Assembly (NCBI RefSeq): GCF_026571515.1 | Contig: NW_026856091.1 | Coordinates: 1-64,000 of the forward strand | DNA: 64,000 nucleotides | Direction: 5' to 3' | Origin: Ruditapes philippinarum | Taxonomy: Eukaryota | In this document: piece by piece, positions 1 through 64,000 of the stretch | Numbering within the stretch: position 1 is the stretch's first letter | Layout: each line of letters opens with the position of its first letter | The notes under the pieces: generated by a model | What the model was told of the DNA's origin: nothing | Seen by the model: the letters and a program-made list of their open reading frames with translations, nothing else | Database searches by the model: none | Program-made: the position numbers and the translations under genes

Positions 1-144
1 GGTACCTATAAATTTGTGTGTATTAAATTGTTGAAAATAACTTGTAAATGTACAATGTGACTATAATAAACCAATTTCTTATCTTATTCTTATCTTATGC
101 ACTGTGTTAAAAATATTCTTCGATGTTACCAGTGTGAAGTTAAA

Positions 145-285
145 NNNNNNNNNNNNNNNNNNNNNNNNNNNNNNNNNNNNNNNNNNNNNNNNNNNNNNNN
201 NNNNNNNNNNNNNNNNNNNNNNNNNNNNNNNNNNNNNNNNNNNNNNNNNNNNNNNNNNNNNNNNNNNNNNNNNNNNNNNNNNNNN
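145..285. other. Assembly gap (N run)
   Basis: Run of N. The other gaps are at 11862-12047 and 41388-41544. Confidence 0.99.
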
Positions 286-690
286 AATAATAATAAATAT
301 TTAAGAACGTTTCACATGGATAGGGCACCCTTGTAGGCGAAAAGCTTTTTTTTAATTATTTTATATATATGTGTGCACTCAAGCGGTAAGACAACGATAT
401 ATAATGATATAATGATCAATATGTTAAGAATACTCATAGGCAGGGAGCTCTGTTAAACAGCTTAAAGCTGTATTTTGATTTTCAGTTGATGTCTCTCGGA
501 ACCGAGCCAAGCCTTGTTAACTTCCCAATAGCATGGCCTAAGACCGGAGTTATTTTAAAGTAACTTTATGACCACTTTATGGCTGTCAAGTTTGGATGAA
601 TTAATTATATATTTCAAAGAAATAAAAATTATAATGGTCATTCAATTGATGGTCAAATCTGTTAGGATGAAAATTAAAAATTGCCTAATA

Positions 691-3600
691 GACAGGACTG
701 ATTTTGAGAATTTGGCTCTCTATAAGATGCTAGAGGCATTTTGTAGTACAAACGGTATTTTGGTGTATTTTACCTATTTAAGGTATGCTGAATCCGATAA
801 AGGTGGATACCAAACTGAAAAACTTGATCTTGACCATTGAAATGGCCATTTAAAATGACCACTAAAATGGCCGCCAAATTTCTTTATCATAAATGGATGA
901 TATATCAAATACAAATTTAATGAAAGGAAAAGCCTGAAATTTCTCACAAAGCATGCTTAGGTGAAAACAAATTAGACACCAAAACAGAATTTTAAAAAAG
1001 CCAATCCAATATGGCCGAAAAAAATCCAAGATGGAGGACGTTTTCTTAAGGCCAATATAGGAACCGCAAAATTCTTTATCATAAATGGATGATATATCAA
1101 ATAAAACTTTTAAAGATAGAAAAAGCCTGAAATTTGACACAAAGCATGTTTAGGTAAAAACAAATTAGACACCAAAACAGAATTAAAAACAAACAACAAT
1201 CCAATATGGTCGAAAAATCCAAGATGGCGGACATTTTTCTATAGGCCAATATAATAGTAATATCGAAGTAATATTACAGATAGTACTAAATATTTTAAGG
1301 CATTTAAACATAAGAGACTAGAATGTAAAATTTCTAGAAAGTCCCTACCCCTTTGAACCATCACAATATTAAGGGTTTTCGCAGCGAACACTACACTCTT
1401 CCCTGTCCTATTTGCTAAATATATAGAGCTTTCGTGTATTTTATCTGGCACTCTATGCAAGCATATAAAGTGGCTACTCAGATTCCTACTTATATTTGCA
1501 CAGCACTATATGCCAGTATTTCTTTCAAAAAGGTTTTTAAACTTCACTAACCGCCTGAGAAATTTCTAAATAGTTTACTCTTACTCCTCAGAGCTGCCCA
1601 ATGCAATTTACTTATTGCGATATTGAAATTCAGGAAATATTAAGTATTTAAAACCAATAACACTTATACAACAGCTTAGATTTAATTTTGCTTCGCTGTC
1701 AAAGAACCCTATCCTCCCATGCATGCACTGGTTTCCAAGTCAGATGTCAGTGAATGAGGCTTCCTCTTGAGACTAATGCATCATTCGAATATACATATCT
1801 GAAGGATTATATTTTGATCCTTTTATTTATTGACCCATAAGCAACAACATTAGGGAAAAGCTGTGTTACTATAATGTCAATAATTGGAGTTTGTTTTCAT
1901 AATGACATTGTCATAAAGCCAAAGAATTCAAGCTAAATAAGAGTATAATTATGAAAACCTTTAATTATTATATATATCGCAATGACATCGGATTTTTCAA
2001 TGTTTAGCGTGAGCTTCATAATGGCCATGTCAAACAGTCAGTCAGAATGTCTGAATCTTAAAACGGTCGACTTTTCTCGTAATGGATGTGTTTTTTCATA
2101 ATGGCTGAGTTTTCTATCCAGAATGTCATAGTGAAAATGCATCAGCTCTGAATTGCAAGTGCTAATGCGCCCAATATTGCACAGTTAATTAATAATGCAT
2201 ATTATAAAACTCATATTGAATCAAAAACCTCCCCTTGGCCAGACTAAGAAATTTTTTTTTTCGTTGGCATCAACATTTATCGCCTTGTGACTTTGTCATC
2301 GAATGAGATGTCATAGTTATGACTTCAAATTCTTCTAAATGCTCGTTTTATTTTCTTCACAAGAAACCCTATACCACGCAATTTATGAATAATTAACATT
2401 AAAAAAAGGCCATTATATTATGCAAACGTTTTGGCTTTCTTTTTTAAAAAACAGTAACTTGTATTTGAAGCTTGCACAAACTTGGTTACGACAAAGTGTT
2501 CTACTGTGATGTCAGCCAAACAGATAAACTACAACATGCATATCCAGACTAAAATTGCCCAAGAGTTTTGTAATTGTAACCCTTCAACACAATACTACTG
2601 CTACATGAATTGCATATACATACGTACCGAATTCAAATAAAATAGTTTGCTTTGTATTATCACACTTATACTATGTCTTTGAAAATTTAAAACGAGACAA
2701 TAGAAAGTAATCAGAAGTTATCATAATTGCCCATGCAAAAATAATGTTACTCTGTCAATCCCTGGAGAAAAGTTAAGAGTAATTCATTGCAACTGTTGTA
2801 AAAGAATAAGACTTAATCACTTACTTTTTAAAGTAATTTGCCCAAGGTCTGATTATCCATAAGTGATGTAACATTTGAGTAATTTGTTTCTAAAGGTAAT
2901 GATCCACTTAATCACTGGGTATACTTATATAATTCAGGCACTGCTTTTCTTTCAGTTATCCTTACTCCCAACATAACTAAATGGTCAGAGGTTGAGCCAC
3001 TCTTGAACTTCTCTTCCCCCACCATTACTCACTGGGACATAGGCCTTCCTATAGCTACCATAACCATCACTATCACTAAACCTAAGTCCCCAAGACACTC
3101 AGCATCAACGGAAACATTATCTAATCTGAGAGCGAGCTTCCCATATAAAAGTTGTAGGAGAGTTATCAGAAGACTGGTATGACCGTATGATTGCTTATCA
3201 GTTCTTAACACCCTACTCCATAACCACCATACATTTTCTGCATTTACCCCCCCCCCCCCAAAAAAAAAAATGGACAAATAGTCCTGTTGGTATTTACTGA
3301 CCGATGAGTTGGCTTCATTGATTGTTTTGGGATCACTACTGTTAATTTTTCAAGCCACCCGTAATAGATTAACTTGTCCTAATACACTTGTTTATAAACA
3401 AGCCACGCTAATAAATGCTAACAACTTTCTCATCTCAAGCATATAACCTGTTTGCCAAAATCTTTAAATATTCACAAGGCTCTCAATTGCGTTTTAGCTG
3501 ATTCTTGTGGGATTTGAAAATCAAAGCGTTACAGTTGCGTTTGCTATTTTATTTCCAAAGTTCAAATGACCGATAGTCTTAACCAAACTAGGTTCAAAGT

Positions 3601-4849
3601 CAATGAGATTATGGCATGATACGCTCATAGTCTTTTTGTTTGGCAGTGGAATCCATAAAAACCCTAAAAACCCTAAAATAAAATAGAATTTCTCCTAAGT
3701 AATCTCCAACCCAGTCAATCCTAATTTTCTTACAAGTCACAAGTAAACATTACCTTACCTATATGTTTTGTTATTGTTGCTGTTCCTGGGTAGCGACATA
3801 TACAATTATCAAGATTCAACCATTTCTCCCCATAAGCCATTCAAAATGCATACTTTAATGCCACATGATAACAAATTAAAAGTCAAAAAACCTCAAAAGG
3901 GGACCCCTACTGTGCACGCCATCCGCCATTTTTTTCGTGTTAGCTTTATATAGAATTAAACTACTTTCTTCATATCCAGTGTGTGGGCTCCTACTGGTTA
4001 ACAATATATGGAATATTTCTCTTAAGAGAAGCTCTTTTGTTCAGGAATAAGTTTTTTCACGATTGTTTTTTTCGAAAACCCGGCTGAATGACGATTTCTA
4101 GAGTTTCTGGAAATGCTTATAATTGAAATTATTTCAATCTGCCCTTTAATCGTTTATTTCTAAGACCGACATAGCCTTAATCACATTCTTGAGCAGTAAA
4201 CAAAAATCAGAAAACAACATATTGAAAGACTAAACGACTTATCCAAACAAATGCTTCAGACTGTGACAAATACAGGTGTACATATATAACAAATGGGCAC
4301 TCAATTCACGAGTGTGATGTGAAATATACATATAAAACGATATTGAGAGCTTTATTGCATAACACAGTAAAGTTCTTTCAAAGCTTCAGTATCAAATTCA
4401 TTCAGTAAATTCTTAAATATGATATTAGTTTAATAACGAAATGTAGTTTTAGCTTACATGATAATAATAATCATGCTTTGCGGAATAAAATTATATATGA
4501 CCTTTATGACCTTTTTTTTTGGATGATTTTTACGTGTTAACCTTATATATTACTAGAAATTTGTTATTGGTTTACCTAATAATTGTATAAACTTAGAGAA
4601 TATTGAATAATCATTTGATTTTGACAGGAATAATTAATTGCATCATATTGTATCATAGTTTTAATGAACTATTTTAGTATTTCTAAGCGGCCATTTTGAA
4701 TTGACCTTTTGAAGGTCAAGGTCAATTTTATTTTCTTGGTATCCACCCTCATCGTCTTCAGCATACCCGAATTAGGTTAAAACACTCAAGATATTACTTG
4801 TACTATAAAATGCCTCTAGCATTCATATTTTCTTAAAATCAGTCCTGTC
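691..4849. mobile_element. About 4.2-kb decayed TIR DNA transposon flanked by TA
   Basis: Left end GACAGGACTGATTTTGAGAA...ATGCTAGAGGCATTTTGTAGTACAA...GGTATGCTGAA...GGTGGATACCAA (691 to ~830) is the inverted match of ~4730-4849. TA lies on both sides (689-690, 4850-4851). An internal ~190-bp tandem duplication at ~880-1250 carries AATCCAAGATGG motifs. No intact ORF. Confidence 0.75.
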
Positions 4850-6638
4850 TATAAAATTGAAAAGAACTGCTCTACTGTTTTAACTACTGAGCATAATCGT
4901 TACATTTCGAAGGATATTGATAGAGAATTTCAGTCAGTTACTTGGATGTATTGCTAATAAATGGAAAGTAGAAAACAAATTAAAGACACTTCTATGTTGA
5001 CCGATTTTTTTAAAAAAACTCAAAAACTCAATTATTAGCTCCTAAGCTATGAATTAATTTATATTTAATTTAAAAAAAAAATATCGTTTCGAAATTCAAT
5101 TTATTTCTAATCTGTGACAACTTTTTGCCTTGCTTTATGCCATTTCTAACTATCTTTGCGTAACATTTGAGAAATCATTCAACAAACAAATCCTCTCAGC
5201 AACGACTGAAATAATTTTGGTTTAAATTGTTCTGCACTTGGTTGTCCGTCCGTCTGTCTGTATATCAAATTTGTTAGCCTTCTTTGTATCTTTTGCACCG
5301 ATAGAAAGAAATGAAAACTTTCGACAGAAACATTACTTATAATGAGACAATGTGCAGCGCACAGGTCTGGGCTTTATAATGAGACGATCTGGACTTTCTG
5401 AGATCAAAAACTGACTCCCGCACCGGGAATTAATTGATATATATATATATTATATAGACTTACATAGGAGTTTCGTTCGTGAATATTAACATTAATATTA
5501 CTGAAATGATTTGCAAAGTGCATGTTTGGGCTCCACTGGGTCAATTTCAAGGTCACGCTGGCTCATCTAAATTCTTATGTTAGTGTTAATATTGCTAAAA
5601 GATCTTACATTGTATGAATTTATTAATATGTTCTCTCCCAATTTATATGTTTGTTAACTCCAATTATTTCCAAAAAATAACTTTTTTAATGTTTTTATCA
5701 AGTTTTATATTTTTAGATTGTTGATATTTTGCTCTCAAAATTGAAACTATTGAGGACGTCAAAGGTTTATAAGCATTTATTTTGAAGTGAGACAAGGTTA
5801 TAAATTGTAATTGATGCTTTTTGAAAATATGCAATTCATTAAACAAAAATAATTGTATATAATTCATATAAAATGTAACTATATTAATGCAATTTATCAA
5901 AGCTTTGGACATGAAAGATGTATGAAGGACTGACAGCTAAGAAACTAAATCTTAATTACATATATATAGCATTTTGATGGTTAACACAACAATAGTTTTG
6001 GTTTCATGCATTATTGTATAAGAAATTAGTTTAATAAATTAATAAACCAGAGTGCTATATGATATCTAATATCTTATAAATAGGACTTTAATTCTGTATG
6101 TTTTAACAAATAAATGTAGGGTATGTAATGTCACTTGCGTGTGCAAACGGTAATTGTATGTTAAGACAGTCATGCCATGGGTAAATGAAGCACGCCAGAA
6201 TCCTCAAAATCCAAGGTCAGACGTAGGGGTCAATGATTCAATCTTGATCGGCTATTCTGCATGTCAATGCATGACACGTTGTCAAACCGTTTCGCATATG
6301 TCTGCATTACCGTCAAAGAAAGTATCGCGTGCTAAACAAACGTTCGTACCTTTAAAGTCAAATTAATCTTGTCCAAAATAAACCTTTCATTTCTTGATAA
6401 AAGACAAATGTCTTCAATGCATTCAATGCATTCAGAGGGTGGGCGTCACGCAACACTCATATCAAGTTTGTACTTGAAAGTTGGAATGTAATAAGGCAAA
6501 GTTATCCGTATGGTACGAAACCATTCCTAGTTATTTTTTTACACTGTAATTTATGTAGAATGTATTTATTTTTTTTCCCTTTCAGCGCAAAAGGAGTAAT
6601 CATGTATTGTAAAGTTTATCATTTGTTCTTCTAAATAG

Positions 6639-6770
6639 CCAGTGCATGGTATCCGTGTATCAGAATTGACAGGAAAGTGTGAGAAAACAATATCTGACAA
6701 TATCAAAGAAGCTGGGTATTCCTATGCAGAAACAGTTATCATGGACAAAAAGTTTACTAAGCCCGTAGAG
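6639..6770 (+). CDS. Galectin-like gene, first identified coding exon (PVHGIRVSELTGKC...VIMDKKFTKPVE); in-frame ATG at 6741
   Basis: Acceptor TTCTTCTAAATAG at 6638 (alternative TTTCAG at 6585), 44 open codons, donor GAG|GTAAGT. Phase 0 matches the next exon. The true start is uncertain. Confidence 0.6.
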
Positions 6771-7597
6771 GTAAGTCACCCACAATTTCAATTTTTCAAT
6801 AGTCATCCGTAGTTTATTGATTCATTTTTATTTGTTTAAGTACTCTTTATATACAGTGTTATTTCTTAACTAAAGCACCTGTACTCCTTTATACTCCTTT
6901 ATAGATACATACTTATATCATTGAAATACATAAAAGCCTTATTATTAGGCCATCGACTAAAATGAGAATTCGAATGACATTGAATTTGGACCGCTCTAAT
7001 CATTTTAAAATAGTTCGCTGGAAGTGTGCACTATTCACAAGCCAAAACAAGTTTCAACGCCTAGGGGAAGTAGAGTTTCGAATTGTGGATTTTTTCTAAA
7101 AAAAAGCCCTGATACAGGCACTTGCATGCCAAGACATTCTAATTAAGACTGACTAGAATCTGGTTATTGTGATTTAAACTATATTATTTAGTACTTAGAT
7201 AATCATAAGTTGAAGTGATAAAACGCCTTATTGGATCAATGAACTTTTTTTTTATTTATTTTGGATTAAGAAGCCTATTTGGTATTTTTACAGAGCAGCA
7301 ATTCCCACATTTAATGTCACCTTAAGTGGTTATAAGATATTTGTTTCTTAACTCTGACTTAAAATGTTTTTGTGAGGTGTGATCTCATTAAATTATGTTC
7401 TTCATAATTATATAAAATCAACAAACAATCATTCAAGTGTACATACTCTTGTTACATATATCTAACATAACATGTTTCAGTTCATTAACTGTTCGATTGT
7501 TTTCGAGACTTTAATGAAACATGCACCCCCACATACATACGCACGCACGCACGCACACACCAACATTTCCGCACACGCACCTGTGAATATTGAGGAT

Positions 7598-8360
7598 GAA
7601 CAGTTAGCTATAATTGAATCTATGATACAATTAAAGGGATAACAATTTTTTACACAATATAAACCTCTGAAGAAGACTTAATTGGAAAAACAAGACTTTA
7701 TCCTAGCAGAAAGTAACACGGGATACTGGTTGATTTTTTTTTATTTTACACTTTTAAGAATATTTTCCATGTTATACGTTTCTAACAACTTTCTTTAACC
7801 GAACACATATGTTTAGAAATGATAAAAGGTTACGAAAACCAAGGTTATGGATCTCAAGAATCTCGGAATAGGTGTCTGGGGTATGGTAAAGCATAACAGA
7901 AAGCATATGCTGGAGTTTTACATTTTGGCAAAGGTGACAACCCTGTTTTTATGAGATGTCAACATTTAATAATCTGTACAATGATGGATACGAAAAGGGT
8001 TCAGATTTTAAGTTTTTTTTTTTCATAGTGACAATCCTTTTAGAAATTATGTCAGAGATCGTAAAAAGATAATGGTCACAGGACTGTGGAACAACCTGTT
8101 ATGTATGATGCTTACAACCAACATATGAACAGTGTAGATGTTTTGAATAAACAATAAGGGACAAACGCATACCCAAATAAGTGTTTGAAGTGGTATACAA
8201 CCATTTAATATAGAATTTGAGAGTTCTCACTAGTACAAAATGCCTATACCATTGCAAAATTGTGCTAATGGTTGGAAACACATCTGGATCCTAAAAAGAA
8301 AAAGGGGAAGACTGTCGAAAACCGAGTTGCCCGATCGTCTGACAGGTCGATACTTCCCTG
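7598..8360 (+). pseudogene. Decayed piggyBac (PGBD4-like) transposase in an intron
   Basis: Motifs occur in the expected order, with stops and frameshifts: LAIIESMIQLKG (~SIDESM..FKG), QYKPLK, LAESNTGY, LGIGVWGMVKHNRKHM (~G.VR.NRK), DTKRVQILS, YNQHMNSVD (~YN..MGGVD), KWY, NAY, DRLTGRYFP. Confidence 0.8.
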
Positions 8361-9145
8361 CCCTGGTCGCTATCATGATCCAAAATACAGTTGTGACTAC
8401 ATTGCTACACAAATTGTTTCGCTTGTTGAATACTAAGACTATTATTGATAAGTAAGAGTTAGAATGTACACATTTCTTATTTACACTCTACATAAAATGT
8501 TTAGCGAATTTTGACGGTTTATCTTTAATATCATGCATGCATGTATGTGCATATAATATTAGAGTCATGATATACACTGAAACATATATGGAATACCATG
8601 AACAAAATATTAAAACGCCTTATAGTATTCTAAATAGCTTGGTCTAACCTGGTGTCTACTTTTGTTTAAGAACAAAGATAACAAACACAATAATGATCAA
8701 ATTTGTATATATTTAACTCTTTGTGATTTTATTTCAAACCATAGTTAGGTCAATGTCATTTTAGTAAAATACATATGCAAAAGTAGCATTATATTGTAAT
8801 TATAATAATTTTAATACCATTTAAATAAATGCATGTGAAATAAACGATGTTGAATTGAAATATTAACCTTTTCAACGATAAAAACAAATCAGTACTTTTT
8901 TTTCTACCAAAATAGTTTTAACCTTGCATATGTACAACTTAGTTAAAAAAATATGTATATAGTATGAAGTACATTAAATGCTTTTTAGTAAATTTTGAAT
9001 GCGTTTATTTTTTGTTAATAAGAAAACGGTATTTTTCTTACATAACATTACAAATATTTTTTGGACAAATGTTAAAAATTCAATGATTTTTACTCTTCAA
9101 TGTGAAGGTCATTAGGGATCCAGCAGAGCCCCGAAAAATATGTAG

Positions 9146-10399
9146 TATAGACCTTTTTACGACGCGGTCCGTTGCTTTGAAGGAACGACCGGAATTAGAA
9201 TTTTATCGCGCATGCGCAATCTGCGTAGGGCAAGAAATCCTTCGCCCTACATAGAAATATAGTAAAAGTTTCATAGACAATTCCGAATTAGTTCAAGGTA
9301 AACGGTAGAAAAATTATATAAAATAGCTTTTTAACAAATATAGAAAAGATGACTTTATAGCTTTGTGGCGAAGAATGCCATAAAAGGCATGAAAAAGATA
9401 CTTGCTTAAGAATTTTACGATCACGGAACTGACACTGAGATCATTTTTTAAAGAAGATGTGGAAATATATCTATTAGCAAATGAAACGTCAACTTATTTG
9501 CTGTTGAAATAGTTCATTTAAAAACAAAAGAAATTATATAACATGAAATGGAGATAAATTATCATTCAGAAAAATATCAGAACAGGTCATAATGCATTTT
9601 TAGTGTTCAATATACCTGATTTTATCCTTTATCCGATTTGCCTGTGATGCAAACAGAAAAATTACGTGTCATAAATAGATTTCAAATAATTGATATTTTT
9701 TTTTCAAAATCTTGAGATGTTAAGATGGGTTGTTTTGAAAAGATATCACACACATTTTATCCGCTTCTTCGTAATACATGTTATTTTTTTAATTATATGC
9801 ACGTGACACAATTTTTCTCTTCTCAAAATCCATAAACATTGATCGGTATATTTAAAAGTTAAATAAATTACCATTGTAATAAGCGTTTACTGATTAACTA
9901 TATCATGATTATTTAAAGGTCCCGGTTTCAATGAAAAAACGTTCGGGTGCCAATCTGTTTGACACTTGCCGCCTGACCAATCCAGTTATATAAAGGAAGT
10001 GTACAATAAAAATTGTTGTAATATTATGTAATACAGGGGTAATAACATTTTATCTTTAACACCCTGCTGTTTTCAATTTAAATTACTGATGGAAAGTCGT
10101 CTAATGATACCTTAAACAAAGAAATGTGTGTGCCCGTTTTAACCATTGAATTATTACTCCCGCACATTTTCGTAGATCTCTTAAAAAAAGAAATTCACGT
10201 TTTCTGTACTTACCCGCCTTACATGTAAGTCATCCCAAAATTAATATTTCTGGTGACATAACATGAAACAGCATCTATTAAAGCCTTAAAGTATGATAAA
10301 CTGTAGACATCGTTTATTGCTTTCTGCCCTACGCAGAATGCGCATGCGCGAAATGCAACATTCGTTGCTATGGAAAATCGTATTGTAAAAAGGTCTATA
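9146..10399. mobile_element. Non-autonomous TIR element (MITE-like)
   Basis: Termini TATAGACCTTTTTAC / GTAAAAAGGTCTATA, with inverted subterminal CGCGCATGCGCA.TCTGCGTAGGGCA blocks (~9207-9232 and ~10326-10350). Confidence 0.8.
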
Positions 10400-11253
10400 A
10401 GGAATTATATCTATAGTACACTTACCAATTTTCTTAAAAATATATATGTTAATGATATCTATATAGAATTATTAGTCATGATACAAAGTTTACACAAAAA
10501 AAAAATGCCAACATAAAAGCGGCACTGAAAGAAACTCTTTCCATTAATATCAGTTATAAAATATAGAATACTGTTTTCTGTATATATCTCTATAGATGTG
10601 ACTTTAAATGTTTAAAATTCGTAAAAAAAACATGCCAGTATTAGTTTGAAATGTTAAAAAGGTCATATTTCAGGAAAATGACTTTTTAGCAAAAAAAAAA
10701 CAAACAACAACAACGTAAATTTAAAGTCAAGGTCAAAGATCAAGAACATCGGGTCATACTATAGAGGCATGAAGCTCAAAATGTGCACAGTAATCTCCCT
10801 TGTTAATGAAGTTTCATATCAATATTGAGATAAGTTTTTATTCAAGACGGTAGTACAAAAATGAATTACCAATTTATTCGAAATTTCTTTTATTCTCGAT
10901 AGTCAATTTATTTTGTAATTTAATTTTAATATTATAATTTCGTTTTCTATGTTCAATCCTTTCGTATTTTACTCTAAGTATTAAAAAGTTGTATATAAAG
11001 TTTCCAGGACTAATCTGAGATGTTAAAAAATCACTTATGTCTGAGACAATGACCATTTTAGCAAAAAATAATGTCATACTTTAGTGACATAAAGTTAAAT
11101 GTTGTACATTGGTGTATGCGAGCATTGTTGATGAAGATTCATGTCAATTTGATAAATAGTTTCAATTCAAGATAGTACCAAAGATATTAATTGAATTTTA
11201 CAGAATTCCTGGAATTATATTTGGTACTGAAAACAGTGTATTCTGAGACATTT

Positions 11254-11270
11254 GGCAGTGAAAGGGTTAA
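11254..11270 (+). mobile_element. piggyBac-type right terminus (GGCAGTGAAAGGG|TTAA)
   Basis: GGG end followed by a TTAA target site, downstream of the piggyBac relic. The matching left end was not confidently located. Confidence 0.5.
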
Positions 11271-11395
11271 TTTTCAAAATTATCGAACAAACTACTTGGA
11301 AACAACTTGAACCGACATACAGTTGAGATTAATTCCATTGTTATTTTAATTTCCCTAGTTATGAAATTAATTAAATAGCATGCTATCTTTTTTAG

Positions 11396-11493
11396 AACTT
11401 TGAACGAATACATTGGAATGATCCTAAAGGGATCAGTCCTGGCTTTCGATTTGACCTGTATTGGTCGAAAGAAGATGTTGAAAATTATGATAC
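11396..11493 (+). CDS. Galectin-like gene, internal exon (NFERIHWNDPKGISPGFRFDLYWSKEDVENYD-T)
   Basis: Acceptor CTTTTTTAG, donor AC|GTAAGT, 98 nt, phase 0 to 2, open frame. PKGISPG resembles the galectin PGGLxPG motif. Confidence 0.75.
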
Positions 11494-11554
11494 GTAAGTG
11501 TTTATACTTATCTATTTTAATTTGTTTTGGTATATATATATACTTAATAAAAAT

Positions 11555-12090
11555 GTATTTATTTATTTATTTTTTATGTATTTATTTATTTATGTATCTA
11601 TTTATGTATTTATTTATTTATATAATTTATCTCTTTATTGTGGTAATTACTTATTTATTCAATTAGTTTGTAAGTCATATAGTTGGTTTTGTTTGTCGAT
11701 TATTTGTTTATTAAGATCATAAGTTAGTAAATTAATAAGTTTTAATGAAAATAATTAAGTAAGTAAGCACGTAAGTAAGCACGTAAGAAAATAAGTTATT
11801 AAGTTAGTTAGTAAGTTATTTAGTTAGTTAGTTAGTCAGTCAGTCAGTCAGTCAGTAAGTCNNNNNNNNNNNNNNNNNNNNNNNNNNNNNNNNNNNNNNN
11901 NNNNNNNNNNNNNNNNNNNNNNNNNNNNNNNNNNNNNNNNNNNNNNNNNNNNNNNNNNNNNNNNNNNNNNNNNNNNNNNNNNNNNNNNNNNNNNNNNNNN
12001 NNNNNNNNNNNNNNNNNNNNNNNNNNNNNNNNNNNNNNNNNNNNNNNTTATTTAGTTATTAAGTTAGATAGTTAGTTAGTTAGTTAGTTA
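11555..12090. repeat. Microsatellites (TTTA)n, (TAGT)n and (CAGT)n around an N gap
   Basis: Tetranucleotide repeats visible directly; gap at 11862-12047. Confidence 0.9.
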
Positions 12091-14228
12091 GATATTGCAT
12101 GTATTTAACTTAGCAAGCGCAACATTTAGCTAACCTTTTTTTATAGTAATGCGCCATTAAGCTATGACGGTATATGTGTTTGTTTTACCGGGGGATTTGC
12201 TCGAATTGTTTTACCGGGGGATTTGCTCGAAAAAGAAAATCACACTTACCAAGTTCCGTATAACAACTATAAAAATATATTGCAGTGTCAGCATGATTAA
12301 AATCACATTCACTAATGCGACATACAGACTCAGGCTTTGGTAAGTATTTCTTTTGATACAGCTTTTTTCTCATTAATAAATTCGACAGTTCACATGCCGA
12401 AAGCGAACCTTTATGGATAACGTTATTACTGTAAATATAAACATTGCAGACGAAAATTATTAACTTTCTGATAAAATTTAGATTTAGTGTATTGTCGCAT
12501 ACACACTTAATTCAATACCGTGTTTGAAAAAATGGTTGTTTAATAAGGAAACTTCCTGACTAACAGAAATGTTAAGAACAATCCGCTGCTGTTGATAAAC
12601 TTGCAATAATAAGATTTCAGGAAAACATTCGTCATGCTTGTATTTTCCTCGTGGTAGACTTGAATAATTGATAAGCAAATTGCTACTAGAATTAAGATGA
12701 AACGCCCTTTGGATATGTTGCCTGCCTTTTAAGTTTATATTTGTCGTCTTATCTGTTGATATGCAAGGGTCATAACCTCTTTCAAATTTCATTTTGTTTA
12801 GTTCCGCCCATTGTTTTCTCGTTTAGGGCACACACTTTATTTTTTTTTCTTGGGGACCATAGTCACTTTCATGGAATGGCACGAAAGTGTCGCATTGAAG
12901 GATCCTTGATAACCGCCGTATGAACACATCTTCGGATGTTTTCTGAATTCAAAATTTCACCACTGTCACGATTAAATGTTTAATTCTGCTTAAGCCGTTG
13001 CTAGGTGGGGTGGATGATAGTTTGCATTGAGAGTACCGCCTTATGAACAGGCATATAAAATCGAGTCTGCAACATTTTCAATTTTGCCGTTTTTGACTTT
13101 CTTTGGGATTCCTATTTTCTCTATTTTATCGTTACGCTTTTTGATAACTTTATTAGCAACTTCAAATAAAGATTACCATCATCTTCAGCATCATTATCGT
13201 CATCATCATCATCAATTTTGTTCATATTAAACTATCGTTATTTTTTGTTAATATTTTCAATATCATCTCTTTATTGAATCAGCACAATCTGTTAGATATC
13301 TAGGTCTTAAAATTAATGAAACATTGACAGGTAAATTTAATTTTAAATGGTATTCTTTTAAACGTAGACACACGTCGTTAATTTATCTGTAGATAAGTAT
13401 AGGTTTTAGATTTCAAGACTGGAACATATTTATGTCCAGCAACTATACATTGCCACTTAGATGATTAATTTTATTCTTTGCACCCGAGTCTGAACAAAAG
13501 CAACGTAATAGTATAATATTAATGGATTTTTGATAGAAAATCTAGAAATCGTACTAAATTACACTTGATCAGTCTTCATTTTGCTTTGCTTTACTCATGT
13601 AAAAATATTTGGGCCATGTAGTTTATCTTTAGTATTGGTATGACAAATTGCAATCAATCTAAATTTTCACTACATATCTTTTTTTGCATTATATTAACGT
13701 TTGTTAAAATGGATTGTATATTAAAGTAAGTATATGTCCAAGGACACCAATGCAAATAAGCCTTCAGACTTTCATGGGTAATTCGGGGTTATAACATATC
13801 ACATCTATTCATATACATTCTTACATGGAAGCATGTTTCAAAAGTCTTTAATATCTAGTCAAACGCCGCAAATTATATTTATTTAACTTTTAGTCTTGGT
13901 TAAGTTGTAAATGTTTTAGTTTTTAAATGAACTTCACTATGACAAAACTTTTAGAGCTCCTTTAGAAAATTTTTGTTTAATTTTATTTCATATACAAATG
14001 GAAAGTGTATTATTTGTGTATGAGTATTTATGTTTGTTATGTCTGTAAATGTGCGTTTTTTTCTGAAATACAAACAACAGTCAACCAACCAACCAATCAA
14101 TCAAACATCAGTAGAAGAAGTTGCTATATAATCGTCATCTTTACCGTGATCATCACGATCATTTTTGTCATCGTCATTATATATTAACAGTTACTGTTAT
14201 CATCAGCATTACTGTTATCGTCAAACAG

Positions 14229-14394
14229 GTTCTTTGGGACAGATGTAAAATCGGACAAGGATAGTATATTACTCTACGAACAGGAAGTAGAAACTGGTAT
14301 TGAAAAAAGTTCAATGAACACTAGAATGCCGATTATGAAAGTAGGACATAGAATTGTACAATTGTCAATTCTTGCGCAGAGTGAATCTTTGAAG
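14229..14394 (+). CDS. Galectin-like gene, internal exon (FFGTDVKSDKDSILLYEQ...SMNTRMPIMKVGHRIVQLSILAQSESLK)
   Basis: Acceptor AAACAG, donor AAG|GTATAC, 166 nt, phase 2 to 0. Open in exactly the frame the previous exon requires. Confidence 0.75.
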
Positions 14395-15976
14395 GTATAC
14401 CTTTCTTAGTGTTTTTATTTAAACGAACGACTTATTTTCTTCAACAAACCATGGCGTAAATGACAATAAGTCAAATTTTTCTTCAGCCTAGTTGTTGTTT
14501 ATTGACGGCGGCTATATCACGCCTTAGGAATGATTTCCTGCTACGATGTTCTATACATTGTATTCAAATAATGAAAATGAGGTAACCGTTAGAAAACTCT
14601 TATTTAAGTGTCCCTGGACGGCGACATCTTGTTGCAGTGTGCACTTTCATGTTAATCCGTCATACATATTTTATATAATTCAAATGAAAGACAAACATAG
14701 TTTTGAGCATATACATGTATTTATTTCATAATGAGAACTTTAAACATAACATGATTTATATATGTTATTCGACAATATGCTAAACAGCTTTTGATATATT
14801 AATGGTTTCTATTTAGAACTCATTATAACTTATTTTGTAACACAATCTGTTGACATTTTTATGTGAGTAGTTGTCATATATATATACTGGTCTAAAGGGC
14901 CAGACGGCAGTTCGGATTTGAGACTTGTGCAAGTTATACACTTATGCAGAATTAAAATGTACAAGTTTTAGTTTCCGTATTATACGACAATATACAGTTA
15001 ATAAGATATGACCATTTCAATCTGTAAACTCCCTCCGTTAAGCCAATACGAATCGAGTATTAAATACCACATGACAACAGTGGATCGTAGAAGACATCAT
15101 AAAAGTTTTGAATAAAGTGTATGTCGATCAAGCACGGCAAGATTTTACTTTTTTGCCCTTTTAAAGCGAAGGCGTCTATCTCGAAAAGCCAGCTTTATTT
15201 AATTACATTCGTCAGTTCAGGTCTTGTTTTAAAGTAGTTATATCAACGCGAAGACCCAGAGCCTTGTTTTCGTATTCATGTGGTAGAAAGCACATTTCTA
15301 TGCTCCGTAAATTTCGGGGTGTTGAAATTCGACGGGAAGCTACGACATCGTAGTTAGAATTGTCATATCTTAAGTCTCATATGTCAATATGTCAATACAT
15401 ATGCATTTTTCGAGTATTGGAAAGTGATGGTGTGCATTTTCAATTTAGGCAGTAACTATTACAGATATTCTACGGTCATTCCTTCAGTAAAATAGTCTAC
15501 TCAAAACATATCTGAAATGTATGGAATTCTTACTCAATATGTCTTATTTGTTTTTGAATTAAATAACACTATATGATCATTTTGTGACCACCTATAGTGT
15601 GTAAAACTTCAAAAATAACATATCTACTTGACTGTGTGAAGTATGAACATGTTTATTTTATTTTAAAAGGATACTGTGTACCAAATTTTACTATTCAAAT
15701 ACGAAATTTGAGCAAAGTATACATCTTAAATGCATAAAGTACGAATATTGTCAGACTTTACTAACAATAGTAACATTTCCTGCAATATCAGTGTTTGAAT
15801 AGACGTATAATTATTTATCGGATGCAGAATAACTATGATATCGCAAGTTTTTACACTCTTTGTTGAGTATGAACATTCTGTCCTTGCTTTCATAGACCCA
15901 ATATTTATTTGAGCATATCTATCGGAGTATTTTCTTATTGTCATGCATTTTGGAATTTAGTATTATTCTATTTCAG

Positions 15977-16174
15977 ATCATGTTTGATAACAAGGACTTC
16001 TTGACATACCAGCTGCAGACCATCAATACCAACAAACATGCGCAATTTTACCATGGAACTTGTACAGTATCCTCAACGAACCAGGCCATTATTTTTTCAT
16101 GGCTACCGTTTGAGTGTCGAGTAATATCTGATGATAAATCCAACAAGTACTGTAACGCCGTGTATATCCAGTAA
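15977..16174 (+). CDS. Galectin-like gene, terminal coding exon (IMFDNKDFLTYQLQTINTNKHAQFYHGTC...AVYIQ*)
   Basis: Acceptor TATTCTATTTCAG, phase 0, open to TAA at 16172-16174; part of ORF-track entry 15938..16174. Confidence 0.7.
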   Translation: MMFDNKDFLTYQLQTINTNKHAQFYHGTCTVSSTNQAIIFSWLPFECRVISDDKSNKYCNAVYIQ

Positions 16175-18272
16175 CGCCGGAATTTGAAAATAACGTAGAT
16201 TTGTGCAATAAGTAACGCAGAATTATGCAATAAATGGCGGAAACCTGACAGGATTTCCGACGCGGTAAGAAAAACGGCCACTATATTTTTTACTTAACCG
16301 AACTGAAAAAAAATCAATAGCCGCATACGGCTGCGCAGATAATTTCCACGAAATTGTTTACTTGTCAAGATCATTCGTGAAAATGATGGCTTGACCACCG
16401 TTTTGAGCGAGATTTTGACTTTTCGTCGGCTCTTATAAGTACAACAATGCAAATTATACCATATAATTTTGTTATTCGGTACGCCAGTGACATAAACCTA
16501 ACTCCTTGTGATATAAAAACTTGAAAATAAACTGATAAAATGTGATTCAAGCCGTTTTTATGAGGTAACGCCGATGTAAGTGAATTGTGCTTTGCGGTAA
16601 CGCCGGAAAATGTGATTTTTTTCTTATATGTTACGGAATTATTTCAACGGTTTAACGCCTTTTATCGGCGAATATTATTAAGTTATTTGCGTCTTATAGT
16701 CGATGAATTTTCTTCGAAACTTATAAAGAAATATATGGTAACTAGATCTTGAGAAATTTCAACATTTTAATTGCATATTATAACTTGACAATTTGACAAT
16801 TGTTATCTGAAATAAAATTATTATTTGTGAACATACTGTCCACGTCGGAATTTGTTAGAATTAGAAAATAAGAACACAAAACTAAGTTTTCAAATAAATT
16901 GAATATAAAAATAATAGACAACAACCAAGAGAAGCAGTGCCGGTATTTTATGCCTGAAATAATGCACCAGTAAAGCTTGAAAGTCTTCATAATTATGTCC
17001 TTTATCGTAATATTTGGCTGTAGCAACTTGCCTGGTGATCTTCTGTGAAAATGGATTATTTATTTAATTATTTTTTTCTCTAATATAAGGAAGTAACTTG
17101 TATTTAAAATATATTTAACTTAGAAACTATAATGTCCAAAACTTGTAAAAGCATAACCTTATTGTCCTCTGCTAAAGTTAAATAAAGTAAAATCATTGGG
17201 CTACTCTAAGGGTTTCTTATTATATGTTAACATGTATGGAAAAAACATAACGAATCTATCGTAAGAGTTTATGCTAGGCATTACTATAGACGTTTTCAAA
17301 ACTTACATGACTAATGACCATTAAATAAGCCACCAGTACAGAGCGTCACATCCATACCAGTGATTATTTGCTCACTCAGGTAGCTCATTTGTACAAAAAA
17401 CATTATATATCTAATAGCAATCTCTCACACATTGAACAAACTGTTCCAAGTTCACAGCTGAGCAAAACCATTCATATTTTTTCCAGGTAAAGAGTGACAT
17501 AGACTAAAGATATGTTGAATATATTTTGGTTATTTACTCAATGTACATGTATATGGAGAGCAACTAGAGATGTTGAATATTTCATCTTTTCATGCCATGA
17601 AGGTCTAAAAGTGGACTTCTTCATGTTTCGTAATTAATTAAGAGTGAGAGCAATGAAAAATTATATAATTTATTAACAAAACTCATTTTCATAACTACGA
17701 TTTCAATAGATATTGAGAAATTGCTTCCCCGTTGTTTCCCCGTTGTTTCCTCGAGTAAGAAAATGTCCACGCACTGCTTCGTGCTCACTTAAACAAAGAC
17801 TTATATAAGAAAGCTGATAGTTCTGTGGTTACAAGGACGGATTTGAGACTGTGTCTTTTTTTCTACGCAATCAAACTAAAATAAAGTCTGTATAAAATGA
17901 ATAAAATTTCACCACAAAATTACATTACCTAAAATTGAAATTATACCGTATAATATGCGTTGTTGTACTTTTAAGAGTCGACAAAAAGCCACAATCTCGC
18001 TCAAAACGATAGTCAAGTCATCATTTTCACGATTGATCTTGAAAAGTAAACAATTTCGTGGAAATAAACTTGATGAGGGATAAAGAGTTATGTCTTTGCA
18101 GCCTAATGCAGCTATTCATTTTTTCAGTTGCGTTAAATAAAACATATATCGGCCAGTTTCCTTACAGCGTTGGAATTCCTGTCAGGTATCCGCCATTTAT
18201 ACATTCCTGCATAACTTAAAGCACGAATTGTGCGTAATTTTCACATTCTGGCGTTACTGGATATACAGGGTG
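16156..18272. mobile_element. Foldback-like non-autonomous DNA element with ~300-bp inverted arms
   Basis: 16156-16459 (TGTATATCCAGTAACGCC...AATGGCGGA.ACCTGACAGGA...TTCCACGAAATTGTTTACTT.TCAAGATCA...AAGTACAACAA) is the imperfect reverse complement of 17948-18272. Confidence 0.85.
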
Positions 18273-21104
18273 TGTAAAATCAGATATGTATTCGAGGGTA
18301 TGAGATTTCACTAATTTCGCGATTGAAGTTATTCACAAATATAGATGTTGTCTAAATATTTAAGAATTTTATAAACTGAACAGGCCTTACAGAAGATATT
18401 CCAGATTCTTTCAATTTTAGTTAGAAGTGCTTTCGTCAATATTTTCCATATCTTTGTTCTATATCTTTGTCACACACAAATATTTATATCTACATTGAAG
18501 ATATCATGAATCTGAGATGATAGTCTTATAATTAACTGCTGAATCTAGCATTGATTATTAACCTTTATACATAATGATTATTATGACGATGTATTTTTGC
18601 ATGGTAACATACACAATCACTTCCTCTACATAGAAATATTTAACATATTTATCTTTCTACTTTTCTTAAGATAATTTTTCTCAAACCATTTGTCTCAATT
18701 AAGATTTCCTTGAAATATTTTGGTTCAGCTGGAGGCATGCAGCTTTGCATATAAAATGCATATAAATCACTGTTAAGTTTACTGTTTGAAAAATATAATT
18801 TTGCCGAAATCTGTTGGCGTATGGAGTAGATTATTTAACTCCGAAAAATTGTTAATCAGCATGAACATTATGTTCCAATATTCAGATACTATTATTTTAC
18901 TGAAATAGATGTTTCAATGATGACTGTTAGATTTTTTTCTTAGCTTGGATGCAAGGTCTAGTAGTACAACATATTGAGTCATCCTCTAAACATGCTTCTG
19001 TTTCTTGCGCTTCAATGAAACAGCTGAAAATTGCTTTAAGCATTACCAATTAGGCATAAAAATATTGGAAAAATACATTTCTTTTATTTTCTTGAATATG
19101 CTACATAACATATATCGAGGTGAAAAATGTCCACAGATTTTTACATAGAATAATCATTGTTGAAATGTTAACAAATTGTCAGTGCTATAATTATTTTCAA
19201 GCTAGATATTTTTTGGAATAAAAAATCGAAATATTGCTATGTACAGCTTGATGTCGTTCAGATTAACGGCCATAAAATGTTTGACATTACTTTTTTATTT
19301 CTCAATGGATTATTTTAAACATGGATACAACAACCATTAGGACATTCATTTAAGAAAACCTGACTAACATGGTCATGTCTCATATATGACGTTAAAATTT
19401 TGCTGTTTTCTTCTAAAATGATCTATGACTACTTAGACACAGCAATTCATCCGACAAGACGTTTATTGAGACTAATTTGATGGTCTTTTTTACTTATTAA
19501 TGACTTTGACATTTTGAAGGCTAAATATTCATTGAAATTCAATGCTGCTTGATATTGGATTGAATTTGGCTTGATTTTGGCTATGGCTGTAATTTTTCTA
19601 TAAATGAAATGTCTTCATACTTGAACAACACATGTACCTTGACAACAATGCTTTCTATAATCATACTCACATTAAACTAGACCTTGTAGGTAAAATTATT
19701 GTAATTTAAAAGATTTAGTTTTGCTTTAATTGGCTATATCGTTGTATTTATTGAATGAATTCATACTTGTTCACAACAATCCTCGGGACAATACATTAGA
19801 GAAGACATAGTTGAACTTTTTTTTTTAATTTTACCTTTATTTGACCTTGAAACTAATAAATGAATTTTTCATCACGTTACCAATACTTTGATTGATAAGT
19901 AAGGATTTGTTTTATACTCAGACAAAAGAGTTCGTATGACATATTTCGTTTTTTTTATTAATTTGACATTTCTTTGCATTAACCGTCAAAAATAAATAAT
20001 TGAAATATAGTTATATTTTAAATGTGTTATTAATTTACAGATTGAGTTCATACATGAACAAAAGTACGCATATGATGAAACTGATACTGTTGAATTATTA
20101 TTAATTATGATCTGACTTCAATCTTTAATCGATATCATCTATTTATGTGAACACTTCTTTTCATTTGAAAATTGTTAAATATAGAAATACAGATTTTATT
20201 CATACTTTGACCAAAGAACGCATTATTTATGATAAAATCGACGTACAAAATAATTGTGATATTGACCTTTAATTGATATTTACATGTACAGATTCAGTCA
20301 AACCGAGTCTGAAATTTTCATGTAATTGTGCTGTTTTTTAATGCTTTCGAGGGCTCCCCTTTTTACTAGATATTTGTAATTGATGATGATTAAATCAAAT
20401 GTGACATTGACCTTTGAATGGTCATGACTGTCAAGGTCAAATATTTATGACATTTTAATTTCATTTGTTACAAGAATGTTACGTTTTGTAGGAGTACTCT
20501 TTACTAGAATAACCTTACTGTGATGTGTTTCTCTTATAAAGTAAGAACATATTATTTCGAGCGTGGCTCCCGCTATGAGAAAGCTCATTTTATAGTTATC
20601 ATTATCATTATTTTTGCATACATAATTTGTAAAGAAATCATTATTTTTGACGGATTATGGACGTAATAACAACGCTTTTGAACACAACATGCTTTTAAGA
20701 AGCTCGTACTTGAACTTTGCTAATTGGATCATGTAGTTTATAATGATATTTTATAGTTGTCATATCCTTTTGTTAATTCATGATCTAAGTCTGGTATCCG
20801 TCATTAAATGTTTTTATATTTAATTAAGTGATAATAAAAACAGAACGCAAACCCAACAAATAAAGTGGTTTTGAGTAGATCTTAAAATTACTGCACTTTA
20901 CAAGGCCAATATGAATTGTTTTCTCACTTTTTTATATAAATAATATATTTACTAAAAATAAAAGAATAAACTATATTTTTCAATCTTAAAATTTTATATT
21001 AACACGAGTATATTGAACATTATTCACTAGCACAATAAATGTTGTATTTTAATATATCTTCTTAGATGTTTTTTATTATTATGAAAAATCCGTTATTTTG
21101 AAAG

Positions 21105-21270
21105 GTAAGTTATCCAGGTAGCTTCTGGAACGTCGATGGTTCTATCCCGGTGTCCGTTCGTGCGTGGTATAATGTACTTAAAGCACCTGAGGTCTTAATC
21201 TACCAGTAAAACTGGTAAGCCGTCAATTGGCCTATACTGTATTTGTGTGAGAGGGAATCCAACCAAAAAA
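21105..21270 (+). mobile_element. Deu/Nin-domain SINE fragment
   Basis: TATCCAGGTAGCTTCTGGAACGTCGATGGTTCTA...GGTGTCCGTTCGTGC...GCACCTGAGGTCTT resembles the Deu/Nin core; a related copy lies at 54.4-54.7 kb. Confidence 0.65.
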
Positions 21271-21402
21271 GGACACATTTGAGTTTTAATACTGATTTTA
21301 GTTGACTGCAAATTTAATTTGTCATAACAAAATACACACCAAGTAAGGTAATAAATATTTTCAATTTCCGCCAAAGCTAAGTTCATAAAAAGCATCATGT
21401 TA

Positions 21403-21934
21403 TGGTTCACCTGAGCACAACGTTAGCTATTGTTATTCCCTCCGTCTGTCACCGTTCATCGTGTGTCGTTTGTTTTCAACAATCGCCAAACAAAATTGCC
21501 ACTGGTGGTAACCAAAGTACATAGTAATGTTTCCCTGGTGGTGCCCTTACAACTTTGTTCTAACGTAACAGGTCAATAACATATGAAGGCCAGAGTGCCA
21601 AAGAAAGTTTAAAATTATTGCAAACTTCTGTTTTGGTATGAAAGTTAAAGACCCTGACCATTGTGGTATATAACATCAACTAAAGTCCTCAAAGTTGTCC
21701 TAAAAAGACGAAAAAGATTGCCCCCAGCTCAATGGTTTATTGGTTCTCCTTTTTTGAAACCTCAATTGCAAGTTTAGATTTTTTTTGGAATTAAACATCA
21801 GCCAATGAATATTCATTCAAATTAAAAAATTCAGGACAAAACTGCCCCTGCAACATTGGTTTTTACCTAATATGTATGTATATAGTAGTCATTCTGTCCT
21901 CAGGTGAGCAATTTGAGACCAATTGCCCCTTGTT
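21403..21934 (-). mobile_element. Helentron-associated non-autonomous (HINE/CvA-like) element
   Basis: TCACCTGAGCACAA end, CCGTCTGTC microsatellite and CTCAGGTGAGCAA...CCCTTGTT end; reverse orientation of the copies at 41-44 kb and 63.7 kb. Confidence 0.6.
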
Positions 21935-24344
21935 GTCTAATTTTGTGTATCTTTGTGTAGTTAATCTTAAGACAACGGAAGTTCCAATGCATATGAAAAC
22001 ATATTATTGCATGTACATATAAGTAATAATGTTGTATATGATCATACATATATATTTATTTAGTAATGAATATTAAAATGATAATGTCATTAATTTTTTA
22101 AGTAAATATTTAATATCATTGTCCTATTGATTTATGTCTTTTTGACAAGTAAACATGTAACTTACTTATTTAAGTGCTGCTTAGTATAAGCAAATACTAC
22201 TATATTGAACTTAATTTTAGGGTTAAAATTGCCAGAGTTTAAGGATGATTTAGTGACTGGCTTACAATTGTGTTTAAAGAATGAACATTTTATGATACCT
22301 TTCCAAACAACATTTCACTCATTGGTTTCTTTTAGCCTATCTTCATAAAAATAAGGATTGATAAACAGCTATTTATTCAACTAGATTTGTTAATTTGATT
22401 AGAAAAAATAAAATGGAACAATACATGTATATATTAATAAAAAACTGGATAAAAATTAAGTTGATAAAGTTTCATTATTAACTGTTTTTATAATAAAATA
22501 TGTTATGTTATGCATTTAGGAGAGTATATTTTTTAAGATCTTGCTTTGTAAGCATAAAGACCTTCGACTAATTTTCAATTTCTCAAAAAAAGTATGTAAA
22601 AATAAAATATTGTACAGATTATATTGCTTGTTTTTATTTCCTTTTCAATCTAATAACTGTTATGTGAGATCAATTCTAGAGTTTATTACATGTTTCCAGT
22701 CTTATTGAGCACATGATTTTGTAGAAGGCCAAAATTTACTTATTTCTTGGACACTGAGCTTTTGAGTTAATAAACACACTCTTTTAAAATATGTCCGCAG
22801 CCAACCCATGTTTTAAAACCCTAACCCATAACCCTTTATCCTTATCTTTAACCTAGAACCCTAACGCTAGAAATAAGCTGATAGGTTTTGTAGACAAACA
22901 TAAATATTGAAGAAATAATATTCGATAAAATGTTAATACCTGTAGTAGCCGCGGGCGGATTCTAAGGTCAAGCTGTTAACACTACAGTATTTATAAAAAA
23001 AGAAATGATAATACATCGCAAAGCACCACATATGACGTGTTAATAAGCCTTGAATATTTAAACGTGTACTACCTCATAGACATCAAACAAAGCATAAATG
23101 ACGTTACAATGTGTACAGTTTGTTTATTGGTCTGATGTTTTGTTATATCTCGGTGGCCGATCCACCTCTGTCCTAGATTTACAAATTACTCTGCAAATCA
23201 ACATCTTACATGTAGATACAAATACAGCGGAAAGAGACACATGAAAATTAGAATAACTGAAAACAGTTATCTCGGTACAATTCGTCTCGCCCTAGGCCTT
23301 TAACCAGTATGTTTGACTTCAAATCCCTTGTCGTATACGAGGGATGTTCAAATATGAATTGAACTAGGCCAGTATCTCGCATTTAGCCACGTTTTGCACG
23401 AACTATGTGCATGTATCGCATAATTGGTTGTGTCAGCTCTCAATTGATACCATACATGACTGTGTAAATCAGTTCAGACTAACTTTGACAATAGCCTGAT
23501 TAACGCTATCTACTCGTGTATTCTAAAGTTAAAATGGTTGGAAAAGGTCTCCTTTACTGACCAAAGATATATAGAACCGCTGAATTTTTGGCAAAATACA
23601 CATTTTAATGAAACATGTCGTGTTTATGAAAACAATGAATACGCCTTTATGACTCCTTTACTTCAACCTTAAGGTACATCCGTACGTTGACTTAAAAAGA
23701 AAAGGCAGAATCCTATAACAAAGCCCATACTGACAACATTAAAAATGTTGCAGGGCCCATACTGATAACATTGAAAATGTTGCAGGGTCAGTTTGATCCT
23801 GTTCATGAACGGTACTGGAAAGTTAAAGTTATTGTCCACGCTCTTTAAGCAGATTCAACATTTAAACATAAAAATGGTGAAATTCTGAATTGATAAATAT
23901 CCGCAGATGTGTTGCCCGTTTCGGTCTTATGCTTGGAAAGAGCGGATTTGGCGTTGCTATAAAACGGTGAAAGTTAATTTGTATACATAAATAACAATCG
24001 TTTAAATAAGAATTACTAACAGACCACATAATTTCTAGATGGAAACTCCTTATTTATAACTGGAAATATAATTATCATTTAAAATTACAAGAATTTTTTA
24101 TGGAAACTAATTAACTGGAAATAAAGAAAATGATTAGAAAGTGTTTCTACGAGTTATTACCTTTACCACTGCTACACATATTCAATGGACTTGAAGGCTA
24201 TTGGGGAAATTGTTGTCTAGTTATTCTAGAAATATGATATGGTTTGCCAACATACCAACAGACATTTGAAAAAAGAATGTATGCCCATTTTCTTTTAAAA
24301 GGGACATTAAATACAAAAAATGAAGAAATGTTTATATGTTTTAC

Positions 24345-27065
24345 TATTATTGACATAGCCTGCATACTTAACTGTTGTATGCAAAACTGTTGACTCAACT
24401 ATTTTACGTTATAACCAGCTGAATATTTTATTTTTATGACATAACCTTCAGAATTTATACTTTTTGGCATAACCTGCATATTTTTATATTCTAACGTAAA
24501 GCCTGCATTGAATATTTACTTATTGATTACATAGCCTGCACACTTTACTATTTTGTGACATAACCTGAAAACTGTTTTATGATATACCTTTAGATTTTCG
24601 ATTTTAAAATATAACCTGACTTCAATATTCAATGACATAATCTGCAGACTCCACTATTTTATGACCTAAATTGCAACCTTTAATATTATATGACATAACC
24701 TTCCGACTTTACTATTTTATGCCATAACCTGCATACTTTACTTTTTATGAAAAACCTGCAGGGTTTTCTTATTAATTACATAACCTTCACATATCACTAT
24801 TGTATGACATAACCTGCAGACTTAATTTTTTTTACATAACCTGGAGACTTTACTATTTTATGTCATTACTTGCAGACTTTACTGTTTTATGTCATAAATT
24901 GCATACTTTACTATTTTATGACATAACCTGCAATCTTTATTATTTAATGGAATAACATAACCTTCAAACTTTACTATTTTATGACATAACGTGGAGACTT
25001 TACTATTTTATGTCATAACTTGAAGATTTTCTGTTTCATGTCATAACCTGCATACTTTACTATTTTATGACATAACCTGCAAACTTTATTATTTTATGCA
25101 ATAATCTGCATACTTTACTGTGTTATGTCATAACTTGCAGGCTTTACTGTACTGGCTAGTAAACCAGGGACTTGAAATGTCAAAATTTACAATTTGTGAC
25201 CTTGTAAAATCTTTTATTTCCGCATGGCAGGTTACGATTGACTGAAACAAACAAAAACAATCGTTCAGTATTGCAAGAAAATATGTAAACTCAGTACTGC
25301 TAGAAATAATTGAATACAAACATGAATATGAATTCAGTGGCCTTAGTTTTAGAAATAATCATGATTATGAAAATAAATACCATGTACTATACAATATGGA
25401 ATTTGAATAAAGGGATGCAACTATGAGAAAGATATTTTTACACTTAACGGCAGTTACTTCCCTTGACAAAGATCTAAGTCTGACGGTAGTCGAGTATTCT
25501 CAATAAAACAAAAAAACTACACTTTATATATATATATCAAAATAAACACAAAAATACACTTATGTATCGTAAAATTAGCTTCAGACTGTACATGACATAC
25601 GACGTGTAATTAGTGTACATTTCAATACCATGAAATTGGGTGGGTTTCGGACCTTGCGCGACTTCTAAACACTTCAAGCAAAATTTATGGGATCTAAGAC
25701 ATGTACAGAGAACACAAGCATACTTGCTGACAATATTCGTCCGTAGGTATAGTATTTGACCACAGAAAATTTGTCTATTTTTCAGTACAAATTCTATAAA
25801 TTCTGCAAACAGCTTGTTCACATGCTTTAAACTTTTCAATAAAAACTTTACGAATAAAGGACGACGACGTTATCATCTTATATGTACCTGGCTAAAAGCC
25901 ATCTATACAAAATGTGTACTAAAAATGTAAAAGTGGCACCTACATTTTCTATTTTATGTCATAACCTCCACACTTTACTATTTTATGGCATGGCCTGCAT
26001 ACTTTACTTGTTTATATCATAACCTCCACACTGTATTATTTTATGTCATAACCTCCACACTTTACTATTTTATGTTATAACCTCCACACTTTACTGTTTT
26101 ATGTCATAACCTGCAAACTTTACTATTTTATGCCATTAACTGCATGCTTAACTATTTTTTGTCATATCTTGCAGGCTTTGCTATTGTTATGTCATAGCCT
26201 CCATAATTTACTTTTTAATGTCATAAATTGCAGGCTTTACTATTTTAATGTCATAACCTTCACAATTTACTATTTTATGCCATAATCTGCATACTTTACT
26301 ATTTTATGACAAATGTAAGAAATTTTCTATGGTATAACATTACCTGCGGACTTTACTATTTTATGACACAAACAACAGAATTTACTTCAAGTATTTTATG
26401 TTATAACCTAAAGAATTTACTATTTAAAAAAATGTATGACATAACCTAAAGACTTTACTTTTTTATGAAATAACCTGAGAAATTTACAATTTTATGACAG
26501 AACCTGCATACTTTGTTTTTCATGAAAAAACATGCAAATTCAACTATTTTATGATATAGTCTGCATACTTTCTTTTACTTTTATGACAAAACCTACAGAC
26601 TTTACTTTTTATGACATAATAGCAGGCTTTTCTTTTATGACATAACCTTCAATATTTATTATTTTATGATATAACCTGCGAACTACGTTTCTTTTTCATG
26701 ACATGCCAAAGTTCCTTTTATGACATTACCTGCAGACTTTACAACTTTATGACATATCGCCAGACTTTACTATTTCATGACTTAAACTACATAATTTAAT
26801 ATTTTATGAACATTTGCCTGCAGATTTCCTTTTTTTATGACATAAAATGCTGCATTTCCTATTTTATGACATGACTTGCAGCATTTTATGACATAACGAG
26901 CCGTATTTACTCTTTTATGACATAACTTGCGGCATTGTATAACATTACGTGCGGTATTTACTATTTTATGACATAGCGTGCGGTATTTACTATTTTCGAC
27001 ATAACATGCATCATTGAATGACATAATCTGCGGAATACATTCATTTATGATGTAACCTGTAGAAT
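24345..27065. repeat. 29-bp minisatellite (ATGACATAACCTGCAGACTTTACTATTTT)n, interrupted at 25148-25944
   Basis: Period measured directly (CATAACCTG at 25042 and 25071); about 60-65 degenerate units. Confidence 0.92.
25148..25944. mobile_element. Candidate solo LTR (~0.8 kb)
   Basis: Cleanly interrupts the 29-bp array. TGTA...TACA termini; imperfect 5-bp target duplication TTTAC/TTTTC. Confidence 0.5.
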
Positions 27066-27444
27066 TTACTTTTTTTTTCAGATAAACTTAGCAAATAATA
27101 CAGAGGAAAGTAAAAAAAATATCACATGTAGTCTGTAACTTAGTGGTATAATTAGTGTGTAACTTAGTGGTATAATTTGTGTAACTTTATATGTGACGTC
27201 GTATACTATACGCTTACAAATATTTGAATATACTGTATATTTGCATATGGCAGACTTGTCGATATGGAATACGGATATTTCTCATGATTTTACCTTATGC
27301 TGGTGTTTTTATCTTATACGTTGTGTCTCATTCTTACATTAGTTTAGTTTTAAGTTATTTAATTTAGTTCAATTGTATTGAAAGCTAGATATATAAGCTG
27401 ATCAAAACTTATTACATTTAGTTTGATAGTATTAAAAGCTGTAA

Positions 27445-27620
27445 ACTTATTGAAACACTCTCGAATTCATTCCTGGAACCAACCAGTACTATGCAGTGAG
27501 TGTAAAGTTTCTTGCTCAAGAAAATATCTTATTTAATTGCTTGCCCTGACGGTTTGTACCCACACGGCCAGCAAAGTTTAGGTGACCAGTACGACCTGTT
27601 AAACAACCCAGCCATATCGC
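27445..27620 (-). mobile_element. CORE-type SINE fragment
   Basis: AACCAGTACT...TAAAGTTTCTTGCTCAAG is the reverse of the CORE-like CTTGAGCAAGAAACTTTA motif; degenerate tRNA head. Confidence 0.55.
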
Positions 27621-30182
27621 ATTCTACATATATTGTAAATAGATTTGTTTACGTAATGACAGCTCACCTAAATATAGAAATCTGGTAAGTAAATTTCCAA
27701 CAAGTTTTTTTTTACCCTAAACTAGATCTGTAAGAGAGGGGACGACAAGAAATACACACATCAATTCTGTACAATTTTTTTTTATTATGAAAAGTCACAC
27801 ATACATTCTATCAAAAATAATCTAACAAATAGAAATTTTACTTCTTTTCAAGTATAACATTTAAAACATAATAATAACAAAACCAGCAGAATAACAATAC
27901 TATCATAAAATTATTACAAGATTTAAATGTTTTATATTTCCAATATTTTGATATCATATTTTTATACTGATATACATGTCAAACTTCCATTAACATGGAT
28001 TTGCAAAAAATCAAATTTTTAAACCTGACAAAATGTCCAGACATGTTATAAGACAAAATATTAGTCAAAACCAATGCCTGAATCTAAAGTGATTCATTTA
28101 TTTCCAATTATACATGTACAATAAAATCAGCTAAATCTAATAAACGAAAACGCTTAATATGAAGTGAATATAATTGTTTAGAATGTTTCAAGATAGTAAA
28201 ATGTTCACAAGCAAGTTTTTATTGATGTTAAAATATAAATTTATAAATTTTATGAACATTTCAAGGTTAAAACAATCATGTATTATATAAAGTATATGTA
28301 CAACTGATATATTCCTGCATGAACTTAACTCCTTATGAAATTGTTTAAGCATAAAAAAATGAGTTATCATTTACATGTAATTACAGGTTTACAAATATAC
28401 TAGACTTATATATTAAAATTCTAAGTCACAAACAAACATGTCTAATGTTTGTGTTCATACGACACAACATGAACATAACATACATTTTGTATACATAAAC
28501 ATTCATATACTTAGTAAACAATTAAAATCATTTTTATGTTTTGAAGTTTTATTACTTAAATAATAGATTAGTTTACTTTACATATACATTTAAAGTTTAA
28601 AGGCACATTACAGATCTGAAATGAAAATATTTTTTTTTTGTCAAAATGTGTTTTTAATGTTGTTATTGAAATAGATTTAGAACACAGGATATTCTTATCA
28701 CCTGACAAAAAATGATTTTGAAAAGAAAATATGATTCATGTAGCAAGATGATTTAAACAAAATAATTATTGGACTTCCATACAAAATATGTATTCATCAT
28801 AACTGTACTAGTTGCCCATTACTACGGCCAATGAGAAATGACACCAAAAATTAAAGCTTTTGAAAAATAAATATAATTGAATTTTTAGGCTTAATGGGCC
28901 TTTAAATTGAACATGTACAACTGTTTGAAATATATGTATGGTTACATGTCACAAAACAGTTCTTTAAATAAAATAATCTTATTTTATGAAAGGATTGCAA
29001 TATCATGCAACTATACAATAAACATTTATTAAGTTTATTAATATGATTACATATGTACTAGAAACATTGAATCAGAATTTCATGTAACAAACAGACATGT
29101 GTAACATGTGTGTATATATAACATACTTTAATAATAGTATGTAATAACATTAGCAAGCATAAAATATAGCATACCCTAGTTAGAATATAGCTCATCACGA
29201 ATGAAGTGTATCCTTTACGGGTATGCATGTGTTACCAATGATTTTAAATATAACATACTCGTAATAACATTAGCAAGCATAAAATATAACATACCCTTAT
29301 TAGAATATACCTAATATTTTACTGTTTTATAACATTAAATATACATTAGTAGAAACTCATGGTACTGATTTGGCTAACTACATTCATCACGAATGAAGTG
29401 TATCCTTTACGAGTATGCATGTGTTACCTAGGATGCATTTTGTAAACACAAAATTACGTTTTTGGTGCAAATTCATGTAACATATGTTTACACAATACAT
29501 GAAAAATAATTTTCTAATACAATAACATCAGTATAAAGATATAGCTTACATTACGTTAAATTTCATTCTACTTTAACTGTCTTCACATTTCTACTGATTG
29601 AATAAAAATATACAATGTACACACAATTCTAAAAGCTAGGCAATTCTTATATGGTAAACAGTGTAAATTTTAAATGTTTTAATTTTTGCTAACCTTGAAA
29701 CCCCTAATATAATTAGAATATAAGTGTATTAAACTGATGTTGTTGTTTTCTTCTATTCTATCTACGACTGATATTTAAAAATAACATTTACCTCTATTAA
29801 GATTGATATATCTGTATGCATTATATTTCAATACATTTCTTATATTACTTATTGATAAACTGATGACAAATTGAATATTTCAAAACTTTTGTTTAAATGA
29901 CACAAATCAAAATCTAATGAACTGTTTCTGATGATTAATATGCATTATGCATTATATATATCCTCTAAGTTTACTTTGCACTATATCTATTCCTTACAAC
30001 AGTATGTAAATAACTTGTCTTTAGTATCCATTTCTTATTGAAAATAAAATAAAAACTAATTGATCATGTCTTTTAACACTATGCTTAGAGCTGCATGTAT
30101 CCCCTCTCACAGTTAACAAATCAAAACATTATTTTTGGATGAAAATGATACAAAAACACTGTTTAATTGCCTGAATTCTTAA

Positions 30183-32894
30183 TCACTTTTTTGTAGAAAA
30201 ATCAAAAGATGAATGAAAATATACAAATATATCATCAGGTTTGATATGAAATAGTTTATCTTGATCTTTAACAACATACTGTTTAGCATCATTTCCCTTA
30301 CTTCCAATAAATGGTGAGTCTTGTTCATCATCATTTAACTCTATCTCGCCATCATCTGTTATACAACATTTCAATACTTTCACATTTACAGTATGAGGAA
30401 TACTAGGAAGACTATCAACAAACTTTTGCCATGTTGTCAAAGTCATTGTCACATAATAAAGCTCAATGTCCTTTAAACTGTTCATCTGTAAAGGTGACTG
30501 TATTATATTGTTAGTTAACCTAAAATCATATAACCGAAGCATCCTGAGATTGTGTACTTTGACTAGACTTTCTCCTATCATTGTATGATATAAATGAGAT
30601 TTAAGGTCCCGGTCTGCATGTAATTCAAGCTCTTTTAATTTGTTAGATTTTCTGATGATTTCAAATATTTTCTTATAATTACATCTTTTCAAATGTGTAT
30701 ATCTAAATATTTCAAGGTTTGTAGTATCAACATCTTTCACACTAACAGCATCACACAAATAAAGGTACTTAAGACATCTTGATAAATTTACATCATGCTG
30801 TTTGAAACAATCACACCTAACTTCATGAAGATGTATTTGTTCAAGTTTACTGATTCCCTCAAGAAAATTACAAAATGTAGTAGTATCGTCATGACTCATT
30901 TTTATATAACTCATTCTTATTGCTACAAGATTTTTCATACGTGGTAGGTTTTTGACAACTGTTCTGCATACTGGAAAATAGGCAAGGGACAGAGATAGCG
31001 ATATTAATGTTAAAGTATTTTTTTTAATTATCTCTGAAGTGCATTTGTTAATCTCATCAATCATCTTTGTATAACTCTGTATAGTATTATCATTTTGTGT
31101 GCTTGAAAACAATTGGCGTTGAATTGCAGATTGGAATGTCATTTCAAGTTTTTCAAGATGTTGAAACATTGGCAAATATTTTATAAATATAACATTGTCT
31201 GTGTTGCTGTAATTTACACGAATAGACAGAACAGAGTCAGTAGCAATTTGTTTCAGATCAATTCTTGAATAAACATTATCACAGAACTGATTCAATTCAT
31301 CAATGATCAAATCTCCTAAATAAAATGCAGGAGAAGATGAGTCCTTACATTCTTCAATTAACGCAAACACAAGCTGATGAATATCAGTAAATAATATATT
31401 AATGTTTCTACTTTCAGAATCTGTATAAAATAAATCAGTTTGTGTATTTACAGTTCTCCTGTATTCCTTAACACGAGAGTCTTTTGACACAGTATCAAAT
31501 ATGAATTTTGAGACATGTGTTGCTAATTTGGGTTCTAGGCCACATAGCATAATCATGACACTTGACTGCTCTAAAATGTCATTTACTCTTATACATTTCA
31601 TACATTTCTGAAAAACGCCTTCAATAATCTCATAACAACTTTTTGCTAATTCATCATTTCCTGTACTGTTTAATGAAGCAATTTCTGTATTAAAATTGAT
31701 ACAAATATTCACTGCAGCCAGAAATTCTTGCATTGATTTGTGAATAAAAGAGAATAATGAGCTTGATGGTTCTGATACAGTAAAATTGGGACGTTCATCT
31801 TCTGTCATTATTCCAAGTTTCAAGCAGTTTTTCCTAACTTCATCTGAGATGTCTAGTTTATCCAACAAACAAATGTCAAATGCCAAGGATTTGTTCTTTG
31901 GACAATTAAACAGTGTCTTATAAGCCAATTGTGACATATCATAAATGAAATGGCGGTAAAATTGTAATTTGGTTTTATCTGCTAAATATTTAGGAAGATT
32001 AACTTCCTTTTTACCCTTGTCTCGACCATTTGTTTGTGCAGTTTTCATATCATTCCATGCAAAGAAAAGTTCCAACATGCCCGTGTAGATGGCAGCTCTT
32101 GAGGTTTTATCAAGTTTATCATCATACCATAGACAAATCAATTGTTGAAGTATAATTGGTACCTGTTTTAAACTTCCAAGGGATTTTTCTCTAAGCTTTG
32201 CCCTACAGTCTCTTGCGTCTTTATTAGCATGTTTTCTATTATTTAATTGTGAGACTGTCCTATTTACCATTTCCCTTTCACATTTAAAATCAAACCCTTT
32301 TAGTTTCAGTGATTGTTTAATATCAACACCAATTGATCGCAAAGTAAAAAATTTCCATGGACGTGAAGTAGTTACTATTGTGTACTCCTTAAATTTGCTA
32401 TGATCTGGGACATTTTCACAGGACCATTCATCTATGCCATCAAGCAAAATCATAACTCTAGAGGATTCCTTTTCAAGAAGTGTGCTTAAAATGTCCATTT
32501 GATAGCGTTTTTGAAGCATTATATCAATGTCAATGTCCTGATACTGTCTAAGAGGGATGTAAAATACAAATTCAAATTTCTTCATCACCTTTACACCCAT
32601 GAATTTTTGTTCATATGTTTTACTATCATAGTCAAGTTCCTCCTTGGTATAATTCTTGCCTTCAATTTCGTTTGTTTTTGTACCACACAATCCAGCCTGT
32701 TCCCTTTGAATTTGAAAACTAAATTCATCCCACATTTTTATCATTTCTTCATTCAATCCTCCATGTTTTTCTTTTGCACCTCCATTTTCTACATTGTCGC
32801 CCCCATGTTTCTCACTTTCACTTCTATGCTTCTCACGGCCAGCTCCATGTTCTTCATTGTCACCTTCATTTTCTTTATTGTTACGCCTATGTTT
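30183..32894 (-). CDS. NLR-like gene exon 5, distal frame: end of the repeat insert, NACHT C-terminal half, HD1/WHD/HD2 and degenerate LRRs
   Basis: Frame is open from 32894 to TGA at 30183. Motifs: FEFVFYIPLR, Walker B VMILLDGIDE (32427-32456), sensor-1 IVTTSRPW, VPIILQQLICLW, WHD motif FSFIHKSMQEFLAA, LRR-like HLEKLEM, KLEQIHL, KLKELEL, NLRMLRL, SLKDIEL. Confidence 0.93.
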   Translation of the reverse strand, partial: KHRRNNKENEGDNEEHGAGREKHRSESEKHGGDNVENGGAKEKHGGLNEEMIKMWDEFSFQIQREQAGLCGTKTNEIEGKNYTKEELDYDSKTYEQKFMGVKVMKKFEFVFYIPLRQYQDIDIDIMLQKRYQMDILSTLLEKESSRVMILLDGIDEWSCENVPDHSKFKEYTIVTTSRPWKFFTLRSIGVDIKQSLKLKGFDFKCEREMVNRTVSQLNNRKHANKDARDCRAKLREKSLGSLKQVPIILQQLICLWYDDKLDKTSRAAIYTGMLELFFAWNDMKTAQTNGRDKGKKEVNLPKYLADKTKLQFYRHFIYDMSQLAYKTLFNCPKNKSLAFDICLLDKLDISDEVRKNCLKLGIMTEDERPNFTVSEPSSSLFSFIHKSMQEFLAAVNICINFNTEIASLNSTGNDELAKSCYEIIEGVFQKCMKCIRVNDILEQSSVMIMLCGLEPKLATHVSKFIFDTVSKDSRVKEYRRTVNTQTDLFYTDSESRNINILFTDIHQLVFALIEECKDSSSPAFYLGDLIIDELNQFCDNVYSRIDLKQIATDSVLSIRVNYSNTDNVIFIKYLPMFQHLEKLEMTFQSAIQRQLFSSTQNDNTIQSYTKMIDEINKCTSEIIKKNTLTLISLSLSLAYFPVCRTVVKNLPRMKNLVAIRMSYIKMSHDDTTTFCNFLEGISKLEQIHLHEVRCDCFKQHDVNLSRCLKYLYLCDAVSVKDVDTTNLEIFRYTHLKRCNYKKIFEIIRKSNKLKELELHADRDLKSHLYHTMIGESLVKVHNLRMLRLYDFRLTNNIIQSPLQMNSLKDIELYYVTMTLTTWQKFVDSLPSIPHTVNVKVLKCCITDDGEIELNDDEQDSPFIGSKGNDAKQYVVKDQDKLFHIKPDDIFVYFHSSFDFSTKK

Positions 32895-35540
32895 TTAAAC
32901 ATCATTCTACTGCTTCCGCAGTGTCAACCCCCATCTTTTCTTCCCCCAAAATGTTTCCAAACAGCTCTTTGTGTCTTCTTTGCAAACATGTTTTTCATTG
33001 GCATTTTCCGATGTTAAACATCAGTCACTAGTCCTGTCACTGTCACACCCAGTTTTTCCCTTTGTCAACAACATTTTTCCAACAGTCAATTTCATGTTTC
33101 TCACTGTCATCTCCATGTTTTTCATTGTCATGTCCATGTTTGTCATTGTCACCTCCATGTCCTTCATTTTCACCTCCATAATCATCATTCTCACATCCAT
33201 GTTTCTCACTAACACCTCCATGTTCTTCACTGTTACCATCATGTCCTTCACTGTAACCTTCTTGTTCTTCCTTGTCACCTCCATGTTTTTCATTGTCACG
33301 TCCATGTTTCCCACTGTCAACTCCATGTTTTTCATTGTCACCTCCATGTTCTATGCTGTCACCTCCATGTTTTTCATTTTTACCTACTTGTTCTTCCTTG
33401 TCATCGCCATGTTTATTACCTTCATGTCCTTTATTGTCACCACCATGTTCTTCATTGGCACCCCCATGTTTTACACTGTCCCAAAAATGCTTTCCACTGT
33501 CAAAATTATGTTCTTTATTGTCACTTCTATGTTTCTCACTGTCATCTCCATGTTCTTCACTGTCACCATCAGGTTTTTCAGTGTTAATATCATGTCCTTC
33601 ACTGTAACCTTCTTGTTCTTCCTTGCCACTGCGATGTTTTTCAGTGTCAACTCCATGTTTGTCATTGTCACGTCCATGTTTCTCACTGTCACCTCCATTT
33701 TCTTCATTGTCACCTCCACGTTCTTCACTGTTAACTTCATGTTCGTAATTGTCACCTCCATTTCGTTCAGTGTCACATACATGCTTCTCACTGTCACATC
33801 CATGTTCTTCAATGTCACATCCATGTTCTTCATTGCGACTTACTTGTTCTTCCTTGTCACCGCGATGTTTCTCAATGTCACCTACATGTTCTTCATTGTC
33901 ACGTCCATGTTTCTCACTGTCACCTCCATGTTCTTTACTGTCACCTCCATGTTCTTCCTTGTCAACTCCATGTTCTTCACTGTCATGTAATTGTCCTTCC
34001 TTGTCACCGTCATGTTTCACATTTTCACCTCCATGTTCTTCACTGTCAGCTCCAGGTTTTACACTGTCATCTTTATGTTCTTCATTCTCACCTCTTTGTT
34101 TTTTATTCTCACCTCTATGTTCTTTACTGTCACCTTCATTTTCTTCACTGTCACCTACTTGTTCTTTCTTGTCACCGCTAGGTTTCTCAGCGCCACCGTC
34201 ATGTTCTTCATTTTCACTTCCATGTTCTGCATCGTCACCTCCATATTCTTCACTATCACTTCCTTTTTTTTCACTGTCACCTCCGAGTTCTTCACTGCCA
34301 CTCCCATGTTCTTCATTGCCACGTCCATGTTTTTCATTGTCACCTTCATGTCCTTCATTCTCACCAGCATGTTCATCATTGTCACCTACTTGTACTTCCT
34401 TGTCAGGTCCATGTTTCTCACTGTCACCTCCATGTTCTTCATTTTCAGGTCCATGTTCTTCATTGTCACGTCCATGTTTCTCACTGTCATCTCCATGTTT
34501 TTCACTGTCATCTCCATGTTTCTCACTGTCACCTCCATGTTCTTCATTTTCAGGTCCATGTTCTTCATTGTCACGTCCATGTTCTACATTGTCACCCTTA
34601 TGTGTTTCATTGTCACCTCTAAGTGCTTTATTGTCACCTCCATTATTGTATTTGTCACTTCCTTGTTCCTTAGTTACCTCTTCATTTACAACGTCAATTA
34701 CATGTTCTTTATGTTTGTCATTGCCTTCTTCATTTTCATTGCCACATCCATCCTTATTATTATTGCCACCTCCATCATTTTTGTCTTTGTTTTCTTTATT
34801 TTCAAAGTCTCCATCATGTTCTACATTTACCTTTTCATTTACAATGTCACCTTTATGTTTTTCATTCTTACCCTCATGTTTTTCAGTGTCACCTGCATGT
34901 TCTTCATTGTCACTTACTTGTTCTTCCTTGTCTGCGCCATGTTTCTCACTGTCACGTCCATGTTCTGCATTGTCAACTCCATGTTCTTCATTGTCACCTC
35001 CATTACCTTCATTGTCACATACTTGTTCTTCCATGTCACTGCGATGTTTCTCAATGTCACTTCCATGTTCTTCATTGTAACTTCCATGTTCTTCATTGTC
35101 ACGTCCATGTTCTTCATTGTCACCCCCATGTTCTTCAGTCTCACCAGCATGTTTTTCACTGTCACCTACTTGTTCTTCTTTGTCACGTTCATGTTTCTCA
35201 CTGTCACCTCCATGTTCTTCATTTTTTCCTCCAAGCTCTTCATTTTCACGTCCATGCTCTTCATTGTCACCTTTATGTTTTTCATTGTCACCTCCATGTG
35301 TTTCATTGTCGCCTCCATGTTCCTCAGTTACATCTTCATTTACAACGTTAATTACATGTTCTTTATGTTTTTCATTGCCTAGTTCATTTGCATTGCCACC
35401 TCCATTTTTTTCATTATTGCCACCTCCATTTTTTTCTTTGCTTTCTTTATTTTCAAAGTCTCCATAATGTTCCTCATTTACCTTTTCATTTGCAATGTCA
35501 CCTTTATGTTTTTTATTACCATCCTCATTTTCAATTTCAT
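32760..35540 (-). repeat. Coding 21-bp tandem repeat encoding (GGDNEEH/GxDSEKH)n, about 120-130 units
   Basis: The plus-strand unit TGTCACCTCCATGTTCTTCAT recurs throughout and translates to acidic Gly/His heptads in the NLR frame. Confidence 0.95.
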
Positions 35541-35849
35541 CTTTAAGTTTCTCACTGTGTGCCAAACACCAACAGTTGACTAGATATTTACAAAAACTAG
35601 TTTTTCCTGACCCTGCATCGCCAACAAGATATACAGATTTTTGGGGGATTCCGTTCTTTGTGAAGATTTCTGACATTGTTTTAACCTCCACCTCCTCTGT
35701 CTCACCCTTTTCTCCTTCTTTCTCGCTCGTTATTGTGGGTCTAATATAAATCTCACTAAAGCTACATTTTCCATGGTGTGGTTGTACAGGTGTTGTAGGA
35801 ACTTGCAGCAGGGTTTTGTGATACTGATCCATAAGCTTTTTCCTCATTG
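33043..35849 (-). CDS. NLR-like gene exon 5, proximal frame: pre-NACHT helix, Walker A and the repeat insert
   Basis: Acceptor TTAATTACAG at 35850-35851, phase 1 (G|CA = Ala). FSEIYIRP pre-NACHT motif, Walker A GDAGSGKT (35599-35622), then heptad repeats. The frame ends at TGA 33043-33045 in a garbled patch. Confidence 0.9.
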
Positions 35850-36634
35850 CTGTAATTAAGATACTTAATATTAAATTAAACTGACACAGAAAAAAAGTAA
35901 ATAATACAAAAAATTAGTATAGACCCGGATAAATTATCTCAAGCCTTAAACATACAATGTAAAAAAGAAAGACAACCGTTTATTCCATGTTCTCTTAACA
36001 TCAACAAAGTTCAATGTACTGCACAAAACACGAAAAATCAGTCAGATACTTTTTAAATATAATTCTATTTTTCTTTTCTTTAAATACTTAACATTACTTG
36101 TCAATCTATTGCGTTATTCTTTGTTTAAAATAATAATACACATATTAACAAAAGAAGCATTGCATTCAATGAACGCAACCCATTATTAAACACAATTACA
36201 AAGCTTATCCCTCGGTTTCGCTTCAGACGTGTTATGGAACTGATTCATGTTTATTGGTCACAAATCAAAACGAGTCAATCTAAATATAAATGTATTAACC
36301 GGAAGTTTACGAAAATATGTTCTTTAATCAGCGAACATGAAAAGTGTCCGTATATGTACGCTAACCAATCGCCGAAGACGATAAATATATAGATTATGCA
36401 GAAATGCATCAATGAATCACGTATTATGCAAACCTTACCTTACGTATTGTACATAGCCTGATGACGTATTACACATTTATTTAAGATGAATTGAAACTAA
36501 AAGTCATTTTGTATGAAGACACATTTAAAATCCAACCGCGTTTCGGGCTTACACTCGCGCTTTGGATTTTTGCAGGCCCAAATGCGATTTTACCTGCCTC
36601 TGGTATCGAGCGTGTGCCTTCTTTGCAGATTGCA

Positions 36635-39600
36635 GAATATAACATACCTGTTTAAGCCATTACATATATTGTATAAAATTCCTTATTAATGTTTTTCATA
36701 TCATATAAAACATATCTAATTTTGTTTTTTGATATTCTATATTACATACCTAATTTAGCCTTTCTTTATTTGAATAAAACACCTTAATTGGCATTTTAAT
36801 ATTTTATATAACATTACCGACTTAGTCTTTTCATATTTTATATATTAATATATTTGATTTAGCCTTTTAACATTTATATAACGAACATGATTAAGGCTTT
36901 TCATACTCTACAAAACAAACCTAATAAACGCATTTCATATTTTATATACTATGCCTGATTTTCATATTCTCCATGACATAATGATTTACAATTAGTCTTT
37001 TCACATTCAATAAATCATAGCCTATTCATAACCATTTAACATACCTGATTCAGTCGTTCTTTATTTTATTTAACATATTCTATATAACATGCATGACTTA
37101 GGCTTTTCATATTCTTTCATTATTTCACTGGATAAGCCTATTTATTTTTTAAAAAATGTACCTGACTTGGCTTTTTCATATTCTATATAGCAAACATGAT
37201 TAAGCGTTTTCATGTTCTTTATATTACACCTGATTTAGCCTTTTCATATTGTATATAACATGCATGACTTTGACTTTTCATATTCTTTTTTTACGTAAAT
37301 GATTACGCCTAATTACTTTCTGTAAAATATACCTGATATAGCCATCTTATACTTTATATAAATTACATGATTTAACCTTTTCAAATTCTATATAACATTC
37401 CTGATTGAGTCTTTTTTTTTTCTTTTTTAAGATGCCTGACTTAGGATTTTCATATTCTACATAACTTACCAGATTTAGCTTTTTCAAATTCTATATACTA
37501 TACATGATTTCGTCTTTTCATATATGATATAAATTACCAGATTTAGCAATTTCATGTTCTATAAAACATCCTGATTTAGCCATTTTCTACAAACCTGATT
37601 GTGGCTATTTATTTCTTTGAAAAAAACCTGAGTTAGCCATTTCAAATTCTATATATTAACATATCAAATTTAGCCTTTTCATATTCTATATAACATACGT
37701 GATAAAGCCTTTTCAAAATTTTTATAACATACCTGATTTGGCTTTTTCGTTTATTATGTAACTTGCCTAATTTATCCTTTTCATATGATATATTGTCACA
37801 AAGTAAACCATTTCATAAATGCTCAGAAGTGCTTTAAGTACTTTGATTTTTACATAATTCGTAAGTGCTCAGAAGTGCTCTCAGTACTTTGATTTTTGTA
37901 GTATTCTATTCATGCCGAACCTCAGTTTTATACTAAATACAATGTACATTATTGTATCATCTTTTTGTAAAATTCAGAGTTATCGAGTGAAATTATTTAT
38001 TTCAGTATTTTGATCTATTGCTTAAATTTCTTGGTATCATTTCAAGTATGTTGACATATTTTTCATAAAATTCGGTCCAGTAATAAGAAAGTTAGATTTT
38101 TGTGATAAAGTGTAAATTTATTTATGGTCTATTAATTTGATATTACAGGCCTGTATATTTTGTTATACATGCGTTCTGGAATGCAAAAAATCGTAAAAGT
38201 TATGTTTCACGCTTTCTACTCGGGGGAACTATGCATAATGTATATATTGAACGATTTTAAATCTTCTTTGGGTCTCACATTTAGACGTGTAAAGACGCAC
38301 AAGGTCATTATGACAGACCAATTTATTTTTGTTGTGTAAATTTGAAGCTTGCGCAAGGTAAGTTTTTCTTTTCTTCTTGTTTTATTTAGTAAATTTTTGT
38401 TATTTCAGAAGATCGTTATTCAGTTAATTTTTCCTTACATAATCGTTTTGTATTTTTTTTTTTTTTTTTTTGCATTTTTGACAGTATTTGTTTGTTCTCC
38501 AAACTTTCGTCTTCTGTAGAGTTAGGACTCTAGTGTTTCATTCATTACTTGAATATTGGTAATCTGTTTATTATCATTGATAGTTGTTGTTATGTATGGA
38601 AGGCCGTTAACGCATTATTTTATCATACATATATTTCATTTATATTTACTAAACTAAGTTTTCATGTTCTTGTTTAATACAGTTAGTATTTTTATAATTG
38701 AGTCTGCTGCAGATGTTTTTTATATAATTCTTATTTTTTTAAGTAATTTTCGTATCACTTCACATCATCATTATTTTTTTTTTGTACGAAATAATATGGA
38801 TTCGATTCAAGGATGGATTTTGTCGATGTTTAGGTGGCACCCGGTCTTGCTTCATGTTTTATATCTTACATCGTGCTACGATGTAATATCAACGTTGAAT
38901 TTACTTTACCGATGTGTATGGCGTTCCATAAGGAACATCATTTTTTTAGAAACTTTGTTTATAGAAATCCGACAAAGGTCCGGCTATGCCAAAGGGACAT
39001 ATTTATACCCTTATATTTGTGTACCATGGATATTTACCATGTTTTATATTTTGTAGCTTCTACTCGGAGGATTCACCTGCAATTTTGTATCACGCATGTG
39101 TTCAACATAGCGACGATAGTGGATATTGTGACGTAGCGACGCAGTCTTGGATCTACACTCTGTAGACAGTACAGAATCGATCTTTCTGCTTTGAATGGGC
39201 CACATCTGGAGATTGTGACGTAGAGACCCCACATCCACAGTCTTGGATCTACACTCTGTAGAATCAATCTTCTGCTTTGGATGGGTCACATCTCGAGCTT
39301 CAGTGTATTTTTTTTAGTTAAGTCACCGGGACAAAGTGCTATTCGACAGGACACGGAACTTTAATTTATTTTGTTTTTCTCTTTTCATTCATTGCTTATC
39401 ATTTAATTTCATTTATAAATATTCATTTATTTTTGTAAATATATATTTAAATAGTGTGTACTGAGTTGTGCTTTGTTTTTTTATGGTAGTTGTGATCAGC
39501 CTGTGTTCCATCGAAGTCCATAATGTGACATATATATCATACCTGATTTAGAATTTTCATATATTATATAACACACCTGACTGAGGCTTCCATAATCTAC

Positions 39601-40612
39601 TTTAAATGTCTAATTTAGCATTTCATTTTCTGTATGACATACCGGATTTCACATATTTTACTTTCTATATAACATACCTGATTAAGCCTTTTCATATTCG
39701 GTATAAATATACCTGATTTAGCATTTTATATTATATGTGGCATACCTAATTTAGCTTTTTCATATATTATATTACAGACCTGTTTAAGCCTTTCATAGTT
39801 TCTATAATATACCTTATTTAGACTTTTCATATTCTTTTTAAAATACCTGATTTAGCATTTTCCTACTTGATATAATGACCATAGTTAGCCTGTTATACCT
39901 TATTAGGTTTTTTATTATGGTATAAATAACACACCTGATTATTCCTTTTCATATTCTATATACCATACCTATCTTTATCTTTCTAAATTTTATATAAAAT
40001 AACTGATAATGACTTTTCATATTCTACATAACATGCATTACTTAGACTTTTCATATTATTTCATTACTTCACTGATTTAGGCTATCTGTTTTCTACAAAT
40101 AAACCTGACTTGGCTTTTTCATATTCCATATAGCATACATGATAAAGCGTTTTCATGTTCTATATAATACATCTGATTTAGCCTTTTCATATATATATTA
40201 TATAACATACCTTATGAAGCCTTTTCAAATTTTATATAACAAACCTGATTTAACCTTTTCATATATATATTATATAACATACCTGATGAAGCCTTTTCAA
40301 ATTTTATATAACAAACCTGATTTAACCTTTTTTATATATTATATAACATATTCTTTTAAAATATCTGATTTAGCCTTTTTATATTCTGTATACATATACC
40401 GTATTATTAAGCCTTTTACATATATTATATCAACTACATTCTATAAAACATACCTGATTTAGACTTTTCATATTTTGTAAAACATACCTGATTTAGCCTT
40501 TTCATATTATATACAACAAACCTGATTTAGATTTTTCATATTCTATATAACATACCTGATTTAGCCGTCTCATATTCTATATATTAACATACCTAATTTA
40601 GCCTTTTCATAT
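36635..40612. repeat. 34-bp minisatellite (ACATACCTGATTTAGCCTTTTCATATTCTATATA)n in NLR intron 4, interrupted at 37794-39530
   Basis: Period of 34 measured (40483, 40517, 40551); about 60 degenerate units. The last unit overlaps exon 4. Confidence 0.92.
37794..39530. mobile_element. Candidate solo LTR (~1.74 kb)
   Basis: TGTCACA...TGTGACA inverted termini and a 5-bp TATAT duplication (37789-37793, 39531-39535). Interrupts the 34-bp array; internal short direct repeats at ~39120-39290. Confidence 0.7.
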
Positions 40613-40662
40613 CTTAACTGTTTTTGTTGAGGAGAATCGTTTTCCTTGAGTCTTTTTATCTC
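40593..40662 (-). CDS. NLR-like gene exon 4 (EIKRLKENDSPQQKQLRYEKAKL + 1 nt)
   Basis: Acceptor TTATGTTGTAG, donor TAG|GTATGT, 70 nt, phase 0 to 1. It exactly bridges phase-0 exon 3 and phase-1 exon 5, giving YEKAKL-A-MRKKLMDQY. Confidence 0.8.
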
Positions 40663-40950
40663 CTACAACATAAATAATAATACAGGTAGTTTTATATCCA
40701 ATAATTTGCAAAAATTATTGTCTTTGGACAGTCCGTCTAACATATAGTGCCCCAATATATCTAATAAAATAAACATCAAATTGAATATATATTATAGAGT
40801 TTATTTTCTAAATTAAATTTGGAACTTTTATTGCTATAGATCCTAAGGAAATATTTCATTACAGCATTTTGTGAAAATCATACAATGTACAAAATTTTTA
40901 CTATAGAGTATTGAATGTTTCTACAAAATATTTGAATTGAAAGATAATCA

Positions 40951-43900
40951 AACAAGAGGTTCATAATAGCTCTAATATCGCTCCCCATGACAAGGTACAA
41001 GTTATTTGTAAACTATAAATGAAAGCTGATTTTACACTGATATCACAAAGTTCATATGCATTAGTATTTGGATCTGGAATAATGCATGCGTTTAATATTG
41101 ACTAGTTGCTTTTGGAAAAAAGTGCTATTAGATGTCACTGTTAGCTATACAAAATAAATGGGTTTTTTTTTGGGGGGGGGGGGTTGTTTGTTTTTTATTT
41201 ATACATTTGAGGAAAATCAATAACCCACCCGGGGCAAGGCCAATTTTGACACCCGGCTTTTTGTCAACAAACTTGAAAGACACTCATTAGAAGATGCTTT
41301 ATGCCAAATATCTAAGTTCTAGCCATTTGGCTTTTAAGGAAAATGTTTCTGGTTTTCTTTTTTATATTATTAAAAATTATTAAGAAANNNNNNNNNNNNN
41401 NNNNNNNNNNNNNNNNNNNNNNNNNNNNNNNNNNNNNNNNNNNNNNNNNNNNNNNNNNNNNNNNNNNNNNNNNNNNNNNNNNNNNNNNNNNNNNNNNNNN
41501 NNNNNNNNNNNNNNNNNNNNNNNNNNNNNNNNNNNNNNNNNNNNGGAAAATTAAAAGGAAAATCAATGACCCCCTGGGACGTAGCAAATTTTTACTCAAC
41601 AGCTTTTATTTGAACAAACTTTAAACACACCCAACACTAGAAGATTTTTTATAATATATATCGAAGCTCTAGGTCTTTAGGTATTTTCAAAAAAAGACTT
41701 TTTCTATTTTTTACTATATGAATTTGAAAAATTTGACCTCACAGCTTTTATGTGAACAAACTAAGTAGAGACCGACTAGAAGATTTTTTATGCTTAATAT
41801 CTAAGCTGTAAGTTTTGGGATGTTTTGAAAATATTATTTAAGTGTTTTCATTGCGTTGTCATGACAAGCAGAGTAGTGCATGGAATTCAATTATGTGAAC
41901 AATTTTCAAAAGTGACCGCCCAAGGAACAGTTCCGTATAGTTGCGATGAAATTTGCTTTGCGATTTATGAGGACATGTCGTTTAAAGTTAAACTTTATGG
42001 ACAGAAGGACGCTGGATGAAAAGCGATCACAGAATCTCACCCTGTCACTTTGAGCTAAAACGAGATTGCAGAATGTTGTTCCACCGCTTTCCCACAACAC
42101 TTCAAAGTTCAAATTAACATCTAAAATGTCCATATTGTCAAATTGTATAGCTGTTCATCAAAGAACAAGAAAGTATGTCATCTGTCAATCTCTATGTCAG
42201 CTGCATGCATGATATTAATATTCATTTTTTATCCAAGGCTGTGCACATTGTCCAAATTTCATTGCAGTACATAAACAGACAAGGTCAAAATTTGGAGTTA
42301 AGGGTTTAAGTAAAACCATCTGGATACAGGTCCATAAGACAATGTTTCATCTCAAATATCAACGCTGTAACTTTATCGTATTTAAAAGATTTAATTTCTG
42401 TTTGTACTTATGTACATAACAAAAATCAATGGCCTACGGATCGAGGCCAATTTTGATCACAGGGCATTACTTTGAACAATATTGGTCCACTTCACATGTT
42501 TTTCATGTAAAATATCCAACCTTTAGCCCTTGTCAGTTCAGAGATGAAGATTTTTTAAGTTTTTAACATATACATATCAGGAAAACCTATGCCCCTCGAG
42601 GCGGGGTCAATTTTGACACATAGGGGCAAAATTTGAACAACTTTCGTAAAGGACAAATAGATGATATTTTATAGCAAATACCAATGCTCTAAGCCTTGTA
42701 CCTTCAGACAAGAATATGTATTAAGTTTTTACTATGTACATATGAGGAGAACCTATGGCTCTCTAAGGAGGGGATAATGTTGACACAAGAGGCAAAATTT
42801 AAACAACTTTCAATAGTTAGAAAAGTAATAATCAAGGTCACGATGACCTAAATATCGCTCACCTGATTACCGAGGCTGAATATTAAAATTGTAAGCAATC
42901 AATGAAATAGTGCAAATCTTTCATTTTTTATTCTATTTTTTCCATATATGCTCTTATATGTATTGTTACCATTTTTACCTCAGATTACCCTTATTCAAAC
43001 CTAAACTTGATATCATACCATCAACTTTTCTGACCAATATTCAGGATATTTTGGCTAAAAGAGTAACCTCTTGAGTGATAGCAAAGCTTTTCCATTTTTT
43101 GTCTGTGTAAACTAGATTTGGACCATGGATGACCAATGTTCACTGCTTAACTAAAAGAACATCACAACAAACTTTGTGATACATTTTCATGATATTAGGG
43201 ATGAAAATATTACCGTTATATCTTCATTTTTTTTAAAGATTTTACTTTGTCAACAATTTTGACCCCAGGACTTATATTTGCATAATCTTAGAAGAGGTCT
43301 TCTGCACAATGTTTCATGCCAAACAACTTAGTTTTAGTATTTCTTAAATCACAGAAGATGAAAATTTAAAACCTTTTTTTACAACGTCTTTAAAAGGGAA
43401 AATCAATGAAACCTAGAGGGGGACCATTTTGCCCCCAAGTTTAAATTTTAAAAATATGGGGTAAGATCTACTACCAAATTTTTATGCCAAATACTTATCT
43501 CTATTTTTGTAAATTTCCCGGGAAGATTTTGTTTTTTTAATTTTCATTTTATGCAGAGAAGGCGTATCAATGACCCCTGGGGCGAGGTCAATATTGACCC
43601 AAAACCTTTAATTTGAAACGTTCTTGTAGAGTTTATGAGACAATGATATTGCTATACACAAACTATTTAGGCCTTGCAATTTAAAAGGAGAATCATTTTT
43701 AGTTTTTACATACCCATATGAGGAAAATCAATGACCCCCTAGGGCCAGGCCAATTCTGAGACCTAGTCCTATAATTTGAACATGAGGTGACGCTACACAC
43801 AAGATCTTTAAGCTCTAGACATGCACTTTCAGATATATTGTTTAAATGATGACGGACGAACGGACGCACTGGCACCAACTGTACTGACGGACGATGGACG

Positions 43901-43960
43901 CCGGACGAATTGTGATCAAAAAAGCTCACCTTGAGCACTTTGTGTTCAGATGAGCTAATA
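40951..43960 (+). mobile_element. Cluster of HINE/CvA-like elements with tandem ~170-190-bp core repeats
   Basis: Start AACAAGAGG...ATATCGCTC; repeated GGCCAATTTTGACCC...TTTGAACAAACT...CCAAATATC..GCTCTAG monomers; GACG microsatellite; ends ...GAGCTAAAA (42060) and AGCTCACCTTGAGCAC...GAGCTAA (43960). Confidence 0.75.
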
Positions 43961-43980
43961 ACCCAAGAATCATATCTGTA

Positions 43981-44755
43981 CGAGGTTTGTTCGCAGCCCG
44001 ATGTACTTCTAGCCACTTCACTGACATTTACACACGATACGTCGATACTGATTTCTTATTGTTGATTACTAACCGAGTTACACGTGGTTTTACACAGATT
44101 AAGTAACATTAAACACACTGTGATCCGTAGTTGGATGTGCCAGTTAGAACAAATGGAGAAAGTTCAGAGCTGTCATTAAGTACCTCTGTAAACAAGGTAT
44201 GTCCCAAAAATTCAAGAAAGTGCCATCAGCATGGAAGATGACGGCTTCAATTTTTGGGATAATCAATTGGATAATCATGATTGACTAGCTTGAGCAAGGT
44301 CGTACCATAAACGTTACGTAATATTCAGGCGCATTGAAATGTGTACATTAAGAAATCCCGCCTAAAAAGAGGGGCAATCTGACTGAAGGCGTTCTGCTCC
44401 TGCTCGACAATGTGCCAGCTGACACATCCAAAATTGTGATGGCCGGCGGCTTTGAAATTCTCCCCCCCCCCATATTCACCGGACTTTGTCCAACTTTTAC
44501 TTCTACCTATTTCCGAATCTTCAAATCAAGCTTCGTGGTAGACTTTTTGGAAGCAATGAAGGTGTCATGGAGGCAGTCAATGATTTCTTTGAGGACCAAA
44601 ATAGAGAGTTCTATTTTGAAGGATTAAACAAGTTGGAGCCTAGGTGGGAAAAGTGCATTGATGAGGAGGGCGATTATGTTGAAAAGTAATACCATTATTA
44701 AGGTTCTCTGACTACCGGAAGTACATCGGGCCAAGAATATTTTGATCTTTCCTCG
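43981..44755 (+). mobile_element. Internally deleted mariner (Tc1/mariner) element
   Basis: TA|CGAGG...CCTCG|TA ends. Transposase remnants RAVIKYL, LEQGRTIN, VLLLLDNVPADT, PPYSPD and FYLFPNL...RWEKCIDEEGDYVEK*. Confidence 0.92.
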
Positions 44756-47271
44756 TAAAGTTTAGTCAAAATCTTCCTTAAGTAAAGATGGTTGACAAAC
44801 AATGGTGACAAACACAATACAAGAAGCGCCGCAATTCAACAGAACCATGTGATCAACGACCAAGTATTGATGTGACAGGAATCAATAGGTCAAAGGGTAC
44901 TGAGTTATTGAGTAGAGCTGAATAATTTAGCATATGTAAGTGACATTGACCTTGCTATCACATCCGTAAGTTGCAGTCCTACCTTCCCGCCCACCTTCCT
45001 TCGTTAACAAAAAATGTCATCACAAAAAATGAGTTGAAAACACAAAAGTCGTAACATTATAGAAGCATGATCAGTAAAGTCAAATTCCTATTTAAGTCAA
45101 AGTTATAAACATGATCCTGAGGCATGGCTCTTTTTGAACCACTATTATGATTTTCATAACTCAATGCTGCATACGTAATATGTAACATTTCAGGTTTGGC
45201 CATTTAGTTACAAGGGGTTTACATGTATTACTCATGATTATGATTTTCATAACTCAGGCAATGCTGCATAATAAATATGTAACACTTCAGGTTGGGCCAT
45301 TTATTTCCATGAGACAAGATTTATGTTACTTTTGGAGATGGCAACAAGAGCATCATTCCTGTAAAGGTTGTTCAAAATATTTTTTTGTAGTTTGAGCCGA
45401 CATGTTCTTACATGGAATTGTCAACAGTTAACCTCAGTTATAGATCAAAGTTGAATTTAAATTATACAACAAGCTAGAATTTCACAAGTGTAGTTTAGTT
45501 CCAGAATGAATCAGAACTGTGCATTATCATTAAGTACAATATTATTTTATTTAAAGCAGACTATAAATCAAGCTTAAGGTCAAGGTTCCCATTTATGATT
45601 ATTTCTTTATATTATCTGATAATGAAAATAAATTGACCGTTACAGTGAATTTTCTATTGTTACTCAAGCACAATGCAGAGTGTACATTTGTGCTGCTGAA
45701 AAGCACTCTATGATACGTATATGTACAATTTCAATATTTTATGAATACATTTAATATCATGCGTGCACCTTAACTACATTTGCCGTTGAATTCGGAATTT
45801 AAACATCACTTGTTAAAGTAATACTTGCGTTAAAACTGATGTCGACAAAATGTCTCGAAATTCGATCAATAAGAAAATTTGGCACAAGGAAAGCGAAACA
45901 CTGTCTGAAACGTACCAAAGGATACTGGCTATTAAAAGAAATGTTCAGTAAGCAATAACCTAGTTTTTGATAAGCATTATTGATTGCTTGAGAAAGAGTA
46001 GTAAAGAAATACAGGTTTTGTTCCAGTGTTTTGGGAACATATCCCATAATTGATCCTTGATGTTGATTACGTCAATCACACGGTAAATGGAAAGATTGCG
46101 GGAAATGGAGGGAGAGGCAGAAGAAGGAAGATATCAAGTATGTTGGTGACGTGTATTGACTTGAGGTTGGAGAAACACGTTTGACTCTGCAAACATTATC
46201 ATCGATGTTCGATACCGGACGGTGCAGTCCATTTAAACTGTGGACTTTAAAATGCGAAAGCTAAGTGCATTCTATTATCTTTTAAACTTTTTAAAGATAT
46301 TTTACTATTTTGCGAATTTAACCGTTTACTCATTTTAACTTACTTAAACGTCAATTGTCAATAAATGGGTAATTGGCAATAAAGTACAGAAGGAATGTTT
46401 AATATTCATTTATAGAAACTTTTAATCAAGGACAAGTTTTTTGCTTCAAATTATTAAAAAAGTGTTTTTGATATTGGATTCTTTTCAGAAAAAACAACAC
46501 ACACACACAAACGTGTTTGTTAAACAAAATACCTCGGCTCAGATTTTTGTCAGTAACTATATTCAAAAAATGTTTACACATTTACTCAGTTACAGACATA
46601 AAATTTGCCAAAAAATTGTAAACACATTTATTTAACTTGACACAGTCATGGCGTTTTGTATTTGTGAAGAAGATTATTGGCAAGTCATTGCTGTGACTTG
46701 TGATGAAATTGAAAAATATTCAACTTTATCAAATATATTTGAATTTAAGACTTAAACTCGGACCCAGTGACTCTACTAAATTCCCTCCAAACTTAAAGGA
46801 TCACCTCAGGTATGTTCCTTGTAAATATGAGACATTGGTAAGATTACAAAGGCTGTATAAGAATGTGTAAAAAAAATTATAGTGTTAGCATAAGTGCAAT
46901 TGACCTTGACTCCCAGCACTGGACCATCCAATGTCTGTTCCTACGAAATATGAAAACATCAGTCTGTAAATGCAATGTGTAAAATATATTTCTGTCACCA
47001 TTGACCTTGACCCACGGACCTCTAGTTTAATCCAAAGGATCAATTTTATGTTCCTACCAAATATAAAAGACACATCTCAATAGAGTAAGGTTATACACCT
47101 TTAAGAGTGCAAAAAACTTTTTTCGACATTGTGACCTTGACCTTGAACTAAATAAACCCTTATTAAACCCAAAGCAAGAAGACTTCCCTTGACATGTTTG
47201 TATCAAACATGAAATACATTTACTTACAAACAATGTATAAATAAAGGCTGTATGAGCAAAAATGTTTAAAA

Positions 47272-48764
47272 GAATTACAGTCAAATCGGCCCTAAGTCAG
47301 ATCGGCCCCAAGTCAGATCGGCCACAAAATAGTCAAATCGGCCCCAAGTGAAATCGGCCTCAAGTCAGATCGGCCCCATTTTTTTTCTTAATTCATTATT
47401 CATTTTCTTATTTTTTAAATGTTGATAAAAAACAATCGTGTGGATGGGAATACCAAATGACAAACAATGGATTACATAGAAAACAAGAACAAAACATATA
47501 ATAATCAGTCGAATTTATTATATTCATTTGAAGTCATTTTTATCAAGAGTTTAATATATATGTTTTTTTATAATTATACTGAGACTTTTTTAAATTTTGT
47601 TAATTATGATTTTATACACAGAGATGGAATCAAGGTAAGTAGAATTTTTAATTAAATGTGATTACTTCAGCTTTAAAGACACCACAGTCTAAAACGCGGA
47701 CGTCTTAAGTTGTTGGTGATATCATTTCTTTTATAGTTCTTTTATAGTTTTTTTTAATTTAAAGAAATTAAATTTAGATTGATTAAATATATAATTTATC
47801 CAGATGTGTTGGACACGTGTAACTAATAAACAGCTAATTTAAAGTGTGAACAACATGCTACCTGATTAAACGTCTCACTCTTTAATTGAATGGATATCTC
47901 TAAAAATAAGTATTTTTCGGACAAAATAATCATAACAGAACAGAACATATACTTTATTTCTGACTGGGGCATAATACCCATCATCTCAACATACATATAC
48001 ATGTATATTTATTATAATGCATGCACCAAGAAAGCATGATATAATAAATTCAAGGAGTTATATTCACATAATTAAATACCGATTTTTTTAAAGGGACAGT
48101 TTGAGAATTTACGTTTCGTATTCGCATTCGTTTATATATGATGGTCATCAATTAAATATCAAATTATACATTCATATATGATATCTATATTGTCTGCGTG
48201 TTCCTATAGCCACTCATGTGCGACAAATCAAATTAAGTTTGAACATCACATAATTTTGTACCGTCACGTTTAATCAGGTAGCACGTTAATCACACTTAAT
48301 TATCGTTAATTGCATCAATCATTCGTTAATCCAGTAGCATTGCATCTCTATTTATTATTATCAATAAACTATAATTTAAATTAAAACTACTTTTTTTTTA
48401 AAAAATGCATTTAGAAAATTAGTAAAATACATGTTTGACTGTTGCGTGTGTGTGTATTTGCGTTTATTTATACTCGCCACCGGTTGCCCATATGGGCGAG
48501 TCCTCCAGAAGAGTATTAGTCATTTTATTTTTTGGAGGATAGTGCAATTATAGATACAGAAAGATGCCCCAATTCCAGAAGCTTCTCCTGGTTCTTTAGC
48601 GTGCCAAGTGTTTAAGCACCCATACACGGGACCTCGATTTAAAGTCTCATCCGAAAGACTGATTAGTAATTTAAGTTGGCTAGCCCGGGAATCGAACCCA
48701 CAATGTCGAGATTACAAGTCTCGCGCTCTAACCGATTGAGCTATGCGGGCTGGCTGACTGTTGC

Positions 48765-48798
<34 letters not shown>

Positions 48799-49380
48799 TT
48801 ATACATAACTGATTAAATTCATTTCACTCAAAATTGTTTGTTAAAAAAGCCGAATTCAATGCATGATTATTTGAGACAATGACTAAATTGATTAAAGACA
48901 CGTGATAATTGTTTGTTTTTCACATAATTATTTATCTTCAAAACGTAGACCGACCTTTAAATGTTCAGATATTTAATTGTAATTAAATGTAGATATCAAT
49001 CAACAACCAAAGCACACCTGCATAATTACATTAATAACAATTATCACTAGCATCAAAACTGTCTCAATTTTGTAATGAATTATTTTTAATTGGTACATTT
49101 ATGTTAAAGTACAATTCTCAGTTAATAACCTTGTAATTTTTGGCGTATAACATTATTTTAACCAAAATTGGATTTTTCATAAAAATAACTTTAGGGCCGA
49201 TTTGACTAGTTGTGAGGCCTATTCGACTAGTTTTGGGCCGATTTGACTAGTTTTGGGGCCGATTTGACTTTTTAAAATTGTTGTGTGGCCGATTTGACTA
49301 ATCTTGAGGCCGAATTGACTAATTTTGGGGCCGATCTGACTTGGGGCCGATCTGACTTGTGGCCGATTTGACTAGTTTGC
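47272..49380. mobile_element. MITE-like element with tandem subterminal AGTCA(A/G)ATCGGCCCCA repeats in inverted orientation
   Basis: Arrays at 47279-47378 and 49194-49373 are inverted relative to each other. GTTTAAAA duplication at 47264-47271 and 49381-49388. Inserted in an older repeat bearing TGACCTTGACC motifs. Confidence 0.8.
48446..48754 (-). mobile_element. Full-length Meta-domain SINE with a tRNA-Thr(TGT)-like head
   Basis: The head at 48679-48754 has A box TAGCTCAATCGG, anticodon arm CGAGA-CTTGTAA-TCTCG and B box GGTTCGATTCC. Core GTCTTTCGGATGAGACTTTAAATCGAGGTCCCGTGT...GCACGCTAAAGAACC; (CA)n tail; perfect 10-bp TSD TGACTGTTGC (48436-48445, 48755-48764). Confidence 0.9.
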
Positions 49381-50535
49381 GTTTAAAAATATAATTTTTT
49401 AACAACAGTGACCTTGACCTTGGCCCTAGAGACCCCTTACTCAACCACCAATTAAAGGGCGATTAAAGGAATTACCTTCCAAATATGACAGATATTATTA
49501 ATAACAGGCAATGATGGACAGTCGGACGGATGGACAGACGGTTCAACAACTATATGCCTAGGGCACAAAAAGTTTTAAATCATATATTGTGATACCTTGA
49601 GAGTGAGTACTAGATGTACAAGAATAATATTCCAAAACGAATATATATTTTGCTTTGCATGCTCTTATTGTATCAGCTTAAGACTAGAAATGATTATGTA
49701 ATAATACTATGTTGACAAAAATATAAGCTGATACCCTGTGGACTTATGCAGATTAGCAGAGGGTGGCATACTGTTAGTTCAGTATTTCACAACTTTCAAA
49801 ACAAACAAAACAAGGATGATAGGTGGCACTGTTGAACATAATTATGATAATCAGTGCTTTATAAGCTGATTATATCTAAAGATTTCTTTTTATTTCTTTA
49901 TAGTTATGTAATCCCACCTCAGTTTCTACTCTTGCGTGATCTAGTTTCCTGTCAGTTTGAATTTAATTTGGCAACATGTTTTTTATGCATAAAATTAAAC
50001 AATTTTAATTCTTGCATTACTTTAATTAATTTTTGATGAATAAGTATATGAAATTTAAACAGATATGATATAATAAAGTTATTTTATAACACTGGTATAG
50101 ATTGTTCACCATAAAAATGTGATAATTAGGCTTTGCGAATGCAAGCATGTTTTAAAAATAAGCCGCCATGTTCTTACAGTCATAACATACTTAAAAACAT
50201 TCAAAATAGTAGGTCTAAAAATCAGATGGTTTCGCCGGCGGAACATTCATAGGCATACTTCGAAAATAAAAATAGTGCCATTTTTGTAACATGCAGGGGA
50301 TATATTATGTGTTTTTATGTAAATATTCAATGAGTAATATATGTTTTAAGTAATAAATCAAGTCCGGTTGTAACAGAAAACAATGGGCATCATGAGTTCA
50401 CAAAGCTTTCTAGACTGAATGTGTGCCTTACCAAGCTTATAATAATGTTTCTCATACAAACATTAGTTCTATGTTTGTATGGAATACATTAACTGAAATA
50501 TCAACTAGAAACAAAGGATAGAAAAAACATTTTAC

Positions 50536-50703
50536 CTCTTTTAGTTTGGACATCTGTGTTTCAAGTTTATTTGTGAGCACCTCAAATTCCTCTTTGGTGG
50601 GAGAATTTTCAGCCAATTTTTGAACTTTCGCCAATTCCTCCTTGATTTGCCTCAGGATTTCTTTAAAGTCTTCAGTGGTAACAATGAAATCTTTCTTCTT
50701 CAG
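50536..50703 (-). CDS. NLR-like gene exon 3, coiled-coil linker (LKKKDFIVTTEDFKEILRQIKEELAKVQ...MSKLKE)
   Basis: Acceptor TTATTTTTCATCAG, donor GAG|GTAAAA, 168 nt, phase 0 to 0; heptad-like charged/hydrophobic pattern. Confidence 0.85.
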
Positions 50704-52106
50704 CTGATGAAAAATAACAATTTTGTTACATTTTCAGAGAAGTATGTGTATCTGTGTGTTTTTTTTATATTTATATATTCTATACAACATATTTTAAATA
50801 AGGACAAAACTTTATTTTAAACTAATAATTTTATCTTAGAATAACCAATAAACAAATTAATAAAAAATAAATCAACAATATAATATTTTACACAATTGAA
50901 ATAATAAACAATTGAAGGTATTTAAATATAATTAGAGGCCGAATGACGAACGCAACACATGTGTTCAATCCCATGCGCGTGTCAAACTGTTCAGCGCCTC
51001 GTTAAATTTTCGAGATCATATCCACTCCTTTGCAATGACGTTTTGATTGTATTTGAGAGGTATGTCTGCAGATGCGTGTACATTTCCGATTTTCTTAACT
51101 AATTGGATACACACACTTTTTTTACTCGCTAAATAGAAATTATTTACTTTTTCAGAGTAATCGAATATCAATTTTGGTGACCGATATTTGGACATGCGAT
51201 CGAGCACTGGGTTAACCGGTTACTCATAGCCATCCCTAAAGATGATCTCAATTGCTCTATTATTTTATCTATAATACTTTTCTGAGGGCTTCTAAAATTT
51301 ACTTTTATAAGAGGGTATGTGGTATAGGTATCTAGCTATCGGCTTCTTATTTTCTTACTTCTGTTGATACATATATTTCAGTGTAACATGGAGTTCGAAT
51401 TTTAGGAGGTTCCGGAATTCATATAATACTTCTCTGTATCTTAGTTTCACACTAAATTCAAGGGTTTTACATGCTTGAAAGGTTGAGGTTCTAATAGGGG
51501 TCAAGATATATGGTCACTGCTAATTGGAAGATAAAAACATTTTGCAAAATCGTTTGGACTTCATAGTTTACAAGTACGAGAATTCAGAGGTATGAATTAT
51601 AAAGGTCTCAGCCTTGGTACTTTTGAAGATACAAATGTTTTGTAGGTTTAATCACCTCAGGTATAATAAACATTTACACCCTTTTACAATTTCAAGATCT
51701 TAGCAGACACATTTTAATTGATATTATCTAAAACTTTAACACACAATCGTTTGGAATTCAGAATTTTTGAAGTCCGGAATTTCAAAGGTATAAATCATAA
51801 AGAATTTCCAGACCCTGAATATTGTTCGGATTTCAAGAGTTTACGGGTATTAGAAATTTCGGACTTCGTATGTTACACTGTGCTTAGATGCTTTTTGTAA
51901 ATAATCAAATATGTTTTAGGTACATATGTATTTTATGCGACTTTATCAATTCACTTAAGGAAACTATTTTTTAATTTGACTACTATTTACCATTGTTAGC
52001 TATGTTACCTATATAATTTATTTTGTCCTTAATTTTGTTGTTTGTTATCTTAACAATCTTAAATTAACTGCATACAGATTTCAAACTTCAGAATATTTAC
52101 ACTTAC

Positions 52107-52265
52107 ATCTTGCAGTTTCGTCACCGCTATCTGAGTATCTGATCGTTGTAATAGCTCCTTACCATCTTGTAGAACTGCAATCATATCCTCAATATACATA
52201 TTTGCCTCACTTTCTTCTAATTCCATGCTGCTTGAGTGAAAAATAGTATTTCTATACTGACGCAC
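52107..52265 (-). CDS. NLR-like gene exon 2, HEPN motif exon (VRQYRNTIFHSSSMELEE...TKLQD)
   Basis: Acceptor CTCTATTCAATAG, donor GAT|GTAAGT, 159 nt, phase 0 to 0. RNTIFH at 52236-52253. Confidence 0.9.
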
Positions 52266-52935
52266 CTATTGAATAGAGAACACAGATTCAATATTTCTAT
52301 GCATAAATATTCAGTGCTCTGCAATCATAATTATTTTGTTGAAAATTGTTTAGGTAATTACCTACATATAAGATGTAATCATGAGTTATTTTTCATGTCT
52401 TATTTTTGTCATTCAATTTGAGAAAAAGACAAATTGTAAAATTTAATTTTGGGAAAAATATGCCAGCGTTCAAGATGTTAAAATGCTTTATGAACTCAAT
52501 AAATCTTATTGAAACTGCTCAGAAATTAAAAGATATCCGAAACGTCCAAAATGCTATTGCACACCAAATACAAAATACCTTTTCCTAGGAAATAACCGAT
52601 CTCAGGATCGGGAATTTGTTTTAGATTAGGAAAGAAAGAACACAATTTAGATTGAGAATAAGGCTTATATTTGGACCCATGAGATATGGGGAAAAGAACA
52701 TGCATACAAACAGTAAATATTAACCACAATTCTTGTGAATTGTTACAATAAAATGTTGCATCAAAAAAGATTGGTGATTTTTTTATACATTTGTTGTGAA
52801 TCATTAGAGTGTATATTACTTCATTACCTTAATAGTTAAATTTTCATTTTCAATTTTACTTTAATGCTGAATAAACAGCATTAACATTAAAATAGAGCTT
52901 ATAAAAGATAAATAAATTGTGTTTTAATGATTTAC

Positions 52936-53517
52936 CTTTGACAAAAGATTGTTTGTTCCTGTGACATTGCATCCAATGTGGCTATGAAAATACTGGTTAT
53001 TTATCAATACATGTAATAACCCAGTAGAATCAGTTGCACTAGCAGATTGCCTGTCCTCGTACCCTGGAGCATTTATAAAACATTTACAAATGCTCCAAGG
53101 GTCTATCGTCCACTGTTGAGCATCAGTGTTTTTCCAGTAAGGTGAAGGTGGTGAGGATGCATGCTGCTGCACAATATAGTCATAGATTGCGCCACAAATG
53201 TTGTTCGGACATGCAATTTTGACCTTAAGAAAGCAACAGCTGCATTTTACTTGCCCAAAGGGACAAACCTTGTTTCTAGCATTCCCAAGATCTGGCTTAT
53301 GATCTGGCTTAAGAGTTTCTACTCGACAGCTGCCACACGTCACAGTTGATGGTAATGATTTTTTTGTAGACCTAATATTTTGTAAGATATCCTTATGTTG
53401 TTGATAAGCAATGTCATTACAAAATGGTGTGAGTCCTTCTTTTAAATATCTAAGTCCTAAACCAGCCTTTACCCACTGTCTGTATTTGTCATTCTCTAAC
53501 TGAAGTTGATGTGCCAT
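52936..53517 (-). CDS. NLR-like gene first coding exon, DUF4559/CXorf38-like N-terminal domain
   Basis: Acceptor at 53533-53534, ATG at 53517, 194 codons, donor AAG|GTAAAT. Motifs YRQWVKAGLGLRYLKEGLTPFC, Cys cluster, WKNTDAQQWTIDPWSICKCFI, DSTGLLHVLIN. The acceptor implies an upstream non-coding exon, which was not located. Confidence 0.9.
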
Positions 53518-54394
53518 CCTGGTACTCAATATCTAAACAAAAACAATTTTTAAAAGGTAATATTCTGGCCTTTTACATGCATGTAACACTATTTTGGCAT
53601 AAGAAAACTACAGAGCCATGATGAACATTACTTTATTTTTTAGGATCTTAATGACAAGGAACAATTAATATTGATAGCTATGAATGAAAAGCAGATATAA
53701 TTTCTTTATCTTAAAATGCTTTCACAATGTTCTTATCCGCATCGGAAATGAGGCAAATGTCAACATTTTCTATATTTTGTCGAACTGTCCAGAGATGACC
53801 AATATTCGAGCAAACTTGAGCAAATATAGTCTTGCAATCATTGTTGTGATTTTATGTTTTCAGCAATTATTTCTTCCGATTTGGACTTGCCTTAAGTCTG
53901 TTATTGTTGGTTATCAAATTATTTATCTGATTAAATTTAACAGTACATACTAGGGGCCTATTCTAATTGCTGGCAACAACTCAATTTAACCATGATTTGC
54001 ACGGGGGAGCAATTTCCGCTACCGTAAGAAAAATACATCAGCTCTGTCAAAGCCATAAGTGATGAAGAAACAATACATACCGTGGAGGCGATAAGTGACT
54101 TATCGAGCCTTAGTTCATCATAAGGGTTTTCCATTTTAAAATGAAAGTTAAGGAAAGTGTGTGCCCGTTGAATCCCTTTTACGCTATATTCCGAAAAAGG
54201 GAGCTTGTTGAAAAAGCCTTCGCCTTATTGACCTGGTTCAAAGGTGAAGGCCCGGGCGCCTGATGGAAATTGTCATAAGGGTTGAATGCTTTATTTTTTG
54301 AGACCGACAATAAACTCAGTAACAGACTCACTTAAAACCTAAAAAAAGAACGGTCAACTTGTTAAACATGGTCATATTGAGACGCTTACTCTTT

Positions 54395-54670
54395 TGTGAT
54401 CCTATGTTTGAGTGGTTGAGGTTGTGGACTTCAAACGACTTGTCCCTCCACCATTGTGGGTTAGAAATCCGACAAAGGACTTTTTGGATTCTTTTCCATG
54501 TTATGGAGGCTAGCTTTATGGAATCGGTCGGGATCCGGTTCCCAGGTGCCCGTTCGACGTGCCTGGAAAATGGCACGGAAAAGGCCACCTGAGGAACTTC
54601 CTCGGCCCCTGGGAACGTCACAATATGACTTACACTTTCCGTTTGTGACCGGTAAAACAGAATAAAAAAT
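54395..54670 (+). mobile_element. Deu/Nin-domain SINE, degenerate or in low-quality sequence
   Basis: tRNA-like head remnant (GAGTGGTT...GGGTTAGAAATCC), core CAGGTGCCCGTTCG...CACCTGAGG, A-rich tail. Confidence 0.6.
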
Positions 54671-56899
54671 TAAAATTAGAGTGATTTTTTGTGATATGTT
54701 TTGAATATAACGGCCATGACGGTCATTTCAAAGTGTTTTACACCAGTGTAATATCGTTTGTTTTATTATTTTATTATATTTTAGTTTAAATTAATTAGGT
54801 GTCTTACACTCCTGCGCTGCGGTTTATTGCCCGATAAAATGAACATTTTTTGTTAATAAAATATAGTCCAATATATAAAAAACTTAGAAAATGTGTCCCA
54901 ATTTTTTTAGGACCCAAAACACATATGGGAAGGGGGAGCCTCCAAAAAATTTTCACTGTCAAAGGGTCCTTACAAACAGCGGGAAAAGGGATAACAGAGG
55001 ACCCTTTAAAAAATTCCTTTCATGACTTGTCCTTACTCCCCAAATGATTTTTGGGGAAAAAACCACAATTTCGGTTTTTTTTAATTGTTGGAATTTTTAA
55101 AAATCAATTTTAAGTTTTTAGAAAGTTTAAAATAAGATAAAAGCGACCCAAATTTTTCCCCGGGGCACCAAGCAATATGCTATACATTTTCCCGGTAAGT
55201 TAAAAGAGTTTTTTTGTTCAAATTATTTTTGAGTTATGTAAGGCACAAATTGAAGATTTTTGTTGTTTGTTGAGACATGCATGATTATAACAAATCGAGA
55301 ATAAACTTTATAATTTTTCCTTTTTTATTAACATAGGCTTGCTTGTTTAAATTTAATCGATTTAACGTTTTTAACTCAAACAAGCGCAAGTGGAAGTTTC
55401 AATCGTAATTCAATTCATTATAACCTGGTTTACCTAAGTAAACATTCGTCAAGTACACATCAAATGAAATGTCACTCTCGCACAATTATCAACAAGCAGT
55501 ACGACGGGATATCCTATTTTACAGTTCATTAATCGATATAAAATTCTTAAAAAAACATAATTCTTTTAGATTAAACGTTTTAGAATATTATTGAAAAATG
55601 ATAAATTATTAGTACAATGGGCATACCAGCATATGTTTTGTATTCTATATAAGAACTGTCGATACACCTATTCATTAGTTTGTAAACGTAGGGCATTGAA
55701 GTTTATTTGCGCGATCAACAATATCAATTGCCCTATGTATGGTTTTACGAAAATACCGTTCCATATTTCTTTTCAAATGATTTTTTATTTGCTTTGGTTG
55801 TATGGAGAAATTGACATTAAAGAAAACTAAAGGTATACAAAGTACGCAGTGAATAAAAACCTAATCTAAAAATCGACAAACACTTTGTAAGAATTAAAAG
55901 TTTTATTGAAGACGAAGTGTGGTAACATAAATATTTGCTGTTATGAAATTTTATCCTCCACATACGTAAGCTTTTTATCTTTATATGTCGACCATATATC
56001 TGCTTATATTTTTATAATATTTAAAAATTTAAAAATTGACAAAGTAAACAACGAAAATAAAATTGAAAAATAATGTTCAATATAATATAGAAAATTAATG
56101 CATTTAAAGAAAATAAATTATATTTTATTTATCAAATCCTTTTAAAAGACAAAAAAAGATAATAATTTTCATTTTAAATTGAAAAAAAACTGAAATTATT
56201 GTATAAAAGAATGATGTCTTAAAATCACGTTCTATGATAAGTCTACTTGTGAGAATATACATGAATGATTTTAATACAAAGGCAATAACTGATATAACAA
56301 ATCAAACGTAAAATTGAATGTTAAATAGTTTATTTGATATAAAACATTGACATAGAAAGAATATGACGGTGTTCCTATTTTATGGTTTGTATTCAATAAA
56401 AAGTACAATGTGATATAGTAGGTAAACATCACTATCCAAAGATGATAAAAAGCAACAAAACCTCTCTTGGCCGATATGTTAACAAATATGTCAAATTACA
56501 AAGCGTTAAATAAATATGAAAAATCAGTCAAACATCAATGTGATGTACATGTAGCAGTAAACATGCAATGGCATATATTTCAAATCTGTAAAATTATCAA
56601 TGATATGTATGATAGAAAAAATTCCATGACAAATGAAAATACTTTGTAACCTTCGCAGAATGACCTTCTGTAGAGAGCAACAACTTCTTTTTAACATCAA
56701 TTTCAAAATTTCTTAAAGTCAAATTTAGCAACTCCTCTCAACAATAACTAAATCGTTATATCCGAAACGGTTTTGCTCTGAAGAGCTTGATATGTAACAA
56801 GTTGTTCTCGTCAATTATAAATAAGGATAATTTTCTCTTAGCATGCACTATTGAACAGAGGTAGACTTAATCTTTATGACAAGTATTTAAATAAAATTT

Positions 56900-57060
56900 C
56901 CCCTGATAATATTTAAAGCAATAATCTGATAAATAGCTAAAGCAAAATTCTTCACGATAAATATATAAAGCAATGATCATCCCGATAAATATAAAAAGCA
57001 ATAATCTTCCGGATAAATATTTAAAGCAATGATCTTCCCGATAAATATTTAAAGCAATTA
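56900..57060. repeat. About 28-bp minisatellite (CCCGATAAATATTTAAAGCAATGATCTT)n
   Basis: About six degenerate copies visible. Three ~37-bp repeats (57300-57400) and (GTTT)n (57440-57490) follow. Confidence 0.8.
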
Positions 57061-60000
57061 TCTATGTATATGTATTTATATCATAATTGAACAAATACTT
57101 CTATTCATTTAAAGATATCAACTGACTTATATCAATAAATAATATATACTATTCAAGCAACTAATATTTCTATAACATTAATACTATTTAATAATTAACA
57201 AGTCTTGGCTAATAGGCCTTTGACCATGGTGTGATATTCACAGGTATAATGTCTAAAGTAACTCTTTGTCGACCAAACCATCACACAACAAAGCATACAG
57301 CCGGTATGAATAATATCCGCCTAAGTCAAAACCAAGCCGTATGCCAACAAAATCCGCCTAAAGCAAACGAAACCGTATGACGACAATGTTCGCCTAGAAA
57401 GCAGAGAAAGTAAACACACTTTGATTAATGTTTATTCTTATGTTTGTTTGTTTGTTTGTTTGCTTGTTTGCTTGATTGTTTGTTTGTTCTTCTATTTATG
57501 TTACAGTAAAGCTTGAACGTCGCGATATGACCTATTCTGTGTCGATGTGACGTAAAACCCAAATCAAACAAACAAAAATTCATGTTAGGTCAGTAGACAA
57601 AATAGATTTTAACAAAGGCAGTTTACTAAATTTTCAGATCTAAAACTTATTGGAAACTTTATCTGAACTTACCATTTACGATTTACTGGTGTGACAAAAC
57701 TTAGCTGACTTAAATTGATAATTTAAATAATGTCAATGTAGCATCTTGTTAATCATTGTTGAAAGTATTTGTTGATTTTGGTATCTACATTAAAATTAAT
57801 GCTACATTTTGGATATAAACAATCAAAGTTAAAAAGAACAAAGATGGGTTTATCGGAAAGTTGTCCAAAAAAGGGTTTTTTGAGCATTCCCCGATTTATA
57901 AAGCCAGCTCCCAAAAAATTAGCACTGAACATTTCCCGTAACTGTTATAAAATTTGGGATATTATCAAAAATGTAAAAGGGGAAAAACATGTATACTTTT
58001 GAGTTTTTTTACTTTTTAAATTTAAATTTATTTTTCAATGTTTAAAAAAAAATTGCCAAGGCAAAAAATCAAAAATTTTACAATTTTTAAAAGACCAATA
58101 CCCTATCTATTTTAAAAAAAAATATTTTAATTTTATCAAAACAATTTTTTAAAATTTTTTGGGGAAATTTAAAAGTTTTAACTTTCATATTGCACGATAT
58201 TTCAGAGATTTCCCTTTTTATTTCAAAAAAGTCCCTTTTTTTGTTTTAAAGGTTTAAAACGCCCTATACATGTATTTAAAAATTATTTTGTTTTTTTTAT
58301 ATCGTTTAAAAAAAAGAAATTTCCAAAATGAAAAATGTTTTGGGTGAATGCAGGTTTTGACAAAAAAAGCCCCGTTTTGGTTTTAAATTTAAAAATTTAA
58401 ACAATTCATTTTTTTAAAGGGCCATTTTTGGGATACATTATTTTTTTTATTTTCCCTTTAAAAAGAAAAATTATACCTGATTATTTTTTGCATCCACCCG
58501 ACTTTTCCCCAAATTTTAAAATTCCCGTCGGCCCAATTTTTTAAATACAACTATATGCTTTACCCCGTATTCCCAAAAGATTAGTTGTTTTTAGTACATT
58601 TTTAAAAATTTGGGGATTTTTTGTTTTCCCGACATGAAATTTTTATGTTTCTTTTTTCAGAAAAGGACTTTTAAACTTTTAAAAAAGTTTACAATCTCTA
58701 ATTTTTCCCAAGCATTGTAAATTTAGCGTGTTTTTTGTTCCCCCGACCCCCCCAAAAAACGAAACGTCGGGGAAAAAATTTAAAAAGACTTGTTTTAAAA
58801 GACTTTTAGGCCCCCGGAGGGAAAACCCCCCTAATTTAGCGGGGCGAAGGGCCTTTTTTTAAATTTTTTTACTTCGCCCGCCCCCTTCGCCCAAATTTGC
58901 GTGTTTTCGTTTCCCCCCGACCCCCCCATTTTAACTTGTTAGTTCTCAACTTTTCGCTTGGCGGGGTCGCGGGGCGAATACACGAATGGCACGAATCAGG
59001 AACCATACATCAGGGAACAAAGTTGTTGATTTTTCTTCTCATTAAAATCTACCTACCAAACCCCTACATTTATACAACGATTAAAGATGTTACTATTCTA
59101 TGTACCGAGCGGTTACTATTATTGTTTGTGAAACAAAATTAATCTAATCTGATATTTCTTAGGGTTTTCAGATTACAATAGATATTTCTTGGGGTTTTTA
59201 AGCCTTTTCATTACATATCGACTTATAAATATAAATCCAGAAATAATAAAATGCAAAGCGATAATCTCAAACTATGTTGTATAATAATGCAAATATATCA
59301 AAAAAAAAACATTTTTCGAAAAAAAATTCTCACACGTCAACTTTTATTTTTAAATCTCTTATTGCTTTCCGTCACATAACTACGCGGAAGAATCAATCCA
59401 TTGAAATGCATAAAAAGCGATATTTAGAGATCTGACAACATTGGATAAAGTTTGAAACGTTAAACTTTTAAACGACTTAACATAGAAATGTTAAGAATAA
59501 ACATATTTCATAATGAATGAATGAAAGTTTATAAAGAAATTGTTTACTTAAGGACAACTTGCAATGAGTCCTTATTCAAATTAAAAAAAGGGGCTAAAAG
59601 GGATAAGGGCGTATTACTCTTCATTGGACTGTTATAATATAGACTTCTGTTTTGTTAATTCAGACACTTCATCGTGCTTATTTACTAGTTAAATTATGTT
59701 AAAGATTTTATAAGTTTTCACCCTGCTTAAATTTCAGCTTGAATTCAAATCTGTAACTTGCGTTGAAACCTTTCTTATATTCAGTGGTCTTCTGCGCCTA
59801 CAGGATACGCCACTCGTTATGTTTTCGGGTTATCTATATGTAGAATTTAAATAATAATCTTTATTTTCAAAGCTTAAACTAGTGCTTGGACTCCTACAGG
59901 TTAACGTTTTTTTTTGTTTTTTTTCCCTTAAAGAATAAATTACAACTCTTTTGTTCAGTAAGGAGTATATTTTTCGAAAAATGTATATTTGAATACTCGT

Positions 60001-63000
60001 CTGAACAGCGATTTATAGCATTTTTGACAAGCTAATACTTGTTTGTACCTATCATTTAGAAAAGTACAATTGCTAATTGCGCCAGGTACTGACTGCATGT
60101 AAAGACAAAATGTTGATCTTACCAATCGATTTAGTTATTTCTGAAACGTTAGCAAACACTTTTGAAAACTTTAAAATATTGATCATAATCTTCTCGTCAC
60201 AGGTAATAATAATATAAAGTGGTTCTATTCATAACTTATTCATAACCTGTTCTTTAACTTGTAAAACATGTATCAGTGTCTGTGTGCATGATACAAGGTG
60301 TTGTAATACGACAGGACATTTTAATTCACAGTTTGATAAATAGATATTAAAAAACCAACTTAAAAATTCATTACTTCTTTCAATTTTAACGTTTTTAAAT
60401 ATTTACTATTATTGTAAAGATGGTATTGTAAACGTTTTGATATAATTGATAAACAAAATTGTTCAATGTGTGTTTTGTATTCTATATTGACTTCTTTAAA
60501 AACTCTGGTCAACTTTTAGAAAAAGTAAAGCATTGACTGTTATTTGTTTGTGTGATATTCACTAAGACTACTACACTGTCTATTGTCAAATGATAAATAA
60601 ACAATATCATTTCCATCTAAAAAATAGCATGTTGTTTGCAAATTGCCTAGGGAAAAAAGACGAAAATAGTCTGGATATTTTTGTCGTAATTTTAAACTTT
60701 ATGAATACGCACTGATTTAAAATATTTATCTCGTTATCGACAAAGACCTTTTGTAAATAATTTTAAAAATCGGATATATACAAAATAAATTAATATACAT
60801 AAGCATTTAACCGTCAGCACAAAATAAAATATTCTTAATTGTGCAAATCAATGTCCTTACTTAATTGAACATGCTCTAAACATAAATAACTCACACTTTC
60901 AATTTTCTATTCTACTATATTCCTTTTTTTCTTCTTTATCAAGCTTACTTCAAATATACTGAACGCAGTAGAGGGGCGCCCGTGGCCGAATGGTTGCCCC
61001 TCACCACCGTTGTATGCAGTAGAAATTCGCCTTAGTTTGCGGAAAATTCATGTAACCAAATAAATCTATATATAACATTCCTAAACAATATTAGGAAACG
61101 CCGTTCAGCCGGTTATTCATTTTCATTATCGTGACAAAACATATAGCTTCCCTACTGAACAAAATACCTTATTCTGAGTAATGTTTATCTCACAGAAGTT
61201 TATACACTGGTTTTGAGCTTCGTACACGAAAATTGTATTGTACAGTACATTTTGGAAACATTCTACTGAAGTTATATAAAAATGGAAAACTATATGATTG
61301 TGCAACGTATTCTGATAGACTATAAGCCTTTACAGACGGTAGGATTTAGAAGTACAACACCAACTAAAACTCAGATATACAATTTGTGAAGGCTACTATT
61401 TCTTAAACTCGTGACGATAAGTGACAAATTTCAAAAACTTTCACCTGATAATGTGTGTAATCAATAGAATTTCATAAAAATTAGGGATAAAATATAAACA
61501 ATGTAGTAAGACGGAGTAAATAGGATGTGGAATATTGGTAGCTTGATTTGTTGGATGTTTGCATCCCAAAATGCCCCAAAACAAGGAATATAGACAAAGA
61601 AGTTGAAAAAAAAAATAAAAAAAGTCCTTGCTAAGATCACTTCCCATGAACACAAAATAATTTTCCACCATAAGACCTGAACGCAGAGCAGGTTGAACCA
61701 AATAGTATTGGTACATTCCTTGCTATCTACGTCCAGCAATTGTGTCTAACTCATAAACAATCTCCTTAATTGGAGACATTGACAGATACTCTAGTAGTTT
61801 AATACTACAAGAGATCTGTTTGGAGGAGAATGTGTCTGATGGCATCCTGATTCGTAAAATGTGGAATTGCGGCCAAAATGCAAGTTTTGTATTGATTTGT
61901 AAATTTCACACCTACTTTTAATTAATGTTGTACTACTAGAACGCGTTTAGAATACAACAATTTTATAATCAACTCAATACTTTGGAATAATTCATTTATG
62001 TTAAAATCTAGATTATTAAATTGTATCTAATTAAATGCCTTGGATGATAATAACATTATCAAACAACATATTACACTTATATCTATCAGTGTTGAAAAAC
62101 ATGAAGTAACGGTGTGGAAATTTAAAAAAAAAACGATCGTTTTTCTTTATAAAGAGACTTTCAATATAGAAAATCGTTGCATTTAAAGAAAACAAATTTA
62201 TTTTTCTTCATTATTTTTTTTAAAAGGCCTGTAAATATATATCTGTAAACGAATAAGTATTTTTTTTGAAATTAAAATAACTGAGATAAAATAATATATA
62301 AGTATTGTCTTGATTTTTTGTTTAGATTATATATTTTACTTCACGGTCTTTATTAAGTCGCCTAGCAAGTATATACATGTATAATCTACATTTTATTCAA
62401 ACAAAGTAATTGATGGAACATAATATTGAATTATAAATTCTAGTTATTTTGATATAAAACCTTGCCTTAGAAAGGGTATAGGGTTTTCTTAATTTGCGGT
62501 TTGTATAAATTATATTCTAGATTCATCACAAAAAAAGTATGAAATATTATCTGTCTGTGTTATAAAGACCCAAATCGCTGACAAAACACCTCTTTTAATA
62601 TAAAATTATGTCAAATCATCTTTCGCAAATATGGAAAAAGTAAAAGGTAGTCAAAACCTAAAGTTTCCAATTTTATACAGTACATGCTACCAGCTTGGAA
62701 TTTTCACTCGACCACCCGCAAATTAACTAGACTCGGTCGTCGGTCGAGTGGGTTAAGTCGAAGACTGGTTTATTCGAAATAAATGAATAGTATTTTGTAT
62801 TACGCACATACATATATTTTATTAATACATAAAATACATTATTATTTGCAATAACTGTTCAATCAAAACATAGTATGTATTAAGTATAAATATTTGCAAT
62901 AACTGTTCAATCAAAACATCAAACGTAACTATAACAATTTGTCAAATTTTCAATCCAAAATAAAAGAAACAGATGCAGAAGATAATGCTCCTCTTTATTT

Positions 63001-63665
63001 TCTTACGGAGCATTTTGATTGGTCGTTACTTGTGTGAAAACCTCAGACAAAAAAAAAATATTTCATGCAGACACTGTGATTTTTTCCCCTGTATTTTACA
63101 GCGGAATAAAGGTTGTTTCCCCCTAGCCAAAAATAGGTACAGTACAGATAATGAGGAATATACAAATTCCTGCGAGTAATGAGTAATTACAAAAAGCGCG
63201 ACTGTGAGTGGATTATAAAATTCTTGTACATAAAAGAGTGACTCTGCGTCGATAACGAGTTACAATTAAGTCTGCGGGACTCCGTGAATCTCTGAGCCAA
63301 AAAGAGTGACAGTGAGTCCGAGTAATGGTATGCTATATTTATTTATTTATTAATATAATGCTCTACCTTTAAACTACAATCCATAAACGCATGTACATGT
63401 TATTATTCATTCAAAATAAAAATGTTGTTGAAAATTCTTCGTTGATGTGAAGTATCACAAGTGATAACGAAAGTAAACAACTTTATTCATTAATATCAAA
63501 AGGAAAGAATAACCGATGATTTTCCGCAATTCCCGTGTCACACAGTGACAAATACTTTTGTTTTCTTTAGGAACTGTTGCAGTGATTTAATAGGACTAGA
63601 GACATTTAAAGATAAATGAAGTTTATATAATCTGAACATATTCTTATTTCATAAAGAAGTATACA

Positions 63666-64000
63666 AACAAGAGGGCCATGATGGCCCTGAGGTTGCTCAC
63701 CTGTATATAGGCCTCCCCCTGGCAGGGCCAATTTTAACCCAAGGGTTTTTATTTGAACACACTTGGTAGACACCCATAAGAAGATGTTTCATGCTAAACA
63801 TCTAAGCTCTAGCTTATTGGGTTTTTCCAAAAAAGAGTTTTTAAGTTTTTACTATACACATATTGTGAAAAACAATGACTTCCCTGGGACGGGGCCAGTT
63901 TTGACCCCAGGGCTTTTATTTGAACAAACTTTAAAGACACTTACTAGAAGATGTTTCATGTCTAATATCTAAACTCTAGGTATTCGGGTTCTTTCACAGA
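63666..64000 (+). mobile_element. HINE/CvA-like element, truncated by the window end
   Basis: AACAAGAGGGCCATGATGGCCC...GCTCACCTG start and two core monomers like those at 41-44 kb. Confidence 0.75.

Follow-up and report, generated by a model that had tools for sequence, protein, structure and literature searches.

The minus-strand gene spanning positions 53517 to 30183 of the window (the 64,000-nucleotide stretch of contig NW_026856091.1 of Ruditapes philippinarum that was analysed) is LOC132745371, which RefSeq names "uncharacterized protein" and which probably belongs to a very large family of clam receptors of the NLR type, where an N-terminal CXorf38/DUF4559-type HEPN head with a putative Zn-binding Cys-cluster insert replaces the death-fold domain. 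The predicted domain order is HEPN-like, coiled coil, NACHT, winged helix and LRR. A homologue search retrieved the R. philippinarum protein XP_060590261.1 (1786 aa), which is 100% identical across exon 1 and maps onto the exons listed below; every step that needed a joined coding sequence relied on this public protein or on homologues. The combination of a CXorf38-type HEPN with a NACHT is a design known since 2013 from computational work, and LOC132745371 adds one more member to it. In this regard, the architecture that a preliminary description had singled out is not new: Anantharaman, Makarova, Burroughs, Koonin and Aravind (2013, PMC3710099) already listed CXorf38 among the HEPN families, with a Zn-ribbon insert and fusions to NACHT and DEATH, and genes with DUF4559 and NACHT have been counted in Corbicula.

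Exon structure and the break in the large exon

All the exons lie on the minus strand. Exon 1 (53517-52936; 194 codons, 582 nt) starts with the ATG at 53517, encodes the first long helix of the CXorf38/DUF4559 HEPN-like domain, the Cys/His cluster from C61 to C108 and the sequence TDSTGLL, and ends at a GTAAAT donor. Exon 2 (52265-52107; 53 codons, 159 nt; acceptor ..AATAG, donor GTAAGT) carries a helix ending in R-N-T-I-F-H and the next helix of the same domain, and is followed by exon 3 (50703-50536; 56 codons, 168 nt; acceptor ..ATCAG, donor GTAAAA, phase 0), a predicted coiled-coil linker alignable with the linker of the homologues. A mini-exon of 70 nt (40662-40593; acceptor ..TTGTAG, donor GTATGT) encodes the end of the coiled coil (EIKRLKENDSPQQKQLRYEKAKL plus a G), corresponds to residues 304-327 of the RefSeq protein and specifies a linker conserved in homologues. 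The first part of the large exon (35849-33046) starts behind ..TTACAG (35851-35850) and comprises the pre-NACHT linker, the Walker A motif and a series of acidic His/Gly heptads, whereas the second part (32893-30183) runs from the repeat tail through the LRRs as an open frame of 903 codons, with its stop at 30185-30183. The lengths of the first four exons (582, 159, 168 and 70 nt) give phases 0,0,0,1 with GT-AG sites throughout, and the split codon G|CA at the last junction yields an Ala. An alternative start of the large exon at the phase-0 acceptor ..GTGTCAG (~35880) was ruled out by the phase of the mini-exon and the conserved linker, which favour ..TTACAG.

Introns 3 and 4 are long (~9.9 kb and ~4.7 kb). 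An assembly N gap (41388-41544) falls inside intron 3 within a degenerate repeated element, both of its flanks being copies of the repeat, and lies 726 nt before the mini-exon and ~9 kb past exon 3. No exon is affected by the gap: the reading frame passes correctly from exon 3 to the mini-exon without its sequence, and the homologues have no extra residues at this point. Intron 4 contains two minus-strand arrays detected by TRF (36692-37793 and 39531-40612) built from a 34-nt unit that duplicates the mini-exon's 3′ end together with the donor, a unit present in only 3.9 copies in the closest paralogue.

The NACHT-WHD-LRR module of the preliminary description stands, with its motifs found on the minus strand: Walker A (GDAGSGKT, 35622-35599), strand 2 (32576-32547), Walker B (MILLDGIDEW, 32453-32424), sensor 1 (TTSRPW, 32378-32355), a winged-helix motif, FIHKSMQEFLAA, at 31748-31713 that is invariant in the paralogue alignment, and LRRs at ~31157-30450 with weak Pfam LRR matches. 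The Pfam NACHT profile is split by the repeat, with profile positions 3-30 in the first part of the exon (13.5 bits) and 31-162 in the second (15.3 bits), the whole reaching 26.5 bits against a cut-off of 26.7; paralogue proteins pass the same model at 29.7-34.5 bits. Queried singly against the PDB, the NACHT-LRR frame found no match, and it took a profile built from paralogues to recover NLRC4 LRR (E 1.2e-5), the NLRP1 winged helix (2e-5), NLRP3 and NOD2 NACHT (0.009) and ribonuclease inhibitor (0.018). Two further introns that RefSeq places inside this exon, 31775-31374 and 31217-30504, were rejected, as the frame is open through both and public contigs are continuous over 30858-31731. The first of them would excise the invariant winged-helix motif, so that the RefSeq model loses a conserved element via an unsupported internal intron.

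The loop that follows the P-loop helix of the NACHT domain houses, in this subfamily, an acidic His/Gly repeat of variable length. Here it extends over ~830 aa after Walker A (33093-35326; ~106 copies of a 21-nt unit by TRF) and is the longest seen. The P-loop and Walker B are ~1000 aa apart, a distance of 239-479 aa in paralogues that have the repeat and of 82-96 aa in the others. A Ser/Asp-rich segment found in paralogues is missing from the tail of the insert, and an insert of ~900 aa within the NACHT may impair its NTPase function. In paralogues, the region from the P-loop through the LRRs is one open frame of 905-1304 aa in a single exon. In this gene, the fifth exon of the five-exon model is not one open frame in the assembly: the P-loop/repeat frame ends at a TGA (33045-33043), the Walker B-LRR frame opens at 32894, and 160 nt and a frame shift lie between them, with no open frame in phase with either side over 33045-32894 (minus strand). 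The splice sites and phases of the model, which were checked directly, stand.

A pseudogene is one reading of this break, namely a decaying member of a huge, fast-turnover family whose NACHT exon was broken in a runaway repeat, with the RefSeq model held together by an invented 160-nt intron. The TGA and the frame shift, the exceptional length of the repeat and of the P-loop-Walker B distance, the missing Ser/Asp-rich segment and the stops in 12 of 150 exon-1 copies elsewhere in the genome would all fit such decay, as would the bridging intron, for which the contigs of four public runs contain no matching joint. Against it, exons 1-4 and the downstream frame of 903 codons show no damage, none of the 33 conserved N-terminal positions is lost, and the same four independent runs, from four studies, carry another version of exactly the broken stretch. 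As read from Logan contigs (an RNA origin of three of the runs being a guess), the sequence is identical to the assembly over 32541/32733-32893 and then continues with a different version of 32894-33122, where 89 letters are replaced by 95 and small indels bring the net change to +5 nt, a length that would put both sides in one frame. A protein homologue search with 32541-32894, aimed at recovering this alternative version, found none. Altogether, the interruption of the frame at 33045-32894 by a stop and a shift is most likely a peculiarity of the assembly or of the sequenced haplotype and not a population-wide feature of the gene, the RefSeq 160-nt intron spans this probable defect, and the pseudogene reading appears rather doubtful to us.

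The HEPN-like head

The DUF4559/CXorf38-like nature proposed for the N-terminus was borne out by Pfam. Exon 1 matches DUF4559 (PF15112) over profile positions 69-141 with an E-value of 1.1e-8 (35.1-35.3 bits, cut-off 27), exon 2 continues the match colinearly over positions 152-198, and the whole RefSeq protein scores 52.6 bits (E 6e-14), above the gathering score. In an N-terminal alignment of exon 1 with 105 homologues, this copy has the family residue at all 33 columns conserved in at least 80%. Among them, C61, C64, C85, C92, C103 and C108, which would form a Zn-ribbon insert, are conserved in 98-100% of the homologues and all present here, while H73 and H119 are conserved in 82% and 97%, respectively.

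Both short motifs pointed out previously were located on the minus strand. DSTGLL (53031-53014, exon 1) holds the conserved D163 and G166, kept in 94% and 90% of the 105 homologues, and its D163 corresponds to D134 of human CXorf38, a residue flagged by a 2026 preprint. RNTIFH (52253-52236, exon 2) is an R-x4-H motif with an Asn after the Arg (R199, N200, H204); in the same set of 105, the Arg is found in 82, the Asn in 80 and the His in 99. The expected conservation of R and H across paralogues was confirmed within the own genome of the clam, where 66 of 69 sampled exon-2 copies keep RNxxxH at identities down to 44%. Three sampled clam copies have the predicted catalytic Arg or His replaced.

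Evidence for a HEPN fold as such came from several sides. Out of 31 members of the family, 11 matched HEPN_Swt1 weakly, always below the gathering score (best E 3e-4), and two gave a weak match to HEPN_DZIP3. As the wider list of structure matches for a 387-aa model was filled by its coiled-coil tail, a domain-only homologue of 247 aa was folded, which resulted in a confident AF2 model (pLDDT 93.3, pTM 0.90). In this model, the homologous RNAIMH (199-204) closes the helix 191-203 and its His opens the loop to the helix 212-226, and this placement, in which the motif closes a helix and its His starts the loop, is the one given for HEPN domains by Anantharaman et al. (PMC3710099). Foldseek searches against the PDB gave no match at an E-value below 0.6 for either the 387-aa or the domain-only model, and the sequence profile of the head gave only coiled-coil noise against PDB sequences. 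The fold searches are consistent with a HEPN domain, as a weak match that is not decisive. What stands of the HEPN reading of the head is the R-N-x3-H conservation, the placement of the motif in a confident model and the sub-threshold HEPN_Swt1 matches.

Whether such a head would be catalytic is a separate matter. It could instead take the place of the death fold as an adaptor for interactions or RNA binding and recruit, by homotypic contacts, the clam's many CXorf38-like proteins that stand alone. There are indeed short CXorf38-like proteins that lack a NACHT (for example XP_060574209.1, 387 aa), catalysis is absent from many HEPN domains according to Table 1 of PMC3710099, the preprint models human CXorf38 as auto-inhibited, and the fold match is weak. 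The preservation of R, N and H together with the upstream Asp across paralogues down to 44% identity is, on the other hand, the pattern expected of an active site and not of a mere scaffold, so we regard a purely adaptor head as unlikely.

Family size and relatives

The genome contains at least 150 scored copies of exon 1 among 517 candidates, 138 of the 150 free of stops, and 496 candidates for the P-loop exon. A hand tally gave ~65 pairs of exon 1 and P-loop exon in the same strand and the correct order, 3-27 kb apart, and the same architecture recurs in RefSeq models of Ruditapes, Mercenaria, Dreissena and Mya, all of which upholds the succession of head, coiled coil, NACHT, WHD and LRR that had been put forward for this locus. 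That gene prediction merged two genes, a short one with HEPN and coiled coil (exons 1-4) and a separate NACHT-LRR gene, is suggested by the long introns 3 (with its gap) and 4 (with its donor-like repeats) and by the existence of stand-alone CXorf38-like models, but is very improbable given the fitting phases and the completed split codon, the linker across the mini-exon/large-exon junction conserved in homologues of four bivalve genera, the order and strand kept at ~65 loci, the lack of an own upstream ATG context in the large exon except for the M at 35847 directly behind the acceptor, and a homologue of 1499 aa with DUF4559, NACHT and LRR encoded on a contig of 5169 nt, and therefore intronless and transcript-like.

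The closest relatives in the literature are the CXorf38 proteins themselves (PF15112, PMC3710099), which share with the clam gene the Pfam match, the Cys-rich insert, the R-N-x3-H motif (162-RNEIMH in human) and the fusion to NACHT. The family was described there from vertebrates, Saccoglossus, Branchiostoma, Ciona and Nematostella, whereas the present case is a heterodont bivalve with hundreds of copies, in which a coiled coil separates HEPN from NACHT and LRRs close the protein. In a related clam, the genome paper of Corbicula fluminea (2021, PMC8298618) reported DUF4559 in 45 of 99 NACHT genes, the same Pfam domain pair, as a domain count without HEPN reading, motif analysis or gene structure; with at least 150 scored copies, the expansion in the Manila clam looks larger. 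A bivalve NLR-like protein with an N-terminal HEPN (PF18738) also shows an Rx4H motif, often with Asn after the Arg, and is likewise expanded and haplotype-variable, but it belongs to a different HEPN family from PF15112, and the weak HEPN_DZIP3 matches in two of 31 members are what was seen of that kind here.

A possible receptor with its own RNase

The mechanism that the architecture brings to mind is one in which the LRRs would keep the NACHT inactive as long as no ligand is sensed, NTP-dependent oligomerisation of the NACHT would then bring the HEPN heads together, and a metal-independent cleavage of invader or host RNA would be switched on. The assembled heads would cut RNA because HEPN RNases build their active site across the dimer interface. 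This logic of ligand-driven oligomerisation leading to HEPN RNA cleavage is that of RNase L and Ire1, with their KEN-type HEPN, and of bacterial STAND-HEPN proteins (partly in PMC3710099, section 16), although putative sensing in the clam NLR would fall to NACHT-LRR instead of the ankyrin/pseudokinase or bacterial sensor domains of those systems. It is by this analogy that we infer an oligomerisation-triggered RNA cleavage by the clam NLR. No biochemical report of RNase activity for any CXorf38-family protein was found in the literature, the only recent work found being computational.

In its broadest form, the proposal is that heterodont clams may have hundreds of self-contained NLR ribonucleases, in which ligand-driven oligomerisation of the NACHT would assemble RNA-cutting dimers of CXorf38-type HEPN domains. 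Such receptors would be the animal equivalent of both RNase L and the STAND-HEPN abortive-infection proteins of bacteria, and in one subfamily the acidic His/Gly repeat in the NACHT, quick to change in length, would serve for tuning or as a decoy. We put this forward tentatively, as a possibility that is less likely to be right than wrong. To our knowledge, a nuclease of its own has yet to be demonstrated in any animal NLR. Should the CXorf38-type head indeed cut RNA upon NACHT oligomerisation, animal NLRs would be tied to the prokaryotic STAND-nuclease defence and human CXorf38, an uncharacterised gene, would gain a function. The many natural variants within the clam family could serve to test it.

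Exon structure and identity of the gene

Five exons with intron phases 0,0,0,1 had been proposed in the preliminary description, and both the splice sites and the exon lengths bore out this arrangement, which lies on the minus strand. From the start codon (ATG at 53517), exon 1 covers 53517-52936 (582 nt, donor GTAAAT), exon 2 covers 52265-52107 (159 nt, acceptor ..AATAG, donor GTAAGT), exon 3 covers 50703-50536 (168 nt, acceptor ..ATCAG, donor GTAAAA) and a mini-exon covers 40662-40593 (70 nt, acceptor ..TTGTAG, donor GTATGT), from whose lengths the phases follow. The large fifth exon starts at 35849 (acceptor ..TTACAG), and an Ala codon is split across the junction, with one base in the mini-exon and two in the large exon. 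When exon 1 was used in an exhaustive protein search, a 1786-aa protein (XP_060590261.1, 'uncharacterized protein LOC132745371', Manila clam Ruditapes philippinarum) was identified at 100% identity over the exon; it maps onto these exons and, together with homologous proteins, was used for the analyses of joined sequence. Further matches came from Ruditapes, Mercenaria, Dreissena and Mya; these are RefSeq or GenBank proteins and in many cases measure 1000-2400 aa.

Intron 3 contains an assembly gap, a run of N at 41388-41544, with exon 3 about 9 kb away and the mini-exon at a distance of 726 nt. This gap is flanked by copies of a degenerate repetitive element (41258-41831, units spaced 140-350 nt), which are the probable cause of the assembly break. 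No open frame reaches the N run, exon 3 and the mini-exon are in phase without gap sequence, and no additional residues occur in homologous proteins at the point where the two exons meet. The same intron holds a tRNA-Thr(TGT)-like sequence (48677-48751, minus strand; identified by Rfam tRNA at 38.6 bits and by ARAGORN), which may be a tRNA gene or the head of a tRNA-derived SINE. Within intron 4, a 34-nt unit copying the 3′ end of the mini-exon with its GTATGT donor forms two arrays (36692-37793 and 39531-40612), with 12 GGTATGT sites counted in 36600-40662; the closest paralogue (locus L031, 7034-7167) has only 3.9 units.

The NACHT exon and its interruption

The large exon encodes a Walker A (GDAGSGKT), a Walker B (MILLDGIDEW), a sensor 1 (TTSRPW), a winged-helix motif and a leucine-rich C-terminus. 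Moreover, a profile built from this frame and five paralogue frames matched the LRR of NLRC4 (1e-5), the winged helix of NLRP1 (2e-5) and the NACHT of NOD2 (0.009), as well as NLRP3 and ribonuclease inhibitor, which confirmed the NACHT, winged helix and LRR module initially recognised. The Pfam NACHT match is divided into two parts by an insert of acidic His/Gly heptads, about 900 aa long (E 20%, G 17%, D 11%, K 10%, N 10%, H 9%), which separates the P-loop helix from strand 2 of this domain and is encoded on the minus strand by about 106 copies of a 21-nt unit (array 33093-35326, insert about 32760-35540). The distance from P-loop to Walker B is 82-96 aa in a sister subfamily without the insert and 239-479 aa, always in frame, in the repeat-bearing paralogue subfamily, so that the insert is a translated, length-variable feature, longest in this copy among the paralogues compared.

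The fifth exon stood only in part, since its start joins in phase but its open frame is interrupted in this assembly. The frame of the P-loop and the repeat stops at a TGA (33045-33043), and the one of the Walker B, winged helix and LRR opens only at 32894, leaving the two separated by 160 nt and one frame. In paralogues an uninterrupted open frame (905-1304 aa) runs from P-loop to LRR, and a single exon is therefore the expected structure. Logan contigs, assembled from public sequencing runs, were compared over 30100-33150 for four runs of four studies, three of them presumably RNA and the fourth DNA. In every run, a contig agrees fully or almost fully with the window from 32541 or 32733 up to 32893, then shows 95 letters in place of the window's 89 (32894-32982) and beyond them matches 32983-33122 or 32983-33150, apart from 9-11 substitutions and small indels that amount to a net -1. 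This net gain of 5 nt brings the spacer to 165 nt and, judged by length alone, both frames into phase, though the 95-letter version may still contain stops. Our reading is that the break probably arose in this assembly or marks a null haplotype; a fixed pseudogene, and with it pseudogene status of this gene copy, seems rather unlikely to us.

The RefSeq model spans the break with a GT-AG intron (33046 to 32886) and also removes 31775-31374 and 31217-30504 as introns, though the frame is open there. The former deletes FIHKSMQEFLAA (31748-31713), an NLR winged-helix marker that is invariant in the paralogue alignment. No joint matching these three internal introns was found in the Logan contigs of the four runs over 30100-33150, and the contigs continue across 30858-31731 without a joint.

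The HEPN-like head

Pfam DUF4559, the CXorf38 family, matches exon 1 (E 1e-8, profile positions 69-141) and extends colinearly into exon 2 (positions 152-198), reaching E 6e-14 against the whole RefSeq protein. The motifs pointed out beforehand were located at 53031-53014 (DSTGLL, exon 1) and 52253-52236 (RNTIFH, exon 2). Among 105 homologues extending beyond the motif, six cysteines (C61 to C108) are conserved in 98-100%, D163 in 94%, G166 in 90%, R199 in 82, N200 in 80 and H204 in 99 sequences, and this copy carries the residue typical of the family at 33 of the 33 columns with at least 80% conservation. Conservation of the Arg and His also held across paralogues, with R-N-x3-H present in 66 of 69 exon-2 copies sampled from the clam's own genome, at identities down to 44%. 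The three exceptions, exon-2 copies L075 (G000:C12859:80538-80756; R to L), L079 (C3305:66230-66448; R to I) and L085 (C14509:76244-76456; R to Q plus H to N), lack catalytic-type residues and could be natural inactive variants for comparison. In a family subgroup comprising the homologous proteins P0082, P0094, P0106, P0112 and P0130, G-K/R replaces R-N and an Arg immediately precedes the His (e.g., RDVGKLVRHS), a sequence pattern in which the basic residue of the site may have shifted or been replaced by another.

Pfam HEPN_Swt1 matched weakly in 11 of the 31 family members, with a best E of 3e-4, as did HEPN_DZIP3 in 2 of them. AlphaFold2 gave a confident model (pLDDT 93.3, pTM 0.90) for a 247-aa homologue consisting of the domain only, in which a helix (191-203) ends in RNAIMH (199-204) and the His of this motif starts a loop toward helix 212-226; Foldseek searches of the PDB with this model and with a 387-aa one found no match at E below 0.6. 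Altogether, the fold searches are only consistent with HEPN. A head serving as a non-catalytic adaptor is an unlikely reading, slightly less likely than a pseudogene copy.

A CXorf38-type NLR family in the clam

At least 150 scored copies of exon 1 (517 candidates), 138 of the 150 stop-free, occur in the 1.4-Gb genome, along with 496 candidates for the P-loop exon. A hand tally of the exon-1 and P-loop-exon matches listed gave about 65 loci where an exon-1 copy is followed, 3-27 kb downstream and in the same orientation, by a P-loop exon. The linker over the junction of mini-exon and large exon is conserved among homologues, and a 1499-aa homologue with DUF4559, NACHT and LRR, found on a 5169-nt contig, is thus encoded without introns; that two separate genes were taken for one is very improbable.

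This NLR has its head, NACHT and LRR in one architecture with a conserved catalytic-type motif. Going by what is established for NLRs and HEPN RNases, the LRRs would sense a ligand and release the NACHT, whose oligomerisation would bring the heads together, and the resulting HEPN dimers would then cleave RNA. Anantharaman et al. 2013 (PMC3710099) defined CXorf38 as one of the HEPN families in the Swt1-like group and, drawing a parallel with RNase L and bacterial STAND-HEPN proteins, proposed RNA degradation tied to signalling through NACHT. DUF4559-bearing genes make up 45 of the 99 NACHT genes in the Corbicula genome paper (PMC8298618), and more than 50 NACHT proteins of the pearl oyster (PMC9646362) have a HEPN head of the DZIP3 type, whereas the clam head is of the CXorf38 type. 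Human CXorf38 (162-RNEIMH, D134) is regarded as a hypothetical HEPN RNase in a 2026 preprint that is computational throughout. These works make the HEPN-NACHT design already known, its function being predicted only, and the clam gene is a new member of it, whose lineage and copy number are undescribed for the CXorf38 type.

What the first reader, a model, noticed from the sequence alone, without database searches (positions are those of the whole stretch)
32760..35540. About 900-aa acidic His/Gly heptad repeat inserted inside the NACHT domain, between Walker A and Walker B
Seen: Walker A (35599-35622) and Walker B (32427-32456) are about 3.15 kb (~1,050 codons) apart. The space is mostly filled by about 120-130 copies of a 21-bp unit encoding GGDNEEH/GxDSEKH. 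Established: these motifs are normally under ~100 aa apart. The units are diverged in sequence, yet the frame stays stop-free for over 800 codons, and D, E and H recur at the same heptad positions. Inference: a giant disordered loop grafted onto the NTPase core. It could act as an integrated decoy or protease bait, a His/carboxylate metal or pH sensor, or a polyanionic RNA mimic that auto-inhibits the HEPN domain. A unit length divisible by 3 allows frame-preserving length polymorphism.
Basis: partly seen in the sequence, partly recalled or inferred. Interest (0 to 1): 0.87.

Follow-up and report, generated by a model that had tools for sequence, protein, structure and literature searches.

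The report
Giant acidic repeat loop inside clam NLR
A Manila clam immune-receptor gene carries about 1,000 residues of disordered, acidic, histidine-bearing 7-residue repeats inside its ATP-binding domain; the repeat is expressed, it is shared in shorter forms by about 40 sister genes, and its function is unknown.

Summary
Walker A (35599-35622) and Walker B (32424-32450) lie 3,172 nt apart on the minus strand. A diverged 21-bp array encoding G-G-D-[NS]-E-[EK]-H fills most of the gap.

Two corrections:
- There are about 105-115 heptads, not 120-130.
- In this assembly the frame breaks in a ~170-nt patch (32887-33061), with a stop at 33043.

Contigs from four public runs, probably RNA, tile the array at exon-like depth. 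They carry a variant of the patch that gives one open frame from the array to Walker B.

The gene is Ruditapes philippinarum LOC132745371 (XP_060590261.1): CXorf38-type HEPN (DUF4559), coiled coil, NACHT, LRR.

Of 37 sampled paralogues, 31 have the same kind of insert in frame, with a Walker spacing of 150-478 aa. The family median is 87 aa, and the nearest Mercenaria homologues have none.

AlphaFold places the insert in the loop between helix alpha1 and strand beta2 and predicts it disordered.

My reading is a slippage-grown, weakly constrained polyanionic surface loop. I did not test any function.

It is a new variant of a known kind.

The parts
30183..35850 (-). Large 3' exon of the NLR gene (LOC132745371): end of the coiled-coil linker, NACHT with the insert, helical domains, LRR-like C-terminus and stop codon.
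   Evidence: ORFs. The acceptor ttacag|CA at 35851/35850 was read. Contig depth falls 3- to 20-fold, or to zero, beyond 35916. Matches the RefSeq protein P0080, XP_060590261.1.
35599..35622 (-). Walker A / P-loop, GDAGSGKT.
   Evidence: Translation. Pfam NACHT profile positions 3-30 match ORF A residues 72-99.
35551..35598 (-). Helix alpha1 after the P-loop (SFCKYLVNCWCLAHSE); the insert starts right after it.
   Evidence: Alignment with a relative that lacks the insert (L062) and with paralogues. In the paralogue model, alpha1 is residues 100-115.
35327..35550 (-). Non-heptad acidic Lys/Asn/Gly-rich segment, copy 1. It resembles the conserved middle module of the paralogues' inserts.
   Evidence: It is 83% identical to 34754-34880 at a spacing of 651 nt.
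33093..35326 (-). 21-bp (7-aa) tandem array encoding G-G-D-[NS]-E-[EK]-H. It contains the second copy of the non-heptad segment near 34680-34900.
   Evidence: Tandem Repeats Finder: 106.5 copies, score 1535. Per-position residue counts. No internal stop. Contigs with 0-3 mismatches cover 33321-33618, 33669-33914, 33906-34436, 34556-35112 and 35084-35611.
32887..33061 (-). Degenerate patch where the window's frame breaks: TGA at 33045-33043, a frame shift, and three stops in the downstream frame. The RefSeq model removes 33046-32887 as a 160-nt GT..AG intron.
   Evidence: The RefSeq join ..NWV|RNNKEN.. is seen. In all four runs the contig that is identical at 32541-32893 differs over 32894-33061. 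Applying those differences gives one open, heptad-like frame that resembles paralogue L009.
32759..32886 (-). Last heptad units, read in the frame of the downstream NACHT part.
   Evidence: Tandem Repeats Finder row 32759-32916; translation.
32583..32758 (-). Non-repeat end of the insert (LNEEMIKMWDEF...YEQKFMGVKVM).
   Evidence: homologous to the same stretch in L009.
32547..32582 (-). Strand beta2 of the NACHT (KKFEFVFYIPLR), where the Pfam NACHT profile resumes at position 31.
   Evidence: Aligns with FQHVFYFSCR of NLRP1 in a profile search of solved structures. In the paralogue model, beta2 is residues 326-331.
32424..32450 (-). Walker B, ILLDGIDEW.
52924..53529 (-). Context: upstream exon encoding the N-terminal CXorf38-type HEPN domain (DUF4559) of the same gene.
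   Evidence: Pfam PF15112 at 35.1 bits against a cut-off of 27. The same domain is present in P0080 and in the paralogues.

Best explanation
The array is coding sequence. It is an expressed, intrinsically disordered, strongly acidic Gly/His-rich loop. In the 836 aa scored it has a net charge of about -165 and 81 His.

It has grown inside the surface link between helix alpha1 (just after the P-loop) and strand beta2 of the NACHT domain. The gene belongs to a Manila-clam-specific subfamily with the architecture HEPN(CXorf38/DUF4559), coiled coil, NACHT, LRR.

Shown here:
- The insert site.
- In-frame retention in most paralogues and in RefSeq models.
- Presence in contigs that are probably RNA.
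- Predicted disorder, with an otherwise intact NLRC4-like fold.
- Rapid length change between sister paralogues.
- Weak but non-zero constraint.

Inferred:
- The array grew out of the short acidic linker found in relatives that lack the insert.
- Growth was by replication slippage and unequal recombination of 21-bp units and of larger blocks.
- Because 21 is divisible by 3, the downstream domains stay in frame.
- The link leaves the fold at the edge of the sheet, opposite the nucleotide pocket, so the NTPase core tolerates it.

Function (inferred, not tested): most likely a tolerated polyanionic 'bristle'. Its bulk and charge would at most tune self-association or activation of the receptor. 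A dedicated ligand-binding domain is less likely.

The window's copy is the longest in the family, about 1,000 aa between the Walker motifs. Its assembled allele carries a ~170-nt degenerate patch. The allele seen in the four runs is intact there.
For: Split of the domain: NACHT profile positions 3-30 lie before the insert and 31-162 after it.

Paralogues: about 40 copies at 73-83% identity carry the repeat directly after Walker A. In 31 of 37 loci with both motifs, Walker A and Walker B are in one stop-free frame, 150-478 aa apart. A relative without the insert has 83 aa.

Annotation: RefSeq models of the window gene and of eight paralogues keep the insert in the coding sequence.

Wider family: the median spacing is 87 aa in 129 relatives, and the nearest Mercenaria homologues have a 16-aa linker.

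Expression:
- Contigs with 0-3 mismatches tile about 80% of the array in runs from four studies. Their depth equals or exceeds that of the NACHT/LRR part and is 3- to 20-fold above the adjacent intron (or the intron is at zero).
- None of the 15 joints shown (8 more were not shown) removes the array with GT..AG ends.
- One contig end encodes the spliced upstream exon of a paralogue, which argues that the runs are RNA.

Frame: rebuilding the patch from the runs' differences gives one open frame from the array to Walker B.

Structure:
- Insert pLDDT 24-35 with no secondary structure, against 85-95 for the domains.
- Foldseek top match NLRC4 4KXF, E 2.7e-22.
- The window's own array has mean pLDDT 47.

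Evolution:
- Sister paralogues differ in spacing: 478 vs 353, 238 vs 345, 396 vs 285 aa.
- Pooled dN/dS is 0.63 in the insert against 0.39 in the flanks.
- There is a 651-nt internal duplication.
- Intermediate forms have a duplicated native linker or a duplicated P-loop helix (P0025, L052).
- Unrelated Asp/Ser-rich inserts occupy the same loop in other Ruditapes and Mercenaria family members.
Against: - The window's own assembled allele is not continuous: a stop at 33043, a frame shift and three more stops.
- Its branch in the paralogue tree is long, 0.41. This allele could therefore be decaying.
- The runs are only guessed to be RNA, and their contigs are short (700 nt or less here). The full array length in one mRNA molecule is not shown.
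- No protein-level evidence exists.
- Absence of stops and retention of frame are explained by the need to translate the downstream domains. They do not show that the repeat itself is useful.
- Variation among units is not concentrated at third codon positions.
- dN/dS on repeat alignments is unreliable.
- The position of the loop relative to the oligomer interface was reasoned from the general P-loop fold, not measured.
Confidence: 0.72

Rival explanations
1. This particular copy is a decaying or non-functional allele. The oversized array marks relaxed constraint, and the broken patch ends the protein after the repeat.
For: - Stop at 33043, a frame shift and three stops in the downstream frame.
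- Longest terminal branch within the insert clade, 0.41.
- About 45% of close paralogues have shortened open frames.
- The nearest relative, C15144 (L009), has a shattered downstream NACHT.
Against: - Outside the ~170-nt patch both long frames are intact, 956 and 857 codons.
- In four runs from four studies the patch is present in a variant form that is open and heptad-like.
- RefSeq bridges the patch with a canonical 160-nt GT..AG intron that restores the frame.
Confidence: 0.2
2. The repeat is removed from the mature mRNA as an intron, so the protein has a normal NACHT.
For: - The Pfam profile would be continuous if everything between profile positions 30 and 31 were removed.
- GT and AG dinucleotides exist near both ends.
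Against: - None of the 15 joints shown in the four runs spans the array with CT..AC ends on the plus strand (8 more were not shown).
- Contigs run from the array into the Walker A region (35084-35611) and from the NACHT part into the last repeats (32541-32893) without a break.
- Array depth is at or above exon depth and far above the true intron.
- 31 paralogues keep the insert in frame and free of stops.
- RefSeq models keep it.
Confidence: 0.03
3. The array length is an assembly over-expansion.
For: - Long-read assemblies can mis-size tandem arrays.
- Some contigs show in-frame skips within the array, net -174 and -195 nt near 34510-34722.
Against: - Units are only about 70% alike, so each stretch is unique.
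- Independent short-read contigs from four studies reproduce at least 2 kb of distinct array sequence with 0-3 mismatches.
Confidence: 0.04
4. The loop is a functional polyanionic regulator. It holds the receptor off, either by charge and steric repulsion between NACHT protomers or by occupying the nucleic-acid-binding surface of the N-terminal HEPN domain, until a signal releases it.
For: - Every member of the insert clade keeps at least ~150 aa of insert. Beside the variable array there is a semi-conserved middle module and an Asp/Ser-rich tail.
- dN/dS is below 1 in 7 of 9 pairs.
- Acidic inserts recur at the same loop in other subfamilies and in Mercenaria.
- By my own recollection, the acidic disordered protein prothymosin-alpha restrains the Apaf-1 apoptosome.
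Against: - No direct test was made.
- Recurrence may only reflect a permissive loop that was already acidic.
- Length varies several-fold between close paralogues, which fits poorly with a tuned regulator.
Confidence: 0.15
5. The loop is a His/carboxylate metal or pH sensor, or a metal buffer.
For: - 81 His spaced every 7 residues among 270 Asp/Glu.
- His content is 5-10% in all the paralogues' inserts.
Against: - No HH pair and only one HxH, so there are none of the His clusters typical of known His-rich metal binders.
- H is often replaced by Q, N, P, L or Y.
- Other inserts at the same site are Asp/Ser-rich and lack His.
Confidence: 0.08
6. The loop is an integrated decoy or protease bait that mimics a host target of a pathogen effector.
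For: Hypervariability in an immune receptor family.
Against: In this genome the repeat was found only at NLR paralogue loci, by DNA and by protein search, so no protein that it could mimic was found.
Confidence: 0.04

Closest known systems
Bivalve HEPN-NACHT-LRR receptors, and CXorf38-type HEPN fused to NACHT
   Same: Same architecture and same animal group. More than 50 NACHT proteins with an N-terminal HEPN domain are reported in the pearl oyster, over-represented in bivalves and highly variable between haplotypes (PMC9646362). The CXorf38 family is classed as HEPN and is known fused to NACHT (PMC3710099).
   Different: In the passages retrieved by term searches for HEPN, NACHT and CXorf38, neither paper mentions an insert inside the NACHT. 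The oyster HEPN is the DZIP3 type (PF18738); here it is DUF4559/CXorf38 (PF15112).
Canonical animal NLR NACHT domains (NLRC4 4KXF, NOD2 5IRM, NLRP1, NLRP3)
   Same: Same fold and motif order. Foldseek gives E 2.7e-22 to NLRC4. A family profile hits the NOD2 nucleotide-binding domain and the NLRP1 beta2/Walker B region.
   Different: The link from helix alpha1 to strand beta2 is about 15 aa in relatives without the insert (spacing 83-87 aa). Here the Walker spacing is 150-478 aa in paralogues and about 1,000 aa in the window gene.
[quoted passage not shown]
   Same: Low-complexity or repeat inserts tolerated inside the P-loop NTPase domain, between the same two motifs, in an AT-rich genome (PMC2674469).
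   Different: A different organism and different NTPase classes. That is a genome-wide habit of the parasite, not a trait of one receptor subfamily. No NACHT case is reported there.
SMC/Rad50-type ABC ATPases
   Same: By my own recollection, Walker A and Walker B are separated by many hundreds of residues that leave and re-enter the ATPase head.
   Different: There the intervening part is an ordered antiparallel coiled coil with a defined function. Here the 7-residue period has no hydrophobic positions (8.6% hydrophobic residues) and is predicted disordered.
Hypervariable internal repeats of fungal NLRs (WD40, ankyrin or TPR arrays)
   Same: By my own recollection, tandem repeats inside NLR genes there change number and sequence quickly through recombination between units.
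   Different: The fungal repeats are folded C-terminal sensor domains. Here the repeats are disordered and sit inside the nucleotide-binding domain.

Membership tests
NACHT NTPase / animal NLR | Walker A, GxxGxGK[ST] | tested here: met
   GDAGSGKT at 35622-35599.
NACHT NTPase / animal NLR | Walker B, hhhhDGhDE | tested here: met
   ILLDGIDEW at 32450-32424.
NACHT NTPase / animal NLR | Pfam PF05729 score above the gathering cut-off (26.7 bits) | tested here: inconclusive
   The two window pieces score 17.1 and 15.3 bits separately, on adjoining profile positions 3-30 and 31-162. Paralogue P0001 scores 35.1 bits on positions 32-162 alone.
NACHT NTPase / animal NLR | NLR fold: nucleotide-binding domain, helical domains and LRR | tested here: met
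   Shown for paralogue P0003, not for the window protein itself. The model has pTM 0.71, and Foldseek matches NLRC4, NOD2 and NLRP3 at E 1e-22 to 1e-14.
CXorf38-type HEPN (DUF4559, PF15112) N-terminal domain | Pfam PF15112 above its cut-off (27 bits) | tested here: met
   The window exon at 52924-53529 scores 35.1 bits; P0001 scores 59 bits.
CXorf38-type HEPN (DUF4559, PF15112) N-terminal domain | Intact Rx4-6H catalytic motif | not tested
   Outside this finding; not examined.
Spliceosomal intron | Absent from mature RNA, with GT..AG ends | tested here: not met
   None of the 15 joints shown removes the array (8 more were not shown). Contigs run across both of its borders, and depth is exon-like. 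The runs are only presumed to be RNA.
Coiled-coil heptad repeat | Hydrophobic residues at positions a and d | tested here: not met
   Consensus G-G-D-N-E-E-H; 8.6% hydrophobic residues; no helix predicted.
Histidine-rich metal-binding proteins | Clustered His (HH or HxH runs) | tested here: not met
   HH 0, HxH 1, HxxH 2 in 836 aa; His residues lie 7 apart.
Histidine-rich metal-binding proteins | Measured metal binding | not testable with these tools
   Needs recombinant protein.

The most novel reading that the evidence does not exclude
The loop between helix alpha1 and strand beta2 of the NACHT has become a second, length-tunable functional module inside the nucleotide-binding domain of clam NLRs. 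It would be a polyanionic, His-studded regulator or sensor (autoinhibitor, metal or pH switch, or nucleic-acid mimic for the HEPN effector). Its rapid repeat turnover would be selected to diversify activation thresholds across about 40 paralogues, and similar inserts arose independently at the same site in other venerid NLR subfamilies.
Probability: 0.18. Interest if true: 0.8.

Novelty: new variant of a known kind. Interest (0 to 1): 0.55.

Why it matters
The nucleotide-binding domain of NLRs is usually treated as a compact, conserved switch, with variability confined to the sensor repeats and the effector domains.

Here a whole receptor subfamily keeps 150 to about 1,000 residues of fast-changing disordered polyanion inside that switch, and the same loop has been expanded independently in related clam NLRs.

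- If the loop merely rides along, it marks a permissive site in the NACHT fold, which is useful for engineering and for gene annotation. Pfam reports only the part of the domain after the insert in these proteins.
- If the loop modulates activation, it would be a new way to diversify innate immune receptors in an animal that has no adaptive immunity.

Tried and rejected
- **Third-codon-position test** on 95 units. Variation is not concentrated at third positions, so the test says nothing either way. I replaced it with the stop-per-frame comparison and with dN/dS between paralogues.
- **Search for transcript-derived fragments.** The search for homologous proteins with the 181-aa piece across the junction gave no hit.
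- **phmmer of a homologue without the insert against solved structures** gave no hit. The family profile did hit.
- **Third batch of relatives without the insert.** That group is therefore represented by L062 and by RefSeq proteins only.
- **Plus-strand ORFs of 339-463 aa inside the array**. I rejected them as genes. All three plus frames are open in the repeat consensus, and they still carry 2-8 stops.
- **Literature searches** for an insert between the NACHT Walker motifs, for clam NLRs and for DUF4559 found no description of this feature.
- **In-frame skips in contigs** near 34510-34722. I did not accept them as length alleles, because the shorter side of each joint is only 21-25 nt and a near-copy of that segment exists at 35405-35531.
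Full report
**1. What is in the window**

On the minus strand an open frame runs from 35847 to 33043 (934 aa from the first ATG; 956 codons stop to stop).
- It begins with the end of a linker and the P-loop GDAGSGKT (35622-35599), followed by the helix SFCKYLVNCWCLAHSE.
- It then turns into a 7-residue repeat.
- Tandem Repeats Finder reports a 21-bp array at 33093-35326 (106.5 copies, 70% matches, score 1535) and more repeat at 32759-32916.

In 95 in-register units the consensus is D-[NS]-E-[EK]-H-G-G. D is present in 68, E in 74 and H in 70 of the 95. Successive His residues are 7 apart in 50 cases.

A second ORF (32756-30183, 857 aa) starts with the last repeat units. It continues with KKFEFVFYIPLR, the Walker B ILLDGIDEW (32450-32424), helical domains and an LRR-like end.

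Pfam places NACHT profile positions 3-30 on the first ORF and 31-162 on the second. The insert therefore sits exactly between two adjoining profile positions. The Walker motifs are 3,172 nt apart.

True heptads number about 105-115. The span also holds two copies of a ~65-aa non-heptad acidic segment (83% identical, 651 nt apart).

**2. Is the frame kept by more than chance?**

Over 33043-35560 the coding frame has no internal stop, although the consensus unit offers three single-base routes to a stop. The other minus frame that is open in the consensus offers two routes and has 23 stops. The three plus frames have 2, 6 and 8 stops.

Variation among units is not concentrated at third codon positions. 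That fits a young array homogenised by duplication, and it gives no evidence on selection.

**3.

In this assembly the array frame ends in TGA at 33045-33043. The downstream NACHT is in another frame, behind three more stops, within a ~170-nt patch.

Contigs of four public runs from four studies were laid on 30400-36300.
- In every run, the contig that is identical to the window at 32541-32893 continues with a different version of 32894-33061 (substitutions and small indels, net -1 there and +6 at 32894-32982).
- In a script I applied those listed differences to the window. This used 55 letters copied from the output.
- For all three run variants and both deletion conventions, the result is a single open frame from the array to Walker B.
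- The restored stretch is heptad-like and resembles the corresponding stretch of paralogue C15144.

The RefSeq model of this gene bridges the patch differently. It uses a canonical 160-nt GT..AG intron at 33046-32887 (..NWV|RNNKEN..), which also restores the frame. An intact version therefore exists and is expressed. Whether the window's patch is a real degenerate allele or an assembly flaw cannot be told here.

**4. Expression**

The runs are labelled 'RNA?', which is a guess. Three things argue for RNA.
- Each run's contigs total 95-170 Mb, against a 1.41-Gb genome.
- Contig depth in the gene body (for example 8-20 in X1, 127-356 in X4, 42-62 in X15) falls to 3.5-5, 15 and 6 just upstream of the exon (35916-36300), and to zero in X3.
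- One contig end at 35840 continues with letters that encode the upstream exon of a paralogue (..YQKVKSEWR, compare YEKAKSEWRKKL in RefSeq proteins), while the window has an intron acceptor there.

Contigs with 0-3 mismatches cover 33321-33618, 33669-33914, 33906-34436, 34556-35112 and 35084-35611. That is about 80% of the array, and the last piece runs up to the base of the Walker A motif. Their depth is equal to or higher than that of the NACHT/LRR part.

None of the 15 listed joints removes the array with intron-like ends; 8 further joints were not shown. Paralogues are at most 78% identical in the array, so these contigs come from this locus.

Limits: the contigs are short, so neither the full length in one molecule nor the strand is shown.

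**5. Whose gene it is, and the family**

The window gene is LOC132745371, XP_060590261.1 (1,786 aa). The whole array is annotated as coding, with a Walker spacing of 1,003 aa.

The architecture is DUF4559 (PF15112), coiled coil, NACHT, LRR-like. DUF4559/CXorf38 is classed as a HEPN family with known NACHT fusions (PMC3710099). HEPN-NACHT-LRR genes are known to be expanded and highly variable between haplotypes in bivalves (PMC9646362).

In the clam's own genome the Walker A piece has at least 150 matches.
- About 40 copies at 73-83% identity all have the same kind of repeat directly after Walker A.
- I fetched 40 loci, and 37 have both motifs.
- In 31 of those 37, the two motifs are in the same frame with no stop, 150-478 aa apart.
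- A relative without the insert has 83 aa.
- RefSeq models of eight paralogues keep the insert.

Among 129 family proteins the median spacing is 87 aa (5-95%: 81-324). All the long ones of this type are from Ruditapes. The nearest Mercenaria homologues have a 16-aa acidic linker instead. By DNA and by protein search, the repeat occurs only at NLR paralogue loci.

**6. Where it sits and what it looks like**

An AlphaFold model of paralogue P0003, built with a 55-sequence alignment, has pTM 0.71.
- Strand beta1 is residues 89-93, helix alpha1 is 100-115, beta2 is 326-331, and the Walker B strand is 365-370.
- Domain pLDDT is mostly 85-95. Residues 119-305, the insert, have pLDDT 24-35 and no secondary structure.
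- Foldseek matches NLRC4 (4KXF, E 2.7e-22), NOD2, NLRP3 and others.

Three hundred residues of the window's own array, folded alone, give mean pLDDT 47 and almost no structure.

The inserts have pI 4.1-4.7, 27-37% Asp+Glu, 5-10% His and 12-20% Gly. The window's 836 scored residues have 270 Asp/Glu, 105 Lys/Arg, 81 His, no HH pair and 8.6% hydrophobic residues. 'Heptad' here means a period of seven, not a coiled coil.

**7. How it arose and how it evolves**

Relatives without the insert already have a short acidic, His-containing linker at this place. Intermediate forms exist.
- P0025 has a tandem duplication of the native linker together with the P-loop helix.
- L052/P0081 repeat the helix inside the insert.

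Paralogue inserts have three parts:
- a variable heptad array, with different higher-order units in different copies;
- a semi-conserved middle module;
- an Asp/Ser-rich tail, which is itself expanded in some copies.

In a tree built from the flanking sequence, the insert clade is well supported (100/97). Sister copies differ in spacing: 478 vs 353, 238 vs 345, 396 vs 285, and 234 vs 270 aa. The window copy sits on a long branch.

Pairwise dN/dS, pooled over nine pairs, is 0.63 in the insert against 0.39 in the flanks, and dN is twice as high in the insert. This points to weaker but not absent constraint, with the caveat that repeat alignments are unreliable.

More distant family members in Mercenaria (XP_053402872.1, spacing 357 aa; also 149 and 134 aa) and in Ruditapes (179 aa) carry unrelated Asp/Ser-rich low-complexity inserts at the same loop. 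The site is a recurrent hot spot.

**8. Mechanism**

Shown: the array is translated-frame, expressed, disordered sequence in the link between alpha1 and beta2, it is variable in length, and it is weakly constrained.

Inferred:
- It grows by slippage and unequal recombination of 21-bp units and larger blocks.
- The fold tolerates it because this link lies at the sheet edge, away from the nucleotide pocket. This rests on general knowledge of the P-loop fold.
- Functionally it is most likely a tolerated polyanionic bristle that at most tunes self-association.

Frame retention and absence of stops only show that the downstream domains must be made. The regulator, metal-sensor and decoy ideas remain possible but untested. 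The decoy idea has no candidate target in this genome, and the metal idea lacks clustered His.

**9. Comparison and novelty**

The gene family and its architecture are known, and the protein is in RefSeq as 'uncharacterized'. [quoted passage not shown]

I rate it a new variant of a known kind. The size and the recurrence at one loop would surprise an NLR specialist, but no function has been demonstrated.

Noticed in passing
window 37074-37793 (also 36692-36756): A 34-bp tandem array (21 copies, 62% matches, with 103- and 171-bp higher-order periods) lies in the intron just upstream of the large exon. Another first-stage note (s1-803950) covers this region.
   Followed up: no
L009 (G000:C15144:1-3013): This is the closest relative of the window's array. 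The contig starts inside the array. The array frame stays open for at least 595 aa across the stretch that is broken in the window, but the downstream NACHT is scattered over all three frames. It is either a pseudogene or an error-rich contig.
   Followed up: partly
P0025 (R. philippinarum LOC132754431); L052 / P0081: In these paralogues the P-loop helix (SFCKYL.NCWC.AHS) and the native acidic linker are themselves tandemly duplicated inside the loop. They look like early stages of the expansion.
   Followed up: partly
P0080 = XP_060590261.1, compared with window 30183-32756: The RefSeq model of the window gene omits two internal stretches of the continuous 857-codon ORF, roughly 140 aa and 225 aa. 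The first includes the conserved SFIHKSMQEFLAAV helix. The model is probably mis-spliced there.
   Followed up: no
P0097 = XP_053402872.1 (Mercenaria mercenaria): An unrelated 16-aa repeat (about SDKNGDLVSGKCDDSV) fills the same loop between alpha1 and beta2, giving a Walker spacing of 357 aa in another venerid clam.
   Followed up: partly
window 34510-34722: Contigs in several runs join 34541 to 34720, 34510 to 34720 and 34534 to 34722, with a few letters between. The net changes are -174, -195 and -174 nt, all multiples of 3. They may be in-frame length variants or cross-alignment to the duplicated segment.
   Followed up: no
window 33300-35600 compared with 30850-32270: In runs X3 and X4, unique contigs inside the array have 2-3 times the depth of unique contigs in the LRR part of the same exon. 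The cause is unknown; shared words with paralogues, or shorter transcripts, are possible.
   Followed up: no

What the first reader, a model, noticed from the sequence alone, without database searches (positions are those of the whole stretch)
36635..40662. Exon-intron junction amplified into a tandem array of about 60 splice-donor copies
Seen: on the coding strand the 34-bp unit reads TATATAGAATATGAAAAGGCTAAATCAG|GTATGT. Its terminal copy is the 3' end of exon 4 (TATGAAAAGGCTAAATTAG, YEKAKL) plus the donor at 40591-40592. The intron therefore begins with dozens of near-consensus 5' splice sites. Reading past the first donor meets an in-frame TGA at 40570-40572, before the second donor (40554-40555), so any distal donor gives a premature stop and a likely NMD substrate. 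Inference: either the junction seeded the satellite or a satellite unit was exonised. The array could act as a copy-number-dependent splicing dampener or U1 sink on a potentially toxic receptor, or yield a short HEPN/coiled-coil isoform.
Basis: partly seen in the sequence, partly recalled or inferred. Interest (0 to 1): 0.78.

Follow-up and report, generated by a model that had tools for sequence, protein, structure and literature searches.

The report
Splice-junction minisatellite in clam immune genes
A 34-base piece spanning the end of a small exon and the start of the next intron has been copied in tandem many times inside a clam immune-receptor-like gene and most of its sister genes; repeats of this kind are already known and this one looks like a passenger rather than a splicing switch.

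Summary
The array is real. A 34-bp unit on the minus strand fills about 66 unit-lengths at 36642-40620, and its first copy is the end of exon 4 plus the donor. A 1.7-kb dispersed repeat splits it. Only 8 of 41 recognised units keep CAG|GTATGT, so "about 60 donors" is overstated.

It is not unique to this gene. About 81 sister copies of exon 4 exist, and 31 of 35 inspected carry the same array at the same offset. The satellite occurs nowhere else that I could check: 52 of 53 loci lie in this family's intron 4.

Array-less sisters have a homologous exon end, so the junction seeded the satellite. Donor columns are no better conserved than the other columns.

The kind is known. It matches "mirage" minisatellites in amphioxus and the boundary minisatellites of human F7, 6-16 and CBS, where the most upstream donor is used. 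The scan has noted other junction minisatellites in this genome (s1-808180, s1-803737, s1-813829).

One unexpected result: exon-4 type disagrees with the trees of both flanks, so it behaves as an exchanged cassette.

The parts
52933..53517 (-). Coding exon 1 (N-terminal domain, Pfam DUF4559), placed by homology to RefSeq sister proteins
   Evidence: tblastn of P0009 and P0017 residues 1-193, 81-82% identity. Pfam PF15112 E 1.3e-08, 35.1 bits against a cut-off of 27.
52104..52265 (-). Coding exon 2. It holds RNTIFH; reading this as an Rx4H (HEPN-like) motif rests on recall.
   Evidence: tblastn of P0009 residues 193-246, 81% identity. Weak PF15112 match, E 0.009.
50536..50703 (-). Coding exon 3 (coiled-coil-like stretch ending ...QMSKLKE)
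   Evidence: tblastn of P0009 and P0017 residues 246-294, 61-70% identity.
40593..40662 (-). Exon 4, 70 nt, EIKRLKENDSPQQKQLRYEKAKL plus one base. Its last 28 bases are the start of the first repeat unit.
   Evidence: Sequence read. Conserved with its splice sites in 14 of 14 aligned loci; the only length change is an in-frame 3-nt deletion. tblastn of P0009 residues 291-312, 86% identity.
40591..40592 (-). Authentic (most upstream) donor GT, context TTAG|GTATGT
   Evidence: RefSeq sister proteins join exon 4 directly to exon 5.
40570..40572 (-). In-frame TGA met when reading past the first donor, upstream of every distal donor
   Evidence: codons counted by hand.
39537..40620 (-). Proximal block of the 34-bp array (about 32 unit-lengths)
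37795..39536 (-). Inserted dispersed repeat of about 1.7 kb, probably a non-autonomous transposable element, splitting the array
   Evidence: Own-genome search: 474 candidates, 40 scored, full-length copies at 82-88% identity on many contigs. No clear long terminal inverted repeats.
36642..37794 (-). Distal block of the 34-bp array (about 34 unit-lengths, more decayed).
35850..36641 (-). Non-repeat 3' part of intron 4, with acceptor ...ttaattacag|
   Evidence: About 210-240 nt are shared at 74-79% identity with three sister loci.
33043..35849 (-). Start of exon 5: P-loop GDAGSGKT of the NACHT module, followed by the long acidic heptad repeat
   Evidence: ORF list. Weak Pfam NACHT match, E 0.0052, below the cut-off. 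Sister proteins carry PF05729.

Best explanation
This is a boundary-spanning ("mirage"-type) minisatellite.

Origin. In an ancestor of one subfamily of clam DUF4559-NACHT genes, a 34-bp segment was duplicated in tandem. It comprised the last 20 or so bases of exon 4 and the first 14 or so bases of intron 4. The duplication was then amplified by slippage or unequal exchange. The array was inherited by, or copied into, most of the roughly 80 sister genes that have this exon-4 type.

Turnover. Each array now evolves on its own. Some were recently re-amplified. The one in this window is old, decayed and split by a transposon.

Splicing. Splicing uses the most upstream donor, the one attached to the exon, as shown experimentally for the human F7 minisatellite. 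Distal copies are occasional cryptic donors. Their use adds a multiple of 34 bases and meets a stop codon, so the product is unproductive.

Shown here: the anatomy, the family-wide distribution, the direction of origin and the absence of extra constraint on the donor columns.

Inferred: which donor is used in this particular gene, and that the array has no regulatory role.
For: Anatomy:
- The first unit straddles the exon end.

Family-wide distribution:
- The exon-4 core occurs 81 times in the genome, against 2 for the reversed control.
- I inspected 35 type-A loci downstream of exon 4. Of these, 31 have at least 2 units by scan, always starting at the same offset in the exon. One more has a second unit visible by eye.
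- Of the 35, 20 were chosen from loci with no listed exact unit. Even among those, 16 of 20 have arrays.

Private to the family:
- The first 100 listed matches of the 26-mer are all exact and fall in 53 distinct loci.
- 52 of the 53 have the exon-4 core just upstream and/or an exon-5 homologue within 8.3 kb downstream on the same strand.

Direction of origin:
- Type-B sister genes L025 and L027 have a homologous exon 4 with a homologous coding end, introns of 1.45 and 0.29 kb, and 0 units.

No selection visible on the donors:
- Over 402 units, columns G29 and T30 match the consensus in 0.87 and 0.89 of units, against a mean of 0.89 for all columns.
- The best-kept columns are A/T runs.

Independent turnover:
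- Within-locus unit distance is 9.75 of 34 in the window, against 2.9-3.4 in L001, L008 and L021.
- The nearest neighbour lies in the same locus for 26% of units, against 8% expected.

Donor choice:
- At least 20 RefSeq sister proteins read ...YEKAKS|EWREKLIEQY, which is first donor joined to exon 5.

Literature:
- PMC1557585 (abstract and passages read). In human F7 IVS7 the first element of a 37-bp minisatellite spans the exon-intron boundary, and only the most upstream donor is used. In 6-16 and CBS two proximal pseudo-sites are also used.
- PMC3087553 (passages read). [quoted passage not shown]
Against: - Use of exon 4 and of its first donor in this gene rests on conservation and on computed RefSeq models of sister genes.
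- Two RefSeq "isoform X2" models start inside repeat units. P0008 uses donor 2, 34 nt into the array. P0014 uses a donor about 272 nt in. Distal donors may therefore be used more than occasionally. However, short spliced reads cannot tell identical donors apart, so these models may be alignment artefacts.
- Arrays are retained in most type-A loci, and the same consensus is re-amplified in different sisters (13 perfect units in L001, 8 in L009). This would also fit some benefit.
- Exon-4 type is scattered on the trees of both flanks. Simple vertical inheritance does not explain that.
- Three type-A loci have no array within about 700 nt. I did not establish whether that state is ancestral or secondary.
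Confidence: 0.72

Rival explanations
1. Regulated unproductive splicing or U1 sink. The reiterated donors are kept because they bind U1 snRNP or divert some transcripts to stop-containing forms, tuning the output of a costly immune receptor in proportion to copy number.
For: - Every distal donor gives a premature stop.
- Two RefSeq X2 models use repeat-borne donors.
- Arrays persist in 31 of 35 type-A loci.
- Several sisters carry runs of perfect CAG|GTATGT units: 26 of 30 units in L001 and 18 of 19 in L021.
Against: - Donor columns are no better conserved than the rest of the unit.
- In this window only 8 of 41 units keep the full donor, and the array is split by a transposon.
- Unit number ranges from 11 to 60 in the loci that include the exon-4 end of the array, with no sign of a preferred size (30 in L001, whose array is also split by non-repeat DNA).
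- In human F7 identical downstream donors stay silent.
- The X2 models may be read-mapping artefacts.
Confidence: 0.12
2. Recombination cassette. The minisatellite is a hotspot for gene conversion or unequal exchange, and exon 4 type A together with its array has been copied from sister to sister.
For: - Exon-4 type needs 7 changes on the exon-5 tree (at least 4 forced by starred branches; AU p 2.5e-06).
- It needs 5 changes among 16 rows on the exons 1-3 tree, no fewer than shuffled labels (AU p 7.9e-07).
- The exon-5 class fits the exons 1-3 tree with 1-2 changes.
- The last 70-120 nt of intron 4 go with the exon-5 type, so exchange points lie inside intron 4.
- That minisatellites are associated with conversion hotspots is recalled knowledge, not checked here.
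Against: - A causal role for the array is not shown. The same pattern would arise from ordinary short conversion tracts over a 70-nt exon.
- I named the groups after seeing the junction listing, and the AU test on exon 5 was run after I had seen a quick tree.
- Only 16 and 27 RefSeq models were used, and some models may be chimeric.
- Exon 4 was not located for the type-B genes on C15067 and C14751.
Confidence: 0.12
3. Exonised satellite or transposon-borne satellite. A pre-existing dispersed satellite landed in the intron, and one unit was recruited as the end of exon 4.
For: In bivalves many short satellite arrays are scattered through the genome and carried by Helentron-type elements. This rests on the titles and abstract starts of PMC7492417 and PMC8268682 in the listing.
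Against: - The unit occurs only beside this family's exon 4 (52 of 53 loci).
- Homology upstream of exon 4 stops 15-59 nt into intron 3, with no element ends.
- Array-less sisters have a homologous coding exon end.
Confidence: 0.03

Closest known systems
Human F7 intron 7 minisatellite (37 bp, 5-9 copies), with the 6-16/IFI6, CBS, LAMIN B2 and PDGF minisatellites listed in the same paper (PMC1557585, passages read)
   Same: The first monomer spans an exon-intron boundary, so the authentic donor is followed by reiterated donor copies. In F7, LAMIN B2 and PDGF only the most upstream (authentic) donor is used. In 6-16 and CBS two proximal pseudo-sites are used as well, which parallels the clam X2 model that uses donor 2.
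   Different: The clam array is longer (11-60 recognised units per locus) and more decayed. It is shared by dozens of sister genes rather than being a polymorphism of a single gene. Donor choice has not been measured in the clam.
"Mirage" minisatellites of amphioxus (Adh3 and globin genes; PMC3087553, passages read)
   Same: Tandem duplications of an exon-intron boundary in an invertebrate. Units carry AG/GT signals, regular splicing is not disturbed, and the arrays show concerted evolution and length instability.
   Different: The amphioxus examples have 3-6 units of 150-160 bp in the globins and units of 10-72 bp in Adh3. Spread through a large gene family was not described in the passages I read.
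Other splice-junction minisatellites noted by this scan in the same genome (s1-808180, s1-803737, s1-813829)
   Same: Same genome and the same kind of repeat made from a splice junction. One follow-up found that the assembled mRNAs skip the array.
   Different: Different genes, and one involves the acceptor side. These are AI notes that I did not test.
Zebrafish NLR-B30.2 family (PMC4852459, passages read)
   Same: A large NACHT family in which gene conversion acts differently on different parts of the gene, and N-terminal variants are not tied to the NACHT groups.
   Different: No boundary minisatellite is described in the passages I read. The comparison bears only on the cassette-like behaviour of exon 4.

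Membership tests
Boundary-spanning ("mirage") minisatellite | Tandem repeat whose first unit contains the end of an exon and the start of the following intron | tested here: met
   The unit at 40620-40587 covers the last 28 nt of exon 4 and the first 6 nt of the intron. The offset is the same in 14 of 14 aligned loci.
Boundary-spanning ("mirage") minisatellite | The splice-site sequence is reiterated in the intron | tested here: met
   In the window, 8 of 41 units keep CAG|GTATGT and 32 of 41 keep GT. In L001, 26 of 30 units keep CAG|GTATGT.
Boundary-spanning ("mirage") minisatellite | Normal mRNA uses the authentic, most upstream site | tested here: inconclusive
   At least 20 RefSeq sister proteins join the exon-4 end to exon 5, and two X2 models use distal donors. 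These are computed models.
Boundary-spanning ("mirage") minisatellite | Length instability and concerted evolution of units | tested here: met
   Recognised unit numbers are 11-60 in the loci that include the exon-4 end of the array. Within-locus distances range from 2.9 to 9.75 of 34. The nearest neighbour lies in the same locus for 26% of units against 8% expected. Allelic variation was not tested.
Transposon-borne dispersed satellite (bivalve Helentron-type) | Arrays scattered over unrelated places and flanked by element sequence | tested here: not met
   52 of 53 loci with exact units lie in intron 4 of this family. No shared flank extends beyond 15-59 nt upstream of exon 4.
Conserved unproductive-splicing (poison) sites | Stop-introducing splice sites kept under purifying selection | tested here: not met
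   Donor columns are conserved at 0.87-0.89 against a mean of 0.89 over 402 units. The test covers sisters within one genome only.
NACHT (NLR-like) gene | NACHT NTPase domain recognised by Pfam | tested here: inconclusive
   For the window's exon-5 start, PF05729 scores E 0.0052 and 17.1 bits, below the cut-off of 26.7. Sister proteins carry precomputed PF05729. The C-terminal ORF has no Pfam match.

The most novel reading that the evidence does not exclude
Exon 4 type A and its junction-born minisatellite form a cassette that has been copied repeatedly between sister genes. The array acts as the initiator of gene conversion or unequal exchange. On this reading, a repeat born from a splice site drives mosaic evolution at the hinge between the N-terminal effector module and the NACHT module of an expanded immune-receptor family.
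Probability: 0.15. Interest if true: 0.65.

Novelty: new member of a known kind. Interest (0 to 1): 0.36.

Why it matters
This corrects an attractive reading. The array is not a designed bank of 60 donors. It is a large, old example of a known kind of repeat.

Two points may interest specialists:
- A junction-derived minisatellite has been carried through an expansion to about 80 gene copies. The result is a natural series of introns holding from 1 to dozens of identical donors. That series would suit a test, outside mammals, of the "most upstream donor wins" rule established on human F7.
- The small exon attached to the array does not follow the history of either flank. This hints that such repeats may influence how immune gene families become mosaics.

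There is also a practical point for annotators. Spliced short reads cannot be placed among identical donors, so isoforms that start in such arrays need long-read support.

Tried and rejected
- RNA evidence. I looked for runs (20 runs of the same organism hold exon-5 words, and their RNA nature is only guessed). I then asked read laying for window 35400-40800 on four of them.
- My first fetch of sister loci was cut to 10 kb per locus. As a result 11 minus-strand loci missed exon 4. They served only for exon 5 and the ends of arrays.
- Terminal inverted repeats of the inserted element: none convincing. Its class is left open.
- Exon 4 of the type-B genes on C15067 and C14751: not found within 5 kb upstream of exon 5. 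Their intron 4 is therefore unknown beyond the fact that it holds no unit in those 5 kb.
- Recursive splicing at CAG|GT. I considered it and dropped it on reading the unit: the bases before the AG are purine-rich (GAAAAGGCTAAATCAG) with no pyrimidine tract. This is inference only.
- Mutually exclusive exons 4A and 4B in one gene. I considered and rejected it for L025 and L027, where no type-A exon or unit lies in the 3.3 kb fetched.
- Literature. Four searches and one for "mirage" gave no paper describing this clam satellite or a junction minisatellite shared by a gene family. Absence from these searches is all I can claim. Supplements were not opened.
Exons were searched and aligned one by one.
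Full report
**What is there.** On the minus strand the window holds a gene that I placed exon by exon, by homology to RefSeq proteins of Ruditapes philippinarum (names as given by the source).
- Exon 1 is 53517-52933 (Pfam DUF4559; E 1.3e-08).
- Exon 2 is 52265-52104.
- Exon 3 is 50703-50536.
- Exon 4 is 40662-40593.
- Exon 5 starts at 35849 and holds a P-loop followed by a long acidic heptad repeat.

- Exon 4 follows ...tgttgtag| and ends TATGAAAAGGCTAAATTAG.
- The donor GT is at 40592-40591.
- Reading on in frame meets TGA at 40572-40570.
- The second donor GT is at 40555-40554.
- The acceptor AG is at 35851-35850.

**The array.**
- Tandem Repeats Finder reports period 34 at 39531-40612 (31.9 copies) and at 37074-37793 (21.4 copies), with only 61-62% matches. 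It also reports local higher-order repeats of 72, 82, 103 and 171 bp.
That is about 66 unit-lengths in two blocks.
- Between the blocks, 37795-39536 is a dispersed repeat. The own-genome search gave 474 candidates and scored 40, with full-length copies at 82-88% identity on many contigs. A transposable element therefore split the array.
- Intron 4 is 4,743 nt: 1,056 nt of array, 1,742 nt of insert, 1,153 nt of array and 792 nt of non-repeat DNA.
- The units are decayed. They average 5.8 mismatches to the consensus and 9.75 of 34 differences between units.
- Of the 41 units, 32 keep GT at the donor position, 11 fit AG|GTRNGT and 8 keep CAG|GTATGT.
- CAGGTATGT occurs 8 times in the array and nowhere else on that strand of the window.

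**It is a family feature, not a feature of this gene.**
- A 563-nt query (exon 4 plus the array start) matched about 40 other contigs at 70-83% identity. Many matches start at query base 1.
- I fetched 24 loci. In all 13 that include the exon-4 region, exon 4 and 15-59 nt of intron 3 are conserved. The other 11 were cut short by my own choice of coordinates.
- An alignment of 14 loci shows the same acceptor, a 70-nt exon whose only length change is an in-frame 3-nt deletion, and the donor AAATCAG|GTATGT. The array starts at the same offset inside the exon in each locus.
- The exon-4 core occurs 81 times in the genome at up to 3 mismatches, against 2 for the control.
- I then fetched 20 further core-bearing loci, chosen because no exact unit was listed for them. 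Of these, 16 have 2-15 units in the first 700 nt. One more has a second unit visible by eye. Three (L047, L049, L050) have only the exon's own copy.
- Adding L052, 31 of 35 inspected type-A loci carry the array by scan.

**The satellite is private to this family.**
- The 26-base core has 825 matches at up to 2 mismatches, and the reversed control has 0.
- The first 100 listed matches are all exact and fall in 53 distinct loci.
- I cross-checked them by hand against the exon-4 core list, the exon-5 lists and two extra fetches.
- 52 of the 53 have the exon-4 core just upstream and/or an exon-5 homologue no more than 8.3 kb downstream on the same strand.
- The remaining one (C1969) sits at a contig end.

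This rejects a transposon-borne or general satellite.

**Which came first.** Sister genes with a different exon-4 type exist. Type A reads EIKRLKVEDSPQQKQLEYEKAKS and type B reads E(M/I)AKIKTETSSGQSQ..Y(D/E)Q(A/T)KL. The two types have the same length and are homologous along their whole length.
- In two type-B loci, exon 4 ends ...GAGAAGGCCAAATTAG|GTGAGC (L027) and ...GAGCAAACCAAGTTAG|GTGAGT (L025).
- Their introns are 0.29 and 1.45 kb, and they hold no unit at all.
- The coding end of the exon therefore predates the array.
- In several sisters the exon-terminal copy equals the array consensus exactly. The window's copy has one change (TCAG to TTAG, Ser to Leu).

**Is there a sign of function?** I pooled 402 units from 16 loci.
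- The two donor bases match the consensus in 0.87 and 0.89 of units. The mean over all 34 columns is 0.89.
- The best-kept columns are A/T runs, and the worst include two G columns and a T column.
- Copy number shows no preferred value. Recognised units number 11-60 in the loci that include the exon-4 end of the array.
- Some arrays were recently re-amplified: 13 perfect units in L001, and within-locus distances of 2.9-3.4 in L001, L008 and L021. Others, like the window's, are relics.

This is what a neutral minisatellite looks like. It gives no support to selection on the donors.

**Donor choice.**
- At least 20 RefSeq sister proteins read ...YEKAKS|EWREKLIEQYHKTLLQVP. That is the first donor joined to exon 5.
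- Two "isoform X2" models begin with peptides that are translations of repeat units. P0008 starts at the ATG inside exon 4, reads through donor 1 and ends at donor 2, 34 nt later (mapped uniquely in L021). P0014 maps about 272 nt into the array of L046.
- Because 34 is 1 mod 3, a shift of one unit brings the +1 frame ATG into frame with exon 5. In the window that +1 ORF is closed by TAG at 40595-40593.
- These are computed models. Spliced short reads cannot be assigned among identical donors, so they may be artefacts.

**Comparison with what is known.**
- PMC1557585 (abstract and passages) describes the human F7 intron 7 minisatellite, whose first 37-bp element spans the exon 7 boundary. The downstream donors are functional but silent, because the most upstream one is always chosen.
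- The same paper lists 6-16 (25 pseudo-sites, with the two most proximal ones used as well), CBS, LAMIN B2 and PDGF.
- PMC3087553 (passages) describes "mirages" in amphioxus: minisatellite-like tandem duplications of exon-intron boundaries that do not disturb regular splicing and that evolve in concert.
- Earlier notes of this scan report other junction minisatellites in the same genome (s1-808180, s1-803737, s1-813829). One of them led me to the term "mirage".

The kind is therefore known. This is a new and unusually large member. What is unusual is its spread through a gene family.

**An unexpected side result.**
- Exon-4 type does not follow either flank. On a tree of the exon-5 part of 31 RefSeq proteins, type A needs 7 changes. 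At least 4 are forced by starred branches, and none of 200 bootstrap trees has a single change. Holding type A together costs 445.7 log-likelihood units (AU p 2.5e-06).
- On a tree of exons 1-3 (16 proteins), type A needs 5 changes, no fewer than shuffled labels (AU p 7.9e-07).
- By contrast, the exon-5 class fits the exons 1-3 tree with 1-2 changes.
- The last 70-120 nt of intron 4 go with the exon-5 type.
- So exon 4, with its array where it is type A, behaves as a small cassette exchanged among sisters. This resembles the part-wise gene conversion described for zebrafish NLR genes (PMC4852459, passages).
- Whether the array causes this is not shown.
- Caveats: I defined the groups from the junction listing and had seen a quick tree before the first AU test. 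The rows are computed gene models. Proteins without a recognisable junction motif (12 of 43) were left out, as were rows with fewer than 250 N-terminal residues or an exon 4 of neither type.

**Verdict.** The origin "junction seeded the satellite" is supported. The regulatory reading is unsupported but untested at the RNA level. This is a new member of a known kind, of moderate interest.

Noticed in passing
window 32756-33050, minus strand: The long exon-5 reading frame changes frame here. The ORF 35847-33043 ends at a stop, and homology to sister proteins continues from about 32894 in another frame. This means a frameshift, a short intron inside the heptad repeat, or an assembly slip. It bears on whether this copy is intact.
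   Followed up: no
window 33043-35540, minus strand: About 900 residues of acidic His/Gly 7-residue repeats (21-bp period) sit just after the P-loop. This was already noted by the scan as s1-803767.
   Followed up: no
window 37795-39536: A dispersed repeat of about 1.7 kb with hundreds of genomic candidates. Its ends read TGTCACA... and ...TGTGACA by eye, and no long inverted repeats were found. Its class is unknown.
   Followed up: partly
L021 (C10336) and L046 (C12272): RefSeq isoform X2 proteins P0008 and P0014 have N-termini translated from repeat units. The models imply use of donor 2 and of a donor about 272 nt into the array. They may be artefacts of mapping short reads among identical donors.
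   Followed up: partly
G000:C989:15986-16259: Two exact copies of the exon-4 core lie 251 nt apart on the same strand. This suggests that in this sister gene the whole exon was duplicated within the repeat.
   Followed up: no
L047, L049, L050 (C788, C2384, C15388): These type-A exon-4 copies have the donor followed directly by a shared non-repeat sequence (gtatgttatt.tctcccc...) and no further units in about 700 nt. This is either the state before amplification or a shared insertion.
   Followed up: partly
RefSeq sister proteins P0001-P0031: Exon-4 type (A or B) is scattered on the trees of both the upstream exons and exon 5, while those two parts agree with each other.
   Followed up: yes
window 41388-41544: A run of N lies in intron 3. 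I left it as it is.
   Followed up: no
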